From NCBI GenBank assembly GCA_016219925.1, contig JACRJU010000013.1:180472-244471 (forward strand): a DNA stretch of 64,000 nucleotides. Reading direction: 5' to 3'. This stretch comes from Candidatus Uhrbacteria bacterium (GTDB lineage Bacteria; Patescibacteriota; Patescibacteriia; UBA9934; GWF2-40-263). Both the position numbers and the translations under genes were made by a program. How positions within the stretch are numbered: position 1 is the stretch's first letter; each line of letters starts with the position of its first letter. Of the stretch, positions 1 through 64,000 are shown in pieces. Below the pieces are notes generated by a model. It was given only the letters and a program-made list of their open reading frames with translations. It made no database searches and was not told where the DNA came from.

Positions 1-1
1 T

Positions 2-472
2 CACATTGTCAGATTGATCGAAGACGGTCACGATCTTGCGCTTGTGACCGATGCTGGGACGCCGGGAATTAGTGATCCAGGCGGCCAGCTTGTTGAAGCG
101 TTGGTGAAGCGTTTTGGTGGCTCGCTTGCGATCGTTCCTATTCCGGGACCGAGCGCGCTTATCTGTGCACTCAGCGCATCGGGAATGCCCGCGGATAAAT
201 TTGTCTTTTTGGGTTTCCCGCCGATAAAAAATGGCCGGCAAAAATTTTTTGACCATCTTGCCGATTTTGATCTCACGATCGTTTTTTACGAGAGTACGCA
301 TCGTATTTTGAAAACCCTCGGCGAACTCGACAAACGGTTTCCGGACCGAAAAGTGGTCGTGTGCCGCGAGCTGACGAAACTCCACGAAACCATTTATCGC
401 GGCACCGCCGCTGAAGTGACAAAACAACTCGGCTCGACTAGTATAAAAGGCGAGTTTGTGGTCGTCCTCTAA
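2..472 (+). CDS. rsmI: 16S rRNA (cytidine1402-2'-O)-methyltransferase RsmI, 5'-truncated at the window edge
   Basis: The translation (LIEDGHDLALVTDAGTPGISDPG...VVVCRELTKLHE) matches the tetrapyrrole-methylase-like RsmI C-terminal region, and the frame is open from base 2. Confidence 0.7.
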   Translation, partial: HIVRLIEDGHDLALVTDAGTPGISDPGGQLVEALVKRFGGSLAIVPIPGPSALICALSASGMPADKFVFLGFPPIKNGRQKFFDHLADFDLTIVFYESTHRILKTLGELDKRFPDRKVVVCRELTKLHETIYRGTAAEVTKQLGSTSIKGEFVVVL

Positions 473-474
473 AT

Positions 475-1914
475 ATGCCCCGCTCTTACATCACCACCAC
501 TCTTCCATACGTCAACGCCAAACCGCACATTGGTTTTGCGCTTGAGATCGTGCAAGCGGATGTGCTCGCGCGTTATCATCGCGCCAAAGGCGATGAAGTG
601 ATTTTCAATACCGGCACAGACGAGCATGGGCAGAAGATTTATGAAAAGGCGATAGCAGAAGGGAAGGAGCCACAGGCGTATGTAGATGAATATGCGGCGA
701 AATTTGATGCCCTGCGCGAGGCGCTCAATTTAAGCTATACCCATTTTATCCGGACGACCGATGCTCATCATGTCGCCGCCGCGCAGGAATTTTGGCGTCG
801 TTGTTTCGAAAATGGCGATATCTATAAAGATCGATACCAAGTGAAATACTGTGTGGGATGTGAGCTCGAGAAAACGGATTCTGAACTGGATAACGGCCAT
901 TGTCCCGTGCATCCCAACCTTGAACTCGAAGCGCGCGATGAGAACAATTATTTTTTTCGGTTTTCAAAGTATCAGCAACCTTTGCTTGATCTGTACACAG
1001 CACGTCCAGATTTTGTGATGCCGGACTTTCGTCTTCAAGAGATTCGAAACTTTGTCGAGTCCGGATTGAAAGATTTCAGCATCTCGCGCCAGAAGAATAA
1101 AATGCCTTGGGGAGTGCCGGTGCCAGACGACGATGAGCAAGTGATGTACGTATGGTTTGATGCGCTCGTCAATTACATCTCAACACTCGGTTGGCCGAAA
1201 TCCGACAGGGATTTTGAAACATTCTGGCCGGGCGTGCAAGTCGCAGGCAAAGACAATTTGCGCCAACAATCTGCCATGTGGCAGGCGATGCTGTTTTCCG
1301 CTGGTCTGCCGCCATCGAAGCAGATATTTATTCACGGCTTCATCACTTCAGGCGGCCAAAAAATGAGTAAGAGTTTGGGCAACGTCGTGGATCCGTTTGA
1401 TGAAGTCAGCGAGTTCGGTACGGATGCCGTGCGTTATTATTTGTTGCGCGAGATTCCTTCCGGTGATGACGGCGACTTTTCGCGTGCACGCATGGAGGAA
1501 CGTTACAGCGAACTGGCCAATCAACTTGGAAATTTGGTTGGGCGCGTTGCCGCGATGGCGGAAAAATATTTTGATGGCGCCCTTGAGGTGTCCACGAACG
1601 ATTGGAGGGCACGAGAAGAACAATTGGCGCAAGCCATAAAGTCGTATGATTTTAAGCGCTACTTTGATATCGTTTTTGAGGTCATCTCCGAAGCCAACGA
1701 ACTGACCGATAAAAAAGCGCCGTTCAAATTAGTGAAAGAAGATGAGGCCGCGGCAAAAGTCGTTCTCTCAGAACTGGCAGATCAGATCCGCTTTATCGGT
1801 CGTGCGCTCGGACCTGTTCTTCCACACACCTCCGCGGAAATTTTGCGTCGGTATGGTACAGTAGTCACAGCGGACGAGCCGTTGTTCCCGCGTCGAGATC
1901 TTTCGGCTTCCTAA
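475..1914 (+). CDS. metG: Methionyl-tRNA synthetase (short form)
   Basis: Class I aaRS with a PHIGFA HIGH-like motif, a CPVHP zinc knuckle and a KMSKS motif (KMSKSLGN). Confidence 0.9.
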   Translation: MPRSYITTTLPYVNAKPHIGFALEIVQADVLARYHRAKGDEVIFNTGTDEHGQKIYEKAIAEGKEPQAYVDEYAAKFDALREALNLSYTHFIRTTDAHHVAAAQEFWRRCFENGDIYKDRYQVKYCVGCELEKTDSELDNGHCPVHPNLELEARDENNYFFRFSKYQQPLLDLYTARPDFVMPDFRLQEIRNFVESGLKDFSISRQKNKMPWGVPVPDDDEQVMYVWFDALVNYISTLGWPKSDRDFETFWPGVQVAGKDNLRQQSAMWQAMLFSAGLPPSKQIFIHGFITSGGQKMSKSLGNVVDPFDEVSEFGTDAVRYYLLREIPSGDDGDFSRARMEERYSELANQLGNLVGRVAAMAEKYFDGALEVSTNDWRAREEQLAQAIKSYDFKRYFDIVFEVISEANELTDKKAPFKLVKEDEAAAKVVLSELADQIRFIGRALGPVLPHTSAEILRRYGTVVTADEPLFPRRDLSAS

Positions 1915-1920
1915 CAGGCT

Positions 1921-2427
1921 ATGACGTTTATTGATCTTCTTCTCATTGTCATCATTCTTGCGTTTGTCTTTTTTGGATTGTTTTTTGGCTTGTTGCACAC
2001 GCTTGGGAGTCTCTTTGCCACCATTATTTCGGTCATCATCGCCTCTCATTTCGTCAATCCCGCTTTTGACACTTTCGGTTTTATGCTCGGTGGCGGCCAA
2101 ACCGCCAAGGTCATCACGTTCATTTTTTTATTTTTTATCACCTCGCGCCTTTTGGCACTCCTCATGAAATTTTTCGGGGGGGTTTTTTATTGGTTCACCT
2201 ACATTCCGTTTGCCAACACGTTTAATCGATTGTTGGGCGGTTTGTTTGGACTCCTTGAGGGGGTGATCGTTGTGGGTGTGATTATTTTTTATGCCATGCA
2301 GATTTTGCCGGACGACACCTTGTTGCACGCTTTGCAAGGATCATTGTTGGCGAAATATTTGGTAGCGATCATGAGTGCACTTCAGGTGTTTTTCCCGGAG
2401 ACTCTCAAGACGCGGGTGAAAGCGTGA
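1921..2427 (+). CDS. CvpA-family small membrane protein
   Basis: A 168-aa polytopic hydrophobic protein whose N-terminus (MTFIDLLLIVIILAFVFFG) is typical of colicin V production protein family members. Confidence 0.5.
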   Translation: MTFIDLLLIVIILAFVFFGLFFGLLHTLGSLFATIISVIIASHFVNPAFDTFGFMLGGGQTAKVITFIFLFFITSRLLALLMKFFGGVFYWFTYIPFANTFNRLLGGLFGLLEGVIVVGVIIFYAMQILPDDTLLHALQGSLLAKYLVAIMSALQVFFPETLKTRVKA

Positions 2428-2450
2428 CAGACGCTGTCTGCTAACGGTTT

Positions 2451-2546
2451 GGGTGTGGAGAGATCGATGGGACGACTTTTGTTGACTCAACACCGGCTAC
2501 GCGTCAAAAAAGTGTCCCATAACGATCTCTTCAACCGTTGGGGTTA
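2451..2546. repeat. 95-bp direct repeat, copy 1 (intergenic)
   Basis: Exact repeat of ggtgtggagagatcgatgggacgactttt...caaccgttgg, found again at 2581-2676. Confidence 0.85.
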
Positions 2547-2580
2547 TCAGACGTCTGTACGCTGAAGAGAAAAGATATAG

Positions 2581-2676
2581 GGTGTGGAGAGATCGATGGG
2601 ACGACTTTTGTTGACTCAACACCGGCTACGCGTCAAAAAAGTGTCCCATAACGATCTCTTCAACCGTTGGCGATAT
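2581..2676. repeat. 95-bp direct repeat, copy 2
   Basis: Identical to 2451-2546. It is followed by a hairpin element and a second partial unit. Confidence 0.85.
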
Positions 2677-2684
2677 TGTCTTGT

Positions 2685-2749
2685 GGTTTATGCCATGTCT
2701 TTGGGCCAGCGGACTCCTCGCCGCTGTTCCCTCCGACATGGCATAAACC
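2685..2749 (+). repeat. Structured hairpin repeat, family 2, copy A
   Basis: A 17-bp stem (GGTTTATGCCATGTC / GACATGGCATAAACC) closes the conserved loop TTTGGGCCAGCGGACTCCTCGCCGCTGTTCCCTCC. Confidence 0.8.
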
Positions 2750-2798
2750 GCAAAAAGACGTCTGTACGCTAAAGAGAAAGGATTATTTTGCGAACTCT

Positions 2799-2830
2799 TC
2801 GCCGCTGTTCCCTCCGACAGGGCATCAACC
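2799..2830 (+). repeat. Partial (3' half) copy of the family-2 hairpin repeat
   Basis: cgccgctgttccctccgacagggcatcaacc matches the 3' loop/stem half of copy A. Confidence 0.6.
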
Positions 2831-2850
2831 GAAAAAGATTGACAGCATAT

Positions 2851-3750
2851 ATGCTCATCGATACACATTGCCACGTGCATTTTAACGCTTACAAAGACGA
2901 CATGGACGCGGTGATCCGCCGAACCCTTGACAAAGGGGTTTTTATGATCACGGTCGGCACACAAAGAGATACGAGCGCAAACGGATTGAAAGTTGCCGAA
3001 CTCTACGATGGATTGTGGGCAAGCGTTGGCCTGCATCCAAACCATCTCACCCGACAAGAGTTTTGGGATGATGATGAACTTCCGCCGCAGGCGCAAGCAA
3101 CGCCGCTTATCAAAACACGAGCCGAAGTGTTTGATCCCGCCTATTATCTCAAGCTGGCGCAACATCCGAAGTGTGTGGCTATCGGCGAATGCGGCCTGGA
3201 TTATTATCGGATCCCCGAAGGGGTTGATAGAGAAGACGTAAAGCGCGTGCAAGAAGCGGCTGTGCGCGGACAGTTCGATGTGGCCACGCAAGCGAATCTT
3301 CCCGTGATTGTGCATTGCCGCGATGCACACGCGACGCAGGCCGACCTTATTGAAGAGTTTGTGAAAGAGGGAAAACTGGCGCGGCGGGGTGTGGTGCATT
3401 GTTTTACGGGAACGATTGAGGAAGCACAGCGATATTTGAATTTAGGATTTTATATTTCGTTTACGGGAATCATCACCTTTCCTGCGCGAAAAGGAGAAGC
3501 AGATGGTGACGGGTTGAGCGCGCTTCATCGAGTGGTGCGCGAGATGCCGCTTGAGCGTATGCTTATTGAAACGGACGCGCCGTATCTGACGCCAATCCCG
3601 CATCGTGGCGAACGTAACGAACCGTGGTATGTGGAGTTTGTGGCACAGAAGGTTGCGGAGCTCAAAGGGATTTCGTTCGATAAGGTCGCTGAGCAGACAA
3701 CAGAGAATGCGAGGAAATTATTTGGGATAATTGAATCTTTCTTGCAATGA
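2851..3750 (+). CDS. tatD: TatD-family metal-dependent deoxyribonuclease
   Basis: Contains MLIDTHCHVHF, GECGLDYYR, VIVHCRDAH and LIETDAPYLTP signatures. Start taken at the ATG at 2851 rather than the repeat-derived ORF extension. Confidence 0.9.
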   Translation: MLIDTHCHVHFNAYKDDMDAVIRRTLDKGVFMITVGTQRDTSANGLKVAELYDGLWASVGLHPNHLTRQEFWDDDELPPQAQATPLIKTRAEVFDPAYYLKLAQHPKCVAIGECGLDYYRIPEGVDREDVKRVQEAAVRGQFDVATQANLPVIVHCRDAHATQADLIEEFVKEGKLARRGVVHCFTGTIEEAQRYLNLGFYISFTGIITFPARKGEADGDGLSALHRVVREMPLERMLIETDAPYLTPIPHRGERNEPWYVEFVAQKVAELKGISFDKVAEQTTENARKLFGIIESFLQ

Positions 3751-3756
3751 TAGCAA

Positions 3757-3795
3757 AAGAAAAACGCCTGCGAGAGTTTCGCACGGCGTTGGTTG
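3757..3795 (-). terminator. Putative intrinsic terminator for the minus-strand island gene
   Basis: On the minus strand an imperfect GC hairpin (aacgccgtgcgaaactctcgcaggcgtt) is followed by TTTTTCTTTT. Confidence 0.45.
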
Positions 3796-3804
3796 AGGTA
3801 GGGG

Positions 3805-4677
3805 CTACCAGTAGCGCCGACGGAACTCCGTCGCGTCATGGTGGTTCAGGCCCGTGTTGAGGTCGGCGATGAGCAGGCCCATCAGCTGACCGAACAGGAC
3901 CATCTGCGGTCCGTTCTGTCCGCTCTTGAAAGCTTTGACCAGATCGATCGCCCGCGCGAGCTTGACGCGCGCGGCTTCCTTGGCGACGACATCGCCGTTG
4001 CGGAATGCGCGGTGTGCCTCGATGATCGCGTCGCGGTTCGACGGCCAGTTCGAGTCATGGTTCACGATCTCGCGCAGGCCGATCGTGATGGGATCCGACG
4101 CCCGAGCAGGGGGGGTCAGTGGCGGTTCGCGTCGATCCTCATCTCGAGGCTTTCCGTCGCGTCGGTCGTCCCGACGCGGTTGCTCGCTCGTGGGCTGGCG
4201 CTGTCCTGATGGAGCCGTTGCTCCTGGCGCGGTGCGCGGAGCTTGTACCACAGGAGCGCGCGGCGCGCTCTGCGAAGGGGGAAGCAGCACGGTACGCGCC
4301 CCGCCTCCGCTTGGAGCCGCAACTGCCGCCGCAACGAGATCGTCGAAGTTCGTCACACTCGCTGCGGGTTCTTCGACCGCTTCGACCGGGAGAGCTTCTA
4401 CGATCACCGGCTTGGCGACGTCGACGGTGACCTTGGCCTCCAGCTTGGCCGCGTAGGCCGCCAAGAGGACTTTGGCTGAACCGTCCGTCAGGCCTTCAGC
4501 GTAGAAGGTGGGCCTGCGAGTGAACTCGCCGACGTTGTCGATGGTGTTAGGGTTCAGACCCCCAGCCTCGTCGTTGGTGGGCTCGGGGCTGTCCCCGAGG
4601 GCTTCGACAGCCTCCTGCGAGGCCGTCGCGTCAGGGTTGGGCCCGAAGAGGGCCTCAAAGGCTTCGTTTCTGGTCAA
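3805..4677 (-). CDS. Hypothetical protein with a low-complexity Ala/Pro/Glu-rich middle and a conserved C-terminal domain (high-GC island 1)
   Basis: GC3-rich coding frame with a diverse amino-acid composition, while the opposite-strand ORFs are Arg/Ser/Ala junk. The likely start is the TTG at 4677, 6 nt after AGGAGG; the ORF tool's longer start at 4728 lies inside the -10 box. Confidence 0.55.
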   Translation of the reverse strand: MTRNEAFEALFGPNPDATASQEAVEALGDSPEPTNDEAGGLNPNTIDNVGEFTRRPTFYAEGLTDGSAKVLLAAYAAKLEAKVTVDVAKPVIVEALPVEAVEEPAASVTNFDDLVAAAVAAPSGGGARTVLLPPSQSAPRAPVVQAPRTAPGATAPSGQRQPTSEQPRRDDRRDGKPRDEDRREPPLTPPARASDPITIGLREIVNHDSNWPSNRDAIIEAHRAFRNGDVVAKEAARVKLARAIDLVKAFKSGQNGPQMVLFGQLMGLLIADLNTGLNHHDATEFRRRYW

Positions 4678-4718
4678 GGGCCACCTCCTGATTAAGGGTT
4701 GTCCAGTCGAAGGAAGCG

Positions 4719-4797
4719 AATTTATCACAAAAACTCTTATTTGTCAATAAAAAATGACAAGCGAAAGCTTGACATTTTTAGGGAAATCAGCTAATAT
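4719..4797. promoter_or_regulatory. Back-to-back divergent sigma70-like promoters of island 1
   Basis: Plus strand: TTGACA (4769-4774), 17 nt, TAATAT (4792-4797). Minus strand: TTGACA (revcomp of 4742-4747), 17 nt, TAAATT (revcomp of 4719-4724). Confidence 0.55.
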
Positions 4798-4905
4798 CGT
4801 CCCTCACGTTCGTGTCGTTTTCAACGATTCGAACATGGGGAAAGTTTCTCAACCCGCCGCTAAGCGCGGCCAAAACGCCGCGTGAGCGGCAAGGAAGGAG
4901 GCCAG

Positions 4906-6537
4906 ATGGCCACGCAGCAGTCCCAGTCCGATACCGGTGCCTTCGGCACCGACGACGTCATCGAGCGCCTGGGCGTTCGCGTGCTCGAAGAGGGCGAGAG
5001 CCCTGCCTCCGGCACGACCGCCTTGGTGCAGTTCCGGGCCGCCCCGACCCTCAAGGCGATCGGGCGCGACCTCGCCCGCGTCGCGGCCACGACCTCCATG
5101 GGCAACCGGGAGGGCGCCCGCCGCCGGTGGCTGGACCGCATGGTCATGGTCTCCGGCCCGGATGGCAAGCCCTCGGACGTCCCGCTCTTTGTGAGCGTGA
5201 CCTTCACGGGCAAGCTCGTGACGGTCAAGGGCGTTCAGGACGTGGGGGTGAGCGCGGAGATGGAGCTCCCCGGCCTCGGCCGCGTGGAGATCCAGCCGCT
5301 CTTCACCGTCGGGATCGAGTACGTCGCCGTCAAGGAAGGCGTGCTCGTGCCCACGCGCTCCTTCACCGGCGCCCTGTTCGCCCCGAAGAGTGGCAAGGGT
5401 CCCGGCAAGTTCGTGCCCATCGACTTGGCCGACCCCCAGCTCATCGCGCGCTGGAACGGCATCGTCGAGCAGGGCAAGGCGCTCAACACCGACCACGGCA
5501 AGTGGCCGACGATCCCGGTCCTCGAGACCAAGATCGGCCGGCCCGGGCAGATGATCATCCCCTTCGCGCCCCGCTACCAGGTCAAGGAGACCTTCAACGA
5601 GCGCGGGCGTGACGGCAAGGAGCGCCAGAAGTCGATCTGGGTCATCGGGACCCGGTTCGGCAAGAAAGTGATCCTGGAAAGCCGGTCGCAGGCCCCGGCG
5701 GTCATCGACGCCAGCTCGGCAAAGCCGTTCGGCGATCTCGAGTTCGTCGTCCGTGAGGGCGAGAACTCCCTGATCGTCGTCCTGCGCGGCCGGCCCGGGC
5801 AGACGCCCCTGCCGGAGTCCATGGCGACCATCGAGCAGGCGAGCGACGGGGTGGACCCGTTCGCCGTCCTCAATCTGGACGTCATGCGCTACGAGCCCGG
5901 CCGGGCGCACACCTTCGTGGAGCGGTGCATGCAGCTTCCGCTCAACTCCGCCAATCCGCTCTACAAGAGCGCGATCAACCTCGGGCTCATCGTCGCGGGC
6001 CAGTCCACGGCGGTCGTGAGCAACCAGCTCCAGGCGCTGGCTGACGAGGCCCAGCGCAAGGCCAGGGAGTTCTGGGACGCAGCCATGAAGGCGACGTGGG
6101 AGGCCTTCAGGGTCTACACGTTGCCGGAGATCGGCGACTGCCTGCAGGGCAAGCCCCTGGGGCAGGTCATCGACCGGCTCAACCCTGAGGACGCGGCCGC
6201 GGCGTGGATCACCAGCCACGTCGAGGGCGAGTACTCGCACACGAGCCCGTTTCACCGGGTCCTGCGCGAGCGCGTCCTGCGTGCCGTCGCCCGCAAGGCC
6301 GGCTACCGCGACCCGGCCCCCGAAGGCCCCGCGGCCGACGAGCAGGCCAAGCCCGCCAAGTCCGAGGCCCCGCAGAACAGCGGGACCAACGGCGCGACCA
6401 GCCCCGTCGCCGCGGACACCGCCGAGGCCCCCAAGCCGAAGCGGACCCCGCGCAAGCCGACCAAGGGCGCCAAGCCCAAGGCCGCCGCGCGCAAGACCGC
6501 CAAGCCCAAGGGCTCCCAGCCCGCACTGCGGCAGTGA
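4906..6537 (+). CDS. Hypothetical 543-aa protein with a Lys/Pro/Ala-rich basic C-terminal tail (high-GC island 1)
   Basis: AAGGAGG at 4893-4900 precedes the ATG at 4906 by 5 nt, and the frame is very GC3-rich. The tail (PKPKRTPRKPTKGAKPKAAARKTAKPKG) resembles histone H1 / HU-tail repeats. No family was recognised for the body. Confidence 0.6.
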   Translation: MATQQSQSDTGAFGTDDVIERLGVRVLEEGESPASGTTALVQFRAAPTLKAIGRDLARVAATTSMGNREGARRRWLDRMVMVSGPDGKPSDVPLFVSVTFTGKLVTVKGVQDVGVSAEMELPGLGRVEIQPLFTVGIEYVAVKEGVLVPTRSFTGALFAPKSGKGPGKFVPIDLADPQLIARWNGIVEQGKALNTDHGKWPTIPVLETKIGRPGQMIIPFAPRYQVKETFNERGRDGKERQKSIWVIGTRFGKKVILESRSQAPAVIDASSAKPFGDLEFVVREGENSLIVVLRGRPGQTPLPESMATIEQASDGVDPFAVLNLDVMRYEPGRAHTFVERCMQLPLNSANPLYKSAINLGLIVAGQSTAVVSNQLQALADEAQRKAREFWDAAMKATWEAFRVYTLPEIGDCLQGKPLGQVIDRLNPEDAAAAWITSHVEGEYSHTSPFHRVLRERVLRAVARKAGYRDPAPEGPAADEQAKPAKSEAPQNSGTNGATSPVAADTAEAPKPKRTPRKPTKGAKPKAAARKTAKPKGSQPALRQ

Positions 6538-6600
6538 TTCCCTCCGGATCCTGCCGCTCTTTTTTTATTGTAGCGTGATAGATACAGATGACAGATCAGT

Positions 6601-6738
6601 CAGTGGGGGCCCGGCTGGCCATTTCCCCATCCGTGCTCGCAAGCTGCGCGCGGATGGGGACCCCATGGCCGCCTCCCCACTGGCCGTGACAGCTTATCCA
6701 TTCGCAAAGCGACTCTATTGCCCGAGCTTGTCGAGGGC
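6601..6738 (+). repeat. GC-rich extended-hairpin repeat, family 1, copy 1
   Basis: About 90% identical to 13221-13358. It forms nested stems: CCAGTGGGG/CCCCACTGG, GCTGGCCAT/ATGGCCGCC and CCCCATCCG/CGGATGGGG. Confidence 0.8.
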
Positions 6739-6844
6739 TGCTCTTGCAATGCGGCGTAGTCCATGCCTCCTCGACAAAATCAATCATTCATCACCGAACG
6801 AGATGGACAACGTGAAGATGAAAGGAGGAGGAACTATCCGTTGG

Positions 6845-6914
6845 TGCGATAATATGAACACAAGGGAATCCATAGGGTTCCTCCCGTGATTCCCCTGTAT
6901 TCATATCATCGCAC
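6845..6914. other. Nested inverted-repeat element upstream of the atp promoter
   Basis: The outer stem GTGCGATAATATGAA/TTCATATCATCGCAC encloses the inner stem GGGAATC/GATTCCC. Confidence 0.4.
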
Positions 6915-6952
6915 CCCAAGGGGAAGCTGTTCCTTGATATTTTTTATCCGCA

Positions 6953-6981
6953 TTGACCTTTTTCTCTGTGCCGCGTATACT
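6953..6981 (+). promoter_or_regulatory. Putative promoter of the ATP synthase operon
   Basis: TTGACC (6953-6958), 17 nt, TATACT (6976-6981). Confidence 0.5.
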
Positions 6982-7016
6982 TTCCGCGCTTGTTGACCGT
7001 TGCGCACAAGACGCTT

Positions 7017-7262
7017 ATGAGCACCGATGCCCCTTATTACCGACTTGCGATGAAGATTTTCGTAGACTTTACCGGAACCATCGCGATCCCGGTGGTTGTC
7101 GCAGCGCTTGCAGGCAAATGGCTTGATGAGCGTTATGGCACATCGCCGTGGTCTCTCATCGGCTTGTTCGCTCTTGCGCTGATTTTTACGGGCATGACGG
7201 TCGTCAAAAAAGCGTATCGGTATCGGAAAGAATTTGAATCCATTTCACACAACGCTAAGTGA
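7017..7262 (+). CDS. Small two-helix membrane protein, possibly an AtpZ/AtpI-like ATP synthase accessory protein
   Basis: An 81-aa hydrophobic protein immediately upstream of atpB, in the usual AtpI/AtpZ position. Confidence 0.4.
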   Translation: MSTDAPYYRLAMKIFVDFTGTIAIPVVVAALAGKWLDERYGTSPWSLIGLFALALIFTGMTVVKKAYRYRKEFESISHNAK

Positions 7263-7266
7263 TTGT

Positions 7267-8115
7267 ATGAGTTTCGCCATTCCTCCCGTTGCGGCTGAAC
7301 CGGTTCTCTCTATCGGAACATTTCCCATCACGAATACCATGGTGAACGCCTGGATCGCGGTTGTTTTTTTCCTGCTCATTTCTCTTGCGGTTCGTTCTCG
7401 AAAAGCGCGCGTTCCAAAAGGGTTGCAAAATATTGTGGAGTCTGTGGTGGAGTTTCTTTTGCGCGAAGTCGAAAAAGTAACAGGGGATAAAAAGAAAGCT
7501 CGGCAGTTTTTGCCGATCGTCGGCACGATCTTTCTTTTCATCCTCTTTTCTAATTGGATCGGATTGTTTCCGGGAACCGGTTCCATTGGAGTCTGGGGGA
7601 TGGTTCATGGGGAAGTGGAATTGATTCCCTTACTTCGTCCAGCCGCCAGCGATCTGAATCTCACCCTTGCGATCGCTTTGTTTGCGATCATCACCTCACA
7701 CGTCATGGCTTTGTTGTCGATCGGACCGTTAAATCACATCAGCAAATTCATCAACATCCGCGGAGTTCTGCGTTCGTTGCGCAACGGACCGATGGCTGTG
7801 ATCGTAGCGATTATCGAATTGGGTGTGGGCTTTATCGAAATCGTTGGTGAGATTGCCAAAGTGGTCTCGCTCTCGCTTCGGTTGTTTGGAAACATTTTTG
7901 CCGGCGAAGTTTTGATGACGGTTATGCTTGGATTGCTCGCCTATGTCGTGCCGATTCCGTTTATGTTTTTGGAGCTTCTGGTCGGAGCGGTTCAAGCAAC
8001 GGTTTTTGCGATGCTGACGCTTGCGTATTTGGTGGTGGCGACGGAAGATCACGGTGGCCACGAAGAAAATACTCACGGTGGCCACGAAGAAGTTCTCGTT
8101 TCAACTCATCCATAA
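7267..8115 (+). CDS. atpB: F0 ATP synthase subunit a
   Basis: Conserved LSLRLFGNIFAGEVL region with the essential Arg. The C-terminus carries a His-rich tandem repeat. Confidence 0.85.
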   Translation: MSFAIPPVAAEPVLSIGTFPITNTMVNAWIAVVFFLLISLAVRSRKARVPKGLQNIVESVVEFLLREVEKVTGDKKKARQFLPIVGTIFLFILFSNWIGLFPGTGSIGVWGMVHGEVELIPLLRPAASDLNLTLAIALFAIITSHVMALLSIGPLNHISKFINIRGVLRSLRNGPMAVIVAIIELGVGFIEIVGEIAKVVSLSLRLFGNIFAGEVLMTVMLGLLAYVVPIPFMFLELLVGAVQATVFAMLTLAYLVVATEDHGGHEENTHGGHEEVLVSTHP

Positions 8116-8355
<240 letters not shown>

Positions 8356-8528
8356 AAGTTAGCCGCAAGTAATAGGTGGCAAGTATCAAGTCGAAAACTG
8401 ACAGACTTCTGCAGAGGTCACTTGATACTTCGGACGTGTTACTCGTTTTGCCTATGTCCTCACCACAACAGACAACAGAACTTGCTCGAGGAGCCGCTCA
8501 AACCGTTGAAGCAACCGGCGGTCTTGGC

Positions 8529-9008
8529 ATGCTCGGCATCAATGCCAAAATTCTTTTGGCTCAATTGGTCAACTTTCTTATTGTGCTTCTGGTTTTGTGG
8601 CGATGGGTATATCGGCCCATGGTGAAATTGCTTGATGAACGCAGTGCGCGCATCGAAGCCAGCATGAAGCATGCCGATGAGATTGATGCGAAAATGGCGG
8701 CGATAGAAAAAGAACAACAGCGATTGGTCGGACAAGCCAAAACAGAAGCCGCGGCCATTTTAGAATCCTCTCGACAAGATGCTGAACGTCGAAAAAAAGA
8801 AATGATTGATGCGGCGAAGCAGGAGGTGCAGAGTGTTGTCGCTCAAGGAAAGGATCAGCTTCAAGCGCAAAAACACCAGATGATTCACGAGGCAAAAGAG
8901 GAGATTGTGGAGATCGCCATTCAGGCGGCCCAGAAAGTTTTACAGGAACAGATTGATGAGAAAATCTCTCATAAACTTTCCGAGCGTGTGATCAAACAAC
9001 TTTCTTAA
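8529..9008 (+). CDS. atpF: F0 ATP synthase subunit b
   Basis: One N-terminal transmembrane helix followed by a long charged coiled coil. The start is set at MLGINAK by analogy with canonical b subunits (the ORF tool starts at 8376). Confidence 0.7.
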   Translation: MLGINAKILLAQLVNFLIVLLVLWRWVYRPMVKLLDERSARIEASMKHADEIDAKMAAIEKEQQRLVGQAKTEAAAILESSRQDAERRKKEMIDAAKQEVQSVVAQGKDQLQAQKHQMIHEAKEEIVEIAIQAAQKVLQEQIDEKISHKLSERVIKQLS

Positions 9009-9011
9009 GGT

Positions 9012-9395
9012 ATGCGCGATATCCTTATTCAACTCGCCAGCGAGCTTGTGGAACGGCTGGAGAAAAAAACGGCTGATGCCGATCAGGTTGCGGATGCCGT
9101 CATTCGGTTGTTGGCACAGCGTGGTCAGCTCTCCTTGGTTCGCGAACTTCCCGAAGCCATCGAGCGCGTGTGGAAAGAGCGATATGGGGCGGCAACGATT
9201 TCCGTTCAAAGCGCCCATCCGCTCACCGCGGCCCTGCGCAAGCAAATCGAGGCACTTGCTCCGGGGGCGGAACTGCGCGAAACCGTTGATACTAAATTGA
9301 TCGGGGGAATGCGCCTGCGCATTGACGATCGCATCATTGATGGATCTATCGCCGGTCATCTTGATCAACTACGCACGCAGTGGAAAGCGAGCTAA
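9012..9395 (+). CDS. atpH: F1 ATP synthase delta subunit (short, 127 aa)
   Basis: The C-terminal motif [26 protein letters not shown] is diagnostic of delta/OSCP. The N-terminal domain is shortened. Confidence 0.75.
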
Positions 9396-10912
9396 TGTTC
9401 AATCCTATGGCAACAAAAACAGAAATTTTGGACGCTCTCAAAAAATCGCTCGAGCATTTTCACGCGGAAGCAAAGGAAGAGCATGTCGGCACCGTTATCG
9501 CGGTGGGCGATGGCACGGCGCGTATGACCGGGCTTTCCCAAGCACGCGCTTCCGAAATGCTTGAATTTCCCGGAGGCATCTACGGCGTCGCTTTGAACCT
9601 GGAGCAAGACGGGGTTGGCGCCGTTATTTTGGGTGATGCTTCTGCCATCAAAGAAGGCGACACAGTGAAATCAACCGGCCGTATTCTTTCCATTCCCGTT
9701 TCTGATGCGGTGCTCGGTCGTGTGCTTGATCCTTTGGGAAATCCGATTGACGGCAAAGGAAAATTAACGGCAACGAAGTTTTATCCGATTGAAAAAATCG
9801 CGCCGGGCGTGATGACGCGTAAAGGCGTTGGCGTGCCTTTGCAAACAGGAATTAAGGCGATTGATTCGATGATTCCGATCGGCCGCGGCCAGCGCGAGCT
9901 CATCATCGGGGATCGTCAAACCGGTAAGACCGCTATCGCCATTGATACGATCATCAACCAAAAAGGATTGGGGGTGAAATGTATTTATATTGCGGTCGGA
10001 CAAAAAGAATCGAAGATTGCGAAGATCGTCGCGCGCCTCGAGGAGTCCGGTGCTATGGAATACACCACGGTGGTGGTGGCTGGCGCGTCCGATCCAGCTT
10101 CGCTTTCTTACATCGCGCCATTTGCCGGATGCACCATTGGAGAATATTTCATGGAAAAAGGAGAAGATGCACTTGTCATTTACGACGATTTGTCCAAACA
10201 GGCCTGGGCCTACCGCGAAATTTCGCTTTTGCTTCGCCGCCCGCCGGGTCGCGAAGCCTATCCCGGCGATGTGTTTTATCTTCACTCACGATTGCTTGAG
10301 CGCGCGGCTCGTTTGAATGAAGAGAACGGCGGCGGATCGCTCACAGCGCTTCCCATCATTGAAACGCAAGCCGGCGATGTCTCGGCCTACATTCCAACAA
10401 ATGTCATTTCTATTACCGATGGACAGATTTATCTGGAATCCGATTTGTTTTATCGCGGGATTCGTCCGGCGCTCAATGTGGGATTGTCTGTTTCCCGCGT
10501 CGGTTCTTCGGCGCAAACCAAGGCCATGAAAAAAGTGGCGGGAAAATTACGCTTGGATCTCGCGCAATTCCGCGAACTCGAAGCGTTTGCCCAGTTCGCA
10601 ACCGATCTTGATCCTCAAACGCGCGCGCAGATCGAGCGCGGCCGTCGCACCACCGAACTGCTCAAACAGCCTCAATATCAACCGATGCCATTTGAACAAC
10701 AGGTCACGGTGCTGTTTGCGGTAACTCAAGGGTTGATCGATCAGATTCCTGTTGACCAAATGACCGTTTGGGAAAAAGCGTTCCACGCGTATATGCTTTC
10801 TTCAGGGGCTGAAACGCTTAAGAAATTGCGGGAAGAGAAGGAAATCACCGATGAGATTGAGGTCTTGTTGAAAAAGGATATTGCGAATTTTAACGAAACA
10901 TTCACTTCATAA
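9395..10912 (+). CDS. atpA: F1 ATP synthase alpha subunit
   Basis: Walker A GDRQTGKT and strong global similarity to AtpA. TAATG overlaps the atpH stop. Confidence 0.9.
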
Positions 10913-10918
10913 TTTCCT

Positions 10919-13175
<2,257 letters not shown>

Positions 13176-13220
13176 ACCGGTCTATAATAATCATCAAAGC
13201 GGGTCCTGTCGCACGCCGGC

Positions 13221-13358
13221 CAGTGGGGGCCCGGCTGGCCATTTTCCCATCCGTGCTCGCAAGCTGCGCGCGGATGGGTGCCCCATGGCCGCCTCCCCAC
13301 TGGCCGTGACGGCTTATTCATTCGCAATGCGACTTTATTGCCTGAGCCTGTCGAAGGC
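13221..13358 (+). repeat. GC-rich extended-hairpin repeat, family 1, copy 2
   Basis: About 90% identical to 6601-6738, with the same orientation and nested stems. Confidence 0.8.
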
Positions 13359-13470
13359 AATGACGATCCCTCCGACACGGTTTTTGTCAGAACCACTGGT
13401 CTCGCAGTTTCTCCTTTCGTTTCTCTTTATCCCCCGAGCTTGTCGAGGGGGGTGCACGTAGCATCTGAAA

Positions 13471-13541
13471 GCGATTTGTAACCATGTCGGAGGGAACGAC
13501 GGCGATGAGTCCGTCGGCCCGGAGACATGGTTACAAATCGC
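13471..13541 (-). repeat. Structured hairpin repeat, family 2, copy C (inverted orientation)
   Basis: An 18-bp stem (GCGATTTGTAACCATGTC / GACATGGTTACAAATCGC) closes a loop that is the reverse complement of the conserved loop. Confidence 0.8.
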
Positions 13542-13555
13542 TTCCCATTCAACAT

Positions 13556-13993
13556 ATGCCTCTCTCGCTCAAAATTGTGACCCCGGAACGCGTGGTCTTT
13601 GAAGACACGGTTGATTCGGTGACGGCGACGACACAGATGGGTGAAATCACCATTTTGCCGCATCATATTCCCCTTGTTGCGAATCTTCAGGCGGGCGAAC
13701 TTCGGGTTCGATCCAACGGGGACGAGCAATTTTTGGTGGCGTCGACCGGTTTTTTGGAAGTGCGGAGCGGTAATGAAGTGGTGATTTTAGCGGATACCGC
13801 TGAACGGGTGGAAGAATTAGAACTTGAAAAAATCGAAGATGCGCGCGAACGGGCTCGTCAGCTGCTTGAAGAAAAACGTCACATCGATGATGTGGCTTTT
13901 GCCGATGCCGCAGCCGTGTTAGAGCGCGAATTAGCGCGCTATCGCGTGGCCATCAAACGAAAAAAATACCGCGATGTCGGTAAGACAAGCTAA
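13556..13993 (+). CDS. atpC: F1 ATP synthase epsilon subunit
   Basis: MPLSLKIVTPERVVFEDTVD matches the beta-sandwich N-terminal domain plus a helical C-terminus. The ORF-track N-terminal extension runs through the repeat and is rejected. Confidence 0.8.
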   Translation: MPLSLKIVTPERVVFEDTVDSVTATTQMGEITILPHHIPLVANLQAGELRVRSNGDEQFLVASTGFLEVRSGNEVVILADTAERVEELELEKIEDARERARQLLEEKRHIDDVAFADAAAVLERELARYRVAIKRKKYRDVGKTS

Positions 13994-13998
13994 CTTCT

Positions 13999-14790
13999 AT
14001 GTCTTTTGAAACTATGAGTATGGAGCACGAACACGAAGCTTTTGAAAAAGAAAAATCCTGGAAAGATCAAGACGCCATGATTCAGCAAATTCTGCAAGAG
14101 GGCATGCAGGCATACGTTACCGAATTAGAGGATGCCGAACAGGCTTTTGAAACCAGCGAGCACACCCTCTGTTGTATTGATGAAGGGGTTCCCGCGGGTG
14201 ATATGCGAAGCGCTGGCTCCGGGATCTTACTTGTAGGAGCCGATCGCGCGGCGTTTATCGAAGAACTGAAAAAGGCTGGAGTGAAAGAAGTCACAAGCCA
14301 TGTCGGTTGTGGAGCCGCGGCGCTTTATCGTGAACAAAGGGGACTGACCGATCAGACCGTTGACGACGTGGCAATGGAAGGAGCGCGGCGTATGGCTGAA
14401 GAACTCGGGGTTCCATATAAGGGACACATTAACCAGCTTAGACGTCCCAAAGAATTTCATCATGCCCGTGTCGTGTATGTGGATGGAACAGGTGTCTTCA
14501 ATCCGGACAGCGTTAAAGGTTTGCCACAGGGGTTCGTGGTCAGCGAGGCGTATATGACATCCACGCAGGCCGCTTCAGAGGTTGGTCTTGCGGCGAGCAT
14601 TGCTCTGGGAGATCATGGTTTTGGGAAAAAGTTTACAAATGAGTCGCCGTTGTTGGTCGTTTTGGTTGGGGATGAATTTTCCGATGAACTGGTTGGTGAG
14701 CTTCAAAAAACTTTGCGTGACAAACCGATCAAAATGGAAGTCTGGAAGCGTCCAGTGAAACAAGAAGTTGAACTTCCGAAGGCCGCATAG
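13999..14790 (+). CDS. Hypothetical protein, host-GC paralog of the two island-2 proteins (C-x-D / HxxCGAA motif family)
   Basis: Starts 5 nt after atpC. Carries LCCIDEG, SAGSGILLVGAD and SHVGCGAAALY, which align with the motifs of the 14876-15490 and 15694-16230 products. Confidence 0.55.
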   Translation: MSFETMSMEHEHEAFEKEKSWKDQDAMIQQILQEGMQAYVTELEDAEQAFETSEHTLCCIDEGVPAGDMRSAGSGILLVGADRAAFIEELKKAGVKEVTSHVGCGAAALYREQRGLTDQTVDDVAMEGARRMAEELGVPYKGHINQLRRPKEFHHARVVYVDGTGVFNPDSVKGLPQGFVVSEAYMTSTQAASEVGLAASIALGDHGFGKKFTNESPLLVVLVGDEFSDELVGELQKTLRDKPIKMEVWKRPVKQEVELPKAA

Positions 14791-14808
14791 GCCTTCTTTT
14801 TTTTTCTC
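14778..14808 (+). terminator. Intrinsic terminator closing the atp operon
   Basis: GAAGGCC-GCATA-GGCCTTC followed by T12. Confidence 0.75.
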
Positions 14809-14837
14809 TTGACGGTTATCTTCACTTCAGGTAATAT
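14809..14837 (+). promoter_or_regulatory. Promoter of island-2 gene C
   Basis: TTGACG, 17 nt, TAATAT. Confidence 0.5.
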
Positions 14838-14875
14838 TTTACACCGTTCGTTCAACCCACAACCACAGGTGAGCC

Positions 14876-15490
14876 ATGGGACGATTGTCCACGTTTGACA
14901 GGGAAGTGATTGGCATCCTTCGAGAGGAGAACGTCCTGCAAGACGGCGAAGCGCACCTGCTTGAGTCGCCCACGGGTGTGATCGTGGTGGCCTGTTCGGA
15001 CGGCGACCAGATGCCGGACATCTTCGACCACTATCGGGACCTCGCGCGGGCGGGGGAATGGCCCGTGCGCCCGCACATGCTCTGCCTGCACGGTGGAGCC
15101 ATGCTGATCGCGCCCGACTGCCCGCTCTACCGCGCGTTCCACGTGGACGAACTGCTCCTTCAGCACATCCGCGAGGCCGAGGGACTCGACCTCAAGGGGA
15201 TCGGCACGGTCGTGCTCTACGTGCATGCCCCCTGTGGCGCGGCCGGCTTGGCGAACCTGACGGTCGTCAACCAGCTCGACATGCTCATGCGCGCCAAGGC
15301 TCGCGTCAAGGCGATCGATATGACCAATAGGGTCATCTGTTTCGTCCACGTCGACTACGGCAACGAGGGCAACGGAAGCCATAGACGTCGCACGTACTTC
15401 ATGTCCGCGGCGGGCTGGGCCGAGTTCTGGAACCGTCAGGGCCACGAGTTGTGGGGGCGCTTACTAGGTTTTCCTGTGTCGGCGAGTTGA
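14876..15490 (+). CDS. Hypothetical protein, paralog family member C (high-GC island 2)
   Basis: Motifs VVACSDGD, HGGAMLIAPD and HAPCGAAGL. GC3-rich frame. Confidence 0.6.
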   Translation: MGRLSTFDREVIGILREENVLQDGEAHLLESPTGVIVVACSDGDQMPDIFDHYRDLARAGEWPVRPHMLCLHGGAMLIAPDCPLYRAFHVDELLLQHIREAEGLDLKGIGTVVLYVHAPCGAAGLANLTVVNQLDMLMRAKARVKAIDMTNRVICFVHVDYGNEGNGSHRRRTYFMSAAGWAEFWNRQGHELWGRLLGFPVSAS

Positions 15491-15504
15491 ACAAACACCT
15501 CCTG

Positions 15505-15531
15505 ACCGTTCCTGCGAAGGGCGGTTTTTTT
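15505..15531 (+). terminator. Putative terminator between the island-2 paralogs
   Basis: Imperfect GC hairpin ccgttcctgcgaagggcgg followed by T7. Confidence 0.4.
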
Positions 15532-15619
15532 ATATCATCCAGATGTCATCCCAAGCGAGTTTGAAGAGAGCCGAAGGATTTTTCTAAATGGCTGAAAAAG
15601 AGTTATCAGCCCATCGGGA

Positions 15620-15648
15620 TTGACAAGATTGTGTAAAGTGCGTAAACT
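15620..15648 (+). promoter_or_regulatory. Promoter of island-2 gene D
   Basis: TTGACA, 17 nt, TAAACT, then AGGAGG 6 nt before the ATG at 15694. Confidence 0.5.
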
Positions 15649-15693
15649 CGTCGAGAGCTGTGCACCAACCGCACAGTCTAACGGAGGAGAATC

Positions 15694-16230
15694 ATGACCT
15701 TGCAAGATCTCGTGTCTCGTGGTGTGCTCGTGCCTCGGACGGTGCGCGAGAAGAACACCAAGCCGGTCGTCGTCGTCTGCGACAGCGAGACGGTCATCGA
15801 GGGGCTGTGCGACAAGCGCGTTTCTCGGCGCGTGATCGCGAACGTCGCCGGGGTGCTCGTCGGCACCCCCGAGAGCGATCTCCAGTCCGAGATCGGCGTC
15901 GATCCGGACAAGGTTCTGTACGAACCTCTCCAGATTGCCTTCTCCAACGGGCACCGGTACATCCTGCTGGTCGTAAACCCGGACGCGGTCTGGGGGATCA
16001 TGAGTGAGATGACCAACGTCGAGCTCATTGACCACATGATGCAGGTCGCTCGCGAGATCCGGGAGCGGATGCCCCACTTCGAACTCGACTGCGTCGTCGT
16101 CAAGGGAACGAACTACGGGGAGGTCTACACGGTCAACCCCGAGGCTTGGACGCGGTTCTACGCGACGTACGAGACGCGCGTGCTCGGTCGCCAGGATGAC
16201 GGGCTGGAGCTCGTCCCCGCCACCGTCTGA
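15694..16230 (+). CDS. Hypothetical protein, paralog family member D with degenerate His/Cys motif (high-GC island 2)
   Basis: Aligns with gene C (VVVVCDSE, VAGVLVGTPE, YILLVVNPDAVWG, CVVVKGTNYGE) but lacks the HxxC pair. Confidence 0.6.
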   Translation: MTLQDLVSRGVLVPRTVREKNTKPVVVVCDSETVIEGLCDKRVSRRVIANVAGVLVGTPESDLQSEIGVDPDKVLYEPLQIAFSNGHRYILLVVNPDAVWGIMSEMTNVELIDHMMQVAREIRERMPHFELDCVVVKGTNYGEVYTVNPEAWTRFYATYETRVLGRQDDGLELVPATV

Positions 16231-16344
16231 CGCCTCGCGTCTTCACTCATGGCACCTTCGCGACTTCTTCTACTGCACCCGTCGTCCTCCGGGTGCCTTT
16301 TTTATATTTTTTTTAATAGTCTCGCCAGCTAATCATTCATGAAA

Positions 16345-16415
16345 CAGATTTGTAACCATGTCTCTGGGCCAACGGACTCATCGCCGTTGTTCCCTCCGAC
16401 ATGGTTACAAATCTG
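16345..16415 (+). repeat. Structured hairpin repeat, family 2, copy D
   Basis: An 18-bp stem (CAGATTTGTAACCATGTC / GACATGGTTACAAATCTG) closes the conserved loop. It sits between convergent genes. Confidence 0.8.
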
Positions 16416-16437
16416 TTTTATAAAAAAACATCCATTC

Positions 16438-16980
16438 TCACGGATGCAGAATGCGGATGCGCAGACGGATGTGACTGCGCTTGGGGTTGCCGATGTAGAT
16501 CGAGTCGTAGTCCTGGAGCTCGACGTACACGTCACGCATCAGCGGCCGGGCCTTGGGTGCGCCGGTGCGCCGATGATACGTCGTGTGGCGGTCGGACATC
16601 GTACGCAGGCAAGGTTTGTCGTCCCGGCGTTCGATCACGGCCTGGATGCGCGAGAGCGTACGCTCTGCGTTCAGGCCAACCAGGAGCGGGAGCAGATCGA
16701 CTTCTGGCACGATGGGAGGAACGGTGGTGTCGTCCTTGCGACCGATGCGAAGAGGCGGGTCTCCCGCCGATTCCAGATCGAAGGTAAACGAGATCGGCAC
16801 ATCGCCTGCAACCAGCTCTCGATCACCCACCTGTTCAACGATGATCTCCATGGTGGCAACGGGCTGTTGCACAGCGACGATCGCCTTTGGTTGCGACGGG
16901 GGGGACAGGGGACTCCCATCCTGATCGCACACGAGCGTGCCGTTCTTGAAGTGCTTGCCGCATGAGGGGCAGGTGATCAT
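16438..16980 (-). CDS. Zinc-ribbon plus FHA-domain protein (high-GC island 3)
   Basis: N-terminal CPSCGKHF...C ribbon. FHA signatures: IGRKDD, LSRIQAVIERR, the HTTYHRRTG beta-turn and L.DYDSIYIGN. The ATG overlaps the vWA stop (ATGA). Confidence 0.6.
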   Translation of the reverse strand: MITCPSCGKHFKNGTLVCDQDGSPLSPPSQPKAIVAVQQPVATMEIIVEQVGDRELVAGDVPISFTFDLESAGDPPLRIGRKDDTTVPPIVPEVDLLPLLVGLNAERTLSRIQAVIERRDDKPCLRTMSDRHTTYHRRTGAPKARPLMRDVYVELQDYDSIYIGNPKRSHIRLRIRILHP

Positions 16981-18254
16981 GGCTTCTCCTCATCCGTTCC
17001 ACTGTGTTGCGGAAAGTGCATGGTGTGAACCACGCTGACCGAACCGCCCGTGAGCGTTTCGCTTCCGCGATCGACTGCGGCGCGGCTGTGCGTTCCACGC
17101 GCGAGGTGATCGACCATGGTGCGCAAGGCAGTGGCTGTGGCATGGTCGCCGGCACGTTCGTAGACGACCGAGGCGCCATTGAGGTCGCCGCGATCAGCCA
17201 TCTCCGCCCCGGCCATGTGTTGGGCGACCCTGATCACTTCTGGGTCGGGTTCGGTCTGTGCGGCCTCGTCCCACGTGAACGTTGCGTCGACAGAGAGGTC
17301 GCAGGTGAACGAATTGCCGCTCGAACCGGCTTCCGTGCCGGCAAGCGACAGCTTCAGGATTGGGTGAGTTCCGGGTTCCGGTGTCCCGACCTCGATCTCG
17401 AAGTAGTACTGCTGACCCCGCGCGCGATCGAGCGCGCCCGACGCATCGGTAAACGCGCCGTCTTGGCCGACGTTGAGCGGGCGCTGCTGGGGCATGAAGC
17501 GGGCCGCACGGATGAGGCTCGTCCCTTGCGAGATCTGTCCGGAGACGACCAGTCCTCGGACTCCGACCCCGCGCAGGAAGCCGACCTCGGAGCGGAGGTG
17601 ATCGAGCAGTTCGTCTGCTTGCATCACATGCTTGAGGAACGACCCGTTGCCGGCGCGAACCGCGAGTTGCTGCAGCAGGGCGAAGTTGTAGTCACCGCCG
17701 GTGCCGTAGACGAGCATCGGCAAGCCGTAGTCGCGCGCCCGATCGGCGCTCTTGACCAGTTGCTGGTGGTCTTGGTGGACGTTCACCGTGCTCTCGCCGT
17801 CGGTGAACAGGACGAGCCGCGTCTCGAAGCGGATATCGGGGCGTGTGATGGCTTCCTCGACGCCGCCGGAGATGAACGTGTCGCCTTCCGCCTTGATGGC
17901 CGCGATGAGAGCGCGCGCGTGACTGTGAACCTTATAGTCCATGTTCGTGCTGGGCAGATCAAGATCGTGGAAGTCGGCGAACGTGATGAGCGCGAGCCGA
18001 TCCTTCGGACCAAGATCGCCGATCAGCTCACGCAGGGCAAGCCGCACGGCCTCGATCTTTCTGCCCTCCATTGAGCCGGAACGGTCGATGACCAGGCGCA
18101 GGTCGATCGGCGGAGCGTTGGGGTTGGTGGTCGCGGGACGAATGTCCACGAACACCGGCACGACAACAGGACCCCCGTCGATGTGTGTGACTTCACGACC
18201 CAGATGCACGGTTACATGCACGTGAGTCAACTTGTGAACGAGCTGGGTACCCAT
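16977..18254 (-). CDS. von Willebrand factor A (vWA) domain protein with MIDAS motif (high-GC island 3)
   Basis: LVIDRSGSMEG (DxSxS), LITFADF and LFTDGES. GGAGG lies 5 nt before the ATG. The minus-strand promoter is TTGACA, 17 nt, TAACGT. Confidence 0.7.
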   Translation of the reverse strand: MGTQLVHKLTHVHVTVHLGREVTHIDGGPVVVPVFVDIRPATTNPNAPPIDLRLVIDRSGSMEGRKIEAVRLALRELIGDLGPKDRLALITFADFHDLDLPSTNMDYKVHSHARALIAAIKAEGDTFISGGVEEAITRPDIRFETRLVLFTDGESTVNVHQDHQQLVKSADRARDYGLPMLVYGTGGDYNFALLQQLAVRAGNGSFLKHVMQADELLDHLRSEVGFLRGVGVRGLVVSGQISQGTSLIRAARFMPQQRPLNVGQDGAFTDASGALDRARGQQYYFEIEVGTPEPGTHPILKLSLAGTEAGSSGNSFTCDLSVDATFTWDEAAQTEPDPEVIRVAQHMAGAEMADRGDLNGASVVYERAGDHATATALRTMVDHLARGTHSRAAVDRGSETLTGGSVSVVHTMHFPQHSGTDEEKP

Positions 18255-18342
18255 GGGAACCTCCGTGGAGTGGGTGCACGGACGTTAGGTCATTTTAGCC
18301 TTTTTGTCAACCCGTTGATGAGCCGGTATACTGAACGTCTTG

Positions 18343-21309
18343 ATGGATACAGCGCTTCTTGATCAACTCAATGACGAACAAAAAAAGGCCGTCACGCACA
18401 AGGAGGGCCCGCTTTTGATTGTGGCTGGAGCCGGAACAGGGAAGACGACAGTCATTACCAAGCGCATCGCCTGGTTGATTGACCAAGGTCTTGCCAAGCC
18501 CGAAGAAATTCTCGCGCTGACCTTTACCGATAAGGCGGCTGGCGAAATGGAAGAACGGGTCGATCTGTTGTTGCCTTATGGTTATGTTGATCTTCAGATT
18601 TCGACATTCCATGCTTTTTGCGAGCGACTCCTGCGTGACTTTGGAACGCAAATCGGACTCTCGCACCAATTTGAAGTGTTGGATGAACTGGAAACCTGGT
18701 TGCTCGCTCGTCAAAAACTGGATCGTTTTGATCTTGATTATTACCGGCCGCTCGGCAATCCCACAAAATATCTTCGCGGTTTGCTTGCGCATTTTTCTCG
18801 AGCAAAAGATCATCACATCACCCCGGAAACGTATTTGGCTTTTGCCGAGTCGCTTCAGGCAGATGCCGACCATTTCCAAGCGGATGGCTCGTCTGACATG
18901 GAAGCCCAGCGGATTTTTGAATTGGCCACAGCATATCAAACATACCAACAGGTGCTCCTTGAACAAGACGCGCTCGATTTTGGTGACCTCCTGCTCTATA
19001 CCCTCAAGCTTTTACAGGAGCGTCCGAATGTTTTGCAACAGCTTCGGGCGCGCTATCGATTTATTTTGGTTGATGAGTTTCAAGACACCAACCCCGCGCA
19101 GTATGAACTCGTTCGCCTCTTAAGCGAGCCGCGAAACAATCTCACGGTTGTGGGCGATGATGATCAGGCCATTTATAAATTCCGCGGAGCATCCATTGAA
19201 AACATTTTGCGATTTGAGTCCGATTATCCAAAAGCGGCGCGTGTCGTCCTCACGCAAAATTACCGAAGCGTGCAGGCGATTTTGGATCGAGCGCACACGT
19301 TTATCCAAATGAACAATCCGGATCGGTTGGAAGCGCGCTCCGGCGGCTCGCTGTCCAAGCGATTGGTTTCCAATCAGCCGGGCGCTGGTCTCATCGAGCA
19401 TCTGCATTTTGCCACGAGTGAGGAAGAAGTCCGTGAGGTCATCAAAAAAATTCTCGCGCTCAAAGCCGCTGATCCAGAAACGCTCTGGAGCGATATTGCC
19501 GTTTTGGTTCGGTCTAACGGAGCGGGCGCGGATTTTGCCCATGGGTTCGAACGTTCAGGGATTCCGTTTCAATTTCTCGCGTTGTCTGGATTATATCGCA
19601 AGCCATCCGTGGTCGATCTAATGTCACTTCTTCGGGTGATCGATCAGCCGCACGATAGTCCGAGTCTGTATCGGGTGCTGTTCTTGCCGATGTGGAACAT
19701 CCCTGCCGAAGTCCTCATCGAACTCAGTCGTTTGGCCACACGCAAAGGAAAGAGTCTCTTTGAAACGATAGCTCTTGCCGGGACGCTTGGCGCTCTTCCT
19801 CTCGAGCCCATCGTTCGACTTCGAGAAATCTCGCATCTGCTCCTGGAACTTTCCAATGAAGCCAAAACCAAAACGGCTTCGGAACTTTTTGTGCGAGCGT
19901 TGAAACAGACGAAGTATATTGACGTCATTACCACTCTTGATGATCAGAAGAAAAAAGAAATTTTCGGGTACTTGCAACAGATGCTTGAGCGGGTCAAGTC
20001 GTTTGAAAAACGAAGCCCCTTGCCGTCGCTTCATGAATTTCTCGCGGAGTTTCGTCATGAACAAGACGCCGGCGAAGAGGGTTCGCTTTCTGTAGACATA
20101 GAAGCGGGACCGGACGTGGTGCGCCTGATGACCGTGCATGCCGCCAAAGGACTTGAGTTCAAGTATGTCTTTGTTGTGAATCTCGTTGATCGCCGTTTTC
20201 CCACTCAACGACGATCCGATGCCATCGCTCTTCCGTCAGAACTTTTGTCTCCAAAAGACGCAGAGGTAGATGAAGCCGCGTTTCATTTGCAGGAAGAGCG
20301 TCGGTTGTTCTATGTCGCAATGACGCGCGCAAAAGTGGGATTATTTTTCACCTCAGCCGAGGACTATGGAGGCGCCCGATCACGCAAGCTTTCCCGATTT
20401 TTGATTGAACTCGGATACGAAAAGCCGTCGACAACCGAAGAGACTCTCATCGTATTGATTGATGATGAGCGTGAACGCGCCGAGACCTCCACGCAAGATT
20501 TGAGCGCCTATGTGCCCAAGCAATTTTCCTTTACTCAACTGGCGGCTTTTCAAACTTGCCCTTTGCAATATAAGTTCGCCCATCTTTTACGCGTGCCCGT
20601 GCTGGGACGTTGGTCGCTTTCGTTTGGTAAGACCATGCACAATACTCTGCACCGGTATTTTACCGCTTGGATGGAACGCACGGGCAAACGACAAGTTGGA
20701 CTGTTTGATGGCGTCCGGGTAAAGACACCCAGCGACAACGGTTCGCAAGCATTGCCGGTTTCTCTTGAAGAGTTGTTAGAGATGTACCGGGCTTGTTGGA
20801 TTGACGAGTGGTATCCCACGGATGAGGCGCGCGAAGAATATCGCAAACGGGGAAAGGAACAATTGACGCGCTATGCTAAATCTTTTGAAGATGAGCGACC
20901 CGTTCCTGTGGCGCTTGAACAAGGATATACTTATAAGATTGGTGACGTAATTTTGAAGGGGCGGATTGATCGCATTGACGCTTTTGAAGATGGGGTGGAG
21001 ATCATCGATTACAAAACCGGCACACCAAAAGTTCTTAAACAGCTCGAGCGCGAGGACAAAGAGCAACTGTGGTTGTATCAACTCGCGGTTCGCGATGTGT
21101 TGAAACTTTATCCAAAGAAGTTGACGTTCGTTTATCTTGAAGATCAATCGCGCGTTTCGTTTCTGGGGAGCGATGAGGATCTTTTGCGTCTTCAGGAAGA
21201 GGTTGTCGAACGCGTAAAACGTATTCGTGAGAGTGATTTTCCTCCCAATCCGGGTCGGCATTGTCGTTACTGTGACTTCGCTGACATTTGTGAGTATCGA
21301 GAGCTGTAG
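18343..21309 (+). CDS. UvrD/PcrA-family helicase fused to a C-terminal Cas4/AddB-like PD-(D/E)xK nuclease with a Cys cluster
   Basis: Walker A AGAGTGKTT and UvrD motifs. The C-terminal IDYKTG...QLWLYQ and CRYCDFADICEY resemble the RecB-nuclease Fe-S motif. The promoter TTGTCA, 17 nt, TATACT ends 10 nt before the ATG, so the transcript is near-leaderless. Confidence 0.85.
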   Translation: MDTALLDQLNDEQKKAVTHKEGPLLIVAGAGTGKTTVITKRIAWLIDQGLAKPEEILALTFTDKAAGEMEERVDLLLPYGYVDLQISTFHAFCERLLRDFGTQIGLSHQFEVLDELETWLLARQKLDRFDLDYYRPLGNPTKYLRGLLAHFSRAKDHHITPETYLAFAESLQADADHFQADGSSDMEAQRIFELATAYQTYQQVLLEQDALDFGDLLLYTLKLLQERPNVLQQLRARYRFILVDEFQDTNPAQYELVRLLSEPRNNLTVVGDDDQAIYKFRGASIENILRFESDYPKAARVVLTQNYRSVQAILDRAHTFIQMNNPDRLEARSGGSLSKRLVSNQPGAGLIEHLHFATSEEEVREVIKKILALKAADPETLWSDIAVLVRSNGAGADFAHGFERSGIPFQFLALSGLYRKPSVVDLMSLLRVIDQPHDSPSLYRVLFLPMWNIPAEVLIELSRLATRKGKSLFETIALAGTLGALPLEPIVRLREISHLLLELSNEAKTKTASELFVRALKQTKYIDVITTLDDQKKKEIFGYLQQMLERVKSFEKRSPLPSLHEFLAEFRHEQDAGEEGSLSVDIEAGPDVVRLMTVHAAKGLEFKYVFVVNLVDRRFPTQRRSDAIALPSELLSPKDAEVDEAAFHLQEERRLFYVAMTRAKVGLFFTSAEDYGGARSRKLSRFLIELGYEKPSTTEETLIVLIDDERERAETSTQDLSAYVPKQFSFTQLAAFQTCPLQYKFAHLLRVPVLGRWSLSFGKTMHNTLHRYFTAWMERTGKRQVGLFDGVRVKTPSDNGSQALPVSLEELLEMYRACWIDEWYPTDEAREEYRKRGKEQLTRYAKSFEDERPVPVALEQGYTYKIGDVILKGRIDRIDAFEDGVEIIDYKTGTPKVLKQLEREDKEQLWLYQLAVRDVLKLYPKKLTFVYLEDQSRVSFLGSDEDLLRLQEEVVERVKRIRESDFPPNPGRHCRYCDFADICEYREL

Positions 21310-21354
21310 TAGAATAAGGAGAAAGAAGTAAGAAGAAAGAAATAGTCTGGATAT

Positions 21355-21669
21355 ATGCTCCAACTTAAAGATCTCCTCACAGGGGCGCTTAAGCGCGCGC
21401 ATGTTTCGACTCAAGTAACGGCCACGCAAATCGTCTCCGTCGCCAATGAGTTTCTTGGAGTCTTGCTTGGCATGGAATCAAAAGAGGCTCGTGTGGTTTC
21501 CTTTCGCAATGGAACACTCACCATTGAGATGCGCCGTTCATCGACAAGTCAATTCCTTAAAGAACACGAGGAGGTCTTGTTAGATGAGTTGCGCCTGCGT
21601 CTACCGTCTCAAAAAATCGCTTCCGTGCGATATCATCTTGTTCACCACTTCCGTCGATCAGAACTGTAG
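21355..21669 (+). CDS. Small hypothetical protein, possibly DUF721/DciA-like
   Basis: A 104-aa protein. The pattern NGTLTIEMRRSSTSQFLKEHEEVLLDEL resembles DUF721. Weak call. Confidence 0.35.
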   Translation: MLQLKDLLTGALKRAHVSTQVTATQIVSVANEFLGVLLGMESKEARVVSFRNGTLTIEMRRSSTSQFLKEHEEVLLDELRLRLPSQKIASVRYHLVHHFRRSEL

Positions 21670-21679
21670 ATTTTCCTTT

Positions 21680-22075
21680 ATGAGTTTTCGTTGGTTCCTT
21701 CTTGTTATGGCTCTGGCCACTTGTGCCGCGTGGATCGGCTGGGTGTTTGTTGTTCATAGTGTTGACCCAACCCATGCCGGGCTTCTGGGATTCCTTCTTT
21801 TTTATCTGACTTTGCTTGTGGCTGTTCTCGGTTCAACCGTTTTTTTCGGGGCGCTTATTCGCGTATGGATGAAACCGCAAGAAATCCCTTATCGGCAAAC
21901 CGTGCGCGCCCTTCGGCAAGGTGTTCTTCTTACTTTTCTTTTTCTTTCCGTTCTTATCTTGATCTCTTTTGAACTATTGAGATGGTGGACAGGGGGGTTG
22001 TTAATTCTGCTCTGTGCCCTCATTGAGCTTCTCTTTTTGACAAAACATGGCCGTAACGGCTCTACACCCTCTTGA
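21680..22075 (+). CDS. Hypothetical membrane protein
   Basis: Four predicted transmembrane segments. Start moved to the ATG at 21680 to avoid an out-of-frame overlap. Confidence 0.4.
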   Translation: MSFRWFLLVMALATCAAWIGWVFVVHSVDPTHAGLLGFLLFYLTLLVAVLGSTVFFGALIRVWMKPQEIPYRQTVRALRQGVLLTFLFLSVLILISFELLRWWTGGLLILLCALIELLFLTKHGRNGSTPS

Positions 22076-22137
22076 GCACAAAAACGGTTCAAATAACGTC
22101 TTGATGGATGTTTTGGCATCCAGTAGAATCAAGGCGT

Positions 22138-23190
22138 ATGTTGAATAAATTGCTCGGTAGATTTTCAAAGGATTTGGGGATAGATTTGGGGACTTCAAAT
22201 ACATTGGTCTATTCAAAGGACGGCGGCATTGTGGTTAACGAACCTTCTATCGTCGCAATCAACACCCGAACAGATCAAATTTTAGCGGTGGGGAAGGACG
22301 CTAAGGATATGCTCGGAAAAAATCCGCCGCATATCCAAATGACGAAGCCTTTGAGTAAAGGGGTCATTTCCGATTTTGAGGTTACGGAAAAGATGCTAAA
22401 GCATTTTATTGATCGCGTTCATGCGGAATCATTCACCATTGTTCCGCGGCCACGCGTGGTGATTGGGGTACCACTTGAGACGACAGAGGTTGAACGAAAA
22501 GCGATAGAAGACGCGGCTCTTTCTGCTGGAGCGCGCCAGGTTTATCTTGTGGAAAATCCTATGCTTGCGGCCTTGGGAGCTCGTCTTCCTCTTTCTGAAT
22601 CCGTTGGGATGATGGTGGTGGATCTCGGAGGTGGCACAACGGAAATTGCCGTGATGTCTTTGGCAGGAATTGTGACATGGAAGTCACTTGATGTCGCAGG
22701 TGATGAATTGAACAAAAATATTATTCAGTATGCGCGTGAGGTTTTTAATCTTCTGTTAGGTGAGCGTGTTGCAGAGCGGGTGAAGATGCGTATCGGAACA
22801 GCGATGGAACCGGATGACGCTCTTGAAATGGAAATGCGCGGCCGAGATCTTCTGACAGGCTTGCCGAAGGAAATTACGGTAACGGACGGGCAGATTCGTG
22901 AGGCCATGGAAAAATCTATTCGTACGATCATTGAGAATATTAAAGCCACGCTTGAAATCACACCTCCGGAGCTCGTTGCGGATATTTATGAACGAGGCAT
23001 CGTATTAACCGGCGGCGGAGCTCTCTTGCGAGGATTGGATAAGCTCGTTTCAAGACAAGCAGCCATTCCCGTGCGCATTGCGGATGATCCTTTGACCTGC
23101 GTGGTGCGCGGAGCGGGTTTTCTGCTTGATCATGATGACCTCTTAAAAGATATTTCTCTCCCTTCTGCGACGGAGGGACATATTTTCTAA
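22138..23190 (+). CDS. mreB: Rod shape-determining protein MreB
   Basis: The actin-fold N-terminus GIDLGTSNTLVY and global MreB similarity. Confidence 0.9.
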   Translation: MLNKLLGRFSKDLGIDLGTSNTLVYSKDGGIVVNEPSIVAINTRTDQILAVGKDAKDMLGKNPPHIQMTKPLSKGVISDFEVTEKMLKHFIDRVHAESFTIVPRPRVVIGVPLETTEVERKAIEDAALSAGARQVYLVENPMLAALGARLPLSESVGMMVVDLGGGTTEIAVMSLAGIVTWKSLDVAGDELNKNIIQYAREVFNLLLGERVAERVKMRIGTAMEPDDALEMEMRGRDLLTGLPKEITVTDGQIREAMEKSIRTIIENIKATLEITPPELVADIYERGIVLTGGGALLRGLDKLVSRQAAIPVRIADDPLTCVVRGAGFLLDHDDLLKDISLPSATEGHIF

Positions 23191-23199
23191 TCTGTTCCT

Positions 23200-23994
23200 A
23201 TGGCCGTACGATCACGTCCCGGATCGCGTCTCTTTTTTCTCTTGGGTATTGTGATGATTGGTCTGGCTGTCTTTTTGGGTCGGCCATGGATTGAGCGGTC
23301 TCTTCAGTTTGTTGAGCGTCCGGCTGTGGGGGTGGGAACGTGGCTTTATCGGAACATGGTATTTTTTAAAGGATCGTCAGCTTCACCAGAAGAGGTTCAA
23401 AATCTGAAAGATCAAGTGCTTTCTTTAGCAGTGGATCAAGTTTTGCTTGACCGTTTAAAAAAAGAAAACAAGGAATTAAAAACGGCGGTGGATTTTGAAA
23501 AAAGGTCACAGCGATCTACGATTACGGCCTCTGTTATCTTGCGTTCAAGCACGGTTAAATCCGCACTTTTTGTCGTGGATCGGGGCGCGCGTGATGGCAT
23601 TCATGTCGAAGATCCGGTCATCGTAGGCGACGGGGTGTTGGTGGGGAAGGTGAGTGCTCTCACGCCAACCACAGCAACGATTACGGCTTTAACTGATCCT
23701 GGTTCTGCCACGGCTGTGAGTATTCTGAACCAAAATCAAACCATTGGGATTGCCGAAGGGATTACCGGAAATCTGTTGCGTCTAAAATTTATTCCTCAAG
23801 GAACGGACGTTGCGGTGAATCAACTCGTCACCACGTCCGGTTTGGAATCTCGAATTCCATCTGGTCTTCTGGTCGGTTTGGTCAATGATGTGAAGTCGGA
23901 ACAAAACGCGCCCTTTTTGGAAGCGATCGTTGAGCCGCTTATTGACGTGAGAACGTATGAGATTGTTCAGGTGATTACGGGTCCATCTCTATGA
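23200..23994 (+). CDS. mreC: Rod shape-determining protein MreC
   Basis: Transmembrane anchor, a coiled-coil (LKKENKELK) and a beta-rich C-terminus. Positioned after mreB. Confidence 0.8.
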   Translation: MAVRSRPGSRLFFLLGIVMIGLAVFLGRPWIERSLQFVERPAVGVGTWLYRNMVFFKGSSASPEEVQNLKDQVLSLAVDQVLLDRLKKENKELKTAVDFEKRSQRSTITASVILRSSTVKSALFVVDRGARDGIHVEDPVIVGDGVLVGKVSALTPTTATITALTDPGSATAVSILNQNQTIGIAEGITGNLLRLKFIPQGTDVAVNQLVTTSGLESRIPSGLLVGLVNDVKSEQNAPFLEAIVEPLIDVRTYEIVQVITGPSL

Positions 23995-24497
23995 TGCGCG
24001 TGTTGATTTCCGGATTCTTTTTTCTCGCGGTTGTCCTTTTTGAGACGAGCTTTCTCTCTTCTGTCCCATCCGTTTTGGCCATGACCCCGCTTGTTTTTGC
24101 GTTGAGCGTTTATCTCATTCAGCATCAAAACCGTCTGGATGGAGTGTTTTGGTTGATAGGATACGGCATTTTTTTGGAAGCTTTTCATCTCTCTGTAATT
24201 CCTCTTCCGTTTTTGCCCTACGCGTTTGCGGCCACGGCGAGCTTTATCAGTGCGCGTCAGGTGTTTTCAAACCGATCTTTGTATGGGATCGCCGGATGTG
24301 CGCTGACAGGGTGGGCTACGGCCGCATTCGGTGAGGCTTTGATCAAGATGGGTGCGTCACTTGCGGGGCACAGTGTTCCGAACTGGGGGATGTGGTTGCA
24401 GACGATAAGTTTGCGCGCGCTCTTGCTCATCGGCGCGATTTATATCATTTTTTATGTAGCAAGACCTTTCCAGCATGTCTGGGGGTCGCGTCTCTGA
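23991..24497 (+). CDS. mreD: Rod shape-determining protein MreD-like membrane protein
   Basis: Polytopic, and overlaps the mreC stop by 4 nt. Confidence 0.6.
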   Translation: MMRVLISGFFFLAVVLFETSFLSSVPSVLAMTPLVFALSVYLIQHQNRLDGVFWLIGYGIFLEAFHLSVIPLPFLPYAFAATASFISARQVFSNRSLYGIAGCALTGWATAAFGEALIKMGASLAGHSVPNWGMWLQTISLRALLLIGAIYIIFYVARPFQHVWGSRL

Positions 24498-24499
24498 GC

Positions 24500-26440
24500 A
24501 TGTTTTTTAGAAAGAAGCCTTCTCGTGTTTTCGTGATTCAATCCGACCATCTCCTCGGAAAAGTTTCGAATGAGCGAGAACGAGAAGATCTTGAATACGC
24601 GATTGGGAATGAACCGTTCGGAGAGCATCTATCCAATCGCTCTCAAATGGGATCGGCGATTCCGGCAAAGCGACGGCGGTTCGCTGTGGCCATGCTTGGA
24701 TTTACTCTGTTGCTTTTTTTGGGTCGATCCGTCGAGCTCCAGCTGTTTGAGGGGAATCACTATCGAGCACTCGCGCAGGCGAATCGCTATCGCGTCACGC
24801 GGGTGTTACCCCAGCGTGGTTTAATTTATGATCGGGAGGGGGCCATCTTAGCTCAAAATATTCCGTCTTTTGTCCTTACGATGACGATTGCGGATCTGCC
24901 GCGGACTTTGTCGGAACGTCGAAAAGAATTTGCTATCATCAGTGACCTTGCGGGATTGCAACCAACGGATCTTGATTTATTGTTGACCAGTTATGCTTCT
25001 TCGCCTTATGACGCCATTCCCGTCAAACGCAATATTCCGTTTGAACGCGCCATGCATCTTTCCATCGAGACGAAACATCTGCCGGGGTTTGCTCTTGAAG
25101 CTGGGACGCTTCGCTCCTACCCATCGAACATTTCTTCGCTCTCGCACATCCTTGGATATATTGGAAAAATATCTCCGGATGAATTAGAAAATTTGAAAGG
25201 TCAAGGCTATCGTCCGATTGATACGATTGGCAAGATTGGAGTCGAACAAACCGCCGAGCAGACGCTTCGCGGGACGCCTGGTGAAATGGTAGCCGAAGTT
25301 GATGCTCAAGGTCGCGAAACCTCCGTGGTTTCAAAAACAGATCCCGTGGCCGGGATAGACATTCATCTTACGATCGATGCGCCATTTCAACAGTTCATTG
25401 AACAGCAGTTGCAAGATGTCTTTCATCGAACACAAACCTCACGCGGATCTGTCGTCGCACTGAATCCAAAAACAGGTGAGATCTTTGCCTTGGTAAGTTT
25501 GCCTGCTTTCGACAACAATGCTTTTTCTGCTGGCATTGATGAGGAAAGTCTCAACGCATTGATACAAGACAAAAATCAGCCTCTCTTTTTTCGTGCCATC
25601 GCAGGTGGGTTTCCATCGGGCTCTATTTTTAAACCGTTCGTAGCTTACGCGGCCCTCGCCGAACAGGTTGTTACAAAGCATACGTCTTTTTTGTCGACCG
25701 GTGGTTTGCGAATCAATGATTGGTTTTTCCCGGACTGGAAAGCAGGCGGCCACGGGGTGACAGACATCTATAAAGCCATTTCTGAATCGGTCAACACCTA
25801 CTTTTATATTGTCGGAGGCGGTTTTGATCAATTTAATGGTTTGGGCGTGAAACGAATCACCGATTACGCCTCGTTGTTTGGATTTGGAAAACCAACGGGC
25901 GTTGATCTCCCCGGAGAAGCATCAGGATTTTTGCCGTCAAAAGAGTGGAAGGAGCAAACCAAAGATGAGCGGTGGTATGTGGGTGACACCTATCACCTTG
26001 CCATTGGACAAGGTGACTTTTTGACGACGCCGCTTCAGATGGCTCGTGCCACTGGAATCATTGCAAACAAAGGGGTTGTCGTGACTCCGCATGTAGTTAA
26101 AGGCGTGCAGTTCGTGGGCGAACCCATCCCGAATTTGGACCCTTCGGCTCTGAACATTGTCCGTCAGGCCATGAGGCTGACCGTGACTCAAGGAAGCGGG
26201 CGCGCTCTTTCTTCGCTCCCTTTTTCCGTTGCGGGCAAAACAGGAACCGCCCAGGCGCCAGGCTCTGAGCGGTTTCATTCTTGGTTTACAGGATTTGCTC
26301 CGTTTGATGATCCAGAAATTGTCGTTGCCGTGCTCGTTGAAGAGGGAGGGGAAAGCACCGCGGCGGCCGTTCCCATTGCTCGAAATATTTTGAGCTGGTG
26401 GATGAGTCGCTCAGATGATTTGTTAAGGTCGTTGCAGTAA
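24500..26440 (+). CDS. mrdA: Penicillin-binding protein 2 (peptidoglycan D,D-transpeptidase)
   Basis: SXXK motif (SIFK), the SxN region and KTGTA. Follows mreBCD. Confidence 0.85.
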   Translation: MFFRKKPSRVFVIQSDHLLGKVSNEREREDLEYAIGNEPFGEHLSNRSQMGSAIPAKRRRFAVAMLGFTLLLFLGRSVELQLFEGNHYRALAQANRYRVTRVLPQRGLIYDREGAILAQNIPSFVLTMTIADLPRTLSERRKEFAIISDLAGLQPTDLDLLLTSYASSPYDAIPVKRNIPFERAMHLSIETKHLPGFALEAGTLRSYPSNISSLSHILGYIGKISPDELENLKGQGYRPIDTIGKIGVEQTAEQTLRGTPGEMVAEVDAQGRETSVVSKTDPVAGIDIHLTIDAPFQQFIEQQLQDVFHRTQTSRGSVVALNPKTGEIFALVSLPAFDNNAFSAGIDEESLNALIQDKNQPLFFRAIAGGFPSGSIFKPFVAYAALAEQVVTKHTSFLSTGGLRINDWFFPDWKAGGHGVTDIYKAISESVNTYFYIVGGGFDQFNGLGVKRITDYASLFGFGKPTGVDLPGEASGFLPSKEWKEQTKDERWYVGDTYHLAIGQGDFLTTPLQMARATGIIANKGVVVTPHVVKGVQFVGEPIPNLDPSALNIVRQAMRLTVTQGSGRALSSLPFSVAGKTGTAQAPGSERFHSWFTGFAPFDDPEIVVAVLVEEGGESTAAAVPIARNILSWWMSRSDDLLRSLQ

Positions 26441-27286
26441 TTTTTTTCCGGCCACCAGAAAAAAGATGATCGCCCCCAGTAAAACAATTGTCGCTCCAGA
26501 TGGAGTGTTGAGATAAAAAGAAAAGGCGAGTCCGAAAAAGATAATCAATTCAGAGAAAACGACGGACCAGATCATGTGAGAACGAAAGTTTTCTGCAAAG
26601 ATGCGACTCGTGGCAGCGGGAATAATCAATAAAGCAGAGATCAGGATGATGCCAAGAATTTTGACGCCAAGCACGGTGGCCAGAGCGAGCGCGATGTAGA
26701 AAAGCACGGTTTGCAGAGCAACCGGAACTCCAGCCACCGTCGCTTGTTCTTCACTCAAAGAAAGCAGGGTGAGTTGTCGGTGTGAGAAAAAGAGCCACGT
26801 GAGAATAACAAGGGAGCATCCGATGATGATGAAAAGATCAAAATAAGAAACACTTAAAATACTGCCAAACAAAAAGGATATCAGTTCAGGTTGATAGCCG
26901 TGGGTCATGTTCATTATCACGACCCCGAGCGCCATGGAAGAGGTAAAGAGAATTCCAAGAACAGAGTCGGCCGACAAACGAGTTCGGCGTTCCAAAAAGA
27001 AAATGAGGAGGGCAAGGATGACCGCCCAACCCATAGCAACAGGAAGTGGAGAGAGACCGGCAAAAACTGCAAGCGCGATTCCGGCAAGAGATCCGTGGGC
27101 GATTCCTTCTCCAAAAAAGGCCATATTGCGCAAGGTTACGAAAACGCCCAGGCTCGCGAGGAGCACGCCTAAAAAGAGTCCCGCAAGGGTTGCGCGTTGC
27201 ATGAATCCGAACGCAAGAAAGCTTAGAGGTTCCATACTAGAGGTGTGGGTGTTGATGGCGATAGAGTTCCATATCATTATGACCAT
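26423..27286 (-). CDS. znuB: Metal ABC transporter permease (ABC-3 / ZnuB-like)
   Basis: Polytopic ABC-3 family member adjacent to the ATPase and substrate-binding genes. Confidence 0.75.
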   Translation of the reverse strand: MVIMIWNSIAINTHTSSMEPLSFLAFGFMQRATLAGLFLGVLLASLGVFVTLRNMAFFGEGIAHGSLAGIALAVFAGLSPLPVAMGWAVILALLIFFLERRTRLSADSVLGILFTSSMALGVVIMNMTHGYQPELISFLFGSILSVSYFDLFIIIGCSLVILTWLFFSHRQLTLLSLSEEQATVAGVPVALQTVLFYIALALATVLGVKILGIILISALLIIPAATSRIFAENFRSHMIWSVVFSELIIFFGLAFSFYLNTPSGATIVLLGAIIFFLVAGKKLLQRP

Positions 27287-27950
27287 AAAGCTCCGAAAGG
27301 GTTTCTTGTGTCAAAGTTTCTCTGGGTGGACCGGAGCAAACCAATTTTTTATTCACGCAAATCACCTGATCCACAACTTTTGCGATGACCGCAATGTCGT
27401 GAGAGACGAGAAGAACGGTGGTGTGGTGTTCTTTGACCTGTCGTTCAATCAGTTCATAAAACTGCTTTTCTCCGACGATATCAATGCCAGTGGAAGGTTC
27501 GTCGAGAATAAGCAGAGCCGGGTGATGAAGAGTCGCGTGGGCGATGAGCACACGTTGCAGTTGTCCCCCAGAAAGAGATCCTAAACGTTTATACAAAATC
27601 GAAGCGCTTAAACCGACTTCCGTTAGTTTCGCCGTGAGTGAGGTTGGCTTTTTTCGCCGCAGAGTTAGTCCAAGGAATTCGCCGACAGAAATGGGGAAAT
27701 CTGGATCAAAGCGAAATTTTTGCGGAAGATACCCTATCTGATCGCGCATGCGCTCAAGCGGTTTGCCATCGAAGAGAACTTTCCCGTGCGCGATGGGGGT
27801 CAATCCCAGCATGGCTCGAATGAGAGTTGTTTTTCCAGAGCCGTTTGGTCCAATAATAGCCGCAATTTTTCCGAGGGTGACTTCAAACTGCACACCGGTT
27901 AAAACGGGGTGCGTGCCAAAGCGCACTTCCAGGTTCTCAACCCGGATCAT
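27237..27950 (-). CDS. znuC: Metal ABC transporter ATP-binding protein (ZnuC-like)
   Basis: Walker A GPNGSGKTT, signature LSGGQLQR and Walker B ILDEP. Start set at MIRVENL. Confidence 0.8.
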   Translation of the reverse strand: MIRVENLEVRFGTHPVLTGVQFEVTLGKIAAIIGPNGSGKTTLIRAMLGLTPIAHGKVLFDGKPLERMRDQIGYLPQKFRFDPDFPISVGEFLGLTLRRKKPTSLTAKLTEVGLSASILYKRLGSLSGGQLQRVLIAHATLHHPALLILDEPSTGIDIVGEKQFYELIERQVKEHHTTVLLVSHDIAVIAKVVDQVICVNKKLVCSGPPRETLTQETLSELYGHNDMELYRHQHPHL

Positions 27951-27960
27951 GGGCTCGTGA

Positions 27961-28872
27961 CTAGAGGTTTTCGGAGAGGATGCGGGCATTGGCGTCCATA
28001 ATATCAATATAGGAGGTTGGGTGGCTTTCGCCTTCGGCTGGATCAAGATACTCCACGCGGGCGTGGTGGTCAGTTAAGAATCCTTTCAGAGGTTCAATCG
28101 AAAATTGTGGTTCGGCAAAAAGCACCCGAATGTTCCAGAGGTCTAACTGTTTTGAAAGTTTGGCCAAAGAGCGCGCGGTGGGTTCTCGTCCAGCGGTCGG
28201 TTCAAATGTTGCTATCAAATCAAGACCATACGCCTCACTGAAATAATACCATGCATCGTGAAATGTGATGATCTTTTTGCCCTTGAAAGGCGCGAGGCGA
28301 TTTTGCAAACGCGATTCCAGGTCTTCCAGCTTTTTCTGATAGGCTTCCGTATTTGCGATGATGTCCGTCTGTTTGTGAGGAAAGAGTTCGATCAAACGAT
28401 CAGAAACCGTTTGAGCGATAAGAGAAGCATTGGAGGCCACCAACCAATAGTGCGGATCAACCGGTCCATCATCTTCGGTATCTGCGGACGCGCGCAACTC
28501 AATATCACGATCGACGATTACGGCTTTTTTTGAATCCCCAATCAAAGAAAGCGCCCAGGTGTCTAACCCATGCCCAATGAGGAATACCGCCGGTGATCGT
28601 TCTATGGTTTTAATCGTTTCTGGACTTGGCTCAAACGTGTGAGGAGAAGAACCAGGAGGAAGAAGTGTTTGCACCTCAACCACACCAGCGCCTACCTGTG
28701 ACACGATATCCGAAAGAGCAAAGATACTGGCGCTCACAACAGGTAAAGATTCTACGCGGTCGCTGGATGTGCGAAAGTTCCATGACCCATACGCAAAAAG
28801 GAACGTTGCAACGAAGAGAGCGCCGATGAGTCCGATGATAGAAAGAAAAGGTTTCATACGCACGTCGGACAA
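27961..28872 (-). CDS. znuA: Metal ABC transporter substrate-binding protein (ZnuA/TroA family)
   Basis: Signal peptide, the HDAWYYF motif and a His-rich metal site. Confidence 0.8.
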   Translation of the reverse strand: MSDVRMKPFLSIIGLIGALFVATFLFAYGSWNFRTSSDRVESLPVVSASIFALSDIVSQVGAGVVEVQTLLPPGSSPHTFEPSPETIKTIERSPAVFLIGHGLDTWALSLIGDSKKAVIVDRDIELRASADTEDDGPVDPHYWLVASNASLIAQTVSDRLIELFPHKQTDIIANTEAYQKKLEDLESRLQNRLAPFKGKKIITFHDAWYYFSEAYGLDLIATFEPTAGREPTARSLAKLSKQLDLWNIRVLFAEPQFSIEPLKGFLTDHHARVEYLDPAEGESHPTSYIDIMDANARILSENL

Positions 28873-29222
28873 ATGTGCTGGATTTCAAGCATGTGAGGTG
28901 TACGCATGCGAACGATGGGGCAGGGAATGCAAGAAACTTTGTGGCAGGTGGGACAGGCCTCATGATCGTGGTGCTCTTTGGATATCAACTCAAAATATTC
29001 CTCCGTGGTGTGGGAATGAATGGAACGAATTAATCCGGCTTCGGTAAGTTTGGTGAGATTACGATAAATCGTCGAGAGTTGTTTATCTGGGACATGAGAG
29101 GCAAGCTGACTGGCACTCCATGCGCGATCTTGCAAAAAAACTTCGAGGAGATCGTGACGGTCTTGTGTACAACGCAATCCGGCGTTTTTGATGAGACGAT
29201 CAATGTGACAGGCGTGTTGCAT
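28854..29222 (-). CDS. zur: Fur-family transcriptional regulator (likely Zur)
   Basis: Winged-helix N-terminus plus HHDH...CPTC metal ligands. It is first in the znu operon. Start taken at MQHACH. Confidence 0.7.
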   Translation of the reverse strand: MQHACHIDRLIKNAGLRCTQDRHDLLEVFLQDRAWSASQLASHVPDKQLSTIYRNLTKLTEAGLIRSIHSHTTEEYFELISKEHHDHEACPTCHKVSCIPCPIVRMRTPHMLEIQHICPTCV

Positions 29223-29246
29223 AGGGGATGAGGCGGTATTGTTTTG

Positions 29247-29358
29247 CGATTTGTGCCATGTCTCTGGGCCAGCGCCTGCCCGCCATCCGGCCTGAGCCGT
29301 CAGGCGATGGCAGGCGGGGACTCCTCGCCGCTGTTCCCTCCGACATGGCACAAATCGC
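29247..29358 (+). repeat. Structured hairpin repeat, family 2, copy E (expanded loop)
   Basis: A 17-bp stem (GCGATTTGTGCCATGTC / GACATGGCACAAATCGC). The conserved loop carries an insert of about 40 nt. Confidence 0.75.
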
Positions 29359-29416
29359 AACAGGTTCCTTCGCTTCTATTGGTCGCTCATGATGGCGAAG
29401 CAAGTATCAGATATGT

Positions 29417-29444
29417 ACATTATGCAAATAGATTCGCATAATGT
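29417..29444. promoter_or_regulatory. Palindromic candidate operator between zur and yibEF
   Basis: ACATTATGC-N10-GCATAATGT, in the divergent promoter region. Confidence 0.35.
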
Positions 29445-29476
29445 CAAATACCGCATTTGTGGTATGATAAACATCT

Positions 29477-30574
29477 ATGTTGCGTTTTTTGCCATTATTT
29501 TTGTTTTGTTTTTCTTTGATTTATTCGCCAACGGCGTACGCGCAGGAGACCGACCAGCCCAGGTCCGTTGAAGCGGTGATCGCAAGCGTACAGGATAAGA
29601 GCGAACAGGGGCGCAAACTTTTTTATCGTTTTACGGCCAAGACGGTCTTGGATGAAACGTTTGTCGTTGATACCCGCGCTTCTTATCCAGACGGGCTCTA
29701 TCTCACCCTTGGGCCTGGTGATCGTGTCACGCTTCGTATTGTGGAAATGCCGGACGGGACCCAGCAAACGTTTTTTGAAGATAAGATTCGCCACCCCTCG
29801 CTTCTGCTTTTGTTCGGGTTGTTTGCGGTCCTCGCGATTGCGGTCGGCTGGTTTCATGGAGTATTTTCTCTGATCGGGCTTGCCTTGACGCTCATCATTC
29901 TCTTCGGATTTCTTTTTCCAAGCATTTTGTCTGGCAAAGATCCGGTCTTGATGACGATTTTGAGCTCCGTGGTGATCTTGGCGGTGAACATGCATCTTTC
30001 CCATGGTCTGCGCGTGCGAACCTTTTTCGCTTTCTTGGGGACGATTGCCGGATTGGCCGTGGCTATTCTCTCCAGTTGGTGGTTTGCACATGCGACCTAT
30101 CTTTCCGGTCTTGGAACCGAGGAGGCTTCGTTGGTGCTTTGGGACATCAAAACGATTACGGATCCCGTGGGATTGTTTATTGCGGCGACCATTCTCGGAG
30201 CTGTGGGAGTTTTGGATGATATTGCCGTCGCTCAATCCGAAGTGGTTGAGGAACTTCAAAGCGTCAATCCGGAATTTACGCGCAAGGAATTGTTTGTACG
30301 AGCCATGCGCATCGGACGGCATCACATCGCCTCAACGGTCAACACGCTTGTTCTGGTGTATGCGGGCGCGGCTCTCCCAACCTTTCTCCTATTCTTCAAT
30401 ACAGCACAAGGTCCTTTGGTCTTTCTTAATAACGAATCCGTGGCTGAAGAGATTGTGCGCATTTTGGCCGGAACGGTTGCGCTTATTCTCACCGTTCCAT
30501 TTTCAACGCTTTTGGCCACGATCCCTAAATCTAAAATCATCAAACGCGTTGACACTCATTCTCATGCAAGGTAG
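29477..30574 (+). CDS. YibE/F-family membrane protein
   Basis: Signal peptide, a large extracytoplasmic domain, then 6 transmembrane segments with the GVLDDIAVAQSE motif. Confidence 0.65.
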   Translation: MLRFLPLFLFCFSLIYSPTAYAQETDQPRSVEAVIASVQDKSEQGRKLFYRFTAKTVLDETFVVDTRASYPDGLYLTLGPGDRVTLRIVEMPDGTQQTFFEDKIRHPSLLLLFGLFAVLAIAVGWFHGVFSLIGLALTLIILFGFLFPSILSGKDPVLMTILSSVVILAVNMHLSHGLRVRTFFAFLGTIAGLAVAILSSWWFAHATYLSGLGTEEASLVLWDIKTITDPVGLFIAATILGAVGVLDDIAVAQSEVVEELQSVNPEFTRKELFVRAMRIGRHHIASTVNTLVLVYAGAALPTFLLFFNTAQGPLVFLNNESVAEEIVRILAGTVALILTVPFSTLLATIPKSKIIKRVDTHSHAR

Positions 30575-30586
30575 CGTGACATAACT

Positions 30587-31042
30587 ATGTCGATGTATAT
30601 CTCACAAGGCGGTCTGGATGAATTGAAACGCGAGTATCAAAAACGCGTAAAAATTACGCGCAGAGAAATTGCGGATGCGATTACTTCAGCGAAAGAACAG
30701 GGAGACTTGTCCGAAAATTTTGAATACCAAGATGCGAAGGAGCAACAAGCGCTCAATGAAGCGCGTATCGCCCAACTTGAAGGGATGATCCATGATGCGG
30801 TCATTGTTGAACAGACTCAAGGAAATGATACGATTGAACTTGGATGTACCTTTCTGGCTCTTGTTAATGGTGCAGAGAAGACTTTTTCTCTTGTTGGTTC
30901 AACGGAGGCCGATCCGATCGCTGGAAAAATCAGCAACGAATCGCCATTGGGTCGTGCCCTTTATGGCCACGGGCCTGGCGAGATGGTCGATGTTCAGACG
31001 CCAAATGGTTCCATTCAGTATAAAATTATTTCCATTACATAG
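30587..31042 (+). CDS. greA: Transcription elongation factor GreA
   Basis: A coiled-coil N-terminus with the acidic tip DLSENFEY, plus a C-terminal FKBP-like domain. Confidence 0.9.
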   Translation: MSMYISQGGLDELKREYQKRVKITRREIADAITSAKEQGDLSENFEYQDAKEQQALNEARIAQLEGMIHDAVIVEQTQGNDTIELGCTFLALVNGAEKTFSLVGSTEADPIAGKISNESPLGRALYGHGPGEMVDVQTPNGSIQYKIISIT

Positions 31043-31045
31043 CGT

Positions 31046-32524
31046 ATGCCAGATGAATCTGCTTCGCGCCTCGAACGTCTTGAGCGTTTACAAGCCGCGA
31101 GTGTTGACCCGTATCCATCAACGACTCAACGAACGCATACCCTTCTGCAAGTACGAGAGCACTTTGAGGTTCTTGAGAAATCAGCCGAGCGTATGACTAT
31201 TGTCGGTCGCATCCGACTCATTCGCACACATGGTGGACTGACATTTCTTCAGATTCAAGATATCTCAGGCGTAATGCAGTTAGCTCTCAAGCGTGATGTT
31301 TTGGGTGAACAAGCCTATCATTTTTTTCATGAAACCATCGATCTGGGAGATTTTTTGCAATGTACAGGAACGGTTTTTCTGACAAAGAAGGGGGAACAGA
31401 CGCTTCTCGTCGATCAGTATGTTTTGCTTGCGAAAGCTCTGGAGCCTTTACCAGAAAAATGGCATGGTCTGACGGATGTCGAAGCGCGTTATCGTCAACG
31501 TGAACTCGATCTCCTTTCTCATCCGGAGGTCAAAGAGCGATTTTTGAAACGATCAAAACTGATCTCATCCATTCGTTCGTATTTGGATAATCATGGGTTC
31601 ATTGAAGTTGAAACACCGATTTTGCAGCCTATCCCCGGAGGCGCAAGTGCCCGTCCGTTTGTCACGCACCACAATGCGCTCGATGCGGATTTGTATTTGC
31701 GCATCGCCCCCGAACTGTATTTGAAACGCTTGTTGGTTGGAGGATTTGAAAAGATTTACGAGATTGGAAAAGTGTTCCGTAATGAAGGAATTGACTACGC
31801 TCATAATCCTGAATTCACGATGTTGGAGTGCTACTGGTCCTATGTGTCGGGCCGTGATAACTACATTGATTTTTTGGAGGATTTTTTGCGCACGATTATG
31901 CGAGCGACCATTGGGTCCTTGCGCGTGCCGTACGGGGAAGGGGAGATCGATTTTTCGGGTATGTGGCCGCGTAAAACTTTTCGTGAAGCGATTCTTGAAA
32001 GCTGTCAAATCGACATCGATGATTATCTAGATGAGAATGCTCTAAAAGCCGAAGTCAAAAAGAAAAAGCTCGATGTGGATTTTTCCGAATGTGTTGGGAT
32101 CGGCGAGTGTTACGATCAACTCTATAAAAAAACCGCGCGGGAAAAACTGGTTGAGCCGGTTTGGGTGTTTGATTACCCCCTCGAACTCAAGCCTCTGACG
32201 AAAGCCAGTCCGGATGATCCAAGCAAAAGCGCTTCCGTGCAGTTGGTGGTTCACGGCATGGAGGTTGTCAACGCGTACTATCACGAATTGAACGATCCTA
32301 TCGATCAACGTAAACGGTTTTTGGCTCAAGAAGCTCTGCGCGAGCGCGGGAGTCAAGATGCGCAATATGTTGATGAAGACTTTTTGCGTGCGCTTGAACA
32401 CGGCATGCCACCCACAAGCGGCATGGGGCTTGGGATTGATCGTTTTGTCGCTTTTTTGACCGGGGCCCCAAACTTGAAGGAAGTGATTTTGTTCCCGACC
32501 CTTCGTCCGAAGGGAGATTTGTAA
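31046..32524 (+). CDS. lysS: Lysyl-tRNA synthetase (class II)
   Basis: OB-fold N-terminus. Class II motifs: LRIAPELYLKRL, FRNEG and GLGIDR. Confidence 0.9.
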   Translation: MPDESASRLERLERLQAASVDPYPSTTQRTHTLLQVREHFEVLEKSAERMTIVGRIRLIRTHGGLTFLQIQDISGVMQLALKRDVLGEQAYHFFHETIDLGDFLQCTGTVFLTKKGEQTLLVDQYVLLAKALEPLPEKWHGLTDVEARYRQRELDLLSHPEVKERFLKRSKLISSIRSYLDNHGFIEVETPILQPIPGGASARPFVTHHNALDADLYLRIAPELYLKRLLVGGFEKIYEIGKVFRNEGIDYAHNPEFTMLECYWSYVSGRDNYIDFLEDFLRTIMRATIGSLRVPYGEGEIDFSGMWPRKTFREAILESCQIDIDDYLDENALKAEVKKKKLDVDFSECVGIGECYDQLYKKTAREKLVEPVWVFDYPLELKPLTKASPDDPSKSASVQLVVHGMEVVNAYYHELNDPIDQRKRFLAQEALRERGSQDAQYVDEDFLRALEHGMPPTSGMGLGIDRFVAFLTGAPNLKEVILFPTLRPKGDL

Positions 32525-32526
32525 CT

Positions 32527-32937
32527 ATGGCAAAGCGTGTGCTCGTTTTTGGGACGTTTGATGGATTACATTCTGGGCACCTCTTTTTTTTACGCCTGGC
32601 CCGTTCGCTTGGCGAAGAACTCCTTGTCTCTGTCGCGCGTGATCGTCACGTGCAAGCGTTCAAGCAAAAACAACCGCAACATCCTGAAAACGATCGTCTG
32701 CAAGCCGTTCGTGCGTTGTCCTTTGTGAAGGAGGCTGAACTTTCAGATGAGGTGCCGGGATCTTTTGGCTTGCTTGAAAAATGGCATCCCGATAGGGTTG
32801 TGATTGGACATGATCAAGATGAATTAGAAACAGCGCTTAAAGCGTGGGCTTCAGAACAGTTATCGCCTCCCATTATTCAACGGCTTGAGGATGAGTATGC
32901 ATACGGAACATGTCAAAATTGCTCTTGCCATCATTGA
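32527..32937 (+). CDS. Cytidylyltransferase-like nucleotidyltransferase (HxGH family)
   Basis: FGTFDGLHSGH, a Rossmann nucleotidyltransferase motif, as in the FAD synthetase N-terminus / CTP-glycerol-phosphate cytidylyltransferase. Confidence 0.55.
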   Translation: MAKRVLVFGTFDGLHSGHLFFLRLARSLGEELLVSVARDRHVQAFKQKQPQHPENDRLQAVRALSFVKEAELSDEVPGSFGLLEKWHPDRVVIGHDQDELETALKAWASEQLSPPIIQRLEDEYAYGTCQNCSCHH

Positions 32938-33322
32938 ACGGGACAACCGTATTCTGTTACTGCATCGACGGGATTTGGAACCTCAATGGGACGGAAAGTG
33001 GGAATTTCCTGGTGGAAAAATTGAGGCGGGTGAACAACCGGATCAAGCCGTTCATCGGGAAGTTCAAGAAGAGACTGGTTTGACCATTGATGAGGCCGCG
33101 TTGTTGTGTGTGCATCACCATGATTGGCATCTCGAAGATCGCACGCTTCATGTGGAACTTTATTGTTTTACCGCGAGTAATAGGGAAGGGGATTTTCATC
33201 TTGAACCCGAAAAGTGTTCAGAGGCAAGATGGGTTGATGTTCAGGAGGCGCTTACCTACGATTGTCTTGTCGCAAATCATGATTTGCTTCTGAAGTATGT
33301 ATCGCACCTGGATCGAAATTGA
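32900..33322 (+). CDS. NUDIX hydrolase
   Basis: Nudix box GGKIEAGEQPDQAVHREVQEETGL. Confidence 0.75.
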   Translation, partial: HTEHVKIALAIIERDNRILLLHRRDLEPQWDGKWEFPGGKIEAGEQPDQAVHREVQEETGLTIDEAALLCVHHHDWHLEDRTLHVELYCFTASNREGDFHLEPEKCSEARWVDVQEALTYDCLVANHDLLLKYVSHLDRN

Positions 33323-34427
33323 TGAGCAAGCGCTTGTCACTAACATCAAGACTCTCCGTAGCCTTTCGGAAGGCGCGCGGTTTTGTGCGATCGTGAAGGC
33401 AAATGCCTATGGCCATGGACTAAAGGAAGTCGCGCAGATTGTCTCTCGTGTTGGGGTCACGGCGTTTGGAGTCGATCACATTGACGATGCCATCTTGTTG
33501 CGCGAGAGATTTCCCAGCGCCCTGATTATCGTGCTTGGGTACACTCTGTTTGAACGCTTCGGTGATGCTGTCCATCACAACATTGAACTCACGCTTTACG
33601 ACAAAGAAGGGATTGCCCATGCAGAACGGATGGCCGCATCAGCGGCAACCTTATTGCGCGTACATCTCAAACTGGAAACCGGTACAACACGACAAGGGGT
33701 CATGTCTGAAGATATGTTGGATCTTTTGCTTGAGCTCAAACGATGCTCGCATGTGCAGATTTCAGGGGTCTCAACGCACTTTGCCAATATTGAAGATACT
33801 TCTGACCCGCAATATGCCTCCGAACAGTTTTCTCGATTTCTTGCAGGAATTGAGCAAATTCGAACGGAAGGTTTTGATCCAGAACACATTCATTGCGCCT
33901 GCTCGGCGGCCGTGCTTGTTTATCCGCAAACGCACCAGACGCTCGTGCGGCCTGGCATCGCGTTGTATGGTCTGTGGCCTTCAGCCCTTGTAGAGCAAAC
34001 CGTCCGCAAGCAAAATATTTCTTGTGATCTTCGTCCGGTTCTCCGATGGAAAACACGTATCGCACAGGTGAAATCCGTGAGAACGGGAACTCCGGTCGGC
34101 TACGGACTTACGGTGCGAATGAAACAGCGCAGTCGCGTTGGCATTCTTCCCGTGGGATATTGGGATGGCTATGATCGATCGCTCTCTGGGGTGGGGGAGG
34201 TGCTTGTTTCAGGACAGCGCTGTCCAGTGCTTGGCCGGATTTGCATGAATATGATGATGATTGATGTCTCAAATGTTCCGAAAGTCGAGAAGGAACAGCC
34301 AGTCACGTTGATTGGAGTTGATGGACGCCATGAAATCAGCGCGGCTGAATTAGCTATGAAGGCGCAGACCATTCCGTATGAAATTGTTTCACGGATTAAT
34401 GCGATCTTGCCACGTGTGGTTGTTTAA
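33297..34427 (+). CDS. alr: Alanine racemase
   Basis: PLP lysine motif AIVKANAYGHGL, plus the C-terminal beta domain. Confidence 0.85.
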   Translation: MYRTWIEIDEQALVTNIKTLRSLSEGARFCAIVKANAYGHGLKEVAQIVSRVGVTAFGVDHIDDAILLRERFPSALIIVLGYTLFERFGDAVHHNIELTLYDKEGIAHAERMAASAATLLRVHLKLETGTTRQGVMSEDMLDLLLELKRCSHVQISGVSTHFANIEDTSDPQYASEQFSRFLAGIEQIRTEGFDPEHIHCACSAAVLVYPQTHQTLVRPGIALYGLWPSALVEQTVRKQNISCDLRPVLRWKTRIAQVKSVRTGTPVGYGLTVRMKQRSRVGILPVGYWDGYDRSLSGVGEVLVSGQRCPVLGRICMNMMMIDVSNVPKVEKEQPVTLIGVDGRHEISAAELAMKAQTIPYEIVSRINAILPRVVV

Positions 34428-34430
34428 CTT

Positions 34431-35270
34431 ATGAAGCGTCGTGATTACTTTCGAAGAACGCAACAGAAACAATATATCTCGCGTCCAAAAGCGAATCCCT
34501 ATTTTCGTTCCAAAGATGATCGCAAGCGACTCTTTGGAACGATTGGAGCCATAGGAACTGTTGTTCTGATGGTCGTCCTTCTCATTGTGCTTTTAGCACA
34601 TCCTTTTTTTAACATCACGTCTGTGACCGTTCATGGAGCTGTTCAAACCGATCGAGGAGCTCTCTCAGAGACGATTCGATCTGCTCTGCATGAACGCCCT
34701 CTTCTTTTTTTTCGCCGCCAAAATCGTTTCTTATTTCGATCGACCGCTCTAAGCAAAACACTGAATGATTCTTTTGCCTTTCGTGACGTCCAGATCAAGC
34801 TCCAGAGGAAACAACTCAATATTGCGGTCGTTGAACGCACCTCGCAGCTCATTTGGAAGAGTGCAGAAGAAGCGTATGTGGTTGATCTTGATGGAATTGT
34901 GATTCGTTCTCTTGATGTTGAAGAGTGGGAACATCTCAAAACGCTTTTGCCAATCTTTGTTGATAAGAATGGCACGAAGGTGACCGTTGGCACCTCGATA
35001 TCAAATCGTGTTGAGATCTCGACAATTTTTGCGTTTAATGAAGAACTTCAGAAGCGTCAGATTCACGTGTCGCAAACAGACATTGATCGGCTCTCGGGGA
35101 AATGGATCGGAACTCTGACGCAAGATGGATATCGTATTTTGTTTGATGCCACAAGCGATATTAAGGAACAGGTTGAACGGCTTGATGTGTTGTTGCGGGA
35201 GAAAATTTCTGATCGCTCAAAGCTTGAATACATTGATCTGCGGTTCGGGGATCATGTGTATTATAAGTAA
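34431..35270 (+). CDS. ftsQ: Cell division protein FtsQ/DivIB-like (POTRA domain)
   Basis: Basic cytoplasmic N-terminus, one transmembrane segment, then a POTRA-like region (ITSVTVHGA). Confidence 0.55.
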   Translation: MKRRDYFRRTQQKQYISRPKANPYFRSKDDRKRLFGTIGAIGTVVLMVVLLIVLLAHPFFNITSVTVHGAVQTDRGALSETIRSALHERPLLFFRRQNRFLFRSTALSKTLNDSFAFRDVQIKLQRKQLNIAVVERTSQLIWKSAEEAYVVDLDGIVIRSLDVEEWEHLKTLLPIFVDKNGTKVTVGTSISNRVEISTIFAFNEELQKRQIHVSQTDIDRLSGKWIGTLTQDGYRILFDATSDIKEQVERLDVLLREKISDRSKLEYIDLRFGDHVYYK

Positions 35271-35283
35271 AGGGAAGAGAGTC

Positions 35284-35362
35284 GTTTTGCGGTTTGTGCT
35301 ATGTCTCCGGGCCAGCGGACTCCTCGCGGCTGTTCCCTCCGACATAGCACAAACCGCAAAAC
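35284..35362 (+). repeat. Structured hairpin repeat, family 2, copy F
   Basis: A 22-bp stem (GTTTTGCGGTTTGTGCTATGTC / GACATAGCACAAACCGCAAAAC) closes the conserved loop. Confidence 0.8.
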
Positions 35363-35605
35363 GATCGACAGCAAGCACACATCTGCGTCTCTGGGTCGTC
35401 CACCCTAGCTTGTGTCTTAAAATGAAATATCGCAAAAAGAATATTCAGAAGAGTGAGCGAGACAGAAATGTCTTTCTTTTTATCTCTTCTCTCCATGGGG
35501 TGGGTGATCCCGAACACAAACCGGACCAGTCATGAAGACCAGTCCGGAATATACTGAATAACCGAGATCTATCCTAGCGTCGTATAAGGTTTATTGTACG
35601 ACACA

Positions 35606-35833
35606 TTAGAATCCTTTAAACACGTCGGTGAGATATAACAGCAACAGCATAATCGCTCCCATAAAGAATAAGGCAAGAGCAATGAGAACCAGGGCTTTTA
35701 CCGTCACATCGTCCTCTGCTGCCCCACGGATCATGTGGAAGCTGATGGACATGAAGGTGATTGTCGGTCCGAGAACAAAGAGCCAGCCGATAATTTTGAG
35801 AATGAGTTCAAGGGTCATAGAGATCTTTGCCAT
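35606..35833 (-). CDS. Small hypothetical membrane protein
   Basis: A 75-aa protein with two transmembrane helices, immediately downstream of the M23 peptidase gene. Confidence 0.3.
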   Translation of the reverse strand: MAKISMTLELILKIIGWLFVLGPTITFMSISFHMIRGAAEDDVTVKALVLIALALFFMGAIMLLLLYLTDVFKGF

Positions 35834-37038
35834 TAAAACGATGGAAGATAATCAAGGGGATTGGTTGGAATGCCATTTTTTCTGACTTCGAAATGGAGGT
35901 GAGGTCCGGTTGAGAAACCTGTGCTTCCGACCGCTCCAATCACATCCCCTTGAGCGACATATTGATCCGCTGAAACGCCGATACGCGAGAGGTGCGCGTA
36001 GAGTGTGGCGGTCTGATCGGCGTGGATGATCATGACGTAATTGCCATATTGAGTCCCTCGACGAGCCCAGGCGACGTATCCTGAAGCCGCGGCATGAACA
36101 GGGGTTCCTGTTGGCGCAGGCAAATCGATACCAGAGTGTTCGAACAGGTGTCTAAATGGATAGGTGGGATCATGAAAATAGGTGGAGAGACCCTTTATCG
36201 AAGGATCAAACGGCCAAGCGAGAGGCCCCTCCCCTGCCTCGGTTCCTGTTTTGGATTTAAGCTTGCGTTCGACTTCTTGTTGCAAGGATTGAATCTGCTG
36301 ATTGATCGCCGCTTGTTCTTGTTTTAAGTCTTGTAGTAACGATCGAAAAGCGTTTTCCGATCGTTGTGTTTGATCAATGAGGGTTTGCCGCGATCCCACC
36401 TCATCTTCCAAAAGATCTTGTTGTTTTTCTAACGCCAACTGAACTTTTTCCTGTTGGGTTTTTTGCTCTTGTTGATTGGTGCGTTTGGTTTCAATTTGAG
36501 CCTTGGCTTGGTTTGCACTTTCTAAGGTGTCTTTTAACTCCTCATTAACATTCTGGAGTGCCGCCGCCTCGTCAAAGAGGTCTGCAATGGAATCCGAACC
36601 AAACAAAAGTTGAAGAGGAAGATCTTTGTCTTTCGTTTGAATGTGTCTAAGCACACCAGCCATCAATTCCTTGTCATGAGTTAATTTTTGATCAAGCTGG
36701 CCGATTTCTTCGTTTAAGAGGGCGATTTGCGTATTGATCAAATCGATCTCATCCTTACTTTGGTCTATTTCCAATTTTGACTTTGCGATACGGTTTTCAA
36801 GAAGCTCCAATTCGCCGTTCAGGGTTGCCTTTTCTTTTTGTTTTTCTTGAATTTTGGTTTGGTACTGTTCAATTTGTTGATTGATCTTATCGATGTTTCC
36901 TTTTTTTTCATTGATGGATTTATTGATGGCATCAATTTGTGTTGTATATTCTGGCGCTTGTTGAGCCAACGCAAAAACACTCCCTGAAGCCAGCAAGGTG
37001 GTGACAACTATCGCGCTAAGTAAGCTGACTGATCGCAT
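35833..37038 (-). CDS. M23-family metallopeptidase with an N-terminal coiled-coil (EnvC-like)
   Basis: Signal peptide and long coiled coil. The LytM domain has HxxxD and HLHFE motifs. Confidence 0.8.
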   Translation of the reverse strand: MRSVSLLSAIVVTTLLASGSVFALAQQAPEYTTQIDAINKSINEKKGNIDKINQQIEQYQTKIQEKQKEKATLNGELELLENRIAKSKLEIDQSKDEIDLINTQIALLNEEIGQLDQKLTHDKELMAGVLRHIQTKDKDLPLQLLFGSDSIADLFDEAAALQNVNEELKDTLESANQAKAQIETKRTNQQEQKTQQEKVQLALEKQQDLLEDEVGSRQTLIDQTQRSENAFRSLLQDLKQEQAAINQQIQSLQQEVERKLKSKTGTEAGEGPLAWPFDPSIKGLSTYFHDPTYPFRHLFEHSGIDLPAPTGTPVHAAASGYVAWARRGTQYGNYVMIIHADQTATLYAHLSRIGVSADQYVAQGDVIGAVGSTGFSTGPHLHFEVRKNGIPTNPLDYLPSF

Positions 37039-38479
37039 GATCGATGCGTTTAAGTGTCTCCTGTTTGCCAAGCACCCACATGAACTCGTGAGGACCGGCG
37101 GAACGCTCTTGTCCGGAAAGCGCCACACGGAGCGGCCACAAGACGTTGCCGTTTTTGAGTCCATTATCTTCAATATACCGCTTGAGCCCCTTTTCTATCA
37201 ACGCGGCCGTGTCAAACATGGACGAGTCTTTGGCGTTGAGAAAAACACGGAGATTCAATAACTGTTCTTTAGCATCTTCCCGCGTACTTTTTTTCCACAC
37301 AAGAAGATCGGCCGCGTACATCGGTTGCATGGTATAGACAATCAACGCATCCTTTACTTCGCTAAGCAATTGGATGCGCGTTTTTTCAATTTCCATGGCG
37401 CGAATACCGAGAGCCTCATCAACCCCCCCTCCCTCTTCGATGAAGGGTTTTGAACGCGCTAAAATTTTCGCCCCAGAAAGCTGTTTAATGTACTGACCAT
37501 TCATCCACAACAGCTTGTTGACATCAAAGACAGCGCCGCTTTTATTGATTTTTTTAAGATTAAAAGCTTCAATAAACTCATCGCGTGTGTAAATTTCGCG
37601 ATTGGATGTGGGGTTAAATCCCAGAAGCGAGACGTAATTTGAAAGGGCTTCTTCCAGATAACCTTTCGCAAGGTAATCCTCAACAGAAACATCTCCTTGG
37701 CGTTTAGAGAGTTTTGATTTATCCGGGTTTAGAATTAAAGGAAGGTGTGCAAACACAGGAAGATCGAATCCAAACCAACCGTAGAGCAGCACATGTTTTG
37801 GCACAGAGGATAGCCACTCTTCCCCACGAATGATATGCGTAACGCCCATCGCGTGGTCATCCACAACGACCGCAAGATGATACGTTGGAAATCCATCAGC
37901 TTTAAGCAACACTTGATCATCAACTTCCGCATGATCAATCACGACCGTTCCACGGATCTCATCTTGAAAGATCGTCTTCCCTTCCGGGATTTTCATGCGA
38001 ATCACATAGGAAGTGCCGAGATCCAACTGTTTATCAATTTCCGCTTGAGTCAGCTGTAAACATTTGCGGTCATATTTTGTCGGTCGTTTGGTTGCTTGTT
38101 GGGACTCGCGAAGGGTTTCGAGGCGTTTTTTTGTGCAAAAACAGTAATAGGCCTGCTGTTGTTCGATCAACTGCATGGCATGAGTACGATAAGTGTTCAA
38201 GCGATTTGATTGCGTATAGGGACCGTTTGGTCCTTTTTCAACGAGATGACCATCCTGCAAATAGGGACCTTCGTCATATGAAATATCCATGCGCGCGAGC
38301 GTACGGATAAGCGATTCGACAGCGCCGGGAACAGAGCGGGCCTGATCCGTATCTTCAATGCGTAACACAAACGTTCCGCCGTGCTTTTTTGCAAAGTAGT
38401 AATTGTAGAGGGCTGTTCGAAGTGAACCGATGTGCAAGGAGCCCGTTGGAGAGGGCGGAAAGCGCGTTTTAACATTCAT
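37016..38479 (-). CDS. gltX: Glutamyl-tRNA synthetase
   Basis: HIGH motif (SLHIGSL) and KLSKR (KMSKS). Confidence 0.9.
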   Translation of the reverse strand: MNVKTRFPPSPTGSLHIGSLRTALYNYYFAKKHGGTFVLRIEDTDQARSVPGAVESLIRTLARMDISYDEGPYLQDGHLVEKGPNGPYTQSNRLNTYRTHAMQLIEQQQAYYCFCTKKRLETLRESQQATKRPTKYDRKCLQLTQAEIDKQLDLGTSYVIRMKIPEGKTIFQDEIRGTVVIDHAEVDDQVLLKADGFPTYHLAVVVDDHAMGVTHIIRGEEWLSSVPKHVLLYGWFGFDLPVFAHLPLILNPDKSKLSKRQGDVSVEDYLAKGYLEEALSNYVSLLGFNPTSNREIYTRDEFIEAFNLKKINKSGAVFDVNKLLWMNGQYIKQLSGAKILARSKPFIEEGGGVDEALGIRAMEIEKTRIQLLSEVKDALIVYTMQPMYAADLLVWKKSTREDAKEQLLNLRVFLNAKDSSMFDTAALIEKGLKRYIEDNGLKNGNVLWPLRVALSGQERSAGPHEFMWVLGKQETLKRIDHAISQLT

Positions 38480-39285
38480 ACGAACAAATTTTTGAGTTCC
38501 AAACGGACACGTCTACAGGCTTTAAGAAATCGTCGGTGCTTTAGTGTATCCCAAATAACCAAGATCGGAAAGAACACGGTCGCCCGAACGATTCTACGGG
38601 CTCGGCGTGGTTCGATCAACAGACGCCACATCCACTCCAATCCAAAATTTCTCATCCATTTTGGCGCGCGCGGACGCTTGTGCGAAAGCGTATCGAGAGT
38701 CCCACCAATGCCGATGCCAATCCGGATCCCGGGAATGTGCTGCATCACTTCAAAAACGAATCGCTCTTGTTTACCTTGTCCCAGAGCTACTCCCATCGCA
38801 TCGGGTTCAAAAAGACGGATGTGTTCCATGAACGTATCGGTGATCGTCATGGACGCGGAGTTTCCTTGAATGCGACCGGGATCCAATCCCTTTACTTCCA
38901 ATCCCGAAAATTCTTTTCTTAACTGTTCGCAGGCGAGAGTAGCGCTCTGTTCATCGGACCCGATGAGCAAAAGTCGGCGTCGGTTTTTTGCGCACTCTTG
39001 GGCGATCAGCAAAAGGGCATCAATGCCTGTATGGCGATGATGAAGCCGCTCATCGGTCAATGCGGCAATTCCAAAAATGAGTCCCACTCCATCGGGTAAA
39101 GAAATATCCGCTCGATTGAGGAGAGAGTGAAATGCTTGATCTCCCCGAGCTTGAAGTAAAAATTCCGGATTTGGCGTCACAACAAAAAGCTGTGTCCCTC
39201 CTTGCAGGGCGAGATCAAATTTTTGTTCAAGCTCGCCTTCTTCGAGGTCATCAATGCGAACGCCAAAAAGCCTATGGGAAATCAT
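38476..39285 (-). CDS. WecB/TagA/CpsF-family glycosyltransferase
   Basis: The family-typical VTPNPEFL...DGVGLIFG core. Confidence 0.7.
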   Translation of the reverse strand: MISHRLFGVRIDDLEEGELEQKFDLALQGGTQLFVVTPNPEFLLQARGDQAFHSLLNRADISLPDGVGLIFGIAALTDERLHHRHTGIDALLLIAQECAKNRRRLLLIGSDEQSATLACEQLRKEFSGLEVKGLDPGRIQGNSASMTITDTFMEHIRLFEPDAMGVALGQGKQERFVFEVMQHIPGIRIGIGIGGTLDTLSHKRPRAPKWMRNFGLEWMWRLLIEPRRARRIVRATVFFPILVIWDTLKHRRFLKACRRVRLELKNLFV

Positions 39286-39374
39286 AATCTGTTCAATATG
39301 GTATCATAAGTGTGAAATTTTCTTGACATCAGCCAATTGGCACTCTACACTTGTGAGTGCTAAATGCCCATTCT

Positions 39375-42050
39375 ATGATTCCAAATAATTTTACCCACAA
39401 GTCCCAGGAAGCTCTTCAGCAAGCGCACGCCATTGCTCTGGAGATGGGTCAGCAGGCGCTTGAACCAATTCATTTACTCTCTTCCCTTCTCTCACAAGAT
39501 GACGGCATCGTCGGGCCTTTGATCGATAAGCTCACTCCGATGCGCGATCATCTCCGTCATGATGTCGATGAAATTCTGGACTCTCTTCCGAAGACTGGAT
39601 CGACTCCGGCGGGGGGTGGCATGGCACAAATGTTTTTAAGTCAACAGATGGCGCAAGTGCTTTCAAACGCTCAAAAGGTTTCTCAAGAATTCAAAGATGA
39701 TTTTATCTCCACCGAGCATTTGTTAATTGGATTGTTGTCCAATAAACCCATTGCCCGCCTTTTGGCAAACTATCAGGTTGATGAAGAGAGTGTCATGCGT
39801 GCGCTCAAAGACATTCGCGGCAATCAGCGCGTGGATTCGCCGGAACCGGAGTCGCGCTATCAGGCTCTTGAGAAATATGGACAAGACCTGACGGAACTCG
39901 CGCGCAAAGGTGAGTTAGATCCGATCATTGGCCGTGACAGCGAGATTCGTCGTGTCATGCAAGTCCTTTCCCGTCGGACAAAAAATAATCCGGTGCTCAT
40001 CGGAGAAGCCGGCGTGGGAAAAACAGCAATTGTGGAGGGATTAGCTCAGCGTATTGTTTCAGGCGATGTTCCTGAACTGCTCAAAGATAAATTGGTTGTG
40101 ATGCTGGATTTGGGAGCCATGGTGGCTGGAACAAAATATCGCGGAGAGTTTGAAGATCGTCTCAAAGCCGTCATTAAAGAAATTGAAAGTTCGTCTGGCA
40201 AAATCGTTTTATTTATTGACGAACTGCATACCCTCGTCGGCGCGGGGACAACAGAAGGCGGTTCTTTGGATGCTTCAAACATGCTGAAGCCCGCGCTCGC
40301 GCGCGGCAAACTGCGCGCCATCGGAGCGACCACGCTGAAGGAATATCACAAATACGTTGAAAAAGATCCCGCGCTTGAGCGTCGTTTCCAGCCGGTTTTG
40401 GTGGAAGAACCATCCGTGGCTGACACGATTGCTATTTTGCGAGGCATTAAAGAAAAATACGAAGTGCATCATGGGGTGCGCATTTCGGATCCGGCTCTCG
40501 TTGCCGCGGCGCAGTTGTCCGCGCGTTATATCACCGAACGACATCTCCCCGACAAAGCCGTTGATTTGATTGATGAAGCGGCGAGCGCCCTGCGCCTCCA
40601 AATTGACTCCATGCCCGAAGAGCTTGATGTGCTCAAACGAGACATCATGCGATTTGAAATTGAGCAAAAGGCGCTTGTGAAGGAGGAAGATAAAACTTCA
40701 AAAGGACGTCTGAAGGAAATCGAAAAACAGTTGGCTGATTTGCGCGAGCAGGCCGGTGCGCTTGAAGGTCGCTGGAAAAACGAAAAAGAAAAAATCACCG
40801 AACTGCAGAATGCTAAAACGACGATTGAAAAATTGCGTGCCCAGGCAGAAATTGAAGAACGTCGTGGGGATTTGGAAAAGGTGGCGGAGATTCGCTATGC
40901 CAAAATTCCGGCACAAGAAAAGAAACTTCGGGAGACAGAACAGGCGTTAGCGAAATTGCAAAAAGAGCGTGGTCTTTTGAAAGAAGTTATTACCGAATCT
41001 GACATCGCCATGGTGATCGCACGCTGGACGCATATCCCTGTGTCCAAGATGCTCGAATCGGAAATGTCCAAGCTTGCGACCATGGAGCAGGTTCTTAGCC
41101 AGCGTGTGGTGGGCCAAGAAGAAGCGATCGCGGCCGTTTCCAACGCGCTGCGTCGTTCGCGCGCTGGCATCGGCGAAGAAAACCGTCCTATCGGTTCGTT
41201 TATTTTTCTCGGACCAACAGGCGTGGGCAAAACCGAACTCGCGCGCGCGCTGGCCGCGTTTATGTTTAATGATGAATCGGCTTTGATTCGACTGGACATG
41301 TCCGAGTACATGGAGAAACACGCTTCGGCCAAGATGATTGGATCGCCTCCGGGTTATGTCGGATATGAAGAAGGTGGCCAGCTTACAGAACTTGTTCGCC
41401 GTAAACCGTACAGTGTGATTCTTCTTGATGAAATCGAAAAAGCCCATCCCGACACCTTCAATTTGCTTTTACAGATTTTGGATGATGGACGATTAACCGA
41501 TGCCAAAGGACGCACGGTCAACTTCAAGAACACCATCATTATCATGACCAGCAATCTGGGATCGGACATCATTTTGAGCGCGGGAACAGTCGCTGGACAT
41601 CTTGGATTTGAAGATGGCGAAGAGACGCCTTCGGCGGAAGAAGAAGTGAAGGATCGCATCATGGGGCTTCTGAAAGAACAGTTCCGTCCGGAATTTCTCA
41701 ACCGCGTGGATGATGTCATCATGTTCCATTCACTTGCTCCTTTGCAGATCAGCCAAATCGTTGAGCTTCAGCTCAAGCGAGCGTTTGATCGACTGCTTGT
41801 TCAACGGGGGATTCATATTGATATTTCTGATACGGCAAAACGGCTGATCGCTCAAAAAGGTTATGATCCCGCTTATGGCGCACGACCGCTCAAACGTGTA
41901 ATCCAATCGCTGATTTTGGACCCACTTGCTTTAAAAATTGTGAGCGGAGAAGTTGGTGATGGTTCTCGGGTCTCCTTGGGAGCCAAAAATAACGAGATTA
42001 CCTTAAAAATCGAAAAAAGACTGGTAAAGACCCCCGTGGCGGCTGTATAA
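39375..42050 (+). CDS. clpB: Chaperone ClpB (two AAA+ modules plus middle coiled-coil)
   Basis: Double Walker A ([16 protein letters not shown]). The M-domain coiled coil distinguishes it from ClpA/C. Confidence 0.9.
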
Positions 42051-42059
42051 TTGCCCATC

Positions 42060-43490
42060 ATGGGATTTGCCAAACGGGTCATCAGTTCCTTCCTACTCGC
42101 TTCAACCCTTGCCTTTCCACAGGGGTTGTTTGCTCAATCTTTACCAGACCAGCCCCTTGATAGTTTTGATCCGAATTTCATCATTTCGGATCAAGACATG
42201 CTTGATACAGCTTCAACCAAAAAAGATGATCTCGCCTTGCTCCTTTCTCGTGGCTCGTTAGCCCAGTATTTCGGCCCAGATGTGAATGGGATTACCAGAA
42301 GCGCTGTTGATATTATTTGGAATGCCGCACAGACGTTTGGAATCAATCCAAGGTTTCTTCTTGTTCTGTTGCAACGTGAGCAAAGCCTTGTTGAAGACCC
42401 TCAACCCTCTCAAGATCAATTCGACTGGGCGATGGGTTATGGGGTGTGTGATGACTGCGCAAAAAGTGATCCGCGTTTGTTGAAATTCAAAGGCTTCGGC
42501 AAGCAAGTATACTACGCGGCCCAACGGATTCGTGAAGCCTTTTTGGCAGACCTTGAAACACGCGGTTACACCGAAACAGGGGTTGGACCCGGTCGGGAGG
42601 CGATCATTGATCAAACGCTTGTCGTTCCCGTCAATCATGCCACGGCGGTGTTATACAGCTACACCCCACATCTGCACGGCAACGCAAACTTCGCACGCAT
42701 CTGGCAACGCTGGTTCAATAGCACATTTCTTTCCGGCGCGCTCTTACAAGATCAAGGCACCGGCGGTATCTGGCTGATTCAAAATAGCAAGCGACGACCG
42801 ATCACTTCTCGCACGGCGTTTTTTTCGCGTTTTAATCCGGATCAGGTGATCAGCACGTCCTCGCAGACCATCAATCAATATGATCTCGGGGCGCCGATTC
42901 GATTTCCAAACTTCTCTCTTTTGCGTTCCCCACACGGAACGGTTTATCTCATCGACGGTGATACGCGTCGCGGATTTAAATCGCAAGAGGCCCTGCGCGC
43001 TCTTGGTTTTTCTTCGGACGAAATCGTTGATGTTCCTTGGGATGATTTGAACGTCTACACCGAAGGAACGCCGATTGATGTGGCAAGCGTCTACCCGCAA
43101 GGGGTTTTGCTTCAAGATAAATCAACGGGCGGGGTTTTCTTTGTACAGGATGGTCTGAAGCATCCCATCATGTCACGCGAGATCTTACAGACTCAATTTG
43201 CCAATCGAGTTATCGTGACGGTTGCCAGTTCACATATCGCAACCTACACGACCGGCGATCCCGTTCTTTTCCCCGACGGAACCCTCGTCGCCGCTTTAGA
43301 CTCGCCTGATGTGTTCGTCGTCGAAAACGGGATGAGGCGGCATATTACGGATGAAGCCACATTCGCTTCTTACGGATGGAAGTGGAGTCAAGTCGTTTGG
43401 ACCAATGAACGTTCTGTTTTGCTCGAGCCTCTCGGAAAGGATGTCACAACCGCCCTCCGCGCTGACGAACTCACCATCGCCACGCCTTAG
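42060..43490 (+). CDS. Secreted hypothetical protein with C-terminal repeats
   Basis: Signal peptide ending AFPQGLFAQ. Four or more repeats of about 45 aa of the form G-[TG]-[VI]-[YF]-[LFV]-[IV]-x-[DN]-G-x-[RK]-[RH]-x-I. Confidence 0.45.
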   Translation: MGFAKRVISSFLLASTLAFPQGLFAQSLPDQPLDSFDPNFIISDQDMLDTASTKKDDLALLLSRGSLAQYFGPDVNGITRSAVDIIWNAAQTFGINPRFLLVLLQREQSLVEDPQPSQDQFDWAMGYGVCDDCAKSDPRLLKFKGFGKQVYYAAQRIREAFLADLETRGYTETGVGPGREAIIDQTLVVPVNHATAVLYSYTPHLHGNANFARIWQRWFNSTFLSGALLQDQGTGGIWLIQNSKRRPITSRTAFFSRFNPDQVISTSSQTINQYDLGAPIRFPNFSLLRSPHGTVYLIDGDTRRGFKSQEALRALGFSSDEIVDVPWDDLNVYTEGTPIDVASVYPQGVLLQDKSTGGVFFVQDGLKHPIMSREILQTQFANRVIVTVASSHIATYTTGDPVLFPDGTLVAALDSPDVFVVENGMRRHITDEATFASYGWKWSQVVWTNERSVLLEPLGKDVTTALRADELTIATP

Positions 43491-43500
43491 CCATCACCTT

Positions 43501-44289
43501 ATGATTGTCTTTGCCGCTTTCACCCCGCACTCCCCTCTTCTGATGGATTCCATCGGAAAAGAAAATCTTAAATACCTCGAAGATTCACGAACGGCTTTGG
43601 GCAAACTTGCCGCATCGCTTGAAGCAAGCCGCCCGGATGTCATCTTTATCGTTTCTTCACATACCCTCCTTCATGAGGAGGCGTTCTCGTTGAATTTGCA
43701 CGATCAATATGTGGCTGAACTGAAGGATTTCGGTGATCATTCCACGCACAAAACATTCATGCCGGATTTAGAGCTGACGACCACCATCCAGCGTTTGGCG
43801 CGCACCTCTCAAATCCCGTTCGTTTTGGAGTCGTATGAATCGCTCGATTATGGGAGCAGTGTTCCTCTGTTGTTGTTAACACAGAGAATTCAACCGAAGT
43901 TGATCCCTATTGCTTATGCGGGCATGGACCGCAAAGCGCACATGGCTTTTGGTCGTCTTCTCAAGGAAGTGGCTTTGATGAGTGATAAGCGCATTGCCGT
44001 TATTGCCTCCGGAGACTTGGCGCATAGTTTGACCTCGGAAGCTCCTGTGGGTTTTCGCAAAGAAGGCAAACAGTTTGATGAAACTCTCGTGCGTTGTGTT
44101 GAACAGTTTTCTGCCTCAGCTCTTTTGTCCCTTGATGAAGAAATCATTGAGCAATCCGCGCAGTGCGCCCTCAAGCCGATGCTCGTCCTGCTCGGCCTGC
44201 TTGAACGCATGCATGTGCGCAGTGAACTCTTATCTTATGAAGCCCCGTTTGGTGTTGGTTACTTGGTGGCGCAATTTCATGTGCTATGA
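43501..44289 (+). CDS. Hypothetical protein, possibly class III extradiol dioxygenase/Memo-like
   Basis: Weak resemblance of AAFTPHSPLL and His/Asp positions to the LigB/Memo superfamily. Low confidence. Confidence 0.3.
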   Translation: MIVFAAFTPHSPLLMDSIGKENLKYLEDSRTALGKLAASLEASRPDVIFIVSSHTLLHEEAFSLNLHDQYVAELKDFGDHSTHKTFMPDLELTTTIQRLARTSQIPFVLESYESLDYGSSVPLLLLTQRIQPKLIPIAYAGMDRKAHMAFGRLLKEVALMSDKRIAVIASGDLAHSLTSEAPVGFRKEGKQFDETLVRCVEQFSASALLSLDEEIIEQSAQCALKPMLVLLGLLERMHVRSELLSYEAPFGVGYLVAQFHVL

Positions 44290-46115
44290 TCGCTGAAGTT
44301 TATCCTCTGCGACGATTATCGCGCGCGATCCCTTTTTTTGACTACGAGATTCCGACGGATCTTGTGCTCAAGCGCGGGGATTTTGTTTGGATCCCTTTGC
44401 GCCAACGAGAAGTTCTCGGAGTGGTGAAACGGGTAAAACCCTCTCGACCAAGAGGCCTCCGCCTCAAACAAATTGCTTGCGTCAGTTCCGTAGCCGCATT
44501 GAGGGAGGAAGAGCTCTCTTTTTTTGAATCTGTCGCGATCTCTCTGGCTCAACCGGTGGCAAATCTGCTTTTTACCTCTCTGCCACAACCGTCGAAAAAA
44601 ACTTCTGTTTTTGTCGCACCCGTTTACAATTCGTCCCCGCTCACGATTCCCTCAAAAGAGGCTCCAACCGTGGCGCGCTTGGCGTCTGCGTTATGTGAAC
44701 GTCGCGAATCATTTGTGCAGGTCCCTGATTTGCGACGAGCCGCCTGCGTGATCGCTTGTGCTCTTGGGCAAAAACCGTCTGGCAAATATCTTCTCATGTG
44801 TCCCCATGTGATCGATGCTCGGCGTCTCGCAGATGCGTTATCAGTATTTTCGCCTTTATGCGTTACGGGTGAGGAATCTGCATCGAAACGATTTGGCCTG
44901 TGGGAAGCCTATCGTTGCGCAGATCAAGCTCTCTTAATCACCACACGTACGGGCGTCTTTTGGGCGGACGCCAAGACGGATGGACTGTTTGTGGTACGAA
45001 GCAGTCATCCCGATCATGTTCAGCACGACCGTAACCCTCGTTTGGATTCGCGCAGGATTGCTCAAACATTTGCCCGCGCGTTCACCGCGAGTTTAACTTT
45101 TTTTGATGTTTGTCCTCGTGTCGAAGATCTGGCCTGCTTCGCACAAGAGGCGATTTTCAGTTACTCCATTTCTTCAGAAGTCCGGATCATTGATATCACG
45201 CGTGAACGACCTGTTTCAGGTGATGTGACTCTTATGCCAAGCGTTGTGACAGCCATAGAAGAAACCATCCAAAAAGGACAGCGTGTGTTGCTGGTATTTA
45301 ATCGCAAGGGATTTGCGGCCCGATGGCGATGCCAAGATTGTGGAAACACGATTGATTGTCCGCTTTGTGGCGGAGCCGCGAGTGCCGGAGAGCACACATT
45401 GGTTTGTGCTCGTTGTCTTCGCACCCAGGCCGTACCTCTCGCTTGTCCGACGTGCCACAGTCCGCAGGTGCGCGCAAGAGGCTATGGAAATGAACGACTT
45501 GCCCAGACTCTCCAACGTCTCTTTCCAAACCAGAGCCTTTGTATTGTTGACAGCGAACATCCCGAATCGTCCAAGGCACAAATCACTCTTGCCACACAAT
45601 ACGACATCGAAAATCATTTCGATCCCTTTCATCCTGACCCCCTTGGACTCGTCGTTCATCTCAATCCGGATGCTCCACTCTTCTCGCCAGATTTTCGTTC
45701 TAGCCAACGAGCTCTTTGGTCTGTTTATGAATGGCTTGGCGTTGCTCATGCCAGCGGCGCGGCGTATTGGCTTTCTTCTGAAGAGCAAGAATTCTTTGCG
45801 AGTGCTTTGAACGATCCCCTTCCGGTTTTACAAGCCGAACTTGCGTTTCGCAAACACTATGGTCAGCCACCCTTTTCCGTTTGGGCAATGGTGACATTCA
45901 AAGAATCCGAAAAACATAAGCGTGAACAAGAAGTTCATATGCTCAAACAATCCCTTGAGGCCATCGAGACAACGAAAGTGAGTGCCCTTTCATCAGATTC
46001 GGTCGATCAAGCTCGTTTGCGCGTTTCCCTCTCTTCAGAACGCGTCCCAGAGCTTCTGGCGATCTTCACAGGCCTCGACGACCGCTATATCATTGACATG
46101 AACGCTTTTTCTTGA
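44286..46115 (+). CDS. priA: Primosomal protein N' (PriA)-like with degenerate helicase motifs
   Basis: PriA-type N-terminal DNA-binding domain and a Cys4+Cys4 zinc region (CQDCGNTIDCPLCG...CARCL...CPTCHS). Walker A is degenerate (GQKPSGKY) and no DEEH box is present. Confidence 0.6.
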   Translation: MIAEVYPLRRLSRAIPFFDYEIPTDLVLKRGDFVWIPLRQREVLGVVKRVKPSRPRGLRLKQIACVSSVAALREEELSFFESVAISLAQPVANLLFTSLPQPSKKTSVFVAPVYNSSPLTIPSKEAPTVARLASALCERRESFVQVPDLRRAACVIACALGQKPSGKYLLMCPHVIDARRLADALSVFSPLCVTGEESASKRFGLWEAYRCADQALLITTRTGVFWADAKTDGLFVVRSSHPDHVQHDRNPRLDSRRIAQTFARAFTASLTFFDVCPRVEDLACFAQEAIFSYSISSEVRIIDITRERPVSGDVTLMPSVVTAIEETIQKGQRVLLVFNRKGFAARWRCQDCGNTIDCPLCGGAASAGEHTLVCARCLRTQAVPLACPTCHSPQVRARGYGNERLAQTLQRLFPNQSLCIVDSEHPESSKAQITLATQYDIENHFDPFHPDPLGLVVHLNPDAPLFSPDFRSSQRALWSVYEWLGVAHASGAAYWLSSEEQEFFASALNDPLPVLQAELAFRKHYGQPPFSVWAMVTFKESEKHKREQEVHMLKQSLEAIETTKVSALSSDSVDQARLRVSLSSERVPELLAIFTGLDDRYIIDMNAFS

Positions 46116-46130
46116 GATCATGCCGCTCTT

Positions 46131-46604
46131 ATGTCAAACCTTCCGATCTTAATCCTTCCTGACCCAGCCCTACGGATCCCTTCGATGGAAGTTCCGATTT
46201 CGGAATGGTCTTCTTCGCGTCTTAGAAAACTCATTGAGGATTTGAAAGAGACGATGGCTATTGAAAATGGCGTGGGGATTGCGGCCCCACAAGTCGGCGT
46301 GAGAGAGCGTGTGATTATTGTGGATTCCGGTCAAGGCCCGCAGGCATTTATCAATCCACACATCATTCAAAAATCCTTTCGGAAAATCGAAAGCGAAGAG
46401 GGATGTCTTTCTGTTCCGGGGGTATTCGGCATGGTGCGCCGTCATCGAAGTGTTGTCATTGAAGCTTTTGATGAAGAAGGTCGGTCGGTAACGATTCGTG
46501 CAAAACAATTTCCCGCCATCGTGTTTCAACACGAGATCGATCATCTTGATGGTATCTTATTTGTGGACCGTGTGACACGCTATACCAAGCACCCCAAGAT
46601 TTAA
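46131..46604 (+). CDS. def: Peptide deformylase
   Basis: GIAAPQVG, EGCLSVPG and HEIDHLDG motifs. Confidence 0.9.
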   Translation: MSNLPILILPDPALRIPSMEVPISEWSSSRLRKLIEDLKETMAIENGVGIAAPQVGVRERVIIVDSGQGPQAFINPHIIQKSFRKIESEEGCLSVPGVFGMVRRHRSVVIEAFDEEGRSVTIRAKQFPAIVFQHEIDHLDGILFVDRVTRYTKHPKI

Positions 46605-46609
46605 TCGAT

Positions 46610-47623
46610 ATGACAAGGCTCATTTTTTTTGGCACACAGGCCTGGGCGGCGACGCTTCTTCACGCACTCGCGCAAGATTCATTTTTTGAAGTCGTGGGAG
46701 TTATCACCCAACCGGATCAAGCGGTCGGACGTAAACAACAGCTTGAGGCCAGCCCCGTGAAACAAGAGGCTTTACGTTTAGGTCTTCAGGTTTTTACGCC
46801 GAATAATTTAAAAGAAGAAGCTTTTGTTGAAAAGCTTCGATCATTGAGGGGTGAAGTTTCCGTCGTGGTGGCTTACGGTAAACTGCTTCCATCCACTCTT
46901 GTTCATTTGTGTCCTCGCGGAACGGTCAACGTCCACCCTTCCCTTCTTCCTAAATGGCGTGGACCATCTCCGGTTCAAGCCGCCATTGCAAACGGCGATA
47001 CCCAGAGTGGAATTTCTGTCATGGTGATTGATACGAAAATGGATCATGGCCCGATTCTGGCTCAAGAGATTATCCCGATTGAGGAGACAGAAACGTTTGC
47101 CTCTTTTATGCAAAAGGTGACTCAACGAGCCGTTATTCTTTTACCCCAAACACTGAAGGCCTATCTCAAAGGAGAGATCGTCGCTTTTGAACAAGATCAC
47201 GATCAGGCCAGCGTCTGTCGAATGTTGACGCGAGAAGATGGTCGCGTAGATTGGAATCAAAGCGCAAAGGCGGTCGAACGAACCTTTCGAGCTTATCAGT
47301 CATGGCCGGGTTTATGGACCCTTGTGAACCACAAAGGTGCCCCGATGCGTCTGAAGTTCAACCGGTTGGTTTTATCTTCGAAGATCACTCAACGAACTCC
47401 CGGCGCGCTTTATGAATACGGCGGGGCTTTATTTGCCGCTACAGCCGATGGGGTTCTTGAACTTCTGGAGGTTCAGCCTGAAGGGAAAGCGCCGATGACA
47501 TCGAAAGCTTTTCTTTCCGGATATCGGGATGTGCTGGAACCGTCATTTTTTGAAAGACCACAGCCGAACGATCTAAAAACACAAACGCAAGCAAAAGATA
47601 GCCAAGTCCGATCGGATGGTTGA
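46610..47623 (+). CDS. fmt: Methionyl-tRNA formyltransferase
   Basis: The formyltransferase core (HPSLLPKWRGPSPVQ) plus a C-terminal domain. Adjacent to def. Confidence 0.85.
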   Translation: MTRLIFFGTQAWAATLLHALAQDSFFEVVGVITQPDQAVGRKQQLEASPVKQEALRLGLQVFTPNNLKEEAFVEKLRSLRGEVSVVVAYGKLLPSTLVHLCPRGTVNVHPSLLPKWRGPSPVQAAIANGDTQSGISVMVIDTKMDHGPILAQEIIPIEETETFASFMQKVTQRAVILLPQTLKAYLKGEIVAFEQDHDQASVCRMLTREDGRVDWNQSAKAVERTFRAYQSWPGLWTLVNHKGAPMRLKFNRLVLSSKITQRTPGALYEYGGALFAATADGVLELLEVQPEGKAPMTSKAFLSGYRDVLEPSFFERPQPNDLKTQTQAKDSQVRSDG

Positions 47624-49007
47624 GATATGGCGAAAGCAGATGGGTCGTGGTCAAGAAAAGCAGGCCAGCCATGAATCCATCACCAATCCAAGACGAAGCC
47701 AGATGCGTCTGATGAAAAAATCCGCGAAAAAGATTTCCGATCAGCCAAAGAAAACCAAGTGGACCCATGAGTCCCATCTTCAACCACAGTTCGAGCCAGC
47801 CCCATTCCATCGATCCGGTTGACCACGAACCGTCTGGATGAATTTCACGGACACGTGGATCATCTGATATAAACGAAACCACAGATCCAAAACCGTGGCC
47901 GATGAGGGGATGCTGATAAATCGCTTCGGTCATCGGGCCGATGAGTTTCCAGCGGCTTGATATCGCCACATCTTCCTTGGTGCGATGACTCACCGCATCA
48001 AAAACATCCCCAAGACCGATGTGTTGAGAGGGAAACGGAAAGAAGACCGCGATGCTGATCCAGACGATAGAAAAAAGAACACTGAACGCTCCGAGAGTTG
48101 CAGAGGCTCGCCACACAGAGGCGGGCGTTTTTTTATACAGAGCGCGAATGAACAGCCAGAGGATAGCCACCACGAGGCCAACCCAAAAACTTCGCGATAA
48201 CGAAAGCAAGGTGATGGCTAGTGTTCCACCTAAAACAGCGCCGAGCACCCATCGATCTTTACCGTGCCAGTTTGATGCGCCTGCCAGCGTGAGGAAAAGA
48301 AGTCCACCCGTAATGGAAAAGAATTGCGTTTGTGAAAAGACGCGATAAAAACCGCTGTCGAATTTTGTAATTTCAGCGAGCCGAATGTCGCGAATGAAAA
48401 CATAAGCATTGCGAAGAAGCTGAACATCAAAGTGCGAAAACACGTATAGAAGGACGAGGGTGACTATGATATTCCAAACGAGGCCGGCGGCAAAGAGATT
48501 GAGCATCCATCGGCGTTCGCTCGCGCTCCACGAATGAGCAAGAATAGGAATGCCGTAGAGCAAATACAGATAGGCGTTTCCGTCTTTAAATGCGGTCAAC
48601 ACGCTCTGTGAAAAAAAACCGTTAAGTAAACCAATGCCAATAGCCGCGCAAAGGGGTAAGAGAAAATAGACGGCGGGCTTCCATAAAGAAAGACGCATCC
48701 GTGTTCGAAAAAGAAAAATGAGATAACCCACAAAAAATCCGACCAAAACAGCCATGCGCAATGAAAAAACGATTGGCAATCCTTCCGCAAATAGGAGATG
48801 GCCATGAGGATTTGAAAATAATTCCAAAAAAACCCCACCAAGACCCCAGACCGGTGAGAGACTCGATGCGATTATAACGGCCAAGGCCGCTACCGCAAGC
48901 AAAAGCCAAGAGAGTCCGAAAAGATATCCGACGATCGAAAAACAAAAAGTCAGAATGATGATCCCGAGGCCGATCCAAAAAGGTTTGCCGAAAAATTGAT
49001 CTCTCAC
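47439..49007 (-). CDS. O-antigen ligase/polymerase-like polytopic membrane protein
   Basis: About 12 transmembrane segments and a Wzy_C-like loop region (LSLSRSFWVG). Last gene of the glycan operon. Confidence 0.5.
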   Translation of the reverse strand: MRDQFFGKPFWIGLGIIILTFCFSIVGYLFGLSWLLLAVAALAVIIASSLSPVWGLGGVFLELFSNPHGHLLFAEGLPIVFSLRMAVLVGFFVGYLIFLFRTRMRLSLWKPAVYFLLPLCAAIGIGLLNGFFSQSVLTAFKDGNAYLYLLYGIPILAHSWSASERRWMLNLFAAGLVWNIIVTLVLLYVFSHFDVQLLRNAYVFIRDIRLAEITKFDSGFYRVFSQTQFFSITGGLLFLTLAGASNWHGKDRWVLGAVLGGTLAITLLSLSRSFWVGLVVAILWLFIRALYKKTPASVWRASATLGAFSVLFSIVWISIAVFFPFPSQHIGLGDVFDAVSHRTKEDVAISSRWKLIGPMTEAIYQHPLIGHGFGSVVSFISDDPRVREIHPDGSWSTGSMEWGWLELWLKMGLMGPLGFLWLIGNLFRGFFHQTHLASSWIGDGFMAGLLFLTTTHLLSPYLNHPIGLGYLLLAFVFLDRSAVVFQKMTVPAHPDIRKEKLSMSSALSLQAEPPEVQEPHRL

Positions 49008-49849
49008 ATGGGCTTAATCAAACTGGCAAGCAGACTCATGAGATAAAAAACCGGTTCAAGAATCCAGAATACCAGTCCAACCATAGGGCCATAATGTTTG
49101 CGCATATAGCGGCGCACACTTCGGCGCAGGACGTTCTGTTTTTGCACCGTGGGAACCCGATCGAAACTGCTTCCTTTCTTGTGACGCGCTTGGATTCCGG
49201 AAAAATAGTGAACGCGCCACCCGGCCTCTCTCGCCCGTTTACAGTAATCCACCTCTTCATACCAAATGAAAAAACCTTGATCAAGCGGTCCGATCGAATC
49301 GATAACTTTACGGCGGATGCAAAAGAAGGCGCCCATCACTTGATCGACATCGCTATCCTGACCATAATCAAAATCATCCATACGCCAGTGGGCAACCGGT
49401 CCGATGTTTGGCAAGAGGTGATGCAATTTGAAAAGCACGAGCATCTGGCTGAATGGTTCTGGAAAATGCCACACACATGCCTGTTGGGTGCCATCCAAGT
49501 TTTTGAGCGAGATGCCACCGATGCCGATGTCTGGATGCGCGCGCATCGCATCACGTATCTGATAAAGCGCCCCATCGGTAAAAATGATGTCGGGATTGAG
49601 CAGAACGATGAATTCATCATTTGCCTGCTGAAGGCCCAAATTACACCCGCCGGCAAAACCGAGATTGGTAGGGCTGTCAATCCAGATGACTTCATCGAAA
49701 CGTGCTTTGAGTTTTGACAGGTCATCGCCAGAGCCGTTTTCGACGACGATCACTTGTATCCCTCCGCGTTGATGGTACGCAAAGAGCGATTCAAGCATGC
49801 GCTCCAAATAGTCGGCTGTTTTGTAGTTGATTGTAATCGTTGAAATCAT
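49004..49849 (-). CDS. Family 2 glycosyltransferase
   Basis: ISTITINYKTADYL, VIVVENGSGDD and the DxD region. Confidence 0.75.
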   Translation of the reverse strand: MISTITINYKTADYLERMLESLFAYHQRGGIQVIVVENGSGDDLSKLKARFDEVIWIDSPTNLGFAGGCNLGLQQANDEFIVLLNPDIIFTDGALYQIRDAMRAHPDIGIGGISLKNLDGTQQACVWHFPEPFSQMLVLFKLHHLLPNIGPVAHWRMDDFDYGQDSDVDQVMGAFFCIRRKVIDSIGPLDQGFFIWYEEVDYCKRAREAGWRVHYFSGIQARHKKGSSFDRVPTVQKQNVLRRSVRRYMRKHYGPMVGLVFWILEPVFYLMSLLASLIKPM

Positions 49850-50553
49850 ACGAGATGATGTTTTTGTTTGATAACATTCATGGCCATTTTATAATCCCGA
49901 AGGGTTTTTGGCATCCAACCGATTCGATTCCATGGGAGACGATACATGATTGAGGGCATCCAAGTTGAGATGCTCGCGCGGCCATGGTCAGGGAGAACCC
50001 TGAACAGTTCTTTGTTGATTCCAATTCCCATTTGACCGTTTTCAAGAAGCGTCAGCCACAAATCCCAATCTTGAAATCGTTTTAGCGTTGGATCAAATCC
50101 AACAAAAGCGGTGCGTCGTATCAGAGAAGTGGTATGGATAAAATTGTGCTGGCGAAGAATGTTGGCGTCAAATGGCGTGTAGGCAAAGCGTTTTTTCCCC
50201 CAAAAAAAAACCCCGTACGCATAGGCCGCTTGAGGATGCGACTGCAAGGCTTGTTCCATTTCTTTTAGCAGATGGGAATCTGCTTGGATGTCCGCATCGC
50301 AAAAAAGAAGAAGATCGCCATGACTGTGTGCGGCGCCAGCATTGCGCGCCGCCGGAGCTCCCTGATTCGTTTGATAATACGATTGAACACGCGAACGATA
50401 ACGCGCGAGTAATTCTTGGGTAGCATCCGTAGATCCATCGTCAATCACAATAATTTCATCAGCCGTGCGGGATTGAGCGAGTAAAGAATCCAAACACCGG
50501 CTAAGGGTTTGTTCATGTTGATAGGTTGGGATGATCACGCTGATGGTGCTCAT
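49846..50553 (-). CDS. Family 2 glycosyltransferase
   Basis: SVIIPTYQHE...IIVIDDGSTD. Confidence 0.75.
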   Translation of the reverse strand: MSTISVIIPTYQHEQTLSRCLDSLLAQSRTADEIIVIDDGSTDATQELLARYRSRVQSYYQTNQGAPAARNAGAAHSHGDLLLFCDADIQADSHLLKEMEQALQSHPQAAYAYGVFFWGKKRFAYTPFDANILRQHNFIHTTSLIRRTAFVGFDPTLKRFQDWDLWLTLLENGQMGIGINKELFRVLPDHGRASISTWMPSIMYRLPWNRIGWMPKTLRDYKMAMNVIKQKHHLV

Positions 50554-51596
50554 AGATACGGATCAAGTTTTTTCCATTGATCAACACATGCAAACATATT
50601 TTGGACTCTTGTTTTTGCGTTTTGACCTAGTTGTTGGCGCAACGAGATGTCGGTGGAGAGTTGAAAAATCGCTTGAGAAAGCGCTTGCAAATTTCCCGGC
50701 GCAACAAGCAAACCCGTTTGGCCATGAACAATCGCTTCGTCTACTCCTGAAATGGTGGTGCTGATGGACGGAATGCCAAATTGTGCCGCTTCCAAAAAAA
50801 CAAGACCAAAACCTTCTTTATCAATAGGATCATTGCTCACAGGCATCACAAAGAGATCCGCTTGCGCGTAACAGTCACGCAAAGTGTTTTCATCAACTTC
50901 TCCAAGAAATTCAACCTCGTGCAAATTAAGCTCTCCGGCGGTTTGTTCAAGCATGGTTCGTTCAGGCCCCTTCCCTACGATGACATAGCGAAACGGAGGA
51001 ATTCGTCCTGTCGTTTTGAGAGATTGAAGAGCCATGAGCACCTGTAAATGGCCTTTGCGGGCAACCAACCGTCCCACCGTAAGCAGAGTGAGAGGCTTGT
51101 CGTTTGATGAAACAGAGGGTGAAGTCCTTTGCGGGTTTACACACGGATAGATTGTCAAAAGGCGAGAGAGGCGAAATTGCAGAGCGACTTCCGCGTTCAG
51201 AGCATTTGAGTTGGTGATGACGAGTGCGGCCCGTTTCAAAACGCGCGAGGCTACCCATTGTTTGAGCGGATGTTGCAACGCCAGACGGACATCCATTCCG
51301 TGAACCACAACCAAATAGGGTTTACGCGTGAACCACGAGGCCACCCAAGCAGCTGTGCCAAAAGGAAGGACATGACTCGTGATCACAAGATCGTAGGTCG
51401 CGCGCTCTTTGATGAGAAGACGTACCGCTGTGAGCCAACGAAGCGGACCGTGCGATCGCAGAAGTTGTGTCGGATCACTGACTACGCGAATGCGCTTACC
51501 GAAATACTCCTTCAAGGTTTCCAAATAGCGCGCCACTCCTCCGGTCTGCGGCGGAAATTCTGTGGTGATGAGAAGAAGACGACGACTAGCGGCCAT
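50550..51596 (-). CDS. GT4-family (GT-B) glycosyltransferase
   Basis: The EGFGLVFLEAAQFGIPSI motif (E-x7-E). Confidence 0.75.
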   Translation of the reverse strand: MAASRRLLLITTEFPPQTGGVARYLETLKEYFGKRIRVVSDPTQLLRSHGPLRWLTAVRLLIKERATYDLVITSHVLPFGTAAWVASWFTRKPYLVVVHGMDVRLALQHPLKQWVASRVLKRAALVITNSNALNAEVALQFRLSRLLTIYPCVNPQRTSPSVSSNDKPLTLLTVGRLVARKGHLQVLMALQSLKTTGRIPPFRYVIVGKGPERTMLEQTAGELNLHEVEFLGEVDENTLRDCYAQADLFVMPVSNDPIDKEGFGLVFLEAAQFGIPSISTTISGVDEAIVHGQTGLLVAPGNLQALSQAIFQLSTDISLRQQLGQNAKTRVQNMFACVDQWKKLDPYL

Positions 51597-53025
51597 AGGA
51601 GAAAAGAGATTTGAGTTTTCGCACGTCATTCAAAACCAGCAGTCTGGTGAGGACGAGAGCTATGATATAAACGGCCACACAAACTGGAATGATTGCCATC
51701 CAACCAATTATGGGCATCAACAAACGACCAACCATGACCATAAAGAGTCCGCTGATACCAAATCGTACGGCATCAAATAACGACGGCCCAAAGCGAAAAG
51801 CCGGGATGACTGGTTTGATAAAAAAGAGTCCGCTGATGAACATAAAACTAAAACTCAATAAAGCGGATATTGCGGCGCCCTGAATGCCTATTTTTGGAAC
51901 AAGCACGGCATTCAGCAAGATGTTGATGACCATGGTGAAGCCCATGATGATCGTTTTTGTGGTTTGGCGATTTCCGGCGTTGAGCAGGGAGCCAATGGGA
52001 AAATCAAGAAAGATCGGGATTAAGACGAAAACGAGCAAGGATAACACCGGGCCAGAAGCTCGATAGGCCGATCCAGCGAGAACGACGGCTTGATTTGCAA
52101 TAAGCCACAGTCCCAGAACAAGCGGGGTGCTGATGAGCATCATGTACCACAGAGCTCGGCGCAGGAGATGAGGAACACGGGCGGGATGATGTTCCAGGGC
52201 CGCACTGATGCTTGGGTAGAGGCCGGCGGTAAAGGCAAGCGGCAAAAATTGAAAAGCGTAAGTGAATTTGTAGGCGATGCTGTAAATGCCCACCGCGGTG
52301 GTATCGATGAATTTCGAAATAAACAGAGAGTCAACATAGGAATACACTTTGACGAAAATAGCAGCGAGGGCGAATGGGAGGGCCAGGCTTAACAAGTGTT
52401 TTGCATTTGCAGAGTTCCAATGCGGCTTCAAAATGGACCAGCCAAAACGTGCGATTAGGGCGCGGCTCGACAACGTCACATTTGTCGCACTGCCCAAGAC
52501 AAGAGCAAAAGTCAGCCAGAGAAGGGATGGATGGATGAAAAGGGAAAGGCCGCCAACCATTGCCGTCACTGCCTGCCCCGTAAGCATCCCCGTGGCTTCA
52601 ATCGAAAGATTTTGGTGACCGCGCAAAACTCCATAAAAAAGCAGATGTAGGGAATCCAGAATAAGCGAGAGCCCAGCGACCATGGTGAGCATTACCACTT
52701 CCCTTTCATAATGAAGCAGAAGCGCTGCGGCGATGGCTGATGCGTAGGCAATGATGAAAAGCGGAATTTTTAAACTTAAGGCTCGTGAGAGAAGGCGCGG
52801 TGTTTCTTGTGGGGATTTGGCAATCTCACGAATAACGACTGGAGTCATGCCGAAATCAGCGATGACAGAAAAAATGAGTGCGATGGAAACGGTAAGAAAA
52901 TATTGACCGGTCCGTTCTGGCTGCATGATGCGCGCGACAAACAAAAAATAGACAAAGGCCACCAGCTTTTGTCCGACGGATGCGATAGTCAGGTACAAGG
53001 TATTTTTTGCAAGAAGCCCAGACAC
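51586..53025 (-). CDS. Wzx-like polysaccharide flippase (MOP superfamily)
   Basis: A 479-aa protein with about 14 transmembrane segments and a typical Wzx N-terminus. Confidence 0.7.
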   Translation of the reverse strand: MSGLLAKNTLYLTIASVGQKLVAFVYFLFVARIMQPERTGQYFLTVSIALIFSVIADFGMTPVVIREIAKSPQETPRLLSRALSLKIPLFIIAYASAIAAALLLHYEREVVMLTMVAGLSLILDSLHLLFYGVLRGHQNLSIEATGMLTGQAVTAMVGGLSLFIHPSLLWLTFALVLGSATNVTLSSRALIARFGWSILKPHWNSANAKHLLSLALPFALAAIFVKVYSYVDSLFISKFIDTTAVGIYSIAYKFTYAFQFLPLAFTAGLYPSISAALEHHPARVPHLLRRALWYMMLISTPLVLGLWLIANQAVVLAGSAYRASGPVLSLLVFVLIPIFLDFPIGSLLNAGNRQTTKTIIMGFTMVINILLNAVLVPKIGIQGAAISALLSFSFMFISGLFFIKPVIPAFRFGPSLFDAVRFGISGLFMVMVGRLLMPIIGWMAIIPVCVAVYIIALVLTRLLVLNDVRKLKSLFSYGR

Positions 53026-53115
53026 ACAACGGCAGGATAGCGTAAAAGCGGCACTGTGTAAATAAAAAAGGCGCTTCGTGTGGCGCCGCAGGGAGAGAGC
53101 GTCGGTGTGATGGGC

Positions 53116-53964
53116 TTAGCCCAGGAAGGTGATGCTTGTGAGCGATCCGCGTCGCCCCCGGACGGTCTGGCCGAGCGGATCCAGTCCGATTTGCGTGCGT
53201 CCGATCGTCTCGAGCTCGTAGCCCTCGATTTTCAGATTGATGGCGGCCTGACCTTCGCAGAATGTGGCGCGCCACAGCGATTGCAGAACCCGTAGGAAGT
53301 GCCCTTCGAGCAGGACCCCGACCTCGCGCTGGTTCTCCTGAGCCCAGGTGTCGCGACCGGGAACCACCACCGGCTTGTGAGTGGTCTTGTGGTAGCCAGG
53401 CGGCCACAAAGAGACCTTGCCGACGCGGAGCGGCGACTTGAGCGGCCAGCATTCGGCCGCCACCATCTGGTTGTGGTGGATCGCCGCGTCGCGAGCCCTG
53501 GCGATATGCTCGATCGAGGAGGCATACCACTCGAACCGCTGTTGACCGCGACGGTCGAAAGCGAAACACCCCTGGATGATCGTGCCCGTTGGAGGCTGAA
53601 GCGCGCTGAGGTGGCGATGCCCTTCGCGAAGGGTCGAGACTGCATCGTAGCTTACACCAACGTTCCCGGTGTCGTCGATCGAGCCGCGCGTGCGTCCGAG
53701 CAAACGTTGCAGGAGACTCGGTTCGTACGGGCTGACCGACAGCGCCCAAAAGTAGTGGGTCGCCGTCGGATCTTGACGCACGTCCGTGACTTCGCTTCGG
53801 AATCCGACGACTGCCGGAACCCGGTGGCCGACACCCGGAAGGTTGATCACAGCCACATCGGTCGGGACGTCTTCGAGACGGTATTTGAGCTCTTTGGCGG
53901 CCATGGCGCCGCGCAAAGCGTCAGAGAGCGACACGTGCGAAATGGGGATCATCATTGTAGACAC
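53116..53964 (-). CDS. Hypothetical protein (high-GC island 4)
   Basis: GC3-rich frame with balanced composition. AGGAGGAGG lies 6 nt before the GTG at 53964. The ATG at 53997 is an alternative start but would sit inside the predicted promoter. Confidence 0.5.
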   Translation of the reverse strand: MSTMMIPISHVSLSDALRGAMAAKELKYRLEDVPTDVAVINLPGVGHRVPAVVGFRSEVTDVRQDPTATHYFWALSVSPYEPSLLQRLLGRTRGSIDDTGNVGVSYDAVSTLREGHRHLSALQPPTGTIIQGCFAFDRRGQQRFEWYASSIEHIARARDAAIHHNQMVAAECWPLKSPLRVGKVSLWPPGYHKTTHKPVVVPGRDTWAQENQREVGVLLEGHFLRVLQSLWRATFCEGQAAINLKIEGYELETIGRTQIGLDPLGQTVRGRRGSLTSITFLG

Positions 53965-54009
53965 AGCGTACCTCCTCCTGTTGTTGGGCGTTGGCATTTA
54001 AACATAGAA

Positions 54010-54036
54010 ACAAAAAACAGGCAAAGAGCCTGTTTT
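54010..54036 (-). terminator. Bidirectional intrinsic terminator after rpsI
   Basis: AACAGGC-TCTTT-GCCTGTT flanked by A6 and T6. A weak TTGCCT, 17 nt, TTAAAT promoter overlaps it. Confidence 0.7.
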
Positions 54037-54042
54037 TTATCA

Positions 54043-54447
54043 CTAGCGTTTTGACCACTGTGGTGATCGGCGTGCAGATTTTTTACCAAACTTTTTTCGC
54101 TCTCGCACGCGTGCGTCGCGACTCAGCATGCCCATTTTTTTTAAACTGGAACGAAATTCTGGATTGAAATCGATAAGGGCGCGAGCAATGCCTAAACGAA
54201 TGCTATCCGCCTGTCCGTGAATACCTCCACCAGAGACGTGCACGGTCACATCGAAGACATCTTGCGTTCCTGTCTGAATGAATGGAGAAACAACGGCTTG
54301 CTGCAGAGTTGCGAGCGGCAAGTATGTTTCGAGGGGGCGATCATTGATTGTCATCTTTCCGGAACCCCCATTCAAAAGTCGCACGCGTGCGATGGCTTCT
54401 TTCCGGCGGCCAACGGCTTCGATATAAGTTGTCTGTTTTTCAGTCAT
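54043..54447 (-). CDS. rpsI: 30S ribosomal protein S9
   Basis: C-terminal ...SRDARVRERKKFGKKSARRSPQWSKR. Confidence 0.9.
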   Translation of the reverse strand: MTEKQTTYIEAVGRRKEAIARVRLLNGGSGKMTINDRPLETYLPLATLQQAVVSPFIQTGTQDVFDVTVHVSGGGIHGQADSIRLGIARALIDFNPEFRSSLKKMGMLSRDARVRERKKFGKKSARRSPQWSKR

Positions 54448-54451
54448 ACGA

Positions 54452-54811
54452 CTAATTCTTTACGACAAGGCGCTTCATACGCTCGGTGCGCAATTTATTC
54501 TTTGGAAGCATGCGAGAAACCGCTCGGCGCAAGACATCAGAAGGATCCTTCATCCAAAGCGATTTAAGCGAGGTGACACGCAGACCGCTTCCTCGCGTTG
54601 TGTGGTGATAGTAATTTTTTTGTTCAATTTTTCGTCCGGTGATGCGCATCTTTGACGCATTGATAACCTGCACGTGGTTGCTGCTATCGATATGCGGTTC
54701 ATAGCCTGCGCGATTTTTTCCCATGAGAACTGTCACGATACGCGAAGCCAAACGGCCTGGCGTTTGCCCCATGGCGTCAATGGTTTGGATGTCTGGTTGG
54801 ACAGATTTCAT
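54452..54811 (-). CDS. rplM: 50S ribosomal protein L13
   Basis: Conserved L13 core, adjacent to rpsI. Confidence 0.85.
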   Translation of the reverse strand: MKSVQPDIQTIDAMGQTPGRLASRIVTVLMGKNRAGYEPHIDSSNHVQVINASKMRITGRKIEQKNYYHHTTRGSGLRVTSLKSLWMKDPSDVLRRAVSRMLPKNKLRTERMKRLVVKN

Positions 54812-54812
54812 A

Positions 54813-55163
54813 TTAGACGAGTTCGATACGAACCATATCCGACCCATCCGATGGTCGTGATCCGAGTTTCACAATTCGCGTATAACCACCGGCGCGATTG
54901 GCATACCGTGGAGCTAATACTTCAAAAATTTTATTGACCGGCTGTTCGGTATAGAACAACGACAGAAGACGTCGGCGCGCGGCAAGAGTCGGTTTTTTAC
55001 CGGTGGTAATTGCACGCTCAACAACCGAACGGATCGCTTTAGCCTTCGCTTGTGTGGTCTTCACTTTTTCGTATAACACAACGCTCGTTGCGAGATTTCG
55101 CAACATGGCATCGCGCGAGGCCGTGGGCCGTCCGAGTTTTTTTATCGTCTTCCGGTGTCGCAT
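54813..55163 (-). CDS. rplQ: 50S ribosomal protein L17
   Basis: MRHRKTIKKLGRPTASRDAMLRNL. Confidence 0.9.
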   Translation of the reverse strand: MRHRKTIKKLGRPTASRDAMLRNLATSVVLYEKVKTTQAKAKAIRSVVERAITTGKKPTLAARRRLLSLFYTEQPVNKIFEVLAPRYANRAGGYTRIVKLGSRPSDGSDMVRIELV

Positions 55164-55164
55164 A

Positions 55165-55860
55165 TTATTCCGTTGATTTCTGAGTCAACAAGCTAAAGTG
55201 TTCGATCAGAAGTTTTGCAGACTGTTCGACGGCCTTTTGTGGACTGATTGTTCCGTCGGTTTCAATCGTCATGATCAGCTTGTCGTAGTTGGTGATTTCT
55301 CCGACGCGTGTATCTTCAACGCGGTATCCTACATTTCGCACGGGTGAGAACAATGAATCAATCGCGATCGTTCCAAGCTCCGAAGCTTGGCCCGTTCGCT
55401 CCTCGGTCGAGGAATATCCTCGACCCTTTCGAACAGTAATCTCCATGTCCAACTTGGCTTTATTATCTGTCAGAGTCAAGAGATGCAGTTCGGAATTAAT
55501 GATTTCAACATCCGCATTGGCTTCAATATCTGCGGCGGTAATTGCACGCTCTCCTGAAGCCGAAAGTTTCAAAACAACGGGTTCATCTGAAAAACATTTC
55601 AGTCGAAGAAGTTTTAGGTTTAAAATAATTTCAAGAGCATCTTCCTTTACGTTATCAATGGCCTGAAATTCATGATTCACCCCCTTGATTTTCACCGCCG
55701 TTACCGCGGCACCTGGCAGTGAAGAAAGCAACACACGACGCAGGGCATTACCGATCGTCGTTCCATATCCATGAAAGCAGGGTTCAACAATCAATACCCC
55801 CTCATTGGGGCGCTGTCCTTGCTCGTAGGAAATATGGGATGGAAGAAGAATGTTCTCCAT
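55165..55860 (-). CDS. rpoA: DNA-directed RNA polymerase alpha subunit, N-terminal domain only (231 aa)
   Basis: Alpha-NTD dimerisation/assembly fold. Ends about 100 aa short of canonical alpha, so no alpha-CTD. Confidence 0.85.
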   Translation of the reverse strand: MENILLPSHISYEQGQRPNEGVLIVEPCFHGYGTTIGNALRRVLLSSLPGAAVTAVKIKGVNHEFQAIDNVKEDALEIILNLKLLRLKCFSDEPVVLKLSASGERAITAADIEANADVEIINSELHLLTLTDNKAKLDMEITVRKGRGYSSTEERTGQASELGTIAIDSLFSPVRNVGYRVEDTRVGEITNYDKLIMTIETDGTISPQKAVEQSAKLLIEHFSLLTQKSTE

Positions 55861-55878
55861 AAGGTCCTCCTAAGTGAA

Positions 55879-56493
55879 TTATCGCGAATAAAATTCCACG
55901 ATGAGGGTCGGATCAAAGATCGATTCCAGATCTTCTCCCGTCGGAATAGCCGTGACTTTTCCCAGCAAAATCTTTTCATCGCGGGAAATCCACGATGGCA
56001 GTTTGCTCGACTGGAGCGCTTCAGGAATCTGTTTGACGATCCCCTTTTGTTTTTTGTTTTCTTTGAGGGTGATCTCATCGCCGACACTGACCTTGAAGGA
56101 CGGGATATCCACTTTTTTTCCGTTCACGAGAATAAATCCGTGTCCGACCATCTGACGGGCCTGGGGCCGCGTTTTGGCAAAACCTAGGCGATAAACCGTG
56201 TTGTCCAAACGTCGTTCGAGCAACTGCACAAATGCTTCCGCCGTGTTGCCTTGTTTGCGGGAGGCTTGTTCAAAATACCTGTGCATTTGGCGTTCCAAAA
56301 GACCGTACAGGGCTTTCGCCTTCTGTTTCTCTTGCAACTGTTCGCCGTATGAAGACAAACGGGCGCGAGAACGAGCCTGCTTCGGACCGTGAATACCCGG
56401 CGGGTAAGCCCGACGACGTGCATATTTCTCTTTGCCGAGCACGACGCCCAGGCGGCGAGAACGTTTTACGATGGAGGAATGGTCTTGAGCCAT
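55879..56493 (-). CDS. rpsD: 30S ribosomal protein S4
   Basis: S4 N-terminus plus the S4 RNA-binding domain. Confidence 0.9.
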   Translation of the reverse strand: MAQDHSSIVKRSRRLGVVLGKEKYARRRAYPPGIHGPKQARSRARLSSYGEQLQEKQKAKALYGLLERQMHRYFEQASRKQGNTAEAFVQLLERRLDNTVYRLGFAKTRPQARQMVGHGFILVNGKKVDIPSFKVSVGDEITLKENKKQKGIVKQIPEALQSSKLPSWISRDEKILLGKVTAIPTGEDLESIFDPTLIVEFYSR

Positions 56494-56499
56494 AGCAGA

Positions 56500-56889
56500 T
56501 TAGACACGTCGAGGCTTAGGGGCGCGGCAGCCGTTATGTGGCAGAGGCGTCATATCTTTAATCGACAGGACAATAAATCCATTGGCATTTAATGCACGAA
56601 CAGCAGAGTCACGTCCGGATCCCACCCCTTTCACAAAGACATTCAATTCTTTAAGACCGGTTTCCTTTGTTTGCTCAGCGACATCTTTGATAATCATGCT
56701 CGCCGCGTAGGGGGTCGCTTTTTTTGGTCCTTTAAACCCGCAATGTCCTGCACTCGACCAGGCAATGGCGTTTCCATTAAGGTCGGTTAGGGTCACAATG
56801 GTATTGTTAAAGGTTGCCTGAATATAGGCGCATCCCGTAGATACCTGTTTCACGGCTGTTTTCTTTTTGCTTTTTGTCGATGCGGCCAT
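56500..56889 (-). CDS. rpsK: 30S ribosomal protein S11
   Basis: Canonical S11 sequence. Confidence 0.9.
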
Positions 56890-56892
56890 AGA

Positions 56893-57282
56893 TTAAGTCT
56901 TGGTCAGGGCGCGTCGTCCGCTACCCATCGTGCGGCGAACATTACCTCGAACCGTTCGTGAATTGGATTTGGTGCGCTGACCACGGGCCGGAAGCCGCTT
57001 AAGGTGCCGTGAGCCGCGATAGGAACCGATCTCTTTAAGTCGTTTGATGTTTGCCATCACGTCTCGACGGAGATCTCCCTCAAGTCGATACTCCGGAGTT
57101 TCTAGAACACCTCGAATCGCTTTAACTTGATCGTCAGAAAGATCCTTGGATCGAATGCTGGCATCAATTTTGGTGGCCTCAAGAATTTTTTTTGCGCGCG
57201 ATGGGCCAACCCCATAGATATACGTGAGGGCCACGACGATACGTTTGTCTGATGGAATGTTTACTCCGGCGATGCGTGCCAT
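56893..57282 (-). CDS. rpsM: 30S ribosomal protein S13
   Basis: [10 protein letters not shown]... Confidence 0.9.
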
Positions 57283-57296
57283 ATTAAGGATGACGA

Positions 57297-57413
57297 TTAA
57301 CCTTGTCGCTGCTTGTGCTTAGGATTTTTCTTGCAGATAACAACGACGCGACCCTTGCGGCGCGTGACGTGGCAATCTCGACACATTTTTTTTGCAGAAG
57401 CGCGAACTTTCAT
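57297..57413 (-). CDS. rpmJ: 50S ribosomal protein L36
   Basis: A 38-aa product, [38 protein letters not shown]. Missing from the ORF track because it is shorter than 60 aa. Confidence 0.85.
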
Positions 57414-57462
57414 AACGAGTGAATTGATAAACGTCATCGAGCTTTTCGTTCGATGACGTTTT

Positions 57463-57684
57463 CTAAAAACGGTATACGACCCGGCCCTTCGTCAAGTCGT
57501 ACGGACTGATTTCCACCTTGACTTCGTCACCGGGCAAAAGACGGATCCGAAATTTCCGCATTTTTCCTGAGAGGTGGCCGAGAATCGTCTGACCGTTTTC
57601 GAGTTTGATTTTGAAACTTGCGGACGGCAGAAGTTCTTCTACCGTGCCTTTCATCTCAATAAAGTCCTTTGTTGCCATGCCCAT
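57463..57684 (-). CDS. infA: Translation initiation factor IF-1
   Basis: A 73-aa S1-like OB fold. Confidence 0.9.
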
Positions 57685-57831
57685 AATCTTAACGTCGCGA
57701 TTCTAGCATGAATAGGCCAAAAAATGCAAGGTTGGCTCTATTAAGATGAGGCGCCGCTATTTTACGGATCGCGGCTCTATCTGTCAAGAATTCGCGCGTG
57801 GATAACATGAAAAGATTTAAAATGACTTCAT

Positions 57832-59679
57832 TTAGCTTAATTCCGCTTTAATTCGTCGAATGCCAGCCGCGACAGATTCCTCCTTTGTAATTTTAAAATG
57901 TCCAAGTTGTCCCGTGTGTTCCACATGCGGCCCCCCACATACTTCCTTGCTGAAATAGGCTTCCATCGCTTGATCGCCGATAAAATACACTTTGATCTGT
58001 CTTCCAAGCTGGGCGTACTTGTCTTCAAAGACTCCAATGGCACCGCGGCGTTTTGCTTCGGCTAAATCAAGTAGCTCAAAATGCACGGGAAGGTCTTTTT
58101 GAATCTGATCATTCACCATTGCTTCGACCTGTTGGATTTGTTCTGGAGTCATCTTCTCCGGATAGGAAAAATCAAACCTCAAACGCTTGTGGGTGATATT
58201 GGATCCACGTTGAAACACCTGATCGTTTAAGACGGTTCGAAGGGCTTGATGCAACAAGTGCGTCGCGGTGTGAAGTTTAACCGTTTCTTCTGAATGATCT
58301 GCAAGACCTCCGGTAAATTTCTCGGATGATCCCGCCCGTGAAAGATCTTGATGATTTTTGAATTCCTGTTTGAACGTCTCACGATCGACTTGTTGTCCTT
58401 TTTCTTCGGCTATTTCTTCTGTGAGTTCCAATGGAAACCCGTACGTGGCGTAAAGCAGAAAGGCGTCTTGTCCGGAGATGTGACTGTGTTGAGCGAATAA
58501 TTTATCAAATTCTTTTTCTCCATTTTGAAGCGTCTTGCGGAATTTCAGCTCTTCAGCCCCGATTTCACGCACAATCTGTTCCTGCTGTTTTGCTATGTGC
58601 GGATAAGCCTGCACGTACTCATGCACGAATGCTTTTGCAACCGAAAGGCAAAAGGGTTCTTTAATACCAAGTCGACTTCCAAACCTTACGGCGCGACGGA
58701 TAAGACGACGTACGAAATAGCCTTGATCTTTGTTTGAGGGGATGACTCCATCCGCAATGAGAAAAGAAGCGGCGCGGACATGATCCAGGATGACCCGAAA
58801 TGCCTTGGCGTCTATGGAGTCTGATCGATAGGATTTTTTACTAAGAGATTCGATGACGTGAAGAGCTTCAGCAAACACATCAATCAAGAAAATATCTGGC
58901 GTATCAGCCAGAGCGGCCGCAATCCGTTCAAGTCCGCCTCCGAAGTCCACGTTTTGATTTGGTAAATCAACGAATCCTTCTCCAGACTTTTTGTACTGCA
59001 TGAAAACATTGTTGCCGATCTCTAAAAATCTTCCACAGTCGCAATTGACATGACAAGGTTGATCTTTGTAAACAGATCGTTCATGCAATTTCCGTTCGGC
59101 TCCGAAATCCCAAAACAGTTCCGAATCCGGACCACCGGGTTCTCCTTCCGGCATGTGCGCAGGGATCCCCGCACGTGACCACCAGTTTTTCTTTTCATCG
59201 TAGGCAAAAATCCGACCTTCTGGATCAAGATCCTTTGCTCGAAAGGCTTCTTGCCAAAGAGCTTCTGATTCTTGATCTCGATCAATTCCAATCGCTTTAT
59301 TGCCGGCAAAAATTGTGACAGATAATCGTGATGCATCCAGTCCAAGCTCATCTGTGAGAAACGCAAACATCCACGGAATTTGTTCTTTTTTAAAATAATC
59401 CCCCAGTGACCAGTTGCCGAGCATTTCAAAAAACGTTGTGTGACGATTATCTCCGACTTCTTCAATGTCCTGCGAACGAAAGCAGGGTTGAGAATCGGTT
59501 AGACGTTTGCCAAGGGGGTGGGTCTGACCGAGCAGATAGGGAACCATCGGTTGCATACCGGATCCCGTGAAGAGGGTCGTGGGATCGTTCTCCGGAATCA
59601 AAGATGAGGCGGAAATGGTTTGATGACCCCGAGAGGCAAAAAAAGTGAGATACCGCTGACGAATATCATGCGTTGTCAT
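57832..59679 (-). CDS. alaS: Alanyl-tRNA synthetase (short form lacking the C-Ala domain)
   Basis: Class II catalytic core with the HxxxH...CGGxH editing-domain zinc motif. The 5' coordinate is uncertain by a few nucleotides. Confidence 0.85.
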   Translation of the reverse strand: MTTHDIRQRYLTFFASRGHQTISASSLIPENDPTTLFTGSGMQPMVPYLLGQTHPLGKRLTDSQPCFRSQDIEEVGDNRHTTFFEMLGNWSLGDYFKKEQIPWMFAFLTDELGLDASRLSVTIFAGNKAIGIDRDQESEALWQEAFRAKDLDPEGRIFAYDEKKNWWSRAGIPAHMPEGEPGGPDSELFWDFGAERKLHERSVYKDQPCHVNCDCGRFLEIGNNVFMQYKKSGEGFVDLPNQNVDFGGGLERIAAALADTPDIFLIDVFAEALHVIESLSKKSYRSDSIDAKAFRVILDHVRAASFLIADGVIPSNKDQGYFVRRLIRRAVRFGSRLGIKEPFCLSVAKAFVHEYVQAYPHIAKQQEQIVREIGAEELKFRKTLQNGEKEFDKLFAQHSHISGQDAFLLYATYGFPLELTEEIAEEKGQQVDRETFKQEFKNHQDLSRAGSSEKFTGGLADHSEETVKLHTATHLLHQALRTVLNDQVFQRGSNITHKRLRFDFSYPEKMTPEQIQQVEAMVNDQIQKDLPVHFELLDLAEAKRRGAIGVFEDKYAQLGRQIKVYFIGDQAMEAYFSKEVCGGPHVEHTGQLGHFKITKEESVAAGIRRIKAELS

Positions 59680-59738
59680 AATGGCGCCTATTCTATCCAA
59701 TCTGACAGAGGTTGACAAACAGTTTTTTAAAAAGATTT

Positions 59739-61349
59739 CTACTGCTCGCTCATGGTGATCGGTTCGAGCGGTTTGGCCTTTTTCAGGAGACGACGTTGGA
59801 TTGCGTTCAAAAAAGCCCGAAGCTCTTCAGATTTAAGAAGAGAGGCAATGAAACCGAAAACGATCAGTCCCACGAAGCCCGCCACACCCCCCTGCATGAA
59901 AACCCCCACAAAAGAACTAAGCGGAAATACCATTGAGAGAGCGGGTTTTAACAACTGAGTCACAACCGCGCAGACCATTCCCGCCACGAAAAGTTTCATA
60001 AACGAGGTCATGATACGCGCCTCGTCAAGCGAACCGAGTCGTTTTCGAAGAGGAACCCAAAGCAAAATCAGATTGACGACCGCATAAACAGAATAAGCAA
60101 TCCCGAGGCCAACGACTCCGAAGGACTGTTTAAAAACAAAAGCGCTTAGTAAGCCAGACAACGCACCGATGAGTCCGGCGGTCAGTGGCGTCAGGGTGTC
60201 GTGAAGAGCGAAGAACATGCGAGCGAGAATAAAAACAAGGGACTGCGGGATGAGCGTAAGAACGAAAAAAGCTAGCGTGTCCGCCGTCAAAATAGTTGAT
60301 GTCCAATCAAAAGCTCCTGCCCCGACAACGACACGAACCATTTGGGCTCGCAAGATAAGAAAAAGGACCGTAACGGGTATCAGAAAAAAGAGCGCTTGTC
60401 TCACTGTAGAAGAAAATGCCTGACGGGCCCCGTCAAGATCGTGATCTTCGAGATGCGCGCAAAACGTTGGAAAAGCGGCGATCGCGAGCGACACGCCAAC
60501 TATGCCGACCGGAAAAAATTGAATGTTGTAAGCAAATTGAAAAATCGTTACCGATCCCGCGGACATCGTCGTAGCGATCATGGCCAAGACAATGAAAAGA
60601 ATTTGATTGACGGCAATTCCCAGGATACGTGGACCGGTCAGAGAGAGAAGTTCACGAACATCGGACGAACGAAAATTGATCAAAGGACGATAAACATAGC
60701 CGGTTCCAAAACAGCCCAACCACTGCATAAGCAAGTGTAAAGCGGCTCCAAGTACGACGCCCCAAGCCAAACCGATCGGCCCGAGAAAACGGACAAACCA
60801 TACGGCGCCGATAATAATGCCGATGTTGTACAAGATCGGTGCGCTGGCATACAAAAAAAATCGTTTCAGACTTTGCAAAGCGCTCCCCAAAACCATGGAG
60901 AGTCCGAGCAAGATTTGGGCAACAAGCATGATACGCATGAAATCTGAAACAGTCTGTTGTTTGGCGACGCTAAAACCCGGCGCGATCACTTGAGCGAGTG
61001 GATGGGAAAAAATGATGAGCGTAATCGTCAGAAGCGCAAGAGCAATACCGGTGAGATTAAGGACCGTACTTGTGAAGTTCCAAGCCGATTCATGACTCGA
61101 TCGAAAATATTTGTTTGTAAAAATTGGAATAAAACTGGCAGACAACGCTCCGACGACCATGAGACTGAACATGAGGTCTGGAATTTTAAAAGCGGCATAG
61201 TAAACATCCAACGTATCCCCTGCCCCAAAAGTTCCAGCCAATATGCGATCGCGAATGAAACCGAACACGCGACTGAAAAAAGAAAATAAGCCGACAATGG
61301 TTGCGGCGCCGATGATCGTTTTTGATTCTGCGTTAATCAACCGAAACAT
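59739..61349 (-). CDS. murJ: Lipid II flippase MurJ/MviN
   Basis: MurJ N-terminal signature and 14 transmembrane segments. Confidence 0.85.
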
Positions 61350-62454
61350 AGTTCGTACGGCGCATTTTGTAAAAAGCGAATACTCCGATAATCAGAAGCC
61401 CTCCGAGCGAACTAAGTAGAAAAACGATCAAACGATTATGCAGAGAAAAAAACGGCACAAAAATGGTGGCATTTTCCGTCGAGGAGTTTCCTTCCTTATC
61501 CGTGAGAGTTAGTTCGACCCGATAAGCCCCGCTTGTACGAAACGTATGTGTTACCTCCGTTTTATTGGAATGAACGCCGTCATCGAAATCCCAATCATAC
61601 TGGGTGTCCGATAAGACGGGGGTGCTGATACGGAAAATAAAAGTGTTCCATGACTGTCGTTGATAGTTAAAAACGGCATTCGGCGAAAACGTCAGAGAAG
61701 GTTTTTGAACCTCGGTCGTTGGAGCCGTTGGGACGGATGGCTCGAAGGGAACGGAATCAGTTTGGATTTGTTCAGCCACTTTTTTCACGATGTTTGTAAA
61801 AGCGTGTTCAACCGGTTTTTGAGGGGAAGTTGCTTGACGTTTAGGGTCCGTAGGAAACGCGTCCTGCGCATCCAGTGTTCCATCTTGATCTGTATCAGCA
61901 ACTAACGAATTTGAATGCTGTTCTGCTTCCACCGCATCGGATAATCCATCATTGTCATCATCTTCGTCGCAGGCGTTGCCAAGTCCATCGCCGTCTGCGT
62001 CAGCCTGATCCGGATTGGAGATTTGAGAACAGTTATCTTTGGCATCATCAATGCCATCTCCATCTTCATCAAGGATTGGTGTGAGAACGCCTGTAATGGC
62101 CGTGTTGTTTTCAGGATGTTGATCTTCCGGATCTGTTCCGCGAATTTCTGCGCGAATATTAAATGAAGTCGATGGAACGATAAAATCAATGTATACCTCC
62201 TCGGGCACGCCATTTGCAAGAACGGAAATAACCTGTGAGCTTCCTAGAACGAAATTTCCTTGAAAGAAAGTGACGTAACCCTGAACATCAAGATCACCCA
62301 TATTCTGGATACGCGCATACAAACGAACCGTTTTTCCCGCAACAAGAGTCGGGGTGGAAAAACGGATATCATTTTGTATGATACTTAAGTCCGCATTGGC
62401 GCCGAGAGCGCTGAGCGGGAAGAAAAAAACAAGAAGAAGGAAGACTATACGCAT
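61333..62454 (-). CDS. Secreted/anchored protein with a CARDB-like domain and thrombospondin-type-3-like Ca-binding Asp repeats
   Basis: Signal peptide. DxDxDGxxDxxD repeats ([36 protein letters not shown]). A C-terminal transmembrane helix. Confidence 0.5.
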
Positions 62455-63008
62455 AAGTCAACGCGGTCTTGGGCATCGAGCCAAAATTTAGCCGCTTCAT
62501 CAGCATTAAGATGCAGACTATCACAAAAGGTTGGATGCACACGCACCGTCACCTGATCGATCTTGACGGATGGATCGCGCAACACCTGGAGGCGGATTGT
62601 CTGACCGTGATGAAGCTCAAGACGCTTGGCGGTTTGTTCATTCACGTGAAGATGCCTTGCAGGGATGATTACTCCTTGTGATACTGCGACCTCGTTTAAA
62701 TCATTTTTCAAAACGCAATTTCCTGATCGAACGAGATCACCCGAGACTCTTACTGGAATATCCAGTCCAAGTGCGCGAGCTTCACTCGCGGTCAACTCCA
62801 CTTGGGAATGTTCACGCGATGGACCGAGCACATGGACATTATCTAACCAACCGGTTGGTGAGTGAACGGCGATCATCAATCCGGTAACGAACTGACCAAA
62901 GTGTCCAAGAGGAGTCATGGAAGGCCATGACCGGTCACCAAATAATTTCACGAAATCATCTTGACTAAGATGGATGTGGCGATGTTGCACGAAAACGGGG
63001 AAACTCAT
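62445..63008 (-). CDS. PduL/EutD-like phosphate acyltransferase
   Basis: Two PduL repeats carrying HRHIH and ARHLH. Confidence 0.5.
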
Positions 63009-63010
63009 AG

Positions 63011-63928
63011 TTACGACTTTGGACGCTTGATGATCCAATACATCACCAAAAGCATGATGAGGAAAGAACCGATAAACAGAATCGTCACAGCCTGAACATT
63101 GTGAGCAAAAGGGAGCCATGTCACATTCATTCCATAAAAACCAGCGATGAAAGTTGGGATCATCAGTGAAGCGGTAATAATGGTAAGCAGGGTGATGACC
63201 TCGTTCGTTCGGTGTGTCAGAAGAGTTTCATTGACATTAAATAGTCCGTCCAAAAGAAGTTCTAGATTATCCGTCGTGACAGCAATTGTATCGAGATCGT
63301 CTCGAAGATTATCAAAGTAAACCGTGATCTCTTCAGGAATAAAGGTACGCTTGGTTGCTTGGAGAATCGAAATAATGCTTCGTTGCGGTTCGATGACGTG
63401 CCGCAAAAATAACACGTTGCGTCTCACGTGTGCCAAAGAAACCGTGATCGATTTATCGTAATGATGTTCGATGGCCTCCTCAAGCCGGCTCACTTCCATC
63501 GAAAGATCGCTGGCGATATTACGACTATCGCGAAAGGCGTCCATAAGAACTTGATACATGACAAACGCTGGACCTTTGGAAAAGAGCGAAGCGCGAAAAC
63601 GGGCATTTCGATCCACCCGCGAGAAAAGATCATCAATGGCAGAAAGAGAGGCGCGTGAAAGGGTGACGAGTTGTTTATCTGCAAGGAAAATACAAAGCGG
63701 CTCTCGCGCAACTTTTTGTGAAAACGTGTTGTACACCGGAATATGGAAGACAAGAAATACGTAATGCTTGTACGTGTCGATCTTGGAGAGATAAGATTCA
63801 GAACAAATGTCATCATAATCAAGATGGTGAAAACGAAAATGTTCCTGCAGATACTGCAGGTCTTCTTCTCGAAATGGGCTGAAGTTCAGCCACTGCATTT
63901 CTTCGGTTTTGGATTCTTGAGAAGACAT
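63011..63928 (-). CDS. corA: Magnesium/cobalt transporter CorA
   Basis: YGMNV (GMN) motif before the transmembrane helices. Confidence 0.85.
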   Translation of the reverse strand: MSSQESKTEEMQWLNFSPFREEDLQYLQEHFRFHHLDYDDICSESYLSKIDTYKHYVFLVFHIPVYNTFSQKVAREPLCIFLADKQLVTLSRASLSAIDDLFSRVDRNARFRASLFSKGPAFVMYQVLMDAFRDSRNIASDLSMEVSRLEEAIEHHYDKSITVSLAHVRRNVLFLRHVIEPQRSIISILQATKRTFIPEEITVYFDNLRDDLDTIAVTTDNLELLLDGLFNVNETLLTHRTNEVITLLTIITASLMIPTFIAGFYGMNVTWLPFAHNVQAVTILFIGSFLIMLLVMYWIIKRPKS

Positions 63929-64000
63929 GAGGGGTCGCGTTAAGGTTTCTTTTTCTTGAATGGAATGTGTCCGAACGTATAGTTGAATTTGTTATGACGA

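Follow-up and report, generated by a model that had tools for sequence, protein, structure and literature searches.

A family of dispersed hairpin repeats with a conserved apical domain and freely varying stems in Candidatus Uhrbacteria

Introduction

CPR bacteria have tiny, compact genomes, and we know of almost no described repeat or non-coding biology in them. A 64,000-nt stretch of a Candidatus Uhrbacteria genome (GCA_016219925.1, JACRJU010000013.1, positions 180,472 to 244,471), referred to here in its entirety as the window, contains short hairpins that share a tip and differ in their stems. The question raised by this locus is what kind of element these hairpins are: a structured RNA, a mobile DNA, a structural site used by the host, or a by-product of mutation. 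A literature search for a described hairpin repeat in Uhrbacteria or CPR genomes returned nothing relevant, and the original prediction, made from the sequence of the window, was of a novel dispersed family.

Results and Discussion

Copies of the hairpin in the window

Five full copies of the hairpin are present in the window, together with a half copy and a possible small remnant. The five full copies and the half copy were all found where the original prediction had placed them, and the pattern CTCNTCGCSGYTGTTCCCTCCGACA, with up to three mismatches allowed, had six matches in the window compared to 0.00 expected from 100 shuffles. A covariance model run with filters off over the entire window returned only the five full copies. 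The copies are confined to the first 36 kb of the 64 kb, where they lie 3 to 13 kb apart, in mixed orientations, among housekeeping genes. Folding gave stems of 19 to 25 bp, rather than the 17 to 22 bp predicted, each capped by a conserved asymmetric apical domain of 34 to 35 nt, with fold z-scores of -8 to -12.

The strand given for each copy is the one that reads GGAGGGAAC. Copy c1 (2681 to 2753, minus strand; covariance model score, 87.8 bits) is a full hairpin with a 19-bp stem that includes one T.G pair. It is an insertion of about 79 nt bracketed by the tandem units A-B and A'-B' and falls precisely at the junction of repeat segments A and B, which adjoin each other in the neighboring tandem unit. 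The half copy (about 2784 to 2838, minus strand; repeat family D2) is decayed and still matches the pattern; what is left of it is the beginning of one arm (TTTTGC), joined to the 3' portion of the loop and the second arm. A possible 3' remnant, TCCCTCCGACAcGG (13367 to 13389, minus strand), consists of the 3' end of the loop and an arm; it was recognized by sequence only, through an exact match of 11 to 12 nt to the invariant loop end. Copy c2 (13467 to 13545, plus strand; 90.4 bits) is a full hairpin in the atp operon that ends 10 nt before the start of atpC and is inverted relative to the other four full copies. Copy c3 (16339 to 16421, minus strand; 89.9 bits), a full hairpin with a 24-bp stem, lies 16 nt downstream of a minus-strand gene (16438 to 16980) and is 93% complementary to c2 over 72 nt (repeat family I1). 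Copy c4 (29244 to 29360, minus strand), also a full hairpin, lies between the divergent genes znuA and yibE/F and has a low score (38.2 bits) because of an insertion in its apical loop. This GC-rich insertion, predicted to be roughly 40 nt, is 44 nt (29275 to 29318, no strand assigned) and is itself a hairpin similar to the GC-rich mini-hairpin that copies L047, L056, and L062 carry within them. Copy c5 (35281 to 35365, minus strand; 92 bits), a full hairpin with a perfect 25-bp stem, lies 11 nt after the ftsQ stop codon.

A coding reading of the loop, with a Shine-Dalgarno sequence and ATG, was ruled out, since ATG occurs in c2 and c3 only. The window has no tRNA or tmRNA genes. The association with high-GC islands that had been proposed is not meaningful, because relatives that have no hairpins conserve the island genes with an equally high GC content.

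Extent of the family and architecture of the fold

The predicted family extends beyond the window. Scans of public genomes and metagenomes yielded about 30 more distinct copies, nearly all of them in Candidatus Uhrbacteria and related Parcubacteria MAGs, and no copies were found in viral contigs, phage records, or plasmid records. A search of Rfam gave zero matches at the gathering threshold and, under permissive settings, only miRNA-precursor look-alikes (31 bits compared to the 48.6 bits required), in line with the original prediction, which recognized no known ribozyme or Rfam motif in the loop. These hairpins of about 80 nt are a real and previously undescribed repeat family, specific to Candidatus Uhrbacteria and close relatives.

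Across the family the stem is 18 to 25 bp and essentially free in sequence; its outer 10 positions have no majority residue, and its base is the most variable part. The apical sequence is near-invariant across genera while the stems diverge freely. The 35-nt loop of the original prediction is indeed conserved, but it is not a simple loop, being structured beyond the internal CAGCGG/CCGCTG stem already recognized. It consists of a 3x3 internal loop, GGG/CCC, an AA/G asymmetric loop, a 6-bp helix, and an 8-nt apical loop, so that the constrained strand can be written 5'-stem-GRA-GGG-AA-[6-bp covarying helix]-CGA(N)SAGU-[helix]-G-CCC-RNA-stem-3'. The 6-bp inner helix covaries (CAGCGG/CCGCTG, CGACGG/CCGTCG, and CAACGG/CCGTTG, and also CAAGTG/CACTTG in L064). 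The conserved unpaired features are asymmetric, and the 3x3 and AA/G loops are all purine on the GGAGGGAAC strand.

In an alignment of 32 copies, 89.4% of cells pair, compared to 35 to 40% (about 38%) with a slid partner column, and 20 of the 22 outer-stem pairs change on both sides; none of 500 shuffles matched the observed pairing and covariation values. The compensated stem differences listed in the original prediction are correct; they include a 1-nt indel, likewise compensated (GTAACC/GGTTAC versus GTGCC/GGCAC). The proposal that the constraint is on single-strand structure and not on stem sequence is supported. Copying of the stems from the target site was ruled out, as unrelated loci and separate genomes share the stem consensus ARGAGCRGTTTGTRCCATGTC.

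Compensatory change, template switching, and strand asymmetry

Compensatory changes had been taken to indicate selection. Compensated changes alone are no proof of selection, because template switching between the arms of an inverted repeat yields them in one step, together with loop inversions; it also homogenizes the arms, inverts spacers, and extends stems into the flanks (PMC8794818, PMC8604942). Support for selection that is independent of the compensated changes comes from strand-biased wobble. In 34 unique copies, the transition mismatches found within the inner 18 bp numbered 31 of the G.U type and 8 of the A.C type as read on the GGAGGGAAC strand (P = 0.0003), and therefore one specific single strand is constrained. 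This strand is the complement of the orientation in which the hairpin was originally written.

The hairpins might nevertheless be a neutral by-product, palindromes that replication template switching alone would make, extend, and keep perfect, in which case no folded strand would be recognized and the hairpins would be functionless. Compensated substitutions arising in one step, compensated indels, extension of the stem, and inversion of the loop, all known from hairpins that evolve in this way (PMC8794818, PMC8604942), are seen here, and several unrelated hairpin families occupy the same spacers in these genomes. However, template switching is a mutational process rather than an element family, and it does not explain the dispersal of one asymmetric 35-nt sequence to dozens of unrelated loci in several genera, the near-invariant tip beside freely diverging stems, or the strand asymmetry of the wobble pairs. 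A neutral origin is disfavored by the present data, and we consider it very improbable.

Orientation relative to genes

Copies are found a few nucleotides from gene ends and within operons. Between co-directional genes, 12 placements are sense and 11 antisense, which is a random orientation; the atp operon has copies in both orientations, and orthologous copies can have the same stems but the loop in opposite orientations. Inspection of the flanks revealed no conserved promoter, upstream motif, or T-tract. A canonical intrinsic terminator was ruled out, with no consistent T-tract on either side.

These placements bear on the possibility that the hairpin is a structured RNA module, either a small RNA with its own transcription or an mRNA cis element (such as an RNase III or processing site, a stability element, or a protein-binding platform), in which a protein would bind the conserved apical domain and the long stem would only have to pair. 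The strong covariation in both helices is what a structured RNA should have, as are the tolerance of G.U-type mismatches on one strand only and the all-purine makeup of the 3x3 and AA/G internal loops on that strand; sites of RNA-protein contact typically have internal loops rich in purines. The positions near gene ends and inside operons, and the retention of the element in one orthologous spacer of four divergent genomes, point the same way. However, a cis-acting structured RNA is weakened because the orientation to genes is random and the loop is flipped at orthologous sites; neither a consistent orientation to transcription nor a promoter of its own was seen. The sense and antisense copies in the atp operon, the flanks lacking a conserved promoter or T-tract, the very patchy presence among close relatives, with copies of different subfamilies at the same site, and the lack of a matching Rfam family also argue against it. 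We consider a structured RNA module unlikely.

Patchy distribution and the search for partner genes

Filled and empty sites were found at several loci. The c5 site is empty in the orthologous spacer of L005 and L007; conversely, the greA-lysS spacer measures 3 nt in the window, and in L005 and L007 it is occupied by hairpins. Between atpD and atpC there are 2 nt in L065 and 23 nt in L066. Only one copy was present in the 73 kb inspected from four close relatives, and genomes that are about 90% identical have copies of different subfamilies in one shared spacer. Decayed copies, including the half copy and the small remnant, are also found. One orthologous spacer is filled in four genomes whose flanks are only 65 to 75% identical, with the loop still conserved, which fits in situ retention by the host as well as it fits repeated insertion. 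A strain variant of the c5 locus in a Logan contig was 100% identical to the window and hence uninformative.

Retention at that site, together with an apical sequence highly conserved across genera, would be expected of a DNA structural element domesticated by the host, such as a hairpin or cruciform bound by a nucleoid, replication, or repair protein, or an insulator, for which spread would be secondary. Such an element would work in either orientation, in line with the random orientation and loop flips, and there is a precedent in the BIME/RIP elements of E. coli, which have palindromic arms and a central protein-binding motif. However, the close relatives are nearly without copies, and therefore the lineage does not generally require the element. 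The wobble bias toward one strand favors a single-stranded form over a symmetric duplex or cruciform, and the restriction of the window copies to 36 of 64 kb and the presence of decayed copies are further points against domestication, which we regard as quite unlikely.

No cis-encoded partner gene was found in the regions inspected. Among about 50 window ORFs scanned, there was no transposase, integrase, reverse transcriptase (RT), TnpB, or RAYT, in agreement with the original prediction for the last three. No gene family recurred among 91 ORFs flanking copies in other MAGs, and no transposase, RAYT, TnpA, or recombinase was found in the 64-kb window and 8- to 20-kb flanks of other genomes. 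A long autonomous element with a gene between its ends was not found among about 45 right-end pattern matches, as the true right-end matches always had the left end within 35 to 80 nt. No direct repeat indicative of a target-site duplication flanked any of 33 copies or was present at the filled versus empty tandem units, and the flanks of the copies have no conserved target motif.

At slightly less than an even chance, we tentatively favor a non-autonomous mobile hairpin DNA that is read as a folded single strand, probably ssDNA, by a trans-acting protein. Such a small element would colonize short intergenic spacers, and its functional form would be one folded strand carrying GGAGGGAAC, most likely as ssDNA. 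The putative trans-acting protein would recognize the apical domain, with the stem needed only as paired. The pairing requirement would maintain stem complementarity, and template switching between the arms during replication probably helps to keep it and would occasionally flip the loop. In favor of mobility are the position of c1 between segments A and B, the filled and empty sites, the patchy presence among relatives, the copies of different subfamilies in one spacer, the decayed copies, and the nesting of hairpins, and the random orientation to genes and the loop flips speak against a tie to host transcription. Within this proposal, we infer ssDNA rather than RNA, a protein acting in trans, and transposition chemistry. 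Counting against a mobile ssDNA are the lack of a transposase in the regions inspected, of a target-site duplication or motif, and of a GC-skew bias: orientation relative to local GC skew was 13:24, with no significant bias, and IS608-type elements have a strong lagging-strand bias. An RNA would account equally well for the G.U bias and for the abundance of purines in the 3x3 internal loop.

Comparison with known systems

Several known systems share features with the hairpins. REP/REPIN elements, mobilized by RAYT (Y1/HUH), are likewise short, high-copy, intergenic, non-autonomous palindromes with decayed copies and lineage-specific expansions, and as folded ssDNA hairpins they are recognized in trans, as proposed here; target-site duplications are lacking in both. 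The Uhrbacteria hairpins are also numerous, dispersed, and intergenic, but no conserved motif flanks their stems; REP/REPIN elements conserve their arms and a 5' GTAG-type tetranucleotide and vary in the spacer, whereas the hairpins have arms of free sequence around an invariant, structured apical "spacer." REP/REPIN systems also have a RAYT gene, usually flanked by REPs, and none was found among the window ORFs scanned.

Integron attC sites share with the hairpins the primacy of structure over sequence, covarying stems, and the recognition, proposed here, of one folded strand, whose identity is set in attC by unpaired bases; asymmetric unpaired features are conserved here. However, in attC sites the hairpin base has conserved R/L boxes and the tip varies, the reverse of the Uhrbacteria element, in which the R''/R' core sites (RYYYAAC/GTTRRRY) are absent from the base. 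They also form same-orientation cassette arrays beside intI, and the hairpins are single dispersed copies in both orientations among housekeeping genes.

MITEs, Correia/NEMIS, ERIC, RUP, and Rickettsia RPE elements resemble the hairpins in their size and copy number, in being intergenic and noncoding, and in their nesting and decay. The terminal inverted repeats of MITEs are conserved in sequence and match those of a parent IS, and MITEs also make target-site duplications; in contrast, the termini of the hairpins are wholly different between copies, and none of the 33 copies has a duplication. With IS200/IS605-derived PATEs they would share recognition of an ssDNA hairpin, along with strand specificity and no target-site duplication. 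However, a PATE carries distinct subterminal hairpins at its left and right ends, and its insertion site is 3' of a fixed tetra- or pentanucleotide, whereas here there is a single hairpin, an unconserved flank, and no significant replication-strand bias. The free stem and invariant tip are a conservation pattern inverse to that of REP and MITE elements.

The family is well defined and abundant, it is limited to Uhrbacteria and their close relatives among the Parcubacteria, and the evidence that one folded strand is constrained is unusually clean. It offers a natural system in which to separate selection from template switching as the origin of compensatory change, a direct handle, through phylogenetic profiling, on the putative protein that reads the element, and a practical marker of strain-level genome dynamics in uncultured groundwater bacteria. 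It is possible, if somewhat unlikely, that the hairpins are substrates of a new CPR system that reads a folded single strand, either ssDNA transposition or recombination machinery, which would read the invariant, asymmetric tip whatever the stem sequence, or a dispersed protein-binding RNA module with a biology of its own. Were that the case, the system might also act on the several other families of rod-like hairpins that these genomes contain. The hairpin has itself been seen nested in a 190-nt palindromic element, and GC-rich mini-hairpins are in turn nested in the hairpin.

Copies of the hairpin repeat and their fold

Sequence at the five predicted full copies, 2681-2753 (c1), 13467-13545 (c2, inverted), 16339-16421 (c3), 29244-29360 (c4), and 35281-35365 (c5), matched the description of an interspersed hairpin repeat. 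A degenerate 25-nt pattern from the 3' part of the loop (the apical domain capping the outer stem) had six matches in the window, which were the five full copies and a half copy at about 2784-2838; shuffled sequences were expected to give 0.00. Each full copy folded as a single long hairpin (z-scores, -8 to -12), whether treated as RNA or DNA and on either strand. At the base of the hairpin is an outer stem, separated by a 3x3 internal loop from a GGG/CCC helix; a 2x1 asymmetric loop then leads to a 6-bp inner helix, which is closed by an 8-nt apical loop. The outer stem, put at 17 to 22 bp in the original prediction, was paired in every full copy, with a folded length of 19 to 25 bp. The predicted stem differences between copies were real and compensated, and they included a compensated single-base indel; changes in the inner helix were compensated too. 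The GC-rich insertion reported in the loop of c4 was present in the apical loop, with a size of 44 nt (29275-29318) rather than roughly 40 nt, and folds as a hairpin itself. When a covariance model built from family copies, a check proposed with the original prediction, was run on the whole window, only the five full copies were recovered, all within the first 36 kb. At 13367-13389 there is also a short 3' remnant.

Stem covariation, strand asymmetry, and loop inversion

In an alignment of 32 distinct family copies, aligned on the loop, roughly 27 of the 35 positions in the apical domain were invariant and the outer ten stem positions had no majority base, a conservation pattern that is the inverse of that of known small palindromic repeats. 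With the structure imposed, standard pairs occupied 89.4% of cells, versus 35 to 40% when the 3' partner was slid by 1 to 3 columns. Both sides had changed in 20 of the 22 pairs of the outer stem and in 2 of the 9 inner pairs, and none of 500 shuffles reached the observed pairing and covariation values. The inner helix is CAAGTG/CACTTG in the copy from a close relative (locus L064). Two loop subtypes were distinguished: one has an 8-nt tip (CGA-N-GAGU), and the other has a tip of 7 nt (CGACAGU), with its third inner pair replaced by a purine-purine mismatch.

Because the stems are palindromic, only mismatches distinguish the two strands. Transition mismatches were therefore counted over the innermost 18 bp of the outer stem in 34 non-redundant copies. 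On the strand with the loop GGAGGGAAC...GGCCCGGA, which is the complement of the strand written in the original prediction, there were 31 G.U(T)-type and 8 A.C-type mismatches (binomial P = 0.0003), and counting per element gave the same direction (15 versus 5). On this strand, both the 3x3 internal loop, where GRA faces RNA, and the asymmetric AA/G loop consist of purines. A symmetric duplex-level process cannot be the source of the wobble asymmetry. Either pairing is selected on the GGAGGGAAC strand, or single-stranded exposure of that strand accumulates C-to-T changes; both imply a stage of life as one specific single strand.

Loops were also found inverted. Two loci from other genomes, L040 and L062, have flanks that are ∼90% identical and nearly identical stems, with the loop reverse-complemented between them. 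Another spacer carries a copy in four of four genomes (L029, L033, L038, and L050; flanks 65 to 75% identical), one of which is flipped. According to two published reports (PMC8794818; PMC8604942), template switching between the arms of inverted repeats homogenizes the arms, generates compensated changes at several bases in a single step, and inverts spacers. It thus offers a non-selective route to the loop flips and to part of the covariation, and the predicted constraint on structure rather than sequence, which the covarying stems and strand-biased wobble bear out, has to be qualified to that extent. However, template switching does not explain how a single asymmetric 35-nt sequence was dispersed, why that sequence is invariant while stems diverge, or why the wobble pattern is strand biased. 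It is very improbable that the family is purely its neutral by-product.

Gene context and turnover

Copy c1 lies between cvpA and tatD, c2 within the atp operon 10 nt upstream of atpC, c3 16 nt past the end of a minus-strand gene, c4 between the divergent genes znuA and yibE/F, and c5 11 nt past ftsQ. AtpC of the window is 100% identical to an NCBI protein of Candidatus Uhrbacteria bacterium. Window ORFs with Pfam matches were housekeeping genes (such as the atp operon, aminoacyl-tRNA synthetases, mreBC, PBP2, ftsQ, clpB, priA, rpoA, and murJ), and the remainder were hypothetical proteins without a Pfam match. Consistent with the original prediction that the window has no TnpB, RAYT, or reverse transcriptase gene, none of these and no transposase or integrase was found among the window ORFs tested. 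No recurrent partner gene was detected near copies in other metagenome-assembled genomes (MAGs), where the 91 flanking ORFs were housekeeping genes.

The window has two high-GC islands (3805-6537 and 14850-18254; 60 to 69% GC versus 50% for the genome) whose products are hypothetical proteins, including a 551-amino-acid protein with a Lys/Ala/Pro-rich tail and a VWA protein. The suggested tie between these islands and the hairpins did not hold. Homologues of the island proteins are syntenic and equally GC rich in relatives (66 to 70% in L064; 66 to 67% in L065), and thus the islands are conserved compositional oddities rather than recent hairpin-linked insertions.

Comparison of the tandem units A-B (2451-2576) and A'-c1-B' (2580-2783) marks c1 as an inserted segment of ∼79 nt; no target duplication accompanies it. 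The tandem pair that provides this filled-versus-empty comparison is a 97-nt element (2451-2547 and 2580-2676; 98% identical) with a hairpin of ∼22 bp, a 16-nt loop, and no Rfam match; a 28-nt segment follows each copy (2549-2576 and 2756-2783).

The spacer that holds c5 has no hairpin in L005 and L007. The greA-lysS spacer, 3 nt long in the window, contains hairpins with unrelated stems in these two loci. Between atpD and atpC, L065 has 2 nt and L066 has 23 nt; this spacer holds family members in the window and L039 and unrelated hairpins in L064 and L067. The hairpins in three of these genomes are different and unrelated to one another (L064 9883-10000, L067 9829-10000, and L066 6613-6635, with perfect stems of 17, about 12, and 7 bp, respectively). 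Either this intercistronic position favors a hairpin, or hairpin elements in general tend to land in the spacer. Four syntenic relatives (AtpC 81 to 87% identical to that of the window) had one copy in 73 kb, versus five in the 64 kb of the window. Two genomes that are ∼90% identical had copies of different subfamilies in the same spacer, and decayed copies occur.

Orientation, distribution, and possible function

Copies between co-directional genes were sense in 12 cases and antisense in 11 (gene calls were approximate, and several cases were checked by hand). Copies in the atp operon were sense in the window and L064 and antisense in L039, and those in the greA-lysS spacer were sense in L005 and antisense in L007. 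Copy flanks had no consistent T-tract or upstream motif, and orientation was not significantly biased relative to local GC skew (13:24).

In one scan of GTDB species representatives, true copies were found in the Uhrbacteria/Parcubacteria MAGs JACQXU01, JACPHT01, JAGVFR01, JACRJW01, JAHFIQ01, VGKU01, and CALRGL01; the other matches were chance matches, about as numerous as expected. One scan of JGI metagenomes yielded more copies, and the covariance model added a few in the fetched loci. No copy was found in viral contigs, phage records, or plasmid records. As predicted, Rfam had no match to the family, at either gathering or permissive thresholds, and no description was found in the literature searched. 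The hairpin family is thus undescribed, and it is restricted to a CPR lineage.

A protein-binding structured RNA would fit the covariation, the tolerance of G.U pairs, the loops rich in purines, and the orthologous site at which copies are retained. However, the random orientation, flipped loops, patchy distribution, and absence of a promoter argue against a cis-acting or conserved RNA, and it seems rather unlikely that the family is a structured RNA. That it is a host DNA structural site is less likely and appears improbable. We favor, tentatively and with slightly less than even confidence, a non-autonomous mobile hairpin element read as a folded single strand, probably single-stranded DNA, by a putative trans-acting protein, which would read the apical domain. 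The proposed mode is like that of REP/RAYT elements, IS200/IS605 ends, and attC sites. The family belongs to none of these. Tests of its copies revealed no arm or base-of-stem motifs, no target duplications or flanking target motifs, and no array organization. It would be of greater interest if it were the substrate of a new system for recognizing single-stranded hairpins.

Nested and neighboring hairpin elements

The 80-nt hairpin is also nested at the center of a ∼190-nt palindromic element (L017 4194-4405, L043 457-649, L062 1014-1217, and L032 1101-1282) with outer arms GATCGTTTGTATCCTCTGTTC / GAACAGAGGATRCAAACGATC. GC-rich mini-hairpins are in turn nested in family copies (L047 about 3061-3100; L056 and L062 about 4430-4470; window 29275-29318, the insert of c4). 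Three copies with differing stems share an identical 36-nt insertion at TCCGG^GCC, bounded by a CCGG duplication, and the c4 insert begins like it (CCTGCCCGCCATCCGG versus CCTACGCCGGCCATAGCCGG). This suggests that the mini-hairpins are a second, tiny mobile hairpin family targeting hairpin loops.

A family of rod-like hairpins of ∼185 nt occurs in the same Uhrbacteria MAGs (L001 5215-5401, L008 5561-5747, L039 974-1154, L062 5995-6173, and L047 997-1158) and often adjoins copies of the 80-nt family; its stems, ∼85 bp long and nearly perfect, covary from copy to copy. A second repeat family in the window is GC rich and 138 nt long (6601-6738 and 13221-13358; 93% identical), folds into a long hairpin (CAGTGGGGG...CCCCCACTG), and is located upstream of the atp operon and in the atpD-atpC spacer adjoining c2; the motif CCCGAGCTTGTCGAGGG occurs at 6713, 13333, and 13425. 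At 6843-6915, a 73-nt hairpin unrelated to the family, with a ∼20-bp stem, was a weak covariance-model match (21.6 bits, E = 0.005), and its loop has GGGTTCCTCCCG, faintly like the family's GTTCCCTCCG. The small hairpin GYGTCGTATAAGRTWYATTGTRCGACRC, downstream of a small membrane-protein gene, is conserved in sequence in three genomes (window 35577-35604, L007 about 4520-4547, and L005) and is possibly a conserved terminator or a regulatory element.

Follow-up and report, generated by a model that had tools for sequence, protein, structure and literature searches.

The window analysed here, a stretch of 64,000 nucleotides from a Candidatus Uhrbacteria genome, contains seven open reading frames (ORFs) so rich in G and C that they were originally predicted to be foreign, brought in by three independent insertions. 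This raised the question of whether these ORFs came from elsewhere or belong to the lineage and, in the latter case, what keeps them different from their neighbours.

Seven GC-rich genes among genes of ordinary composition

All seven ORFs were located where the original prediction had placed them:

3805-4728, minus strand: I1a ORF, 307 aa, GC3 0.74
4882/4906-6537, plus strand: I1b, GC3 0.95, the most extreme of the seven
14876-15490, plus strand: I2a, 204 aa, GC3 0.82
15694-16230, plus strand: I2b, 178 aa, GC3 0.87
16438-16980, minus strand: I3a, 180 aa, GC3 0.75
16977-18254, minus strand: I3b, 425 aa, GC3 0.77
53116-53997, minus strand: I4 ORF, 293 aa, GC3 0.76

Their measured GC content (0.62-0.70) and GC3 (0.74-0.95, versus a window background of 0.51 ± 0.06) agreed with the shared GC content of about 65-70% and the GC3-biased codons described earlier. 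The 23 ordinary window genes of at least 290 aa had a mean GC3 of 0.50 (sd 0.05, maximum 0.61) and, since none of the other window genes of at least 100 aa exceeded 0.65, the GC3 distribution was bimodal. Pairwise RSCU correlations ranged from 0.55 to 0.90 among the seven ORFs, compared to 0.09-0.40 against the background. G/C-ending codons were preferred for all amino acids, and the GARP amino-acid content was 0.33 versus 0.26 otherwise. GC3 was flat along each of the seven genes, and the flanking genes showed no gradient. The GC excess ended at the CDS boundaries, gene by gene: the spacers within or beside the supposed islands had a GC content of 0.49, versus 0.47 for other spacers. Thus, the genes are GC-rich, as predicted, but the blocks are not. 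The GC-normalised dinucleotide signature of island 1 was equally distant from islands 2/3 and from the host (delta* 140). Searches at the GC-rich genes found no integrase or transposase, in line with the prediction, and no tRNA. Altogether, this gene class is made up of four modules, namely I1a/I1b, I2a+I2b, I3a/I3b and I4.

Gene content of the three slots

The modules occupy three slots, each set between housekeeping genes. Slot A contains I1a and I1b; Shine-Dalgarno (SD) sites are listed with their duplex energies:

2788-3750, plus strand: tatD, left border of slot A; TatD_DNase by Pfam (call of assembly L024); GC3 0.52, no SD
3805-4677, minus strand: likely I1a coding sequence, 290 aa, TTG start; called in the independent assembly L024
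4684-4689, minus strand: I1a SD AGGAGG, 6 nt 5′ of the TTG at 4677; -14.8 kcal/mol
4897-4901, plus strand: I1b SD GGAGG, within AAGGAAGGAGG, 4 nt 5′ of the ATG at 4906; -11.7 kcal/mol
4906-6537, plus strand: I1b coding sequence, a 543-aa orphan (NCBI HZA85_03365)
6990-13993, plus strand: F-type ATP synthase operon (ATPase_gene1, atpB, E, F, H, A, G, D, C), right border of slot A

I1a and I1b form a divergently transcribed pair. I1a is an orphan protein with no match in Pfam, PHROG, PADLOC or NCBIfam; it carries a conserved N-terminal region (EAFxALFG..ASQEA) and low-complexity Pro/Ala and Arg/Asp stretches, and its orthologues hold the same position in L003-L008. I1b joins a structured core (residues 15-465, a beta-rich region plus a helical domain) to a basic, disordered Lys/Pro/Ala-rich C-terminal tail that may bind nucleic acid. 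Its AF2 model (pLDDT 86, pTM 0.77) gave nothing significant against PDB and BFVD, only weak OB-fold-type matches. The I1b family comprises 62 cluster representatives, the named ones all from Uhrbacteria or Patescibacteria. L003/L004, L005 and L008 have the pair upstream of the atp operon, while tatD adjoins I1a in L007, L008 and L024, on the far side of the pair in the first two. Divergent I1b-family genes fill slot A in L010 and L011. The atp operon has an ordinary composition, and its examined starts (atpB, atpA and atpD, together with the called atp genes of L003 and L005) have no SD.

Slot B contains the I2 and I3 modules:

13999-14790, plus strand: h263, a conserved 263-aa gene, left border of slot B; GC3 0.47, ordinary composition
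14867-14872, plus strand: I2a SD-like AGGTGA, 3 nt 5′ of the ATG; -6.8 kcal/mol
14876-15490, plus strand: I2a (NCBI HZA85_03420), 204 aa, of a CPR-restricted family
15683-15688, plus strand: I2b SD GGAGGA; -9.5 kcal/mol
16986-16991, minus strand: I3a SD GAGGAG, within the 3′ end of I3b; -9.4 kcal/mol
18260-18264, minus strand: I3b SD GGAGG; -10.7 kcal/mol
18340-21309, plus strand: UvrD/PcrA-type helicase with a PD-(D/E)XK nuclease domain (Pfam on the L002 call), right border of slot B

Every named homologue of I2a, out of 51, belongs to the CPR. The alignment revealed invariant residues (C40-x-D42-G-D44, R65-x-H67 and H117-x-P-C120-G-A-A), of which the Cys and His probably form a metal or catalytic site. 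I2a has no Pfam match; its AF2 model reached a pLDDT of 93, and the closest PDB entry was the beta-carbonic anhydrase 1ekj (E = 2e-4, TM only 0.29). I2a and I2b had been described as Cys/His-motif paralogs. I2a keeps the motif; I2b has lost it and is probably a degenerate, remote paralogue at best (BLASTP E = 0.64; hhalign E = 1.2e-4, 55% probability, 127 columns). In L008, where I2a is followed by the I2b orthologue, the I2a HMM matched the latter at 4e-4.

The predicted vWA protein is I3b, with a Pfam VWA match of 7.1e-15 (56 bits, cut-off 23.8), a MIDAS-type DRSGS motif (DxSxS) at residues 57-61 and an uncharacterised C-terminal half. The exact I3b protein adjoins the helicase in the independent assembly L002. 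The start of I3a overlaps the stop of I3b (ATGA), and the two therefore constitute an operon; the pair is kept in L006 and L009. At the N-terminus of I3a, a CxxC...C motif resembles a zinc ribbon (Pfam Zn_ribbon_3, E = 0.05 only), and the protein also carries a divergent FHA-like domain (RIGR...SRIQA...IYIG). The predicted FHA domain was detected as PF00498 in two of three I3a orthologues (best E = 1.7e-4), but not by Pfam in the window's own I3a. As for the borders, h263 orthologues immediately precede I2a in L009 and L010, and the helicase, of ordinary composition, is syntenic in L006, L009 and L010. In L008-L011, the helicase lies on one side of I2a, with or without I2b, I3a and I3b, and either h263 or the end of the atp operon lies on the other.

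Slot C holds I4:

51586-53025, minus strand: polysaccharide synthase/flippase-family gene, border of slot C
53116-53964, minus strand: likely I4 coding sequence, 282 aa, GTG start
53971-53979, minus strand: I4 SD AGGAGGAGG, 6 nt 5′ of the GTG at 53964; -13.5 kcal/mol for the GTG start
54043-54447, minus strand: rpsI (ribosomal protein S9), other border of slot C; no SD, GC3 0.46

The independent assembly calls I4 as 278 aa from an ATG at 53952. I4 is an orphan with only three homologues besides itself (40-44% identical), the single named one from Uhrbacteria. In L013 it is flanked by rpsI and the polysaccharide-synthesis gene, as in the window, and in L014 it directly follows rpsI.

The original prediction also proposed one linked system split across loci. 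A linkage is plausible, as the I1a/I1b pair directly adjoins the FHA-vWA pair in L006, but modules are gained and lost independently (L009 has no I1a/I1b and no I2b, and L010 no I3a/I3b). Co-regulation of the modules is therefore plausible, while an obligate single system is not supported. The products are probably cytoplasmic and probably include a scaffold pair of the phospho-threonine/vWA type, an enzyme-like protein with a Cys/His site and a large protein with a basic tail.

Strong Shine-Dalgarno sites accompany the GC-rich state

The shared ribosome-binding-site style was stronger than originally stated. Measured as duplex energy with the canonical anti-SD, SD strength had a median of -9.5 kcal/mol in the family genes (83% at or below -6) versus -0.9 in 66 other called genes (9% at or below -6; p = 8e-9). 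No rRNA was present in the window or the related loci. An anti-SD motif has been detected in only 48% of Parcubacteria (PMC9297842). Both the uncalled orthologues and the distant I2a homologues retain the SD; the I2a orthologues carry GGAGG-type sites (-7.8 to -11.9). The GC-rich state was always accompanied by an SD. However, distant I2a homologues are SD-led with no GC excess and rpoA is SD-led with normal GC, indicating that SD and GC enrichment are separable and that any causal link between them is inferred.

The GC-rich genes are long-resident in the lineage

The abrupt changes in composition could suggest that fragments of a GC-rich organism had been spliced into a CPR contig during assembly or binning, and contigs of an independent Logan assembly of SRR12113407 do break in island spacers (6601-6738 and 16336-16424). 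The breakpoints fall at repeated hairpin and 138-nt elements, which are also found in ordinary spacers, and the same assembly spans five of the six outer junctions, crossing tatD|I1a, h263|I2a, I3b|helicase and both sides of I4; the remaining junctions are covered by cross-genome synteny. In addition, more than 10 related assemblies, drawn from different samples and projects, show the same gene orders in the same three slots. A chimera, against which the original prediction had also argued, was rejected and is hardly conceivable. The prediction further suggested a targeted acquisition, possibly mediated by the adjacent repeats. These are genome-wide hairpin elements, and high-GC genes adjoin only one of three hairpin copies and one of two copies of the 138-nt repeat, which does not sustain this proposal.

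The genes could still have been acquired horizontally, in the distant past or recurrently, from a GC-rich donor that uses SD sites, such as the host of the episymbiont, with donor codons and ribosome-binding sites retained. A bacterium with high GC and SD usage would typically show this codon dialect and a strong SD, the genes are fast-evolving accessory orphans whose slots vary in content, and for any of the families a single ancient transfer could lie at the origin. However, a donor was sought in 15 billion proteins, plasmids, phages and viral contigs and none appeared; I1b, I2a and I4 had no homologue outside the CPR in 5.8-15 billion proteins, GTDB representatives, plasmids, phages and IMG/VR, and all named homologues of the GC-rich genes are from Uhrbacteria, Parcubacteria or Patescibacteria. 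Slot positions are kept across genomes of 38-58% GC, and the GC excess is always positive and follows each genome's own background. The spacers resemble those of the host and contain its own repeat families, and island 1 and islands 2/3 have no dinucleotide signature in common. Moreover, four-fold sites are saturated (see below), so that an inherited donor composition would have decayed. This reading, already disfavoured, is improbable. Together, the conserved slots in more than 10 Uhrbacteria-type genomes, the CPR-only homologues and the synonymous saturation leave the foreign origin and three independent insertions originally proposed without support: the seven ORFs are long-resident, lineage-specific genes of the Uhrbacteria clade rather than recent foreign DNA.

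The GC-rich state is maintained

All 22 clade orthologues exceeded the local mean GC3 and 20 of the 22 exceeded the local maximum, although these orthologues are not phylogenetically independent; the background GC3 of the genomes that carry them ranged from 0.28 to 0.69. Among I1b orthologues, third bases of four-fold sites under identical residues matched at chance (for example, 0.48 observed versus 0.45 expected, and 0.32 versus 0.36), whereas atpB from the same genome pairs retained a synonymous signal (0.47 versus 0.26). The I1b orthologues nevertheless had a GC4 of 0.68-0.97, and about two-thirds of their four-fold differences were swaps between G and C. With four-fold sites saturated, the GC-rich state must be actively maintained: it is an equilibrium, not the un-ameliorated leftover of a transfer.

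As for the force involved, we tentatively favour, at slightly below even chances, a native, vertically inherited and clade-specific class with its own translation signals, probably kept by selection on mRNA or translation. The class would be a distinct expression group, marked by a uniform shift to G/C-ending codons and a strong canonical SD in a lineage where most other genes have no SD at their start. Its mRNAs would be read by SD/anti-SD pairing instead of the default A/U-rich leader route, with selection on the transcript or its translation favouring GC-rich coding sequence in proportion to the use of each gene. Because the I2a family is SD-led in distant CPR genomes of normal GC3, SD-dependence probably preceded GC enrichment and made it tolerable. 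This would not be classical translational selection for high expression, since ribosomal-protein, ATP synthase and rpoA genes (GC3 0.45-0.56) lack the GC-ending dialect. Codon selection also fits less well with the rise of both G- and C-ending codons, not of one optimal codon per family, and with the GARP shift, which mutational or conversion pressure predicts more directly.

A rival explanation is GC-biased gene conversion (gBGC) driven by recombination, in which the slots would be hot spots where accessory alleles are often exchanged among Uhrbacteria and repeated conversion pushes the genes towards GC, the SD sites being only the precondition that keeps them expressed. Module presence varies per slot, the I1 pair has moved slots (L006) and synonymous sites turn over faster in I1b than in atpB next to it. 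The shift is uniform over all codon families, G-C swaps included, amino acids move towards GC-rich codons, and the excess is specific to the clade and not shared by the I2a family as a whole; in bacteria, genes that recombine do show a higher GC3 (PMC4450053). Nevertheless, the excess stops at CDS boundaries, with no enrichment in the spacers or the near ends of the flanking genes, the neighbours I1a and I1b hold different set-points (GC3 of I1b is the higher in all six genomes having both), and a rise from 0.5 to 0.95 far exceeds reported bacterial effects (gene-level R2 0.03-0.09). We thus consider gBGC rather unlikely, if less so than a donor origin.

Discussion

In the amelioration framework of Lawrence and Ochman, horizontally acquired genomic islands are recognised by their atypical composition. 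The genes described here resemble such islands in being accessory, poorly annotated clusters between core genes, with GC and codon usage sharply unlike the host. In contrast, they lack mobility genes, tRNA targets and direct repeats, their spacers are host-like, they occupy the same slots clade-wide with clade-restricted homologues, and their deviation towards GC is maintained despite synonymous saturation, the opposite of amelioration. Bacterial gBGC likewise enriches GC3 at the gene level beyond optimal codons and affects non-optimal GC-ending codons, but the reported effects are small and statistical (PMC4450053), while the GC3 shift here is 0.25-0.45, confined to the CDS and different between adjacent genes. 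The GC3-rich gene class of grasses is also bimodal within one genome and its cause, gBGC or selection, is debated (PMC2895627, PMC5460877); however, it is eukaryotic, recombination-linked and made up of thousands of genes with 5′-3′ gradients, unlike this handful of bacterial genes with flat GC3.

At the domain level only, I3b, a bona fide vWA protein with MIDAS DxSxS, and I3a, whose orthologues match FHA, recall FHA + vWA signalling pairs, although no kinase or phosphatase partner was seen in the slot. Similarly, the CxDx...HxxC spacing of I2a and its best structural match recall the Cys/His zinc sites of beta-carbonic anhydrases; I2a, however, has an invariant Asp44 in place of the Arg of the CxDxR dyad, in addition to the low TM-score and the absence of a Pfam match.

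In Bacteroidia, ribosomes are SD-blind and the SD-led rpsU is translated by ribosomes lacking bS21 (PMC7797042, PMC9976891, PMC13000453). There too, nearly all genes are SD-less with A/U-rich leaders and a tiny set has a strong, conserved SD; such a small set in an SD-poor genome implies a separate initiation route or regulon. The present case differs in that it concerns CPR/Parcubacteria, the SD-led set consists of orphan accessory genes rather than a ribosomal protein and a GC-rich codon dialect is added; an anti-SD in this clade, and all the more its sequestration, is putative. Under the selection-based reading that we tentatively favour, the foreign look of the seven genes would stem from the different translation rules that they obey rather than from their origin.

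Seven GC-rich genes in a housekeeping background

Ordinary housekeeping genes of Patescibacteria (CPR) surround the islands, among them tatD, a UvrD-type helicase, the F-type ATP synthase operon, alaS, mreBCD and PBP2, priA, def, fmt, polysaccharide-synthesis genes and a ribosomal-protein/rpoA cluster. GC content peaked at 0.60-0.70 at ~3.8-6.6 kb, 14.9-18.3 kb and 53.1-54.0 kb, over a background of ~0.49. The seven ORFs in these peaks (I1a and I1b in island 1; I2a, I2b, I3a and I3b in islands 2/3; I4 in island 4) showed, gene by gene, a GC content at third codon positions (GC3) of 0.74-0.95, compared with 0.507 +/- 0.057 for all other window ORFs of at least 70 aa. The 23 long ordinary genes (at least 290 aa) had a mean of 0.50, a standard deviation of 0.05 and a maximum of 0.61. 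The GC3 distribution was bimodal and its outliers were exactly the seven flagged ORFs. In these genes, G/C-ending codons replaced A/T-ending ones for every amino acid (Lys AAG 0.90 vs 0.31 in the background, Phe TTC 0.86 vs 0.27, Ile ATC 0.93 vs 0.45), and relative synonymous codon usage correlated at r = 0.55-0.90 among the seven but at 0.09-0.40 with the background, confirming the coherent codon usage proposed in the original prediction.

The amino-acid content had also moved toward GC-rich codons (GARP 0.33 vs 0.26). Amino-acid composition was nevertheless discarded as the cause of the excess, since most of the effect sits in GC3, and classical translational selection was discarded on the grounds that GC3 of the ribosomal-protein and atp genes is at background level. 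Both within and next to the islands, spacers were ordinary (GC 0.49 vs 0.47 elsewhere), so that the excess is a property of each gene. After GC normalisation, the dinucleotide signature of island 1 was as far from that of islands 2/3 (delta* 140) as from that of the host (139-177), leaving a single donor signature unsupported.

The 543-aa product of 4906-6537 was identical to NCBI protein HZA85_03365, from a 'Candidatus Uhrbacteria bacterium' MAG (281,942-bp contig). Exact-protein look-ups of I1b and I4 with longest-ORF starts were empty; the public gene calls use downstream starts. Long antisense ORFs also lie within the GC-rich genes, an expected by-product of high GC3, which leaves few stops:

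4849-6255 (-), antisense ORF
14852-15445 (-), antisense ORF
15535-16077 (-), antisense ORF
16339-16965 (+), antisense ORF
17004-18074 (+), antisense ORF
53299-54054 (+), antisense ORF

The islands are present in an independent assembly

An assembly independent of the deposited MAG contig is available from Logan for run SRR12113407. In a contig-level comparison, its contigs spanned five of the six outer island junctions:

L024: tatD-I1a-I1b
L025: atpC-h263-I2a-I2b
L002: I3a-I3b-helicase and onward
L001: ribosomal-protein cluster, rpsI, I4, polysaccharide synthase and onward

The sixth junction, between I1b and the atp operon, was found by synteny in four loci from other samples (L003, L004, L005 and L008). 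The Logan contigs stop at copies of two intergenic repeats (6601-6738 and 16336-16424), as assemblers ordinarily do. The argument against random assembly chimerism is therefore upheld by these junctions, and we regard a chimera as having practically no chance of being the explanation.

Homologues and conserved genomic slots

Four close homologues of I1b shared 43-51% identity with it, and an exhaustive profile search gave 62 cluster representatives, while I2a had 51 homologues and I4 had three. All organism-named matches of these three proteins belonged to Uhrbacteria, Parcubacteria, Paceibacterota or 'Patescibacteria group'; the vWA superfamily, represented by I3b, is universal. No relatives of I1b, I2a or I4 were detected in IMG/VR, PLSDB plasmids or GenBank phages, so that a mobile-element or phage reservoir was discarded, and the I1b alignment had none in GTDB representative genomes or JGI metagenomes. 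The genes recurred in related genomes at three positions:

Table. Gene content of the three slots in the window and in loci of related genomes.
Slot A (tatD to atp operon): I1a/I1b pair in the window, L003/L004, L005, L007 and L008; divergent I1b-family genes in L010 and L011; empty in L009
Slot B (h263 to UvrD-type helicase): I2a-I2b-I3a-I3b in the window; I2a-I3a-I3b in L009; I2a only in L010; I1a-I1b-I3a-I3b, then the helicase, in L006
Slot C (rpsI to polysaccharide synthase): I4 in the window and L013; I4 after rpsI in L014

The I1b-family genes upstream of the atp operon in the two Uhrbacteria loci L010 and L011 were very divergent (HMM E = 7e-35 and 3e-45) and in opposite orientation, with an I1a-like N-terminus in a neighbouring gene. 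This orientation and divergence indicate that slot A was rearranged in these genomes yet is still GC-rich. Its content was as follows:

L010: 2-1321 (-) and 1471-2268 (+)
L011: 381-2042 (-) and 2132-3133 (-)

Horizontally transferred genomic islands have atypical composition and codon usage, and the seven genes share this trait. Such islands also have mobility genes, a tRNA target and flanking direct repeats, all absent here: as originally proposed, no integrase or transposase was matched in the islands by Pfam, PHROG or NCBIfam, and the window contained no tRNA. Transferred islands are patchy and have their closest kin in a donor lineage, whereas the homologues of I1b, I2a and I4 were restricted to CPR and their positions were conserved. 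These results, together with the negative plasmid, phage and IMG/VR searches, speak against the foreign origin first suggested for the islands.

The GC excess is maintained across relatives

The composition of transferred DNA decays to that of the host. In contrast, GC3 was above the local mean in all 22 clade orthologues outside the window, despite synonymous saturation, and above the local maximum in 20 of them (sign test p = 5e-7, a value that ignores shared ancestry). The excess was seen over very different backgrounds:

Table. GC3 of orthologues and of their local background.
L009: background 0.29; I2a 0.51, I3a 0.40
L010: background 0.36; I1b-like 0.61, I2a 0.52
L011: background 0.44; orthologues 0.89 and 0.67
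L013: background 0.28; I4 0.45
L014: background 0.48; I4 0.76
L008: background 0.69; I1b 0.87

Third-base sharing between I1b orthologues was scored at four-fold degenerate positions where both encode the same residue, and it was no more frequent than base composition predicts. Identity between the window and L003 was 0.48 (0.45 expected from the compositions), and it was 0.32 for L005 (0.36 expected) and 0.39 for L006 (0.43 expected). Nevertheless, the I1b orthologues held GC at four-fold positions (GC4) at 0.68-0.97, and roughly two in three of their differences were G<->C swaps. For these pairs of genomes, atpB retained synonymous signal (0.47 vs 0.26), indicating that the GC-rich genes evolve faster at silent sites. 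From the measured four-fold saturation and the persistent GC4 we infer that an ongoing force keeps a GC-rich equilibrium, as opposed to an import that has yet to ameliorate, because a composition outlives the loss of its ancestral signal only where it is the local equilibrium.

This force is gene-specific: I1b exceeded the adjacent I1a in GC3 in all six genomes having both, GC3 was level along each gene and the flanking genes lacked a gradient. It is also clade-specific, as distant I2a homologues in other contexts presented little or no GC3 excess (L019, +0.05; L020, -0.05; L023, -0.01).

Shine-Dalgarno sites precede the GC-rich genes

All seven genes carried a canonical Shine-Dalgarno (SD) sequence 3-9 nt upstream of the start, with verified coordinates:

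Table. SD sequences of the seven genes.
I1a: AGGAGG
I1b: GGAGG
I2a: AGGTGA
I2b: GGAGGA
I3a: GAGGAG
I3b: GGAGG
I4: AGGAGGAGG

No SD was found at the ribosomal-protein, atp, tatD, helicase, mreB and alaS genes, where TAAT-like A/T-rich leaders were usual. Computed as duplexes of public-assembly starts with the canonical anti-SD, which was assumed, SD energies had a median of -9.5 kcal/mol in 18 family genes from eight genomes (83% at or below -6) and of -0.9 kcal/mol in 66 other genes of the same loci (9% at or below -6; Mann-Whitney p = 8e-9). The single clear outlier, I1b of L005, had a mis-called start, and its conserved ATG is preceded by AGGAGG. I2a orthologues without public calls ranged from -7.8 to -11.9. 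The shared ribosome-binding-site style noticed at the outset was thus borne out.

The SD was present in distant I2a homologues even at normal GC3, and in this family it appears to be older than the GC enrichment. A few SD-led genes of normal GC were also observed, namely rpoA (near 55860 in the window; L001 8588; L014 2173), with an AGGAGG that two genomes share and L013 lacks, and the gene at 21584-22075, which precedes mreB, encodes 163 aa and has GAGGAGG. Therefore, the GC-rich genes are all SD-led while the converse is false. Housekeeping starts of the clade often had TAAT- or TTAA-like A/T-rich sequences just upstream, for instance at window positions 54448-54470, 56890-56900 and 57283-57300 and in L013 and L014; the TAA stops of upstream operon genes may supply part of this signal.

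These A/T-rich, SD-less starts recall the non-SD initiation of Bacteroidia. In that class, the anti-SD is sequestered, genes are SD-less and the SD-bearing rpsU is preferentially read by bS21-less ribosomes (PMC7797042, PMC9976891, PMC13000453). A few strong, conserved SD genes amid an SD-less majority, as in Bacteroidia-type SD-poor lineages, were also the pattern of the Uhrbacteria loci. The Bacteroidia 16S rRNA keeps an anti-SD that is sequestered by bS21/bS18/bS6 and freed in a ribosome subpopulation, while the likeness in Uhrbacteria rests on gene starts. The anti-SD motif has been found in just 48% of Parcubacteria 16S rRNAs (PMC9297842). Rfam detected no RNA family, and there was no rRNA, in the window or the related loci.

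Protein families and linkage of the modules

I3b is a vWA protein (Pfam VWA PF00092, 7e-15, 56.1 bits against a cut-off of 23.8) with a MIDAS DxSxS motif (DRSGS, residues 57-61). I3a, which overlaps I3b by ATGA, combines an N-terminus resembling a zinc ribbon with a putative, divergent FHA-like domain. Two of three I3a orthologues matched Pfam FHA (PF00498; best E = 1.7e-4). There was no match at E <= 10 for the window copy, whose motif (RIGR...SRIQA) has Gln in place of His in the G-R...S-x-x-H signature.

I2a had a confidently predicted fold (pLDDT 93), invariant residues C40xD42xD44, R65xH67 and H117xxC120, and no Pfam or NCBIfam match. Its top Foldseek match was beta-carbonic anhydrase 1ekj (E = 2e-4, TM 0.29), an enzyme with Zn ligands Cys...His-x-x-Cys and a CxDxR Asp-Arg dyad. 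However, the dyad Arg position is the invariant Asp44 in I2a and the PDB profile search was negative, so that with this TM the similarity was taken as resemblance only. I2a is a Cys/His-site protein, and I2b is probably a degenerate paralogue of it. The conserved normal-GC gene h263 (13999-14790), directly upstream of I2a, carries CIDEG and SHVGCGAA, which resemble CSDGD and HAPCGAA of I2a; its candidacy as an I2a paralogue was set aside as undemonstrated, since profile comparison aligned 14 columns with a probability of 22%.

The model of I1b (pLDDT 86) comprised a beta-rich region, a helical domain and a disordered Lys/Pro/Ala tail. Foldseek gave no match at E <= 0.001 against PDB and BFVD; the weak recurrent ones were mostly OB-fold nucleic-acid binders, and nucleic-acid binding is kept as a lead only. 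The tail (6348-6516) contains imperfect 15-nt periodic repeats of the CAAGSCCGCCAAGCC type, encoding AKPK-like peptide repeats, and it was missing in the L006 orthologue and variable in length among the others. PDB sequence-profile searches were likewise negative for I1b and I3a, and I1a and I4 remain orphans. PADLOC matched none of the seven proteins at E <= 0.1 and, together with PHROGs and NCBIfam, gave nothing beyond the vWA, so that a known anti-phage defence system was discarded.

With respect to one functionally linked system, the evidence was divided. The I1a/I1b and I3a/I3b pairs were conserved units, the I2a/I2b tandem was found in the window and L008, and the I1 pair adjoined the FHA-vWA pair in L006. 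Nevertheless, the latter was the sole cross-module adjacency found, and modules were present or absent independently (L009, L010). The seven genes also share the SD and GC hallmarks. Their co-regulation is plausible, whereas an obligate multi-locus machine is less well supported.

Repeated elements beside the islands

Two intergenic repeat families were observed:

2681-2753, hairpin element, ~75-90 nt
13468-13543, hairpin element, ~75-90 nt
16336-16424, hairpin element, ~75-90 nt
6601-6738, 138-nt repeat, after I1b
13221-13358, 138-nt repeat, after atpD, 93% identity between copies

The hairpin had an RNA minimum free energy of -48 to -51 kcal/mol and folding z-scores of -8 to -11. Its inner core was conserved (CCATGTC..GGGCC..CGG-N8-CCG..CCC..GACATGG), while the outer stems varied yet stayed paired. 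It had no Rfam match and resembles either a structured RNA or a REP/MITE-like element; its copies were break points of the independent assembly. The 138-nt repeat had 65-67% GC and was moderately structured (z = -4.3). Both elements are genome-wide and only one copy of each adjoins a high-GC gene, and they were consequently discarded as the insertion machinery of the repeat-mediated, targeted acquisition initially envisaged. In addition, the 3′ end of atpB (8049-8091) contained an exact 19-nt tandem duplication, TCACGGTGGCCACGAAGAA, with a spacing of 24, which yields a repeated HGGHEE peptide.

What maintains the GC-rich, SD-led class

Taken together, the seven genes are very probably native, syntenically conserved and clade-specific, with a maintained GC excess and SD sites. 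As to the cause, we tentatively prefer selection that acts on the mRNA or on how it is translated and is linked to SD-dependent initiation, because the effect is delimited by the coding sequence, differs between genes in a rank order that is conserved, and never occurs without an SD. The main rival, GC-biased gene conversion (gBGC) at recombination-prone slots, best explains why codons and amino acids shift so uniformly and why silent sites turn over fast; possible, indirect signs of such recombination are the variable gene content of the slots and a synonymous turnover faster than in atpB. However, a gBGC hot spot would enrich GC across conversion tracts regardless of coding, while the seven genes showed sharp CDS limits, with ordinary spacers (although these are short and densely packed with promoter and terminator signals) and flanking genes free of a GC3 gradient. 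Adjacent genes also differed in GC3, and the magnitude poorly matches published bacterial effects, so that we consider gBGC rather unlikely. Transfer, whether ancient or recurrent, from a GC-rich donor that uses SD sites would be compatible with the shared composition and SD sites, but considering the CPR-only homologues and the excess kept in every orthologue we judge it improbable. The remaining probability falls to causes other than selection, gBGC, transfer and chimerism.

Selection linked to SD-dependent initiation could be extended, speculatively and with a low probability, to two translation regimes per cell in Uhrbacteria and possibly other Parcubacteria, the seven genes forming a translational regulon. 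The default route would be SD-independent and serve housekeeping genes, whereas a few lineage-specific genes, kept GC-rich in their coding sequences, would have an SD/anti-SD route to themselves. The default route would not recognise their GC-rich, structured mRNAs, and translation of these would depend on an available anti-SD, for example if freed in a specialised ribosome state by analogy with the bS21-less ribosomes of Bacteroidia. The 'foreign' look would then be a mark of insulation from the default route. A variant, even more speculative, is a codon dialect adapted to the translation apparatus of a GC-rich host cell.

In full-text literature searches, no paper brought together GC3, codon usage and Patescibacteria, and no relevant work on GC-rich gene classes in CPR came up. 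Compositional outliers, gBGC, and SD-poor lineages in which a few genes are SD-led are each known, but we found no description of all of them together in a conserved gene class from a CPR clade. Atypical GC and codon usage are a standard cue for horizontal transfer or contamination in metagenome-assembled genomes. Here this cue misleads, and such filters would probably flag genuine clade-defining genes. The same orthologues, at the same positions in genomes of 38-58% GC, with GC3 always offset upward and always with a strong SD although the lineage is SD-poor, constitute a clean natural experiment on synonymous-site composition. If gBGC were the cause, they would be by far its strongest gene-scale bacterial example. 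CPR ribosomes are known to be unusual, and selection through SD-dependent initiation, if true, would imply a second translation regime in CPR bacteria.

Follow-up and report, generated by a model that had tools for sequence, protein, structure and literature searches.

In Bacteroidetes, a few exceptional genes are strongly led by a Shine-Dalgarno (SD) sequence, as in the autoregulation of rpsU/bS21. Pairing between an mRNA U at position -1 and A37 of the initiator tRNA was reportedly the subject of earlier work by Esposito et al. SD-independent translation in Bacteroidetes was described by Jha et al. 2021 (cited within PMC9723584), and quadruplet pairing of U(-1) with initiator tRNA A37 by Hollerer and Jeschek 2023 (PMC10018350). 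Tsurumaki et al. 2022 (PMC9297842) detected the anti-SD motif in just 48% of Parcubacteria, which gives SD-less initiation in CPR backbones a footing in the literature. Classical, horizontally acquired genomic islands, as treated in the amelioration model of Lawrence and Ochman, likewise stand out as separate stretches of unusual base composition.

Here, we provide evidence that two translation-initiation styles coexist on one real chromosome of Candidatus Uhrbacteria (CPR/Patescibacteria), a tiny groundwater bacterium, as proposed in an initial annotation of this DNA. The window is a 64,000-nt stretch of chromosomal DNA; the survey covered ~74 kb out of a contig of at least 282 kb, and all translation starts are predicted from sequence. 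Seven high-GC ORFs (I1-I7) form three island cassettes (I1-I2, I3-I4-I5-I6, and I7), which were compared with seven CPR contigs of different sample origin (L083, L084, L085, L086, L089, L090, L091) and with the outgroups L004 (Uhrbacteria UBA11707) and L003. We consider it somewhat better than an even bet that these are long-resident, clade-specific accessory cassettes, whose GC-rich mRNAs need SD anchoring in an otherwise SD-less lineage.

Initiation signals of island and backbone genes

SD strength was scored as the ViennaRNA duplex of positions -20 to -2 with the 16S rRNA tail, using a core anti-SD (ACCUCCUUA) and an extended anti-SD (GAUCACCUCCUUA) that may differ from the host's own 16S 3' end; duplexes of ≤ -8 kcal/mol were taken as strong. 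With the extended anti-SD, all seven island genes but only 6/59 backbone genes have a strong SD (Fisher p=2e-6), the latter being at chance level, and the contrast drawn in the initial annotation is thus borne out more strongly than it was stated. With the core anti-SD, 6/7 island starts reach ≤ -9.4 kcal/mol and 4/59 backbone starts ≤ -8 kcal/mol (2.6% at random backbone positions), and duplex energies differ between the two classes (Mann-Whitney p=3e-5). The contrast is robust to start choice, as free selection of the best among ~5 candidate starts per backbone ORF yielded an SD in just 9/58, about the chance expectation. Extending the survey 10 kb upstream of the window (L087) added 12 backbone genes, none of them with an SD, and atpD, metG, tatD, greA, and lysS were correctly listed as SD-less. 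The clearest strong SD on any housekeeping gene is that of rpoA. It is not conserved in the rpoA of L086 and therefore probably reflects chance or a lineage-specific trait.

Island SDs lie 3-6 nt from the start codons, which include ATG, GTG, and TTG as annotated. AGGAGG or GGAGG had been claimed for all seven genes; an SD is indeed present at each, but that of I3 is AGGTGA, with duplex energies of -3.8 (core anti-SD) and -8.4 (extended anti-SD). At backbone starts, T at -1 is found in 48/59 cases versus 13.9% of all backbone ATGs (binomial p ~1e-23), and U(-1) recurs in 11/12 backbone genes directly upstream of the window; in six of the seven island genes this position is occupied by C or G. 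Backbone starts sit a few nucleotides past an upstream stop codon or a -10 box. Backbone initiation is SD-independent, and the U 5' of AUG could pair with initiator tRNA A37. Folding energies at -20 to +20 are -3.9 kcal/mol for backbone starts, -6.2 for island starts, and -11.2 for random island coding sequence. Backbone start regions thus fold weakly, but those of the islands also fold far less than island coding sequence does, which counts against the proposed need for SD anchoring.

Canonical promoters had also been assigned to all seven island genes. TTGAC(A/G)-17-TAxxxT boxes precede five island transcription units (I1, I2, I3, I4 and, with a weak -10, I6), while I5 shares a transcript with I6 and I7 lacks a clear box. 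Of the 13 top-scoring sigma-70-like sites in the window, nine belong to backbone genes, among them the atp operon, helicase, alaS, infA, def, and others. As the backbone shares this promoter type, a canonical promoter neither distinguishes island from backbone genes nor marks a gene as foreign. The first atp-operon gene (ATG at 7017) has no SD. The helicase -10 box ends as close to the ATG as the initial annotation had stated, which would make the mRNA nearly leaderless.

Organization of the three cassettes

Table 1. Positions of island features and selected backbone signals in the window (SD, Shine-Dalgarno sequence; energies in kcal/mol)
Feature	Position	Strand	Details
I1, orphan CDS	3805..4677	-	290 aa, TTG start, GC 0.66
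I1 SD	4684..4689	-	AGGAGG, 6 nt ahead of TTG; dG -11.6 and -15.1
I1 promoter	4719..4747	-	TTGACA-17-TAAATT; -35 conserved in relatives
I2 promoter	4769..4797	+	TTGACA-17-TAATAT; followed by ~100-nt 5' UTR
I2 SD	4895..4901	+	AAGGAGG, 4 nt ahead of ATG 4906; dG -11.7
I2, orphan CDS	4906..6537	+	543 aa, GC 0.70, GC3 0.95
GC-rich repeat copy	6601..6738		138 nt; twin at 13221-13358, 93% identity
Backbone atp-operon promoter	6953..6981	+	TTGACC-17-TATACT; conserved in L083
I3 promoter	14809..14837	+	TTGACG-17-TAATAT; 9/12 matches
I3 SD	14867..14872	+	variant AGGTGA, 3 nt ahead of ATG
I3, orphan CDS	14876..15490	+	204 aa, GC 0.63; own terminator 15504-15526
I4 promoter	15620..15648	+	TTGACA-17-TAAACT
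I4 SD	15683..15689	+	GGAGGAG, 4 nt ahead of ATG; duplex -9.5
I4, orphan CDS	15694..16230	+	178 aa, GC 0.63; terminator 16275-16296
I5, CDS	16438..16980	-	180 aa; terminator 16447-16428
I6, VWA-domain CDS	16977..18254	-	425 aa, GC 0.64; PF00092, 7e-15
Backbone helicase promoter	18304..18332	+	TTGTCA-17-TATACT; ends 10 nt before ATG 18343; no SD
I7, orphan CDS	53116..53964	-	282 aa, GTG start, GC 0.63; terminator ~53070-53087
SD of housekeeping gene rpoA	55861..55876	-	TAGGAGGACCTT before ATG at 55860; duplex -10.2

The I1 product, called identically with 290 aa in Logan, consists of an N-terminal domain, a Pro/Ala/Arg-rich linker, and a helical C-terminal domain, and its homologues are divergent to I2 in L083, L085, and L089. 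I2 has beta-rich and helical domains plus a basic tail rich in Lys, Pro, and Ala, and belongs to a family of 62 clusters, the named members of which are CPR. Footprinting of the I1-I2 spacer confined conservation to the two promoter boxes (-35 and -10), a block that follows shortly after the -10, and the SDs. The CTTGACATTTTT of the I2 promoter is invariant across four genomes, with the -10 kept at 17-nt spacing, and in L083 and L085 the SD reads AGGAGG or GGAGGTG for I1 and AGGAGG for I2. The GC-rich tail to the right of this island is due to the repeat copy and contains no gene.

In the second cassette, I4 is a distant paralogue of I3, whose orthologue in L091 (42% identity) has the SD GAGGTGA. 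I6 precedes I5 in L089, L090, and L091 without exception. The I6 coding sequence contains the SD of I5 (GAGGAG, 16986-16991), the I5 ATG overlaps the I6 stop (ATGA), and the sigma-70 scan revealed no separate promoter for I5. I6 has the SD GGAGG (18260-18264) 5 nt ahead of its ATG and a promoter (TTGACA-17-TAACGT, 18310-18282) that overlaps the helicase -35 and whose weak -10 places it under the scan threshold. I5 has a zinc ribbon (CxxC...C) at the N terminus and an FHA-like portion at the C terminus; the VWA domain of I6 is the one functional assignment among the island proteins. Values of dN/dS of ~0.2 for I6 and ~0.16 for I5 indicate purifying selection.

I7 follows directly after the rpsI terminator and carries the SD AGGAGGAGG (53971-53979) 6 nt upstream of its GTG; no canonical promoter for it was found in the window. 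Its orthologue in Uhrbacteria GCA_016208545 occupies the same rpsI / polysaccharide-synthase position and has TTGACA-17-TAACTT plus GAGGGG.

Age and descent of the cassettes

Abrupt GC steps and the ends of two Logan contigs (L001, L002) at island edges could point to an assembly or binning chimera, in which a CPR contig would have been fused with GC-rich fragments from a different organism. This explanation, also raised in the initial annotation, is refuted for practical purposes and has next to no probability left. Independent Logan contigs span the backbone-island junctions on both sides (tatD-I1-I2, helicase-I6-I5, and rpsI-I7-polysaccharide synthase), and these junctions are found again in seven further samples or assemblies. 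The contigs break at dispersed repeats (L001 at repeat 6601-6738), and island UTR composition is backbone-like.

Island coding sequences have a GC content of 0.62-0.70 and GC3 of up to 0.95, compared with a genome GC3 of ~0.5. Recent horizontal acquisition from GC-rich, SD-using donors would make GC, SDs, and promoters unameliorated donor signatures. It would fit the codon-position composition of I2 (GC1/GC2/GC3 of 0.67/0.49/0.95, typical of a ~70% GC genome), the sharp island boundaries, the orphan nature of the genes, and the empty sites in the outgroups L004 and L003; in L004, tatD abuts atpI and atpC abuts the helicase. Recent acquisition is nevertheless largely refuted and very improbable, as orthologues at 35-70% identity are present in the seven CPR contigs at the same position, with SD and with a GC offset of +0.06 to +0.22. 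Homologues of I1 and I2 adjoin the atp operon in L083, L084, and L085; the I7 homologue lies between rpsI and polysaccharide synthase in L086, and the order in L091 is helicase, I6, I5, I4, I3, and orf13999 homologues, atpC. Synonymous sites of I2 in the window and in L083 are saturated (observed/expected 1.01, fully randomized), yet GC3 is still 0.95 and 0.90, respectively. Island protein distances rank in the same way as backbone protein distances, and island GC tracks the backbone GC of each genome at a roughly constant offset. The GC rise is limited to coding sequences: intergenic DNA between island genes has a GC content of 0.45-0.48, and island promoters and UTRs are not GC-rich. Neither an integrase, att site, or tRNA nor a donor outside CPR was found, the named I2-family members and the sole other homologue of I7 being Uhrbacteria or Patescibacteria.

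High GC3 and SDs thus persist despite saturated synonymous sites, and their persistence at the same places in relatives shows that they are maintained and not left over from recent transfer. Given the empty outgroup sites, one ancient insertion is likely. The cassettes entered conserved backbone junctions before the clade diversified and have been vertically inherited since. The horizontal acquisition favored in the initial annotation therefore holds insofar as the islands are insertions relative to UBA11707; recent arrival does not, given the diverged positional orthologues and the saturated I2 sites.

Maintained GC3 at saturated sites could also result from repeated replacement, with a GC-rich phage, plasmid, or other element that circulates among these CPR lineages re-seeding the cassettes through homologous recombination at conserved flanks and so refreshing GC and SD. 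Cassettes that come complete with promoter and terminator would suit such a reservoir, as would the fast evolution of the island proteins and the variable module order (I6-I5 abuts I2-I1 in L089, and the L090 island includes a GC-rich, SD-led Na+/H+ exchanger). However, scans of viral contigs and metagenomes for the I2 family gave no match, PHROG searches gave none except a marginal one to the VWA domain, and mobility genes are absent. The congruent distance ranks, the tracking of backbone GC, and the composition of the intergenic cassette parts likewise speak against replacement, which we regard as quite unlikely.

Proposed initiation regime and comparison with known systems

The seven island genes are clade-specific, fast-evolving orphans with 5' UTRs that leave room for an SD, and the cassettes bring sigma-70-type promoters and intrinsic terminators of their own. 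If long-resident, these genes would follow a separate initiation regime, and they were first acquired probably by horizontal transfer from a GC-rich, SD-using source. Near the start codon, GC-rich mRNAs may form structures too stable for SD-independent initiation, a correlative argument; SD:anti-SD pairing would then be needed to dock the 30S subunit, the SD would be under purifying selection, and the ribosome would still have to carry a usable anti-SD. Coding GC may be kept high by selection on codons or on the mRNA. SDs occur in 20/24 island homologues, and 2/24 have T at -1; that GC excess correlates only weakly with SD strength among the 24 (Spearman -0.29, p=0.17) speaks against the proposed link between GC-rich mRNA and SD need. 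SDs were kept in orthologues although nearby UTR sequence diverged, which is consistent with the predicted dependence of island expression on SD-competent ribosomes. In a clade without anti-SD, SD-led docking cannot be the mechanism.

An extension compatible with the proposed SD anchoring is that the linked, SD-led, GC-rich genes form a translational regulon gated by the anti-SD state and would be made only in certain situations, for example host contact or stress. The analogy is with Bacteroidetes, where scarcity of bS21 releases the anti-SD from sequestration. Many Parcubacteria lack bS21 (PMC9297842). Such gating would agree with the restriction of SDs to a few conserved genes of a genome that otherwise does without them, the physical joining of the first two islands in L089, which suggests a functional link, the resemblance of I5 and I6 to a signalling pair, and the long I2 5' UTR with its conserved blocks. 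SD-led translation may, however, simply be constitutive, and we consider a regulon rather unlikely.

Like classical genomic islands, the cassettes are inserted at junctions that are intact in the outgroup and carry orphan accessory genes with their own expression signals. Unlike those islands, in which foreign or ORFan genes are usually AT-rich, they are GC-rich, lack integrase, tRNA, att site, and mobility genes, have no identifiable donor lineage, and keep their position across lineages with saturated synonymous sites; their atypical composition ends at CDS boundaries, and GC3 has stayed high where Lawrence-Ochman amelioration would have brought it closer to that of the host. Bacteroidetes share with the ~74 kb surveyed here a genome-wide lack of SDs with a handful of strong canonical ones, as well as reduced mRNA structure at SD-less starts. 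They are, however, a different phylum with an A-rich, Kozak-like start context instead of U(-1), and their SD-led exception is a ribosomal protein gene, whereas the SD-led genes here are GC-rich orphans. Reduced ribosomes and frequent anti-SD absence in Parcubacteria concern the same superphylum; PMC9297842 surveys rRNA and the content of ribosomal proteins rather than the start contexts of mRNAs, and it describes neither GC-rich gene sets led by SDs nor a U(-1) rule. The system of Hollerer and Jeschek shares the U directly 5' of the start codon that dominates at backbone starts here. In E. coli the effect of U(-1) is modest and modulatory, whereas in this chromosome it is a near-rule (~80-100% of backbone genes) that is absent at SD-led genes.

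Composition and initiation signals of islands and backbone

The I2 protein is identical to NCBI HZA85_03365, encoded on a 281,942-bp contig of a Candidatus Uhrbacteria (CPR/Patescibacteria) metagenome-assembled genome, and the window's atpA, compared to species-representative genomes, is closest to Moranbacteria and Uhrbacteria sequences (about 70% identity). The seven island genes I1 to I7 occupy three blocks of 0.60-0.70 GC (approximately 3.8-6.5 kb, 14.9-18.3 kb and 53.1-54.0 kb) within a backbone of about 0.49. Their coding sequences have a GC content of 0.62-0.70 versus 0.49 in the backbone, and a third-position GC content (GC3) of 0.74-0.95 versus about 0.5. The elevation stops at the boundaries of the coding sequences and the spacers between island genes fall to 0.45-0.48, which argues against a regional bias in mutation or in gene conversion as its cause; both were rejected. 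A GC-rich stretch at 6600-6780, considered as an eighth island gene, proved to be a dispersed repeat.

Island genes, their promoters as read from consensus scans of the window, and dispersed repeats
Feature	Position	Strand	Start	Promoter or remark
I1	3805-4677	-	TTG	TTGACA-17-TAAATT
I2	4906-6537	+	ATG	TTGACA-17-TAATAT; -35 and -10 kept in 4 genomes
I3	14876-15490	+	ATG	TTGACG-17-TAATAT
I4	15694-16230	+	ATG	TTGACA-17-TAAACT
I5	16438-16980	-	ATG	none of its own; ATG overlaps I6 stop
I6	16977-18254	-	ATG	TTGACA-17-TAACGT; weak -10, under scan threshold
I7	53116-53964	-	GTG	canonical box absent in window; gene follows rpsI terminator
Hairpin element, ~80 nt	2678-2758, 2790-2836, 13468-13539 (opposite orientation), 16341-16421, 29285-29365, 35284-35364			core GGACTCCTCGCCGCTGTTCCCTCCGACATGG
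GC-rich (0.67) repeat, 138 nt	6601-6738, 13221-13358			93% identity, internal hairpins
Direct repeat, 97 nt	2451-2547, 2580-2676			98% identity; long intergenic region upstream of tatD
Repeat, 28 nt	2549-2576, 2756-2783			long intergenic region upstream of tatD

Shine-Dalgarno (SD) strength was scored as the duplex energy between positions -20 to -2 and a 16S rRNA tail, which was assumed and may not be the host's own, at the island starts and at 59 curated backbone starts, several of which match independent gene calls on Logan contigs. Against the core anti-SD ACCUCCUUA of this assumed tail, six of the seven island starts lie at or below -9.4 kcal/mol, whereas -8 is reached by only 4/59 backbone starts and by 2.6% of positions drawn at random from the backbone. 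On average, backbone starts are even less SD-like than such random positions (duplex energy -1.56 versus -2.16 kcal/mol). With the extended tail GAUCACCUCCUUA, all seven island starts score -8.4 or lower versus 6/59 backbone starts that reach -8 (Fisher p=2e-6). The initial annotation had placed AGGAGG or GGAGG ahead of all seven genes; this wording fails for I3, which carries AGGTGA, but an SD match to the extended tail is present in every case, as a purine-rich motif complementary to CCUCC at a spacing of 3-6 nt from the start.

The low backbone count persisted when starts were chosen freely. Taking the best of about five candidates per backbone ORF yielded an SD in 9/58, approximately the chance expectation, and 12 further backbone genes within the 10 kb that precede the window all lack one. 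The SD contrast is thus real and not a product of start choice. The flanks beyond the window (about 10 kb left, about 1.3 kb right) are entirely protein-coding, and an Rfam scan of the whole window returned no family; neither rRNA nor tRNA lies within it. The clearest backbone SD is that of rpoA (TAGGAGGACCTTATG). At 55861-55876 this gene has a perfect SD, TAGGAGGACCTT-ATG, unlike its operon neighbours; it was rejected as a sign of general SD use, as the orthologue in a related Uhrbacteria genome (GCA_016208545, contig L086) has no SD.

Backbone starts follow a different pattern. T precedes the start codon in 48/59 backbone genes of the window and in 11/12 of those upstream, compared to 13.9% of all backbone ATG triplets (binomial p ~1e-23), and in all 17 backbone genes neighbouring the islands in GCA_016208545. 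Examples are the starts at 475, 7267, 11796 and 54447, and the same context occurs in GCA_016208545, in the CPR contig L083 and upstream of the window. The position matrix further reveals depletion of G at -3 and no A enrichment of the kind expected for an A-rich, Kozak-like upstream context; T(-1) dominates. At six of the seven island starts, position -1 is C or G. U(-1)AUG is therefore a near-rule as the backbone start context, possibly through pairing with A37 of tRNA-fMet, as U(-1) can pair with this base of the initiator tRNA and, in E. coli, favours initiation (PMC10018350). Folding of positions -20 to +20 averages -3.9 kcal/mol at backbone starts versus -6.2 in random backbone 40-mers, and -6.2 at island starts versus -11.2 in random island coding sequence.

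In a crude automated survey of atp loci from other Patescibacteria, 0-19% of first ATGs had an SD and 41-100% had T(-1), versus 68% and 11% in the Paenibacillus control. Because SDs are few and T(-1) is frequent in this survey, initiation with U(-1) and no SD seems to be common among these CPR lineages, which fits the reported detection of an anti-SD motif in only 48% of Parcubacteria 16S rRNA genes (PMC9297842). A U(-1) rule would help start prediction in CPR genomes, where gene callers that are blind to SDs or assume them may misplace starts. The database call for the I2 homologue P0004 on the CPR contig L085 (1459-1527) is too long by 23 codons at its 5' end, the real start being the conserved AGGAGGATCC-ATG.

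Promoters, leaders and dispersed repeats

Promoters were called as sigma-70-type where a TTGACA-like -35 and a TATAAT-like -10 lay 16-18 nt apart. The initial annotation had claimed canonical boxes ahead of all seven island genes. This stands for I1-I4, is weakened for I6 by its -10, and falls for the operonic I5 and for I7, although the I7 orthologue in GCA_016208545 has TTGACA-17-TAACTT. As an island hallmark the promoter was overstated. Nine of the 13 best sigma-70-like sites of the window precede backbone genes (atp operon, helicase, alaS, infA, def and others), with TTGACC-17-TATACT at the atp operon and TTGTCA-17-TATACT at the helicase, and promoter type therefore does not distinguish islands from backbone. 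Leader length does differ, as several backbone -10 boxes end 9-37 nt before the start versus 28-108 nt in the islands. By the predicted position of the -10 box, the mRNAs of helicase (10 nt, as already noted in the initial annotation), alaS (10 nt) and def (9 nt) would be near-leaderless. Each island transcription unit has an intrinsic terminator of its own.

At 18282-18332, the divergent I6 and helicase promoters have overlapping -35 hexamers (TTGTCAA on both strands), and RNA polymerase binding may therefore be contested by, or shared between, the two genes. The I2 leader (4798-4905) is about 100 nt long and contains blocks kept across four genomes in the spacer alignment, including CTCAAG just 3' of the -10; GC-rich hairpins lie just ahead of the SD. 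This 5' UTR may have a regulatory role.

The ~80-nt hairpin element has a conserved core and an outer stem that varies yet stays self-complementary. It is without a match in Rfam and resembles a MITE or REP element; a small RNA is another possibility. One copy sits inside the second island, at the end of a Logan contig (L002). One copy of the 138-nt repeat forms the apparent GC-rich tail of the first island and the second is found in the atpD-atpC interval. A 25-mer related to this repeat is present again at 13425-13449.

Conservation, age and origin of the islands

Assembly chimerism, entertained by the initial annotation as a less likely source of the islands, is excluded. Independent Logan contigs (SRR12113407) cross the junctions, spanning tatD-I1-I2, helicase-I6-I5 and rpsI-I7-polysaccharide synthase, and break at dispersed repeats; the same island positions recur in other samples. 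A search among 5.8 billion proteins recovered few homologues, all from other samples and all at the same genomic positions. I2 homologues (43-51% identity) lie directly upstream of atpI-atpB with a divergent I1-like gene on three contigs (L083, L084, L085). The single other homologue of I7 (40% identity) is flanked by rpsI and the polysaccharide synthase gene in GCA_016208545. On L091 the full order helicase, I6, I5, I4, I3, orf13999, atpC is kept, and on L090 helicase, I6 and I5 are followed by more GC-rich SD-led genes. Helicase-adjacent positions may accumulate such genes. In the helicase-adjacent island of L090 (8061-10563), a Na+/H+ exchanger gene of raised GC content (0.56) starts behind a perfect SD (TAGGAGGAAAC-ATG), and an I4-like gene has a GC3 of 0.92.

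The compositional and initiation signatures are shared by these homologues. On every contig their GC content exceeds that of their own backbone (0.39-0.49) by 0.06 to 0.22, and 20/24 have an SD and 2/24 T at -1, whereas the backbone genes beside them have T(-1) and no SD. The contrast proposed in the initial annotation, SD-led GC-rich genes amid an SD-less backbone, is thereby confirmed and extends to the whole clade. GC excess and SD strength were not significantly correlated (rho -0.29, p=0.17). In a four-genome alignment of the I1-I2 spacer, only the two -35 hexamers, the -10 at 17 nt, the block 3' of the -10 and the two SDs are kept; the SDs persist in orthologues while the flanking UTR diverges. 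L085 has a ~300-nt insertion with long, MITE-like hairpin repeats in this spacer (~1060-1400), with promoters and SDs intact.

The islands are old. Backbone genes of the window and its relatives are near synonymous saturation (pS 0.55-0.77). For I2, the differing share of codon pairs that encode identical amino acids was compared to a redraw from each gene's own usage; observed and expected values were both 0.41 (ratio 1.01). The codons of I2 have thus been fully redrawn, yet GC3 remains high (window 0.95, L083 0.90) and is therefore being maintained at this level, rather than fading from that of a donor. Purifying selection acts on I5 and I6 (dN/dS ~0.16-0.2). The genomes fall in the same order of pairwise identity whether I2, I5 and I6 or atpB/atpE and the helicase are compared, which supports co-divergence over repeated import. 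The recent acquisition implied by the initial annotation is wrong, as the islands hold the same positions across lineages with saturated synonymous sites.

A separate history of the islands does hold in another sense, as they are insertions relative to the outgroup, neither recent nor chimeric. In the outgroup Uhrbacteria UBA11707 (L004), atpI directly follows tatD and the helicase directly follows atpC; tatD and atpI are likewise adjacent in L003, and I1-I7 are missing from the more distant CPR loci compared. These empty junctions indicate that the cassettes were gained there by an ancestor of the window's clade. Exhaustive searching with a profile placed the I2 family in only 62 clusters among 1.84 billion representatives, with all named members assigned to Uhrbacteria or Patescibacteria, and scans of viral contigs and JGI metagenomes yielded no relatives of this family. 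A GC-rich foreign donor is plausible.

Function, mechanism and likeness to known systems

Only I6 has a database match, a VWA domain (PF00092, E 7e-15); Pfam, PHROG, PADLOC and NCBIfam gave no matches for the other six island proteins. I5, which always follows I6, combines a zinc ribbon at its N terminus with an FHA-like C-terminal part. Motifs common to I3 and I4 in a five-sequence alignment make them look like old paralogues, with no significant BLASTP match between them. I2 combines beta-rich and helical domains with a basic Lys/Pro/Ala-rich tail; its AlphaFold2 model has a pLDDT of 62 and Foldseek found nothing in the PDB below E 0.09. Searching the PDB with profiles of the I5 and I3/I4 alignments returned nothing meaningful. 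On L089 (1-5003), the helicase gene and homologues of I6 and I5 are joined directly to homologues of I2 and I1; the two gene pairs lie in separate islands in the window. Because the two cassettes adjoin there, their arrangement suggests that I6-I5 and I2-I1 are one functional system. As conserved, fast-evolving genes of unassigned role, the island genes are candidates for a role in conflict or in interaction with the host among uncultured episymbionts.

The most likely mechanism behind the two initiation styles is that GC-rich mRNAs need an SD. Structure-prone island transcripts would be unable to use the low-structure, SD-free U(-1)AUG route of the backbone, and for this reason, we propose, selection would keep the SD on island genes. 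CPR ribosomes are reduced and many are reported to lack an anti-SD; the islands would imply a usable one, and to that extent the initial annotation was right. It is intriguing, if rather unlikely, that the clade keeps two initiation regimes by selection, with the housekeeping genes relying on SD-free U(-1)AUG starts and I1-I7 a functionally linked SD-led regulon that would depend on, and might be switched by, a free anti-SD or specialised ribosome state, and with coding GC adaptive at the mRNA level instead of a relic of transfer. GC3 of at least 0.9 in a genome with GC3 near 0.5 is the most interesting point raised by the islands, and an SD-led gene set inside an SD-less U(-1)AUG genome is a natural test case for start-site choice and anti-SD retention in CPR.

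Atypical composition combined with atypical ribosome-binding sites is routinely taken as recent horizontal transfer. The signature described here is stable across synonymously saturated lineages, and composition-based calls of horizontal transfer in CPR can therefore mistime such events. The window islands share a distinct composition and an empty site with horizontally acquired genomic islands. However, mobility hallmarks, patchiness and an identifiable donor are absent. Mobility domains were found in none of the island ORFs (Pfam, PHROG, NCBIfam), no tRNA or direct repeats flank the islands in the window, and the dispersed repeats are not island-bounded. The search for a patchy distribution or donor lineage instead returned the same positions on seven contigs (L083-L086, L089-L091) and named homologues only from CPR. 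The backbone, in turn, resembles SD-independent initiation of the Bacteroidetes type in having no SD enrichment over random positions and less structure around the start. An A-rich, Kozak-like context, however, is characteristic of Bacteroidetes, whereas the backbone genes described here have T(-1) instead.

Follow-up and report, generated by a model that had tools for sequence, protein, structure and literature searches.

Proteins A and B, encoded at the 3′ end of the F1Fo ATP synthase (atp) operon of an Uhrbacteria genome, are highly diverged members of the β-carbonic anhydrase structural superfamily. The neighboring protein C is, as judged by profile comparison, a B-derived paralog that lacks the His/Cys ligands. 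Four β-carbonic anhydrase-like lineages, namely A, B, C, and the Pfam family Pro_CA_2 (here also called D), recur at the 3′ ends of the atp operons of Patescibacteria, often in pairs. We consider the classification of A and B, which combines evidence from fold, homology, operon structure, and gene linkage, to be very probably correct. The link between β-carbonic anhydrase-like genes and the ATP synthase operon in Patescibacteria is apparently undescribed. Our literature searches found nothing on carbonic anhydrase-like genes in patescibacterial atp operons, nothing on PF20393 (Pro_CA_2) or on bicarbonate and the ADP inhibition of F1-ATPase, and no support, experimental or other, for a coupling of carbonic anhydrase to bacterial ATP synthase.

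The analyzed stretch of 64,000 nucleotides, referred to as the window, contains the following features.

6990..13993, + strand: F1Fo ATP synthase operon (atpI-like, atpB, E, F, H, A, G, D, C), identified from open reading frames and the Pfam matches ATPase_gene1, ATP-synt_A, and ATP-synt_DE_N
8137-8355, + strand: c-subunit, H+-type by its appearance (motif AFAEAIAIY, without Gln or Ser/Thr ligands)
13484..13993, + strand: atpC, epsilon subunit (Pfam PF02823, E=1e-25)
13999..14790, + strand: protein A, 263 aa, diverged β-carbonic anhydrase-fold protein with C59-x-D61 and H101-x-x-C104-G-A-A
14778..14805, + strand: intrinsic terminator, 7-bp GC-rich stem (hairpin 14778-14796) and T9
14809..14837, + strand: promoter-like site TTGACG-17-TAATAT, 5′ of B (consensus match only)
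14876..15490, + strand: protein B, 204 aa, single-domain β-carbonic anhydrase fold with C40-S-D42-G-D44-Q, R65-x-H67, and H117-x-P-C120-G-A-A
15504..15535, + strand: terminator-like hairpin (15504-15526) and T-run, 3′ of B
15620..15648, + strand: promoter-like site TTGACA-17-TAAACT, 5′ of C (consensus match)
15694..16230, + strand: protein C, 178 aa, degenerate B paralog (pseudo-enzyme), from hhalign and a homolog at locus L070
16275..16305, + strand: terminator-like hairpin (16275-16296) and T-run, 3′ of C
16438..16980, − strand: Zn-ribbon protein, first partner of the VWA gene, with homologs in the same slot at loci L011 and L071
16977..18254, − strand: VWA-domain protein (Pfam VWA, E=7e-15; phmmer 2e-64 and 3e-61 to the slot homologs of L011 and L071)
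18340..21309, + strand: UvrD/PDDEXK helicase-nuclease, the conserved downstream edge of the variable slot

The TAA stop codon of atpC ends at position 13993 and the ATG of A is at 13999, which leaves a gap of 5 nt. The stop codon of A is overlapped by the hairpin at 14778-14796, which is followed by nine thymines, and this arrangement identifies A as the last cistron of the atp transcription unit. The co-transcription of A with the atp operon, predicted from the gap and the terminator, is supported. The original prediction had anticipated both features of the A gene, and it had placed the open reading frames of A, B, and C exactly. With promoter-like hexamers and a hairpin-plus-T terminator of their own, B and C each resemble an independent single-gene unit. 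Na+-site residues are missing from the rotor c-subunit; the ATP synthase is therefore probably proton-driven.

Several additional features of the locus were observed. The translation of atpC probably starts near position 13556 (MPLSLKIV), which would give a protein of 145 aa, and homologs have 145-154 aa. With this start, the atpD-atpC spacer (13176-13555) would be approximately 380 nt long, compared to 3-115 nt in relatives. The spacer has a GC content of 0.585 and several inverted repeats, and it has no Rfam match; Rfam gave no matches anywhere in the window. A palindromic hairpin element of approximately 75 nt occurs in two copies in opposite orientations: the atpD-atpC spacer holds the first (13469-13543), and the second lies between the genes of C and the Zn-ribbon protein (16343-16417). 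The outer stem GATTTGTAACCATGTC is the same in both copies, and a lone arm is located at 32515. The RNA of either copy folds with an energy of about −50 kcal/mol (z = −9 and −11), and the element looks REP- or MITE-like. The C-terminal stretch of the Zn-ribbon protein, LRIGRKDD...LSRIQAVIERRD, resembles an FHA signature by eye and is common to the L011 and L071 homologs, but Pfam gave no match to an FHA domain in this protein.

Fold, homology, and predicted zinc site of A, B, and C

Homolog searches retrieved 68 relatives of A and 51 of B, all annotated as hypothetical, and the homologs bearing names all belong to Uhrbacteria or other Patescibacteria. Family A comprises 862 clusters at 50% identity (E≤1e-3). 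No Pfam or NCBIfam model exists for either family, and scans of the single proteins and of all alignment members against both databases returned no family at threshold. PF00484 (Pro_CA) gave no match at E≤10 for any A or B member, and profile searches against PDB sequences returned only noise. Thus, A and B have no sequence-level membership among the β-carbonic anhydrases of PF00484, such as E. coli Can, M. thermoautotrophicum Cab (1g5c), and Aspergillus CafD (6lac).

The AlphaFold models of A and B are confident (pLDDT 95.2 and 93.3, respectively), and the fold search found the α/β fold of β-carbonic anhydrases in both proteins. A Foldseek search of the PDB with protein A returned nothing significant (best E=0.048, TM ~0.2). 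The two best structural matches of A are two-domain (pseudo-dimeric) enzymes, the carbonic anhydrase of Porphyridium purpureum (1ddz) and the carboxysomal CsoSCA (8thm), with 181-184 residues aligned, whereas single-domain carbonic anhydrases align over approximately 100 residues. The difference suggests that the C-terminal β-α-β unit of A may overlay part of a second repeat. CsoSCA pairs one catalytic domain with one ligand-less domain. Protein A differs from two-domain β-carbonic anhydrases in its length of 263 aa, as compared to 460-480 aa, and in having no carboxysome context. The hhalign comparison of the C-terminal half of A with its N-terminal half and with B detected no internal repeat; a 98.8% match in the half-versus-half comparison was discarded as trivial since the two sub-alignments overlap.

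The original prediction described A, B, and C as three tandem paralogs and proposed pairwise and profile alignment as a check. Pairwise BLASTP gave no match between A and C or between B and C, and a single local match at HxxCGAA between A and B (E=0.026), which is not significant. Profile comparison was more informative. C matched the B profile with 88% probability as a single sequence, and a two-sequence C profile, which includes the homolog from L070 (positions 6658-7233, 31% identity, E=4e-25), matched it with 95.2% probability (E=2.7e-8, 169 columns). The L070 homolog surfaced only through its locus context, because a word-based search with C retrieved C alone. The full A and B profiles align weakly (22%, E=9e-4), and the catalytic half of A is collinear with B over 110 columns (hhalign, E=3.6e-4), pairing C59 with C40, D61 with D42, the Gly-rich strands with each other, H101 with H117, and C104 with C120. 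The subtype of A with a canonical catalytic dyad matched the B profile with 67% probability (E=5.3e-5). No direct relation between A and C was detectable by profile comparison. The description as paralogs therefore applies to B and C; A and B, as their profiles indicate, are remote superfamily relatives and not recent duplicates.

The connection to characterized enzymes was provided by E. coli Can, to which the canonical-dyad subtype of A aligned with 53% probability (E=1.3e-4, 178 columns). The hhalign matches of the full A and B profiles to Can were non-significant, but the motifs were still paired as expected: in both proteins, C-x-D aligns to C42/D44 of Can and H-x-x-C to H98/C101. The B profile matched a member of Pfam PF20393 (Pro_CA_2), a family of uncharacterized putative carbonic anhydrases, with 95-96% probability, whereas no sequence link was detected between A and Pro_CA_2. 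At the gathering threshold of 30 bits, window B did not match Pro_CA_2, and two of the 46 B members gave faint matches (E ~0.01). On this profile evidence, B is a relative of Pro_CA_2 rather than a member, and it is nearer to Pro_CA_2 than to A.

The three motifs noticed originally are real and fall on invariant or near-invariant columns of the alignment of each family. In A these columns are C59, D61, E62, A72-G-S-G75, H101, and C104-G-A-A, and in B they are C40, D42-G-D-Q45, G73-G74, H117, and P119-C120-G; ligand conservation was counted over 45-128 A sequences and 46-88 B sequences. The zinc-ligand set of Cys, His, Cys, and Asp, arranged as C-x-D ... H-x-x-C-G, is present in A and B and absent from C. 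Protein C lacks H-x-x-C, as had been noted from the sequence, and the first cysteine is not kept in the L070 homolog. Across hundreds of divergent sequences the four ligand residues hardly vary, which is indicative of a working metal site, and A and B each hold a probable, predicted zinc site. The original interpretation of the Cys/Asp and His/Cys residues as a sign of common ancestry and of a probable zinc site agrees with the ligand conservation and the alignment to Can. The β-carbonic anhydrases had been set aside because of the ligand spacing; this has to be reversed, because the fold search and the Can alignment put the motifs on the zinc-ligand positions of these enzymes. We reject a coincidental origin of the motif matches in view of the fold, profile, and conservation evidence.

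The Asp-Arg dyad (C-x-D-x-R), the arginine of which is conserved in characterized β-carbonic anhydrases, is not present in the window proteins. The corresponding sequences are C-I-D-E-G in A and C-S-D-G-D in B, so that the arginine is replaced by Gly63 in window A and by the invariant Asp44 in all B. Proteins lacking this arginine may be inactive or catalyze something else. Pro_CA_2 members keep C-x-D-x-R, which B never does, and the dyad is present in all the Pro_CA_2-like neighbors described below. Family A contains both a canonical C-x-D-x-R subtype (n=33) and a C-x-D-E-G subtype (n=95). Window A belongs to the latter and has R70 in place of the dyad arginine. Among the 83 distinct C-x-D-E-G sequences, 73 carry Arg or His at position 70, compared to 8 of the 32 sequences with R63 (odds ratio of 22 and Fisher p=1.6e-10, a statistic that ignores phylogeny). 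This covariation suggests that the basic residue was relocated rather than lost. Other conserved residues distinguish the two families from β-carbonic anhydrases: A keeps H154, D162, and GDHGFG, with H154, D162, and H206 being nearly universal, and B keeps D44-Q45, R65-x-H67, and K107.

Recurrence at the ATP synthase operon

In their location at the end of the atp operon, A and B are unlike the characterized β-carbonic anhydrases. Of the 58 species-representative loci, 21 have A directly 3′ of atpC and in the same orientation, among them loci of Moran-, Falkow-, and Jacksonbacteria. Approximately 60% of A loci lack an atp operon within a distance of 8 kb, and clustering of the neighbors in these loci revealed no recurrent partner except the helicase and shadow open reading frames. 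The gene of B is near atpC in 15 of 35 metagenome loci: in nine of them B is downstream on the same strand without A in between, in one A lies between, and in five the genes are convergent. The A-B pair also occurs without an atp operon nearby (L007 and L080). In Uhrbacteria relatives, the order is atpBEFHAGDC, A, B, UvrD/PDDEXK helicase, and MreB.

Members of Pro_CA_2 adjoin atpC and B in other Patescibacteria. The gene just 3′ of atpC at locus L087 passes the Pro_CA_2 threshold (36 bits versus 30), and Pro_CA_2-like genes follow atpC or lie beside B or A in 13 loci, in the arrangements atpC-D-B on one strand, atpC-D with convergent B, and atpC-A followed by a D-like gene. At L070, the C homolog immediately follows B, which follows atpC. 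The presence of four separate β-carbonic anhydrase-like lineages after atpC in many bacterial lineages would be difficult to account for if no functional link existed.

Individual loci display further variation. In an Uhrbacterium (L009, 7001-14705), B is right after atpC, A is absent, and a group-4 [NiFe] hydrogenase- or Mrp-like cluster follows, containing Oxidored_q6, Proton_antipo_M, NADHdh, and Complex1_49kDa; the β-carbonic anhydrase-like gene thus sits between two proton-translocating machines. In Moranbacteria (L051, 8791-9804; also L052 and L058), atpC is followed by A with the canonical CSDGR and by a 337-aa Pro_CA_2-like protein, in which, by eye, the N-terminal repeat seems degenerate and the C-terminal half is intact (CMDYR, HQDCGY). 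Tandem A-A duplications are present at L036 (6992-8687) and L061 (7923-9731). One of the genomes with an A-A duplication bears the label Aenigmarchaeota, probably through an error of binning or labeling.

High GC content of B and its neighbors

The genes of B, C, the Zn-ribbon protein, and the VWA protein have GC contents of 62-64% and GC3 of 0.75-0.87, compared to about 50% GC in the flanks. The values for B (63.4%, GC3 0.82) and C (63.1%, GC3 0.87) are below the approximately 66% estimated originally. The excess is not particular to the window. Over 32 distinct loci, B is richer in GC than the remainder of its locus by 0.073 ± 0.038 (Wilcoxon p=1e-6), the excess is above 0.03 in 28 of the 32 loci with host GC ranging from 0.41 to 0.59, and the GC3 of B is typically the highest in the locus. 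A has no such excess (+0.010). The high GC content of B is a family-wide trait and not a sign of recent foreign origin. The excess may stem from GC-biased gene conversion at a hotspot of recombination, from codon selection, or from exchange in which high-GC lineages are the source.

The original prediction treated B and C as part of an island of foreign GC content beside a resident homolog. A block from a high-GC donor spanning 14876-18254 (B, C, Zn-ribbon, and VWA genes) would account for the compositional step at its borders and for the promoter-like site and terminator that each gene has of its own. It also agrees with the incongruence of B with its flanking genes: between L003 and L005, AtpD is 96% identical, the helicase 87%, A 79%, and B only 51%, and window B resembles only the B of L001 (68%). 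Potential donors exist among high-GC Uhrbacteria (L012, genome-wide GC3 near 0.8), which could contribute DNA by homologous recombination. However, B follows A in at least ten other genomes, C follows B at L070, and the pair of VWA and Zn-ribbon genes occupies the slot between B and the helicase also at L011 (slot GC 0.64 versus 0.57 for the locus) and at L071, a 41%-GC genome in which the slot is at host GC (0.43). The spacers within the high-GC block of the window are AT-rich (0.42-0.47), the hairpin repeat is common to the block and the atp operon, and every named homolog of A and B is from Patescibacteria. Conserved synteny, recurrence of the slot, family-wide GC excess of B, AT-rich spacers, and the shared repeat argue together against a recent foreign island, which we regard as highly improbable, and in view of homolog taxonomy and synteny we reject a donor outside Patescibacteria. 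The replacement of the segment by the version from another Uhrbacterium is the sole plausible remainder of the island interpretation. Similarly, the suggestion that the family was acquired repeatedly does not hold as foreign acquisition. It survives in a softened form, since the incongruence of B would fit exchange among Uhrbacteria or a rapid turnover in this group, perhaps accompanied by GC-biased gene conversion, a plausible history in view of the sequence identities.

The interval between A/B and the helicase appears to be an insertion hotspot. At L015 (7991-11895), a 3.9-kb insertion with unannotated open reading frames of 442, 392, and 212 aa splits A from B. A second high-GC block is located 5′ of the atp operon of the window, so that high-GC genes are present on both sides of the operon. 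It consists of open reading frames of 307 aa (3805-4728, −) and 551 aa (4882-6537, +) with GC contents of 0.65 and 0.70 and GC3 of 0.74 and 0.95, respectively; neither has a Pfam match, and the tail of the 551-aa product is rich in Lys, Ala, and Pro. At L005, the public gene call took an antisense shadow open reading frame (6920-7534, −, 204 aa) instead of the real B-family gene (6878-7660, +), probably due to the high GC3 of B.

Possible function

The role that we consider most likely for these proteins is an enzymatic one. A and B would interconvert CO2 with HCO3− and H+ in the cytoplasm in a zinc-dependent manner. A is the last gene transcribed in the operon of a probably H+-type F1Fo ATP synthase, and B and C look like single-gene units right downstream. 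Co-expression with the ATP synthase would let the supply or buffering of protons, or the local concentration of bicarbonate, keep pace with proton translocation. A comparable pairing of carbonic anhydrase and proton ATPases is found in eukaryotic cells that secrete acid. The explanation as a whole, comprising β-carbonic anhydrase-type A and B with the zinc-ligand set, degenerate C, linkage to the atp operon, and a role in CO2/HCO3− conversion, is in our judgment reasonably probable. Its functional core, carbonic anhydrase activity coupled to the ATP synthase, is proposed tentatively. We speculate further that a catalytic β-carbonic anhydrase-like member and a variant or pseudo-enzyme partner may form a dedicated module that works physically or kinetically with F1Fo, but we consider such a module unlikely.

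The missing dyad arginine and the conservation of C as a pseudo-enzyme raise the alternatives of a non-catalytic role and of a different small substrate. A, B, and C may have retained the β-carbonic anhydrase fold to serve as sensors of CO2 or bicarbonate or as structural partners, for instance in regulating or assembling the ATP synthase, or as obligate hetero-oligomers with one active partner. The loss of the arginine from window A and every B agrees with this, as do the persistence of the ligand-free C in two genomes and the recurrence of unlike pairs (A+B, D+B, A+D, and B+C). There are also precedents, since the C-terminal domain of CsoSCA is ligand-less and the activity of LCIB is weak or none. 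A non-catalytic role is nevertheless rather unlikely, because the four ligands are nearly invariant across families that have otherwise diverged strongly, the complete catalytic set is present in many A and all D members, and the loss of R63 goes along with a basic residue at position 70. The altered second shell of the site, including D44, Q45, R65, and H67 of B and E62, H154, D162, and H206 of A, could instead indicate that A and B are active zinc enzymes acting on COS, CS2, or a cyanate-like compound, in which case the proximity to the atp operon would have no mechanistic meaning. We consider this very unlikely, since the four lineages share the post-atpC position in many bacterial lineages and no genes of sulfur or cyanate metabolism are present in the neighborhoods examined.

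The proposed carbonic anhydrase role has a parallel in the vectorial hydration of CO2 by the DAB (DabA/DabB) and cyanobacterial Cup/NDH-1 systems, in which a highly diverged β-carbonic anhydrase-like protein is reported to be linked genetically to a membrane machine that works with the proton-motive force (10.1101/476713, PMC13144422). The concept is alike, but the partner there is an Mrp/NuoL-type subunit, and here it is the ATP synthase operon. No membrane segments are evident in A, B, or C. No match to PF10070 (DabA) was found, and no PF00361 (DabB) gene adjoins A, B, or C in the window.

Two sizeable families that carried only hypothetical annotations can now be assigned a fold and, probably, a zinc active site, and the results show that the linkage of carbonic anhydrase-like genes to the ATP synthase is recurrent and phylogenetically broad in Patescibacteria. 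The possible relocation of an active-site residue from R63 to R/H70 and the conserved pseudo-enzyme partner are of interest for enzyme evolution. The GC excess of B, which is intrinsic to the family across many hosts, mimics horizontal transfer and calls for caution in island detection. Little is understood about the energy metabolism of Patescibacteria, and whether their F-ATPases make or consume ATP is under debate. If the proposed module exists, it would constitute an ATP synthase-linked coupling of CO2/bicarbonate to protons, similar in principle to DAB and Cup but built on a different machine, and it may matter for making or consuming the proton-motive force in fermentative Patescibacteria with reduced genomes.
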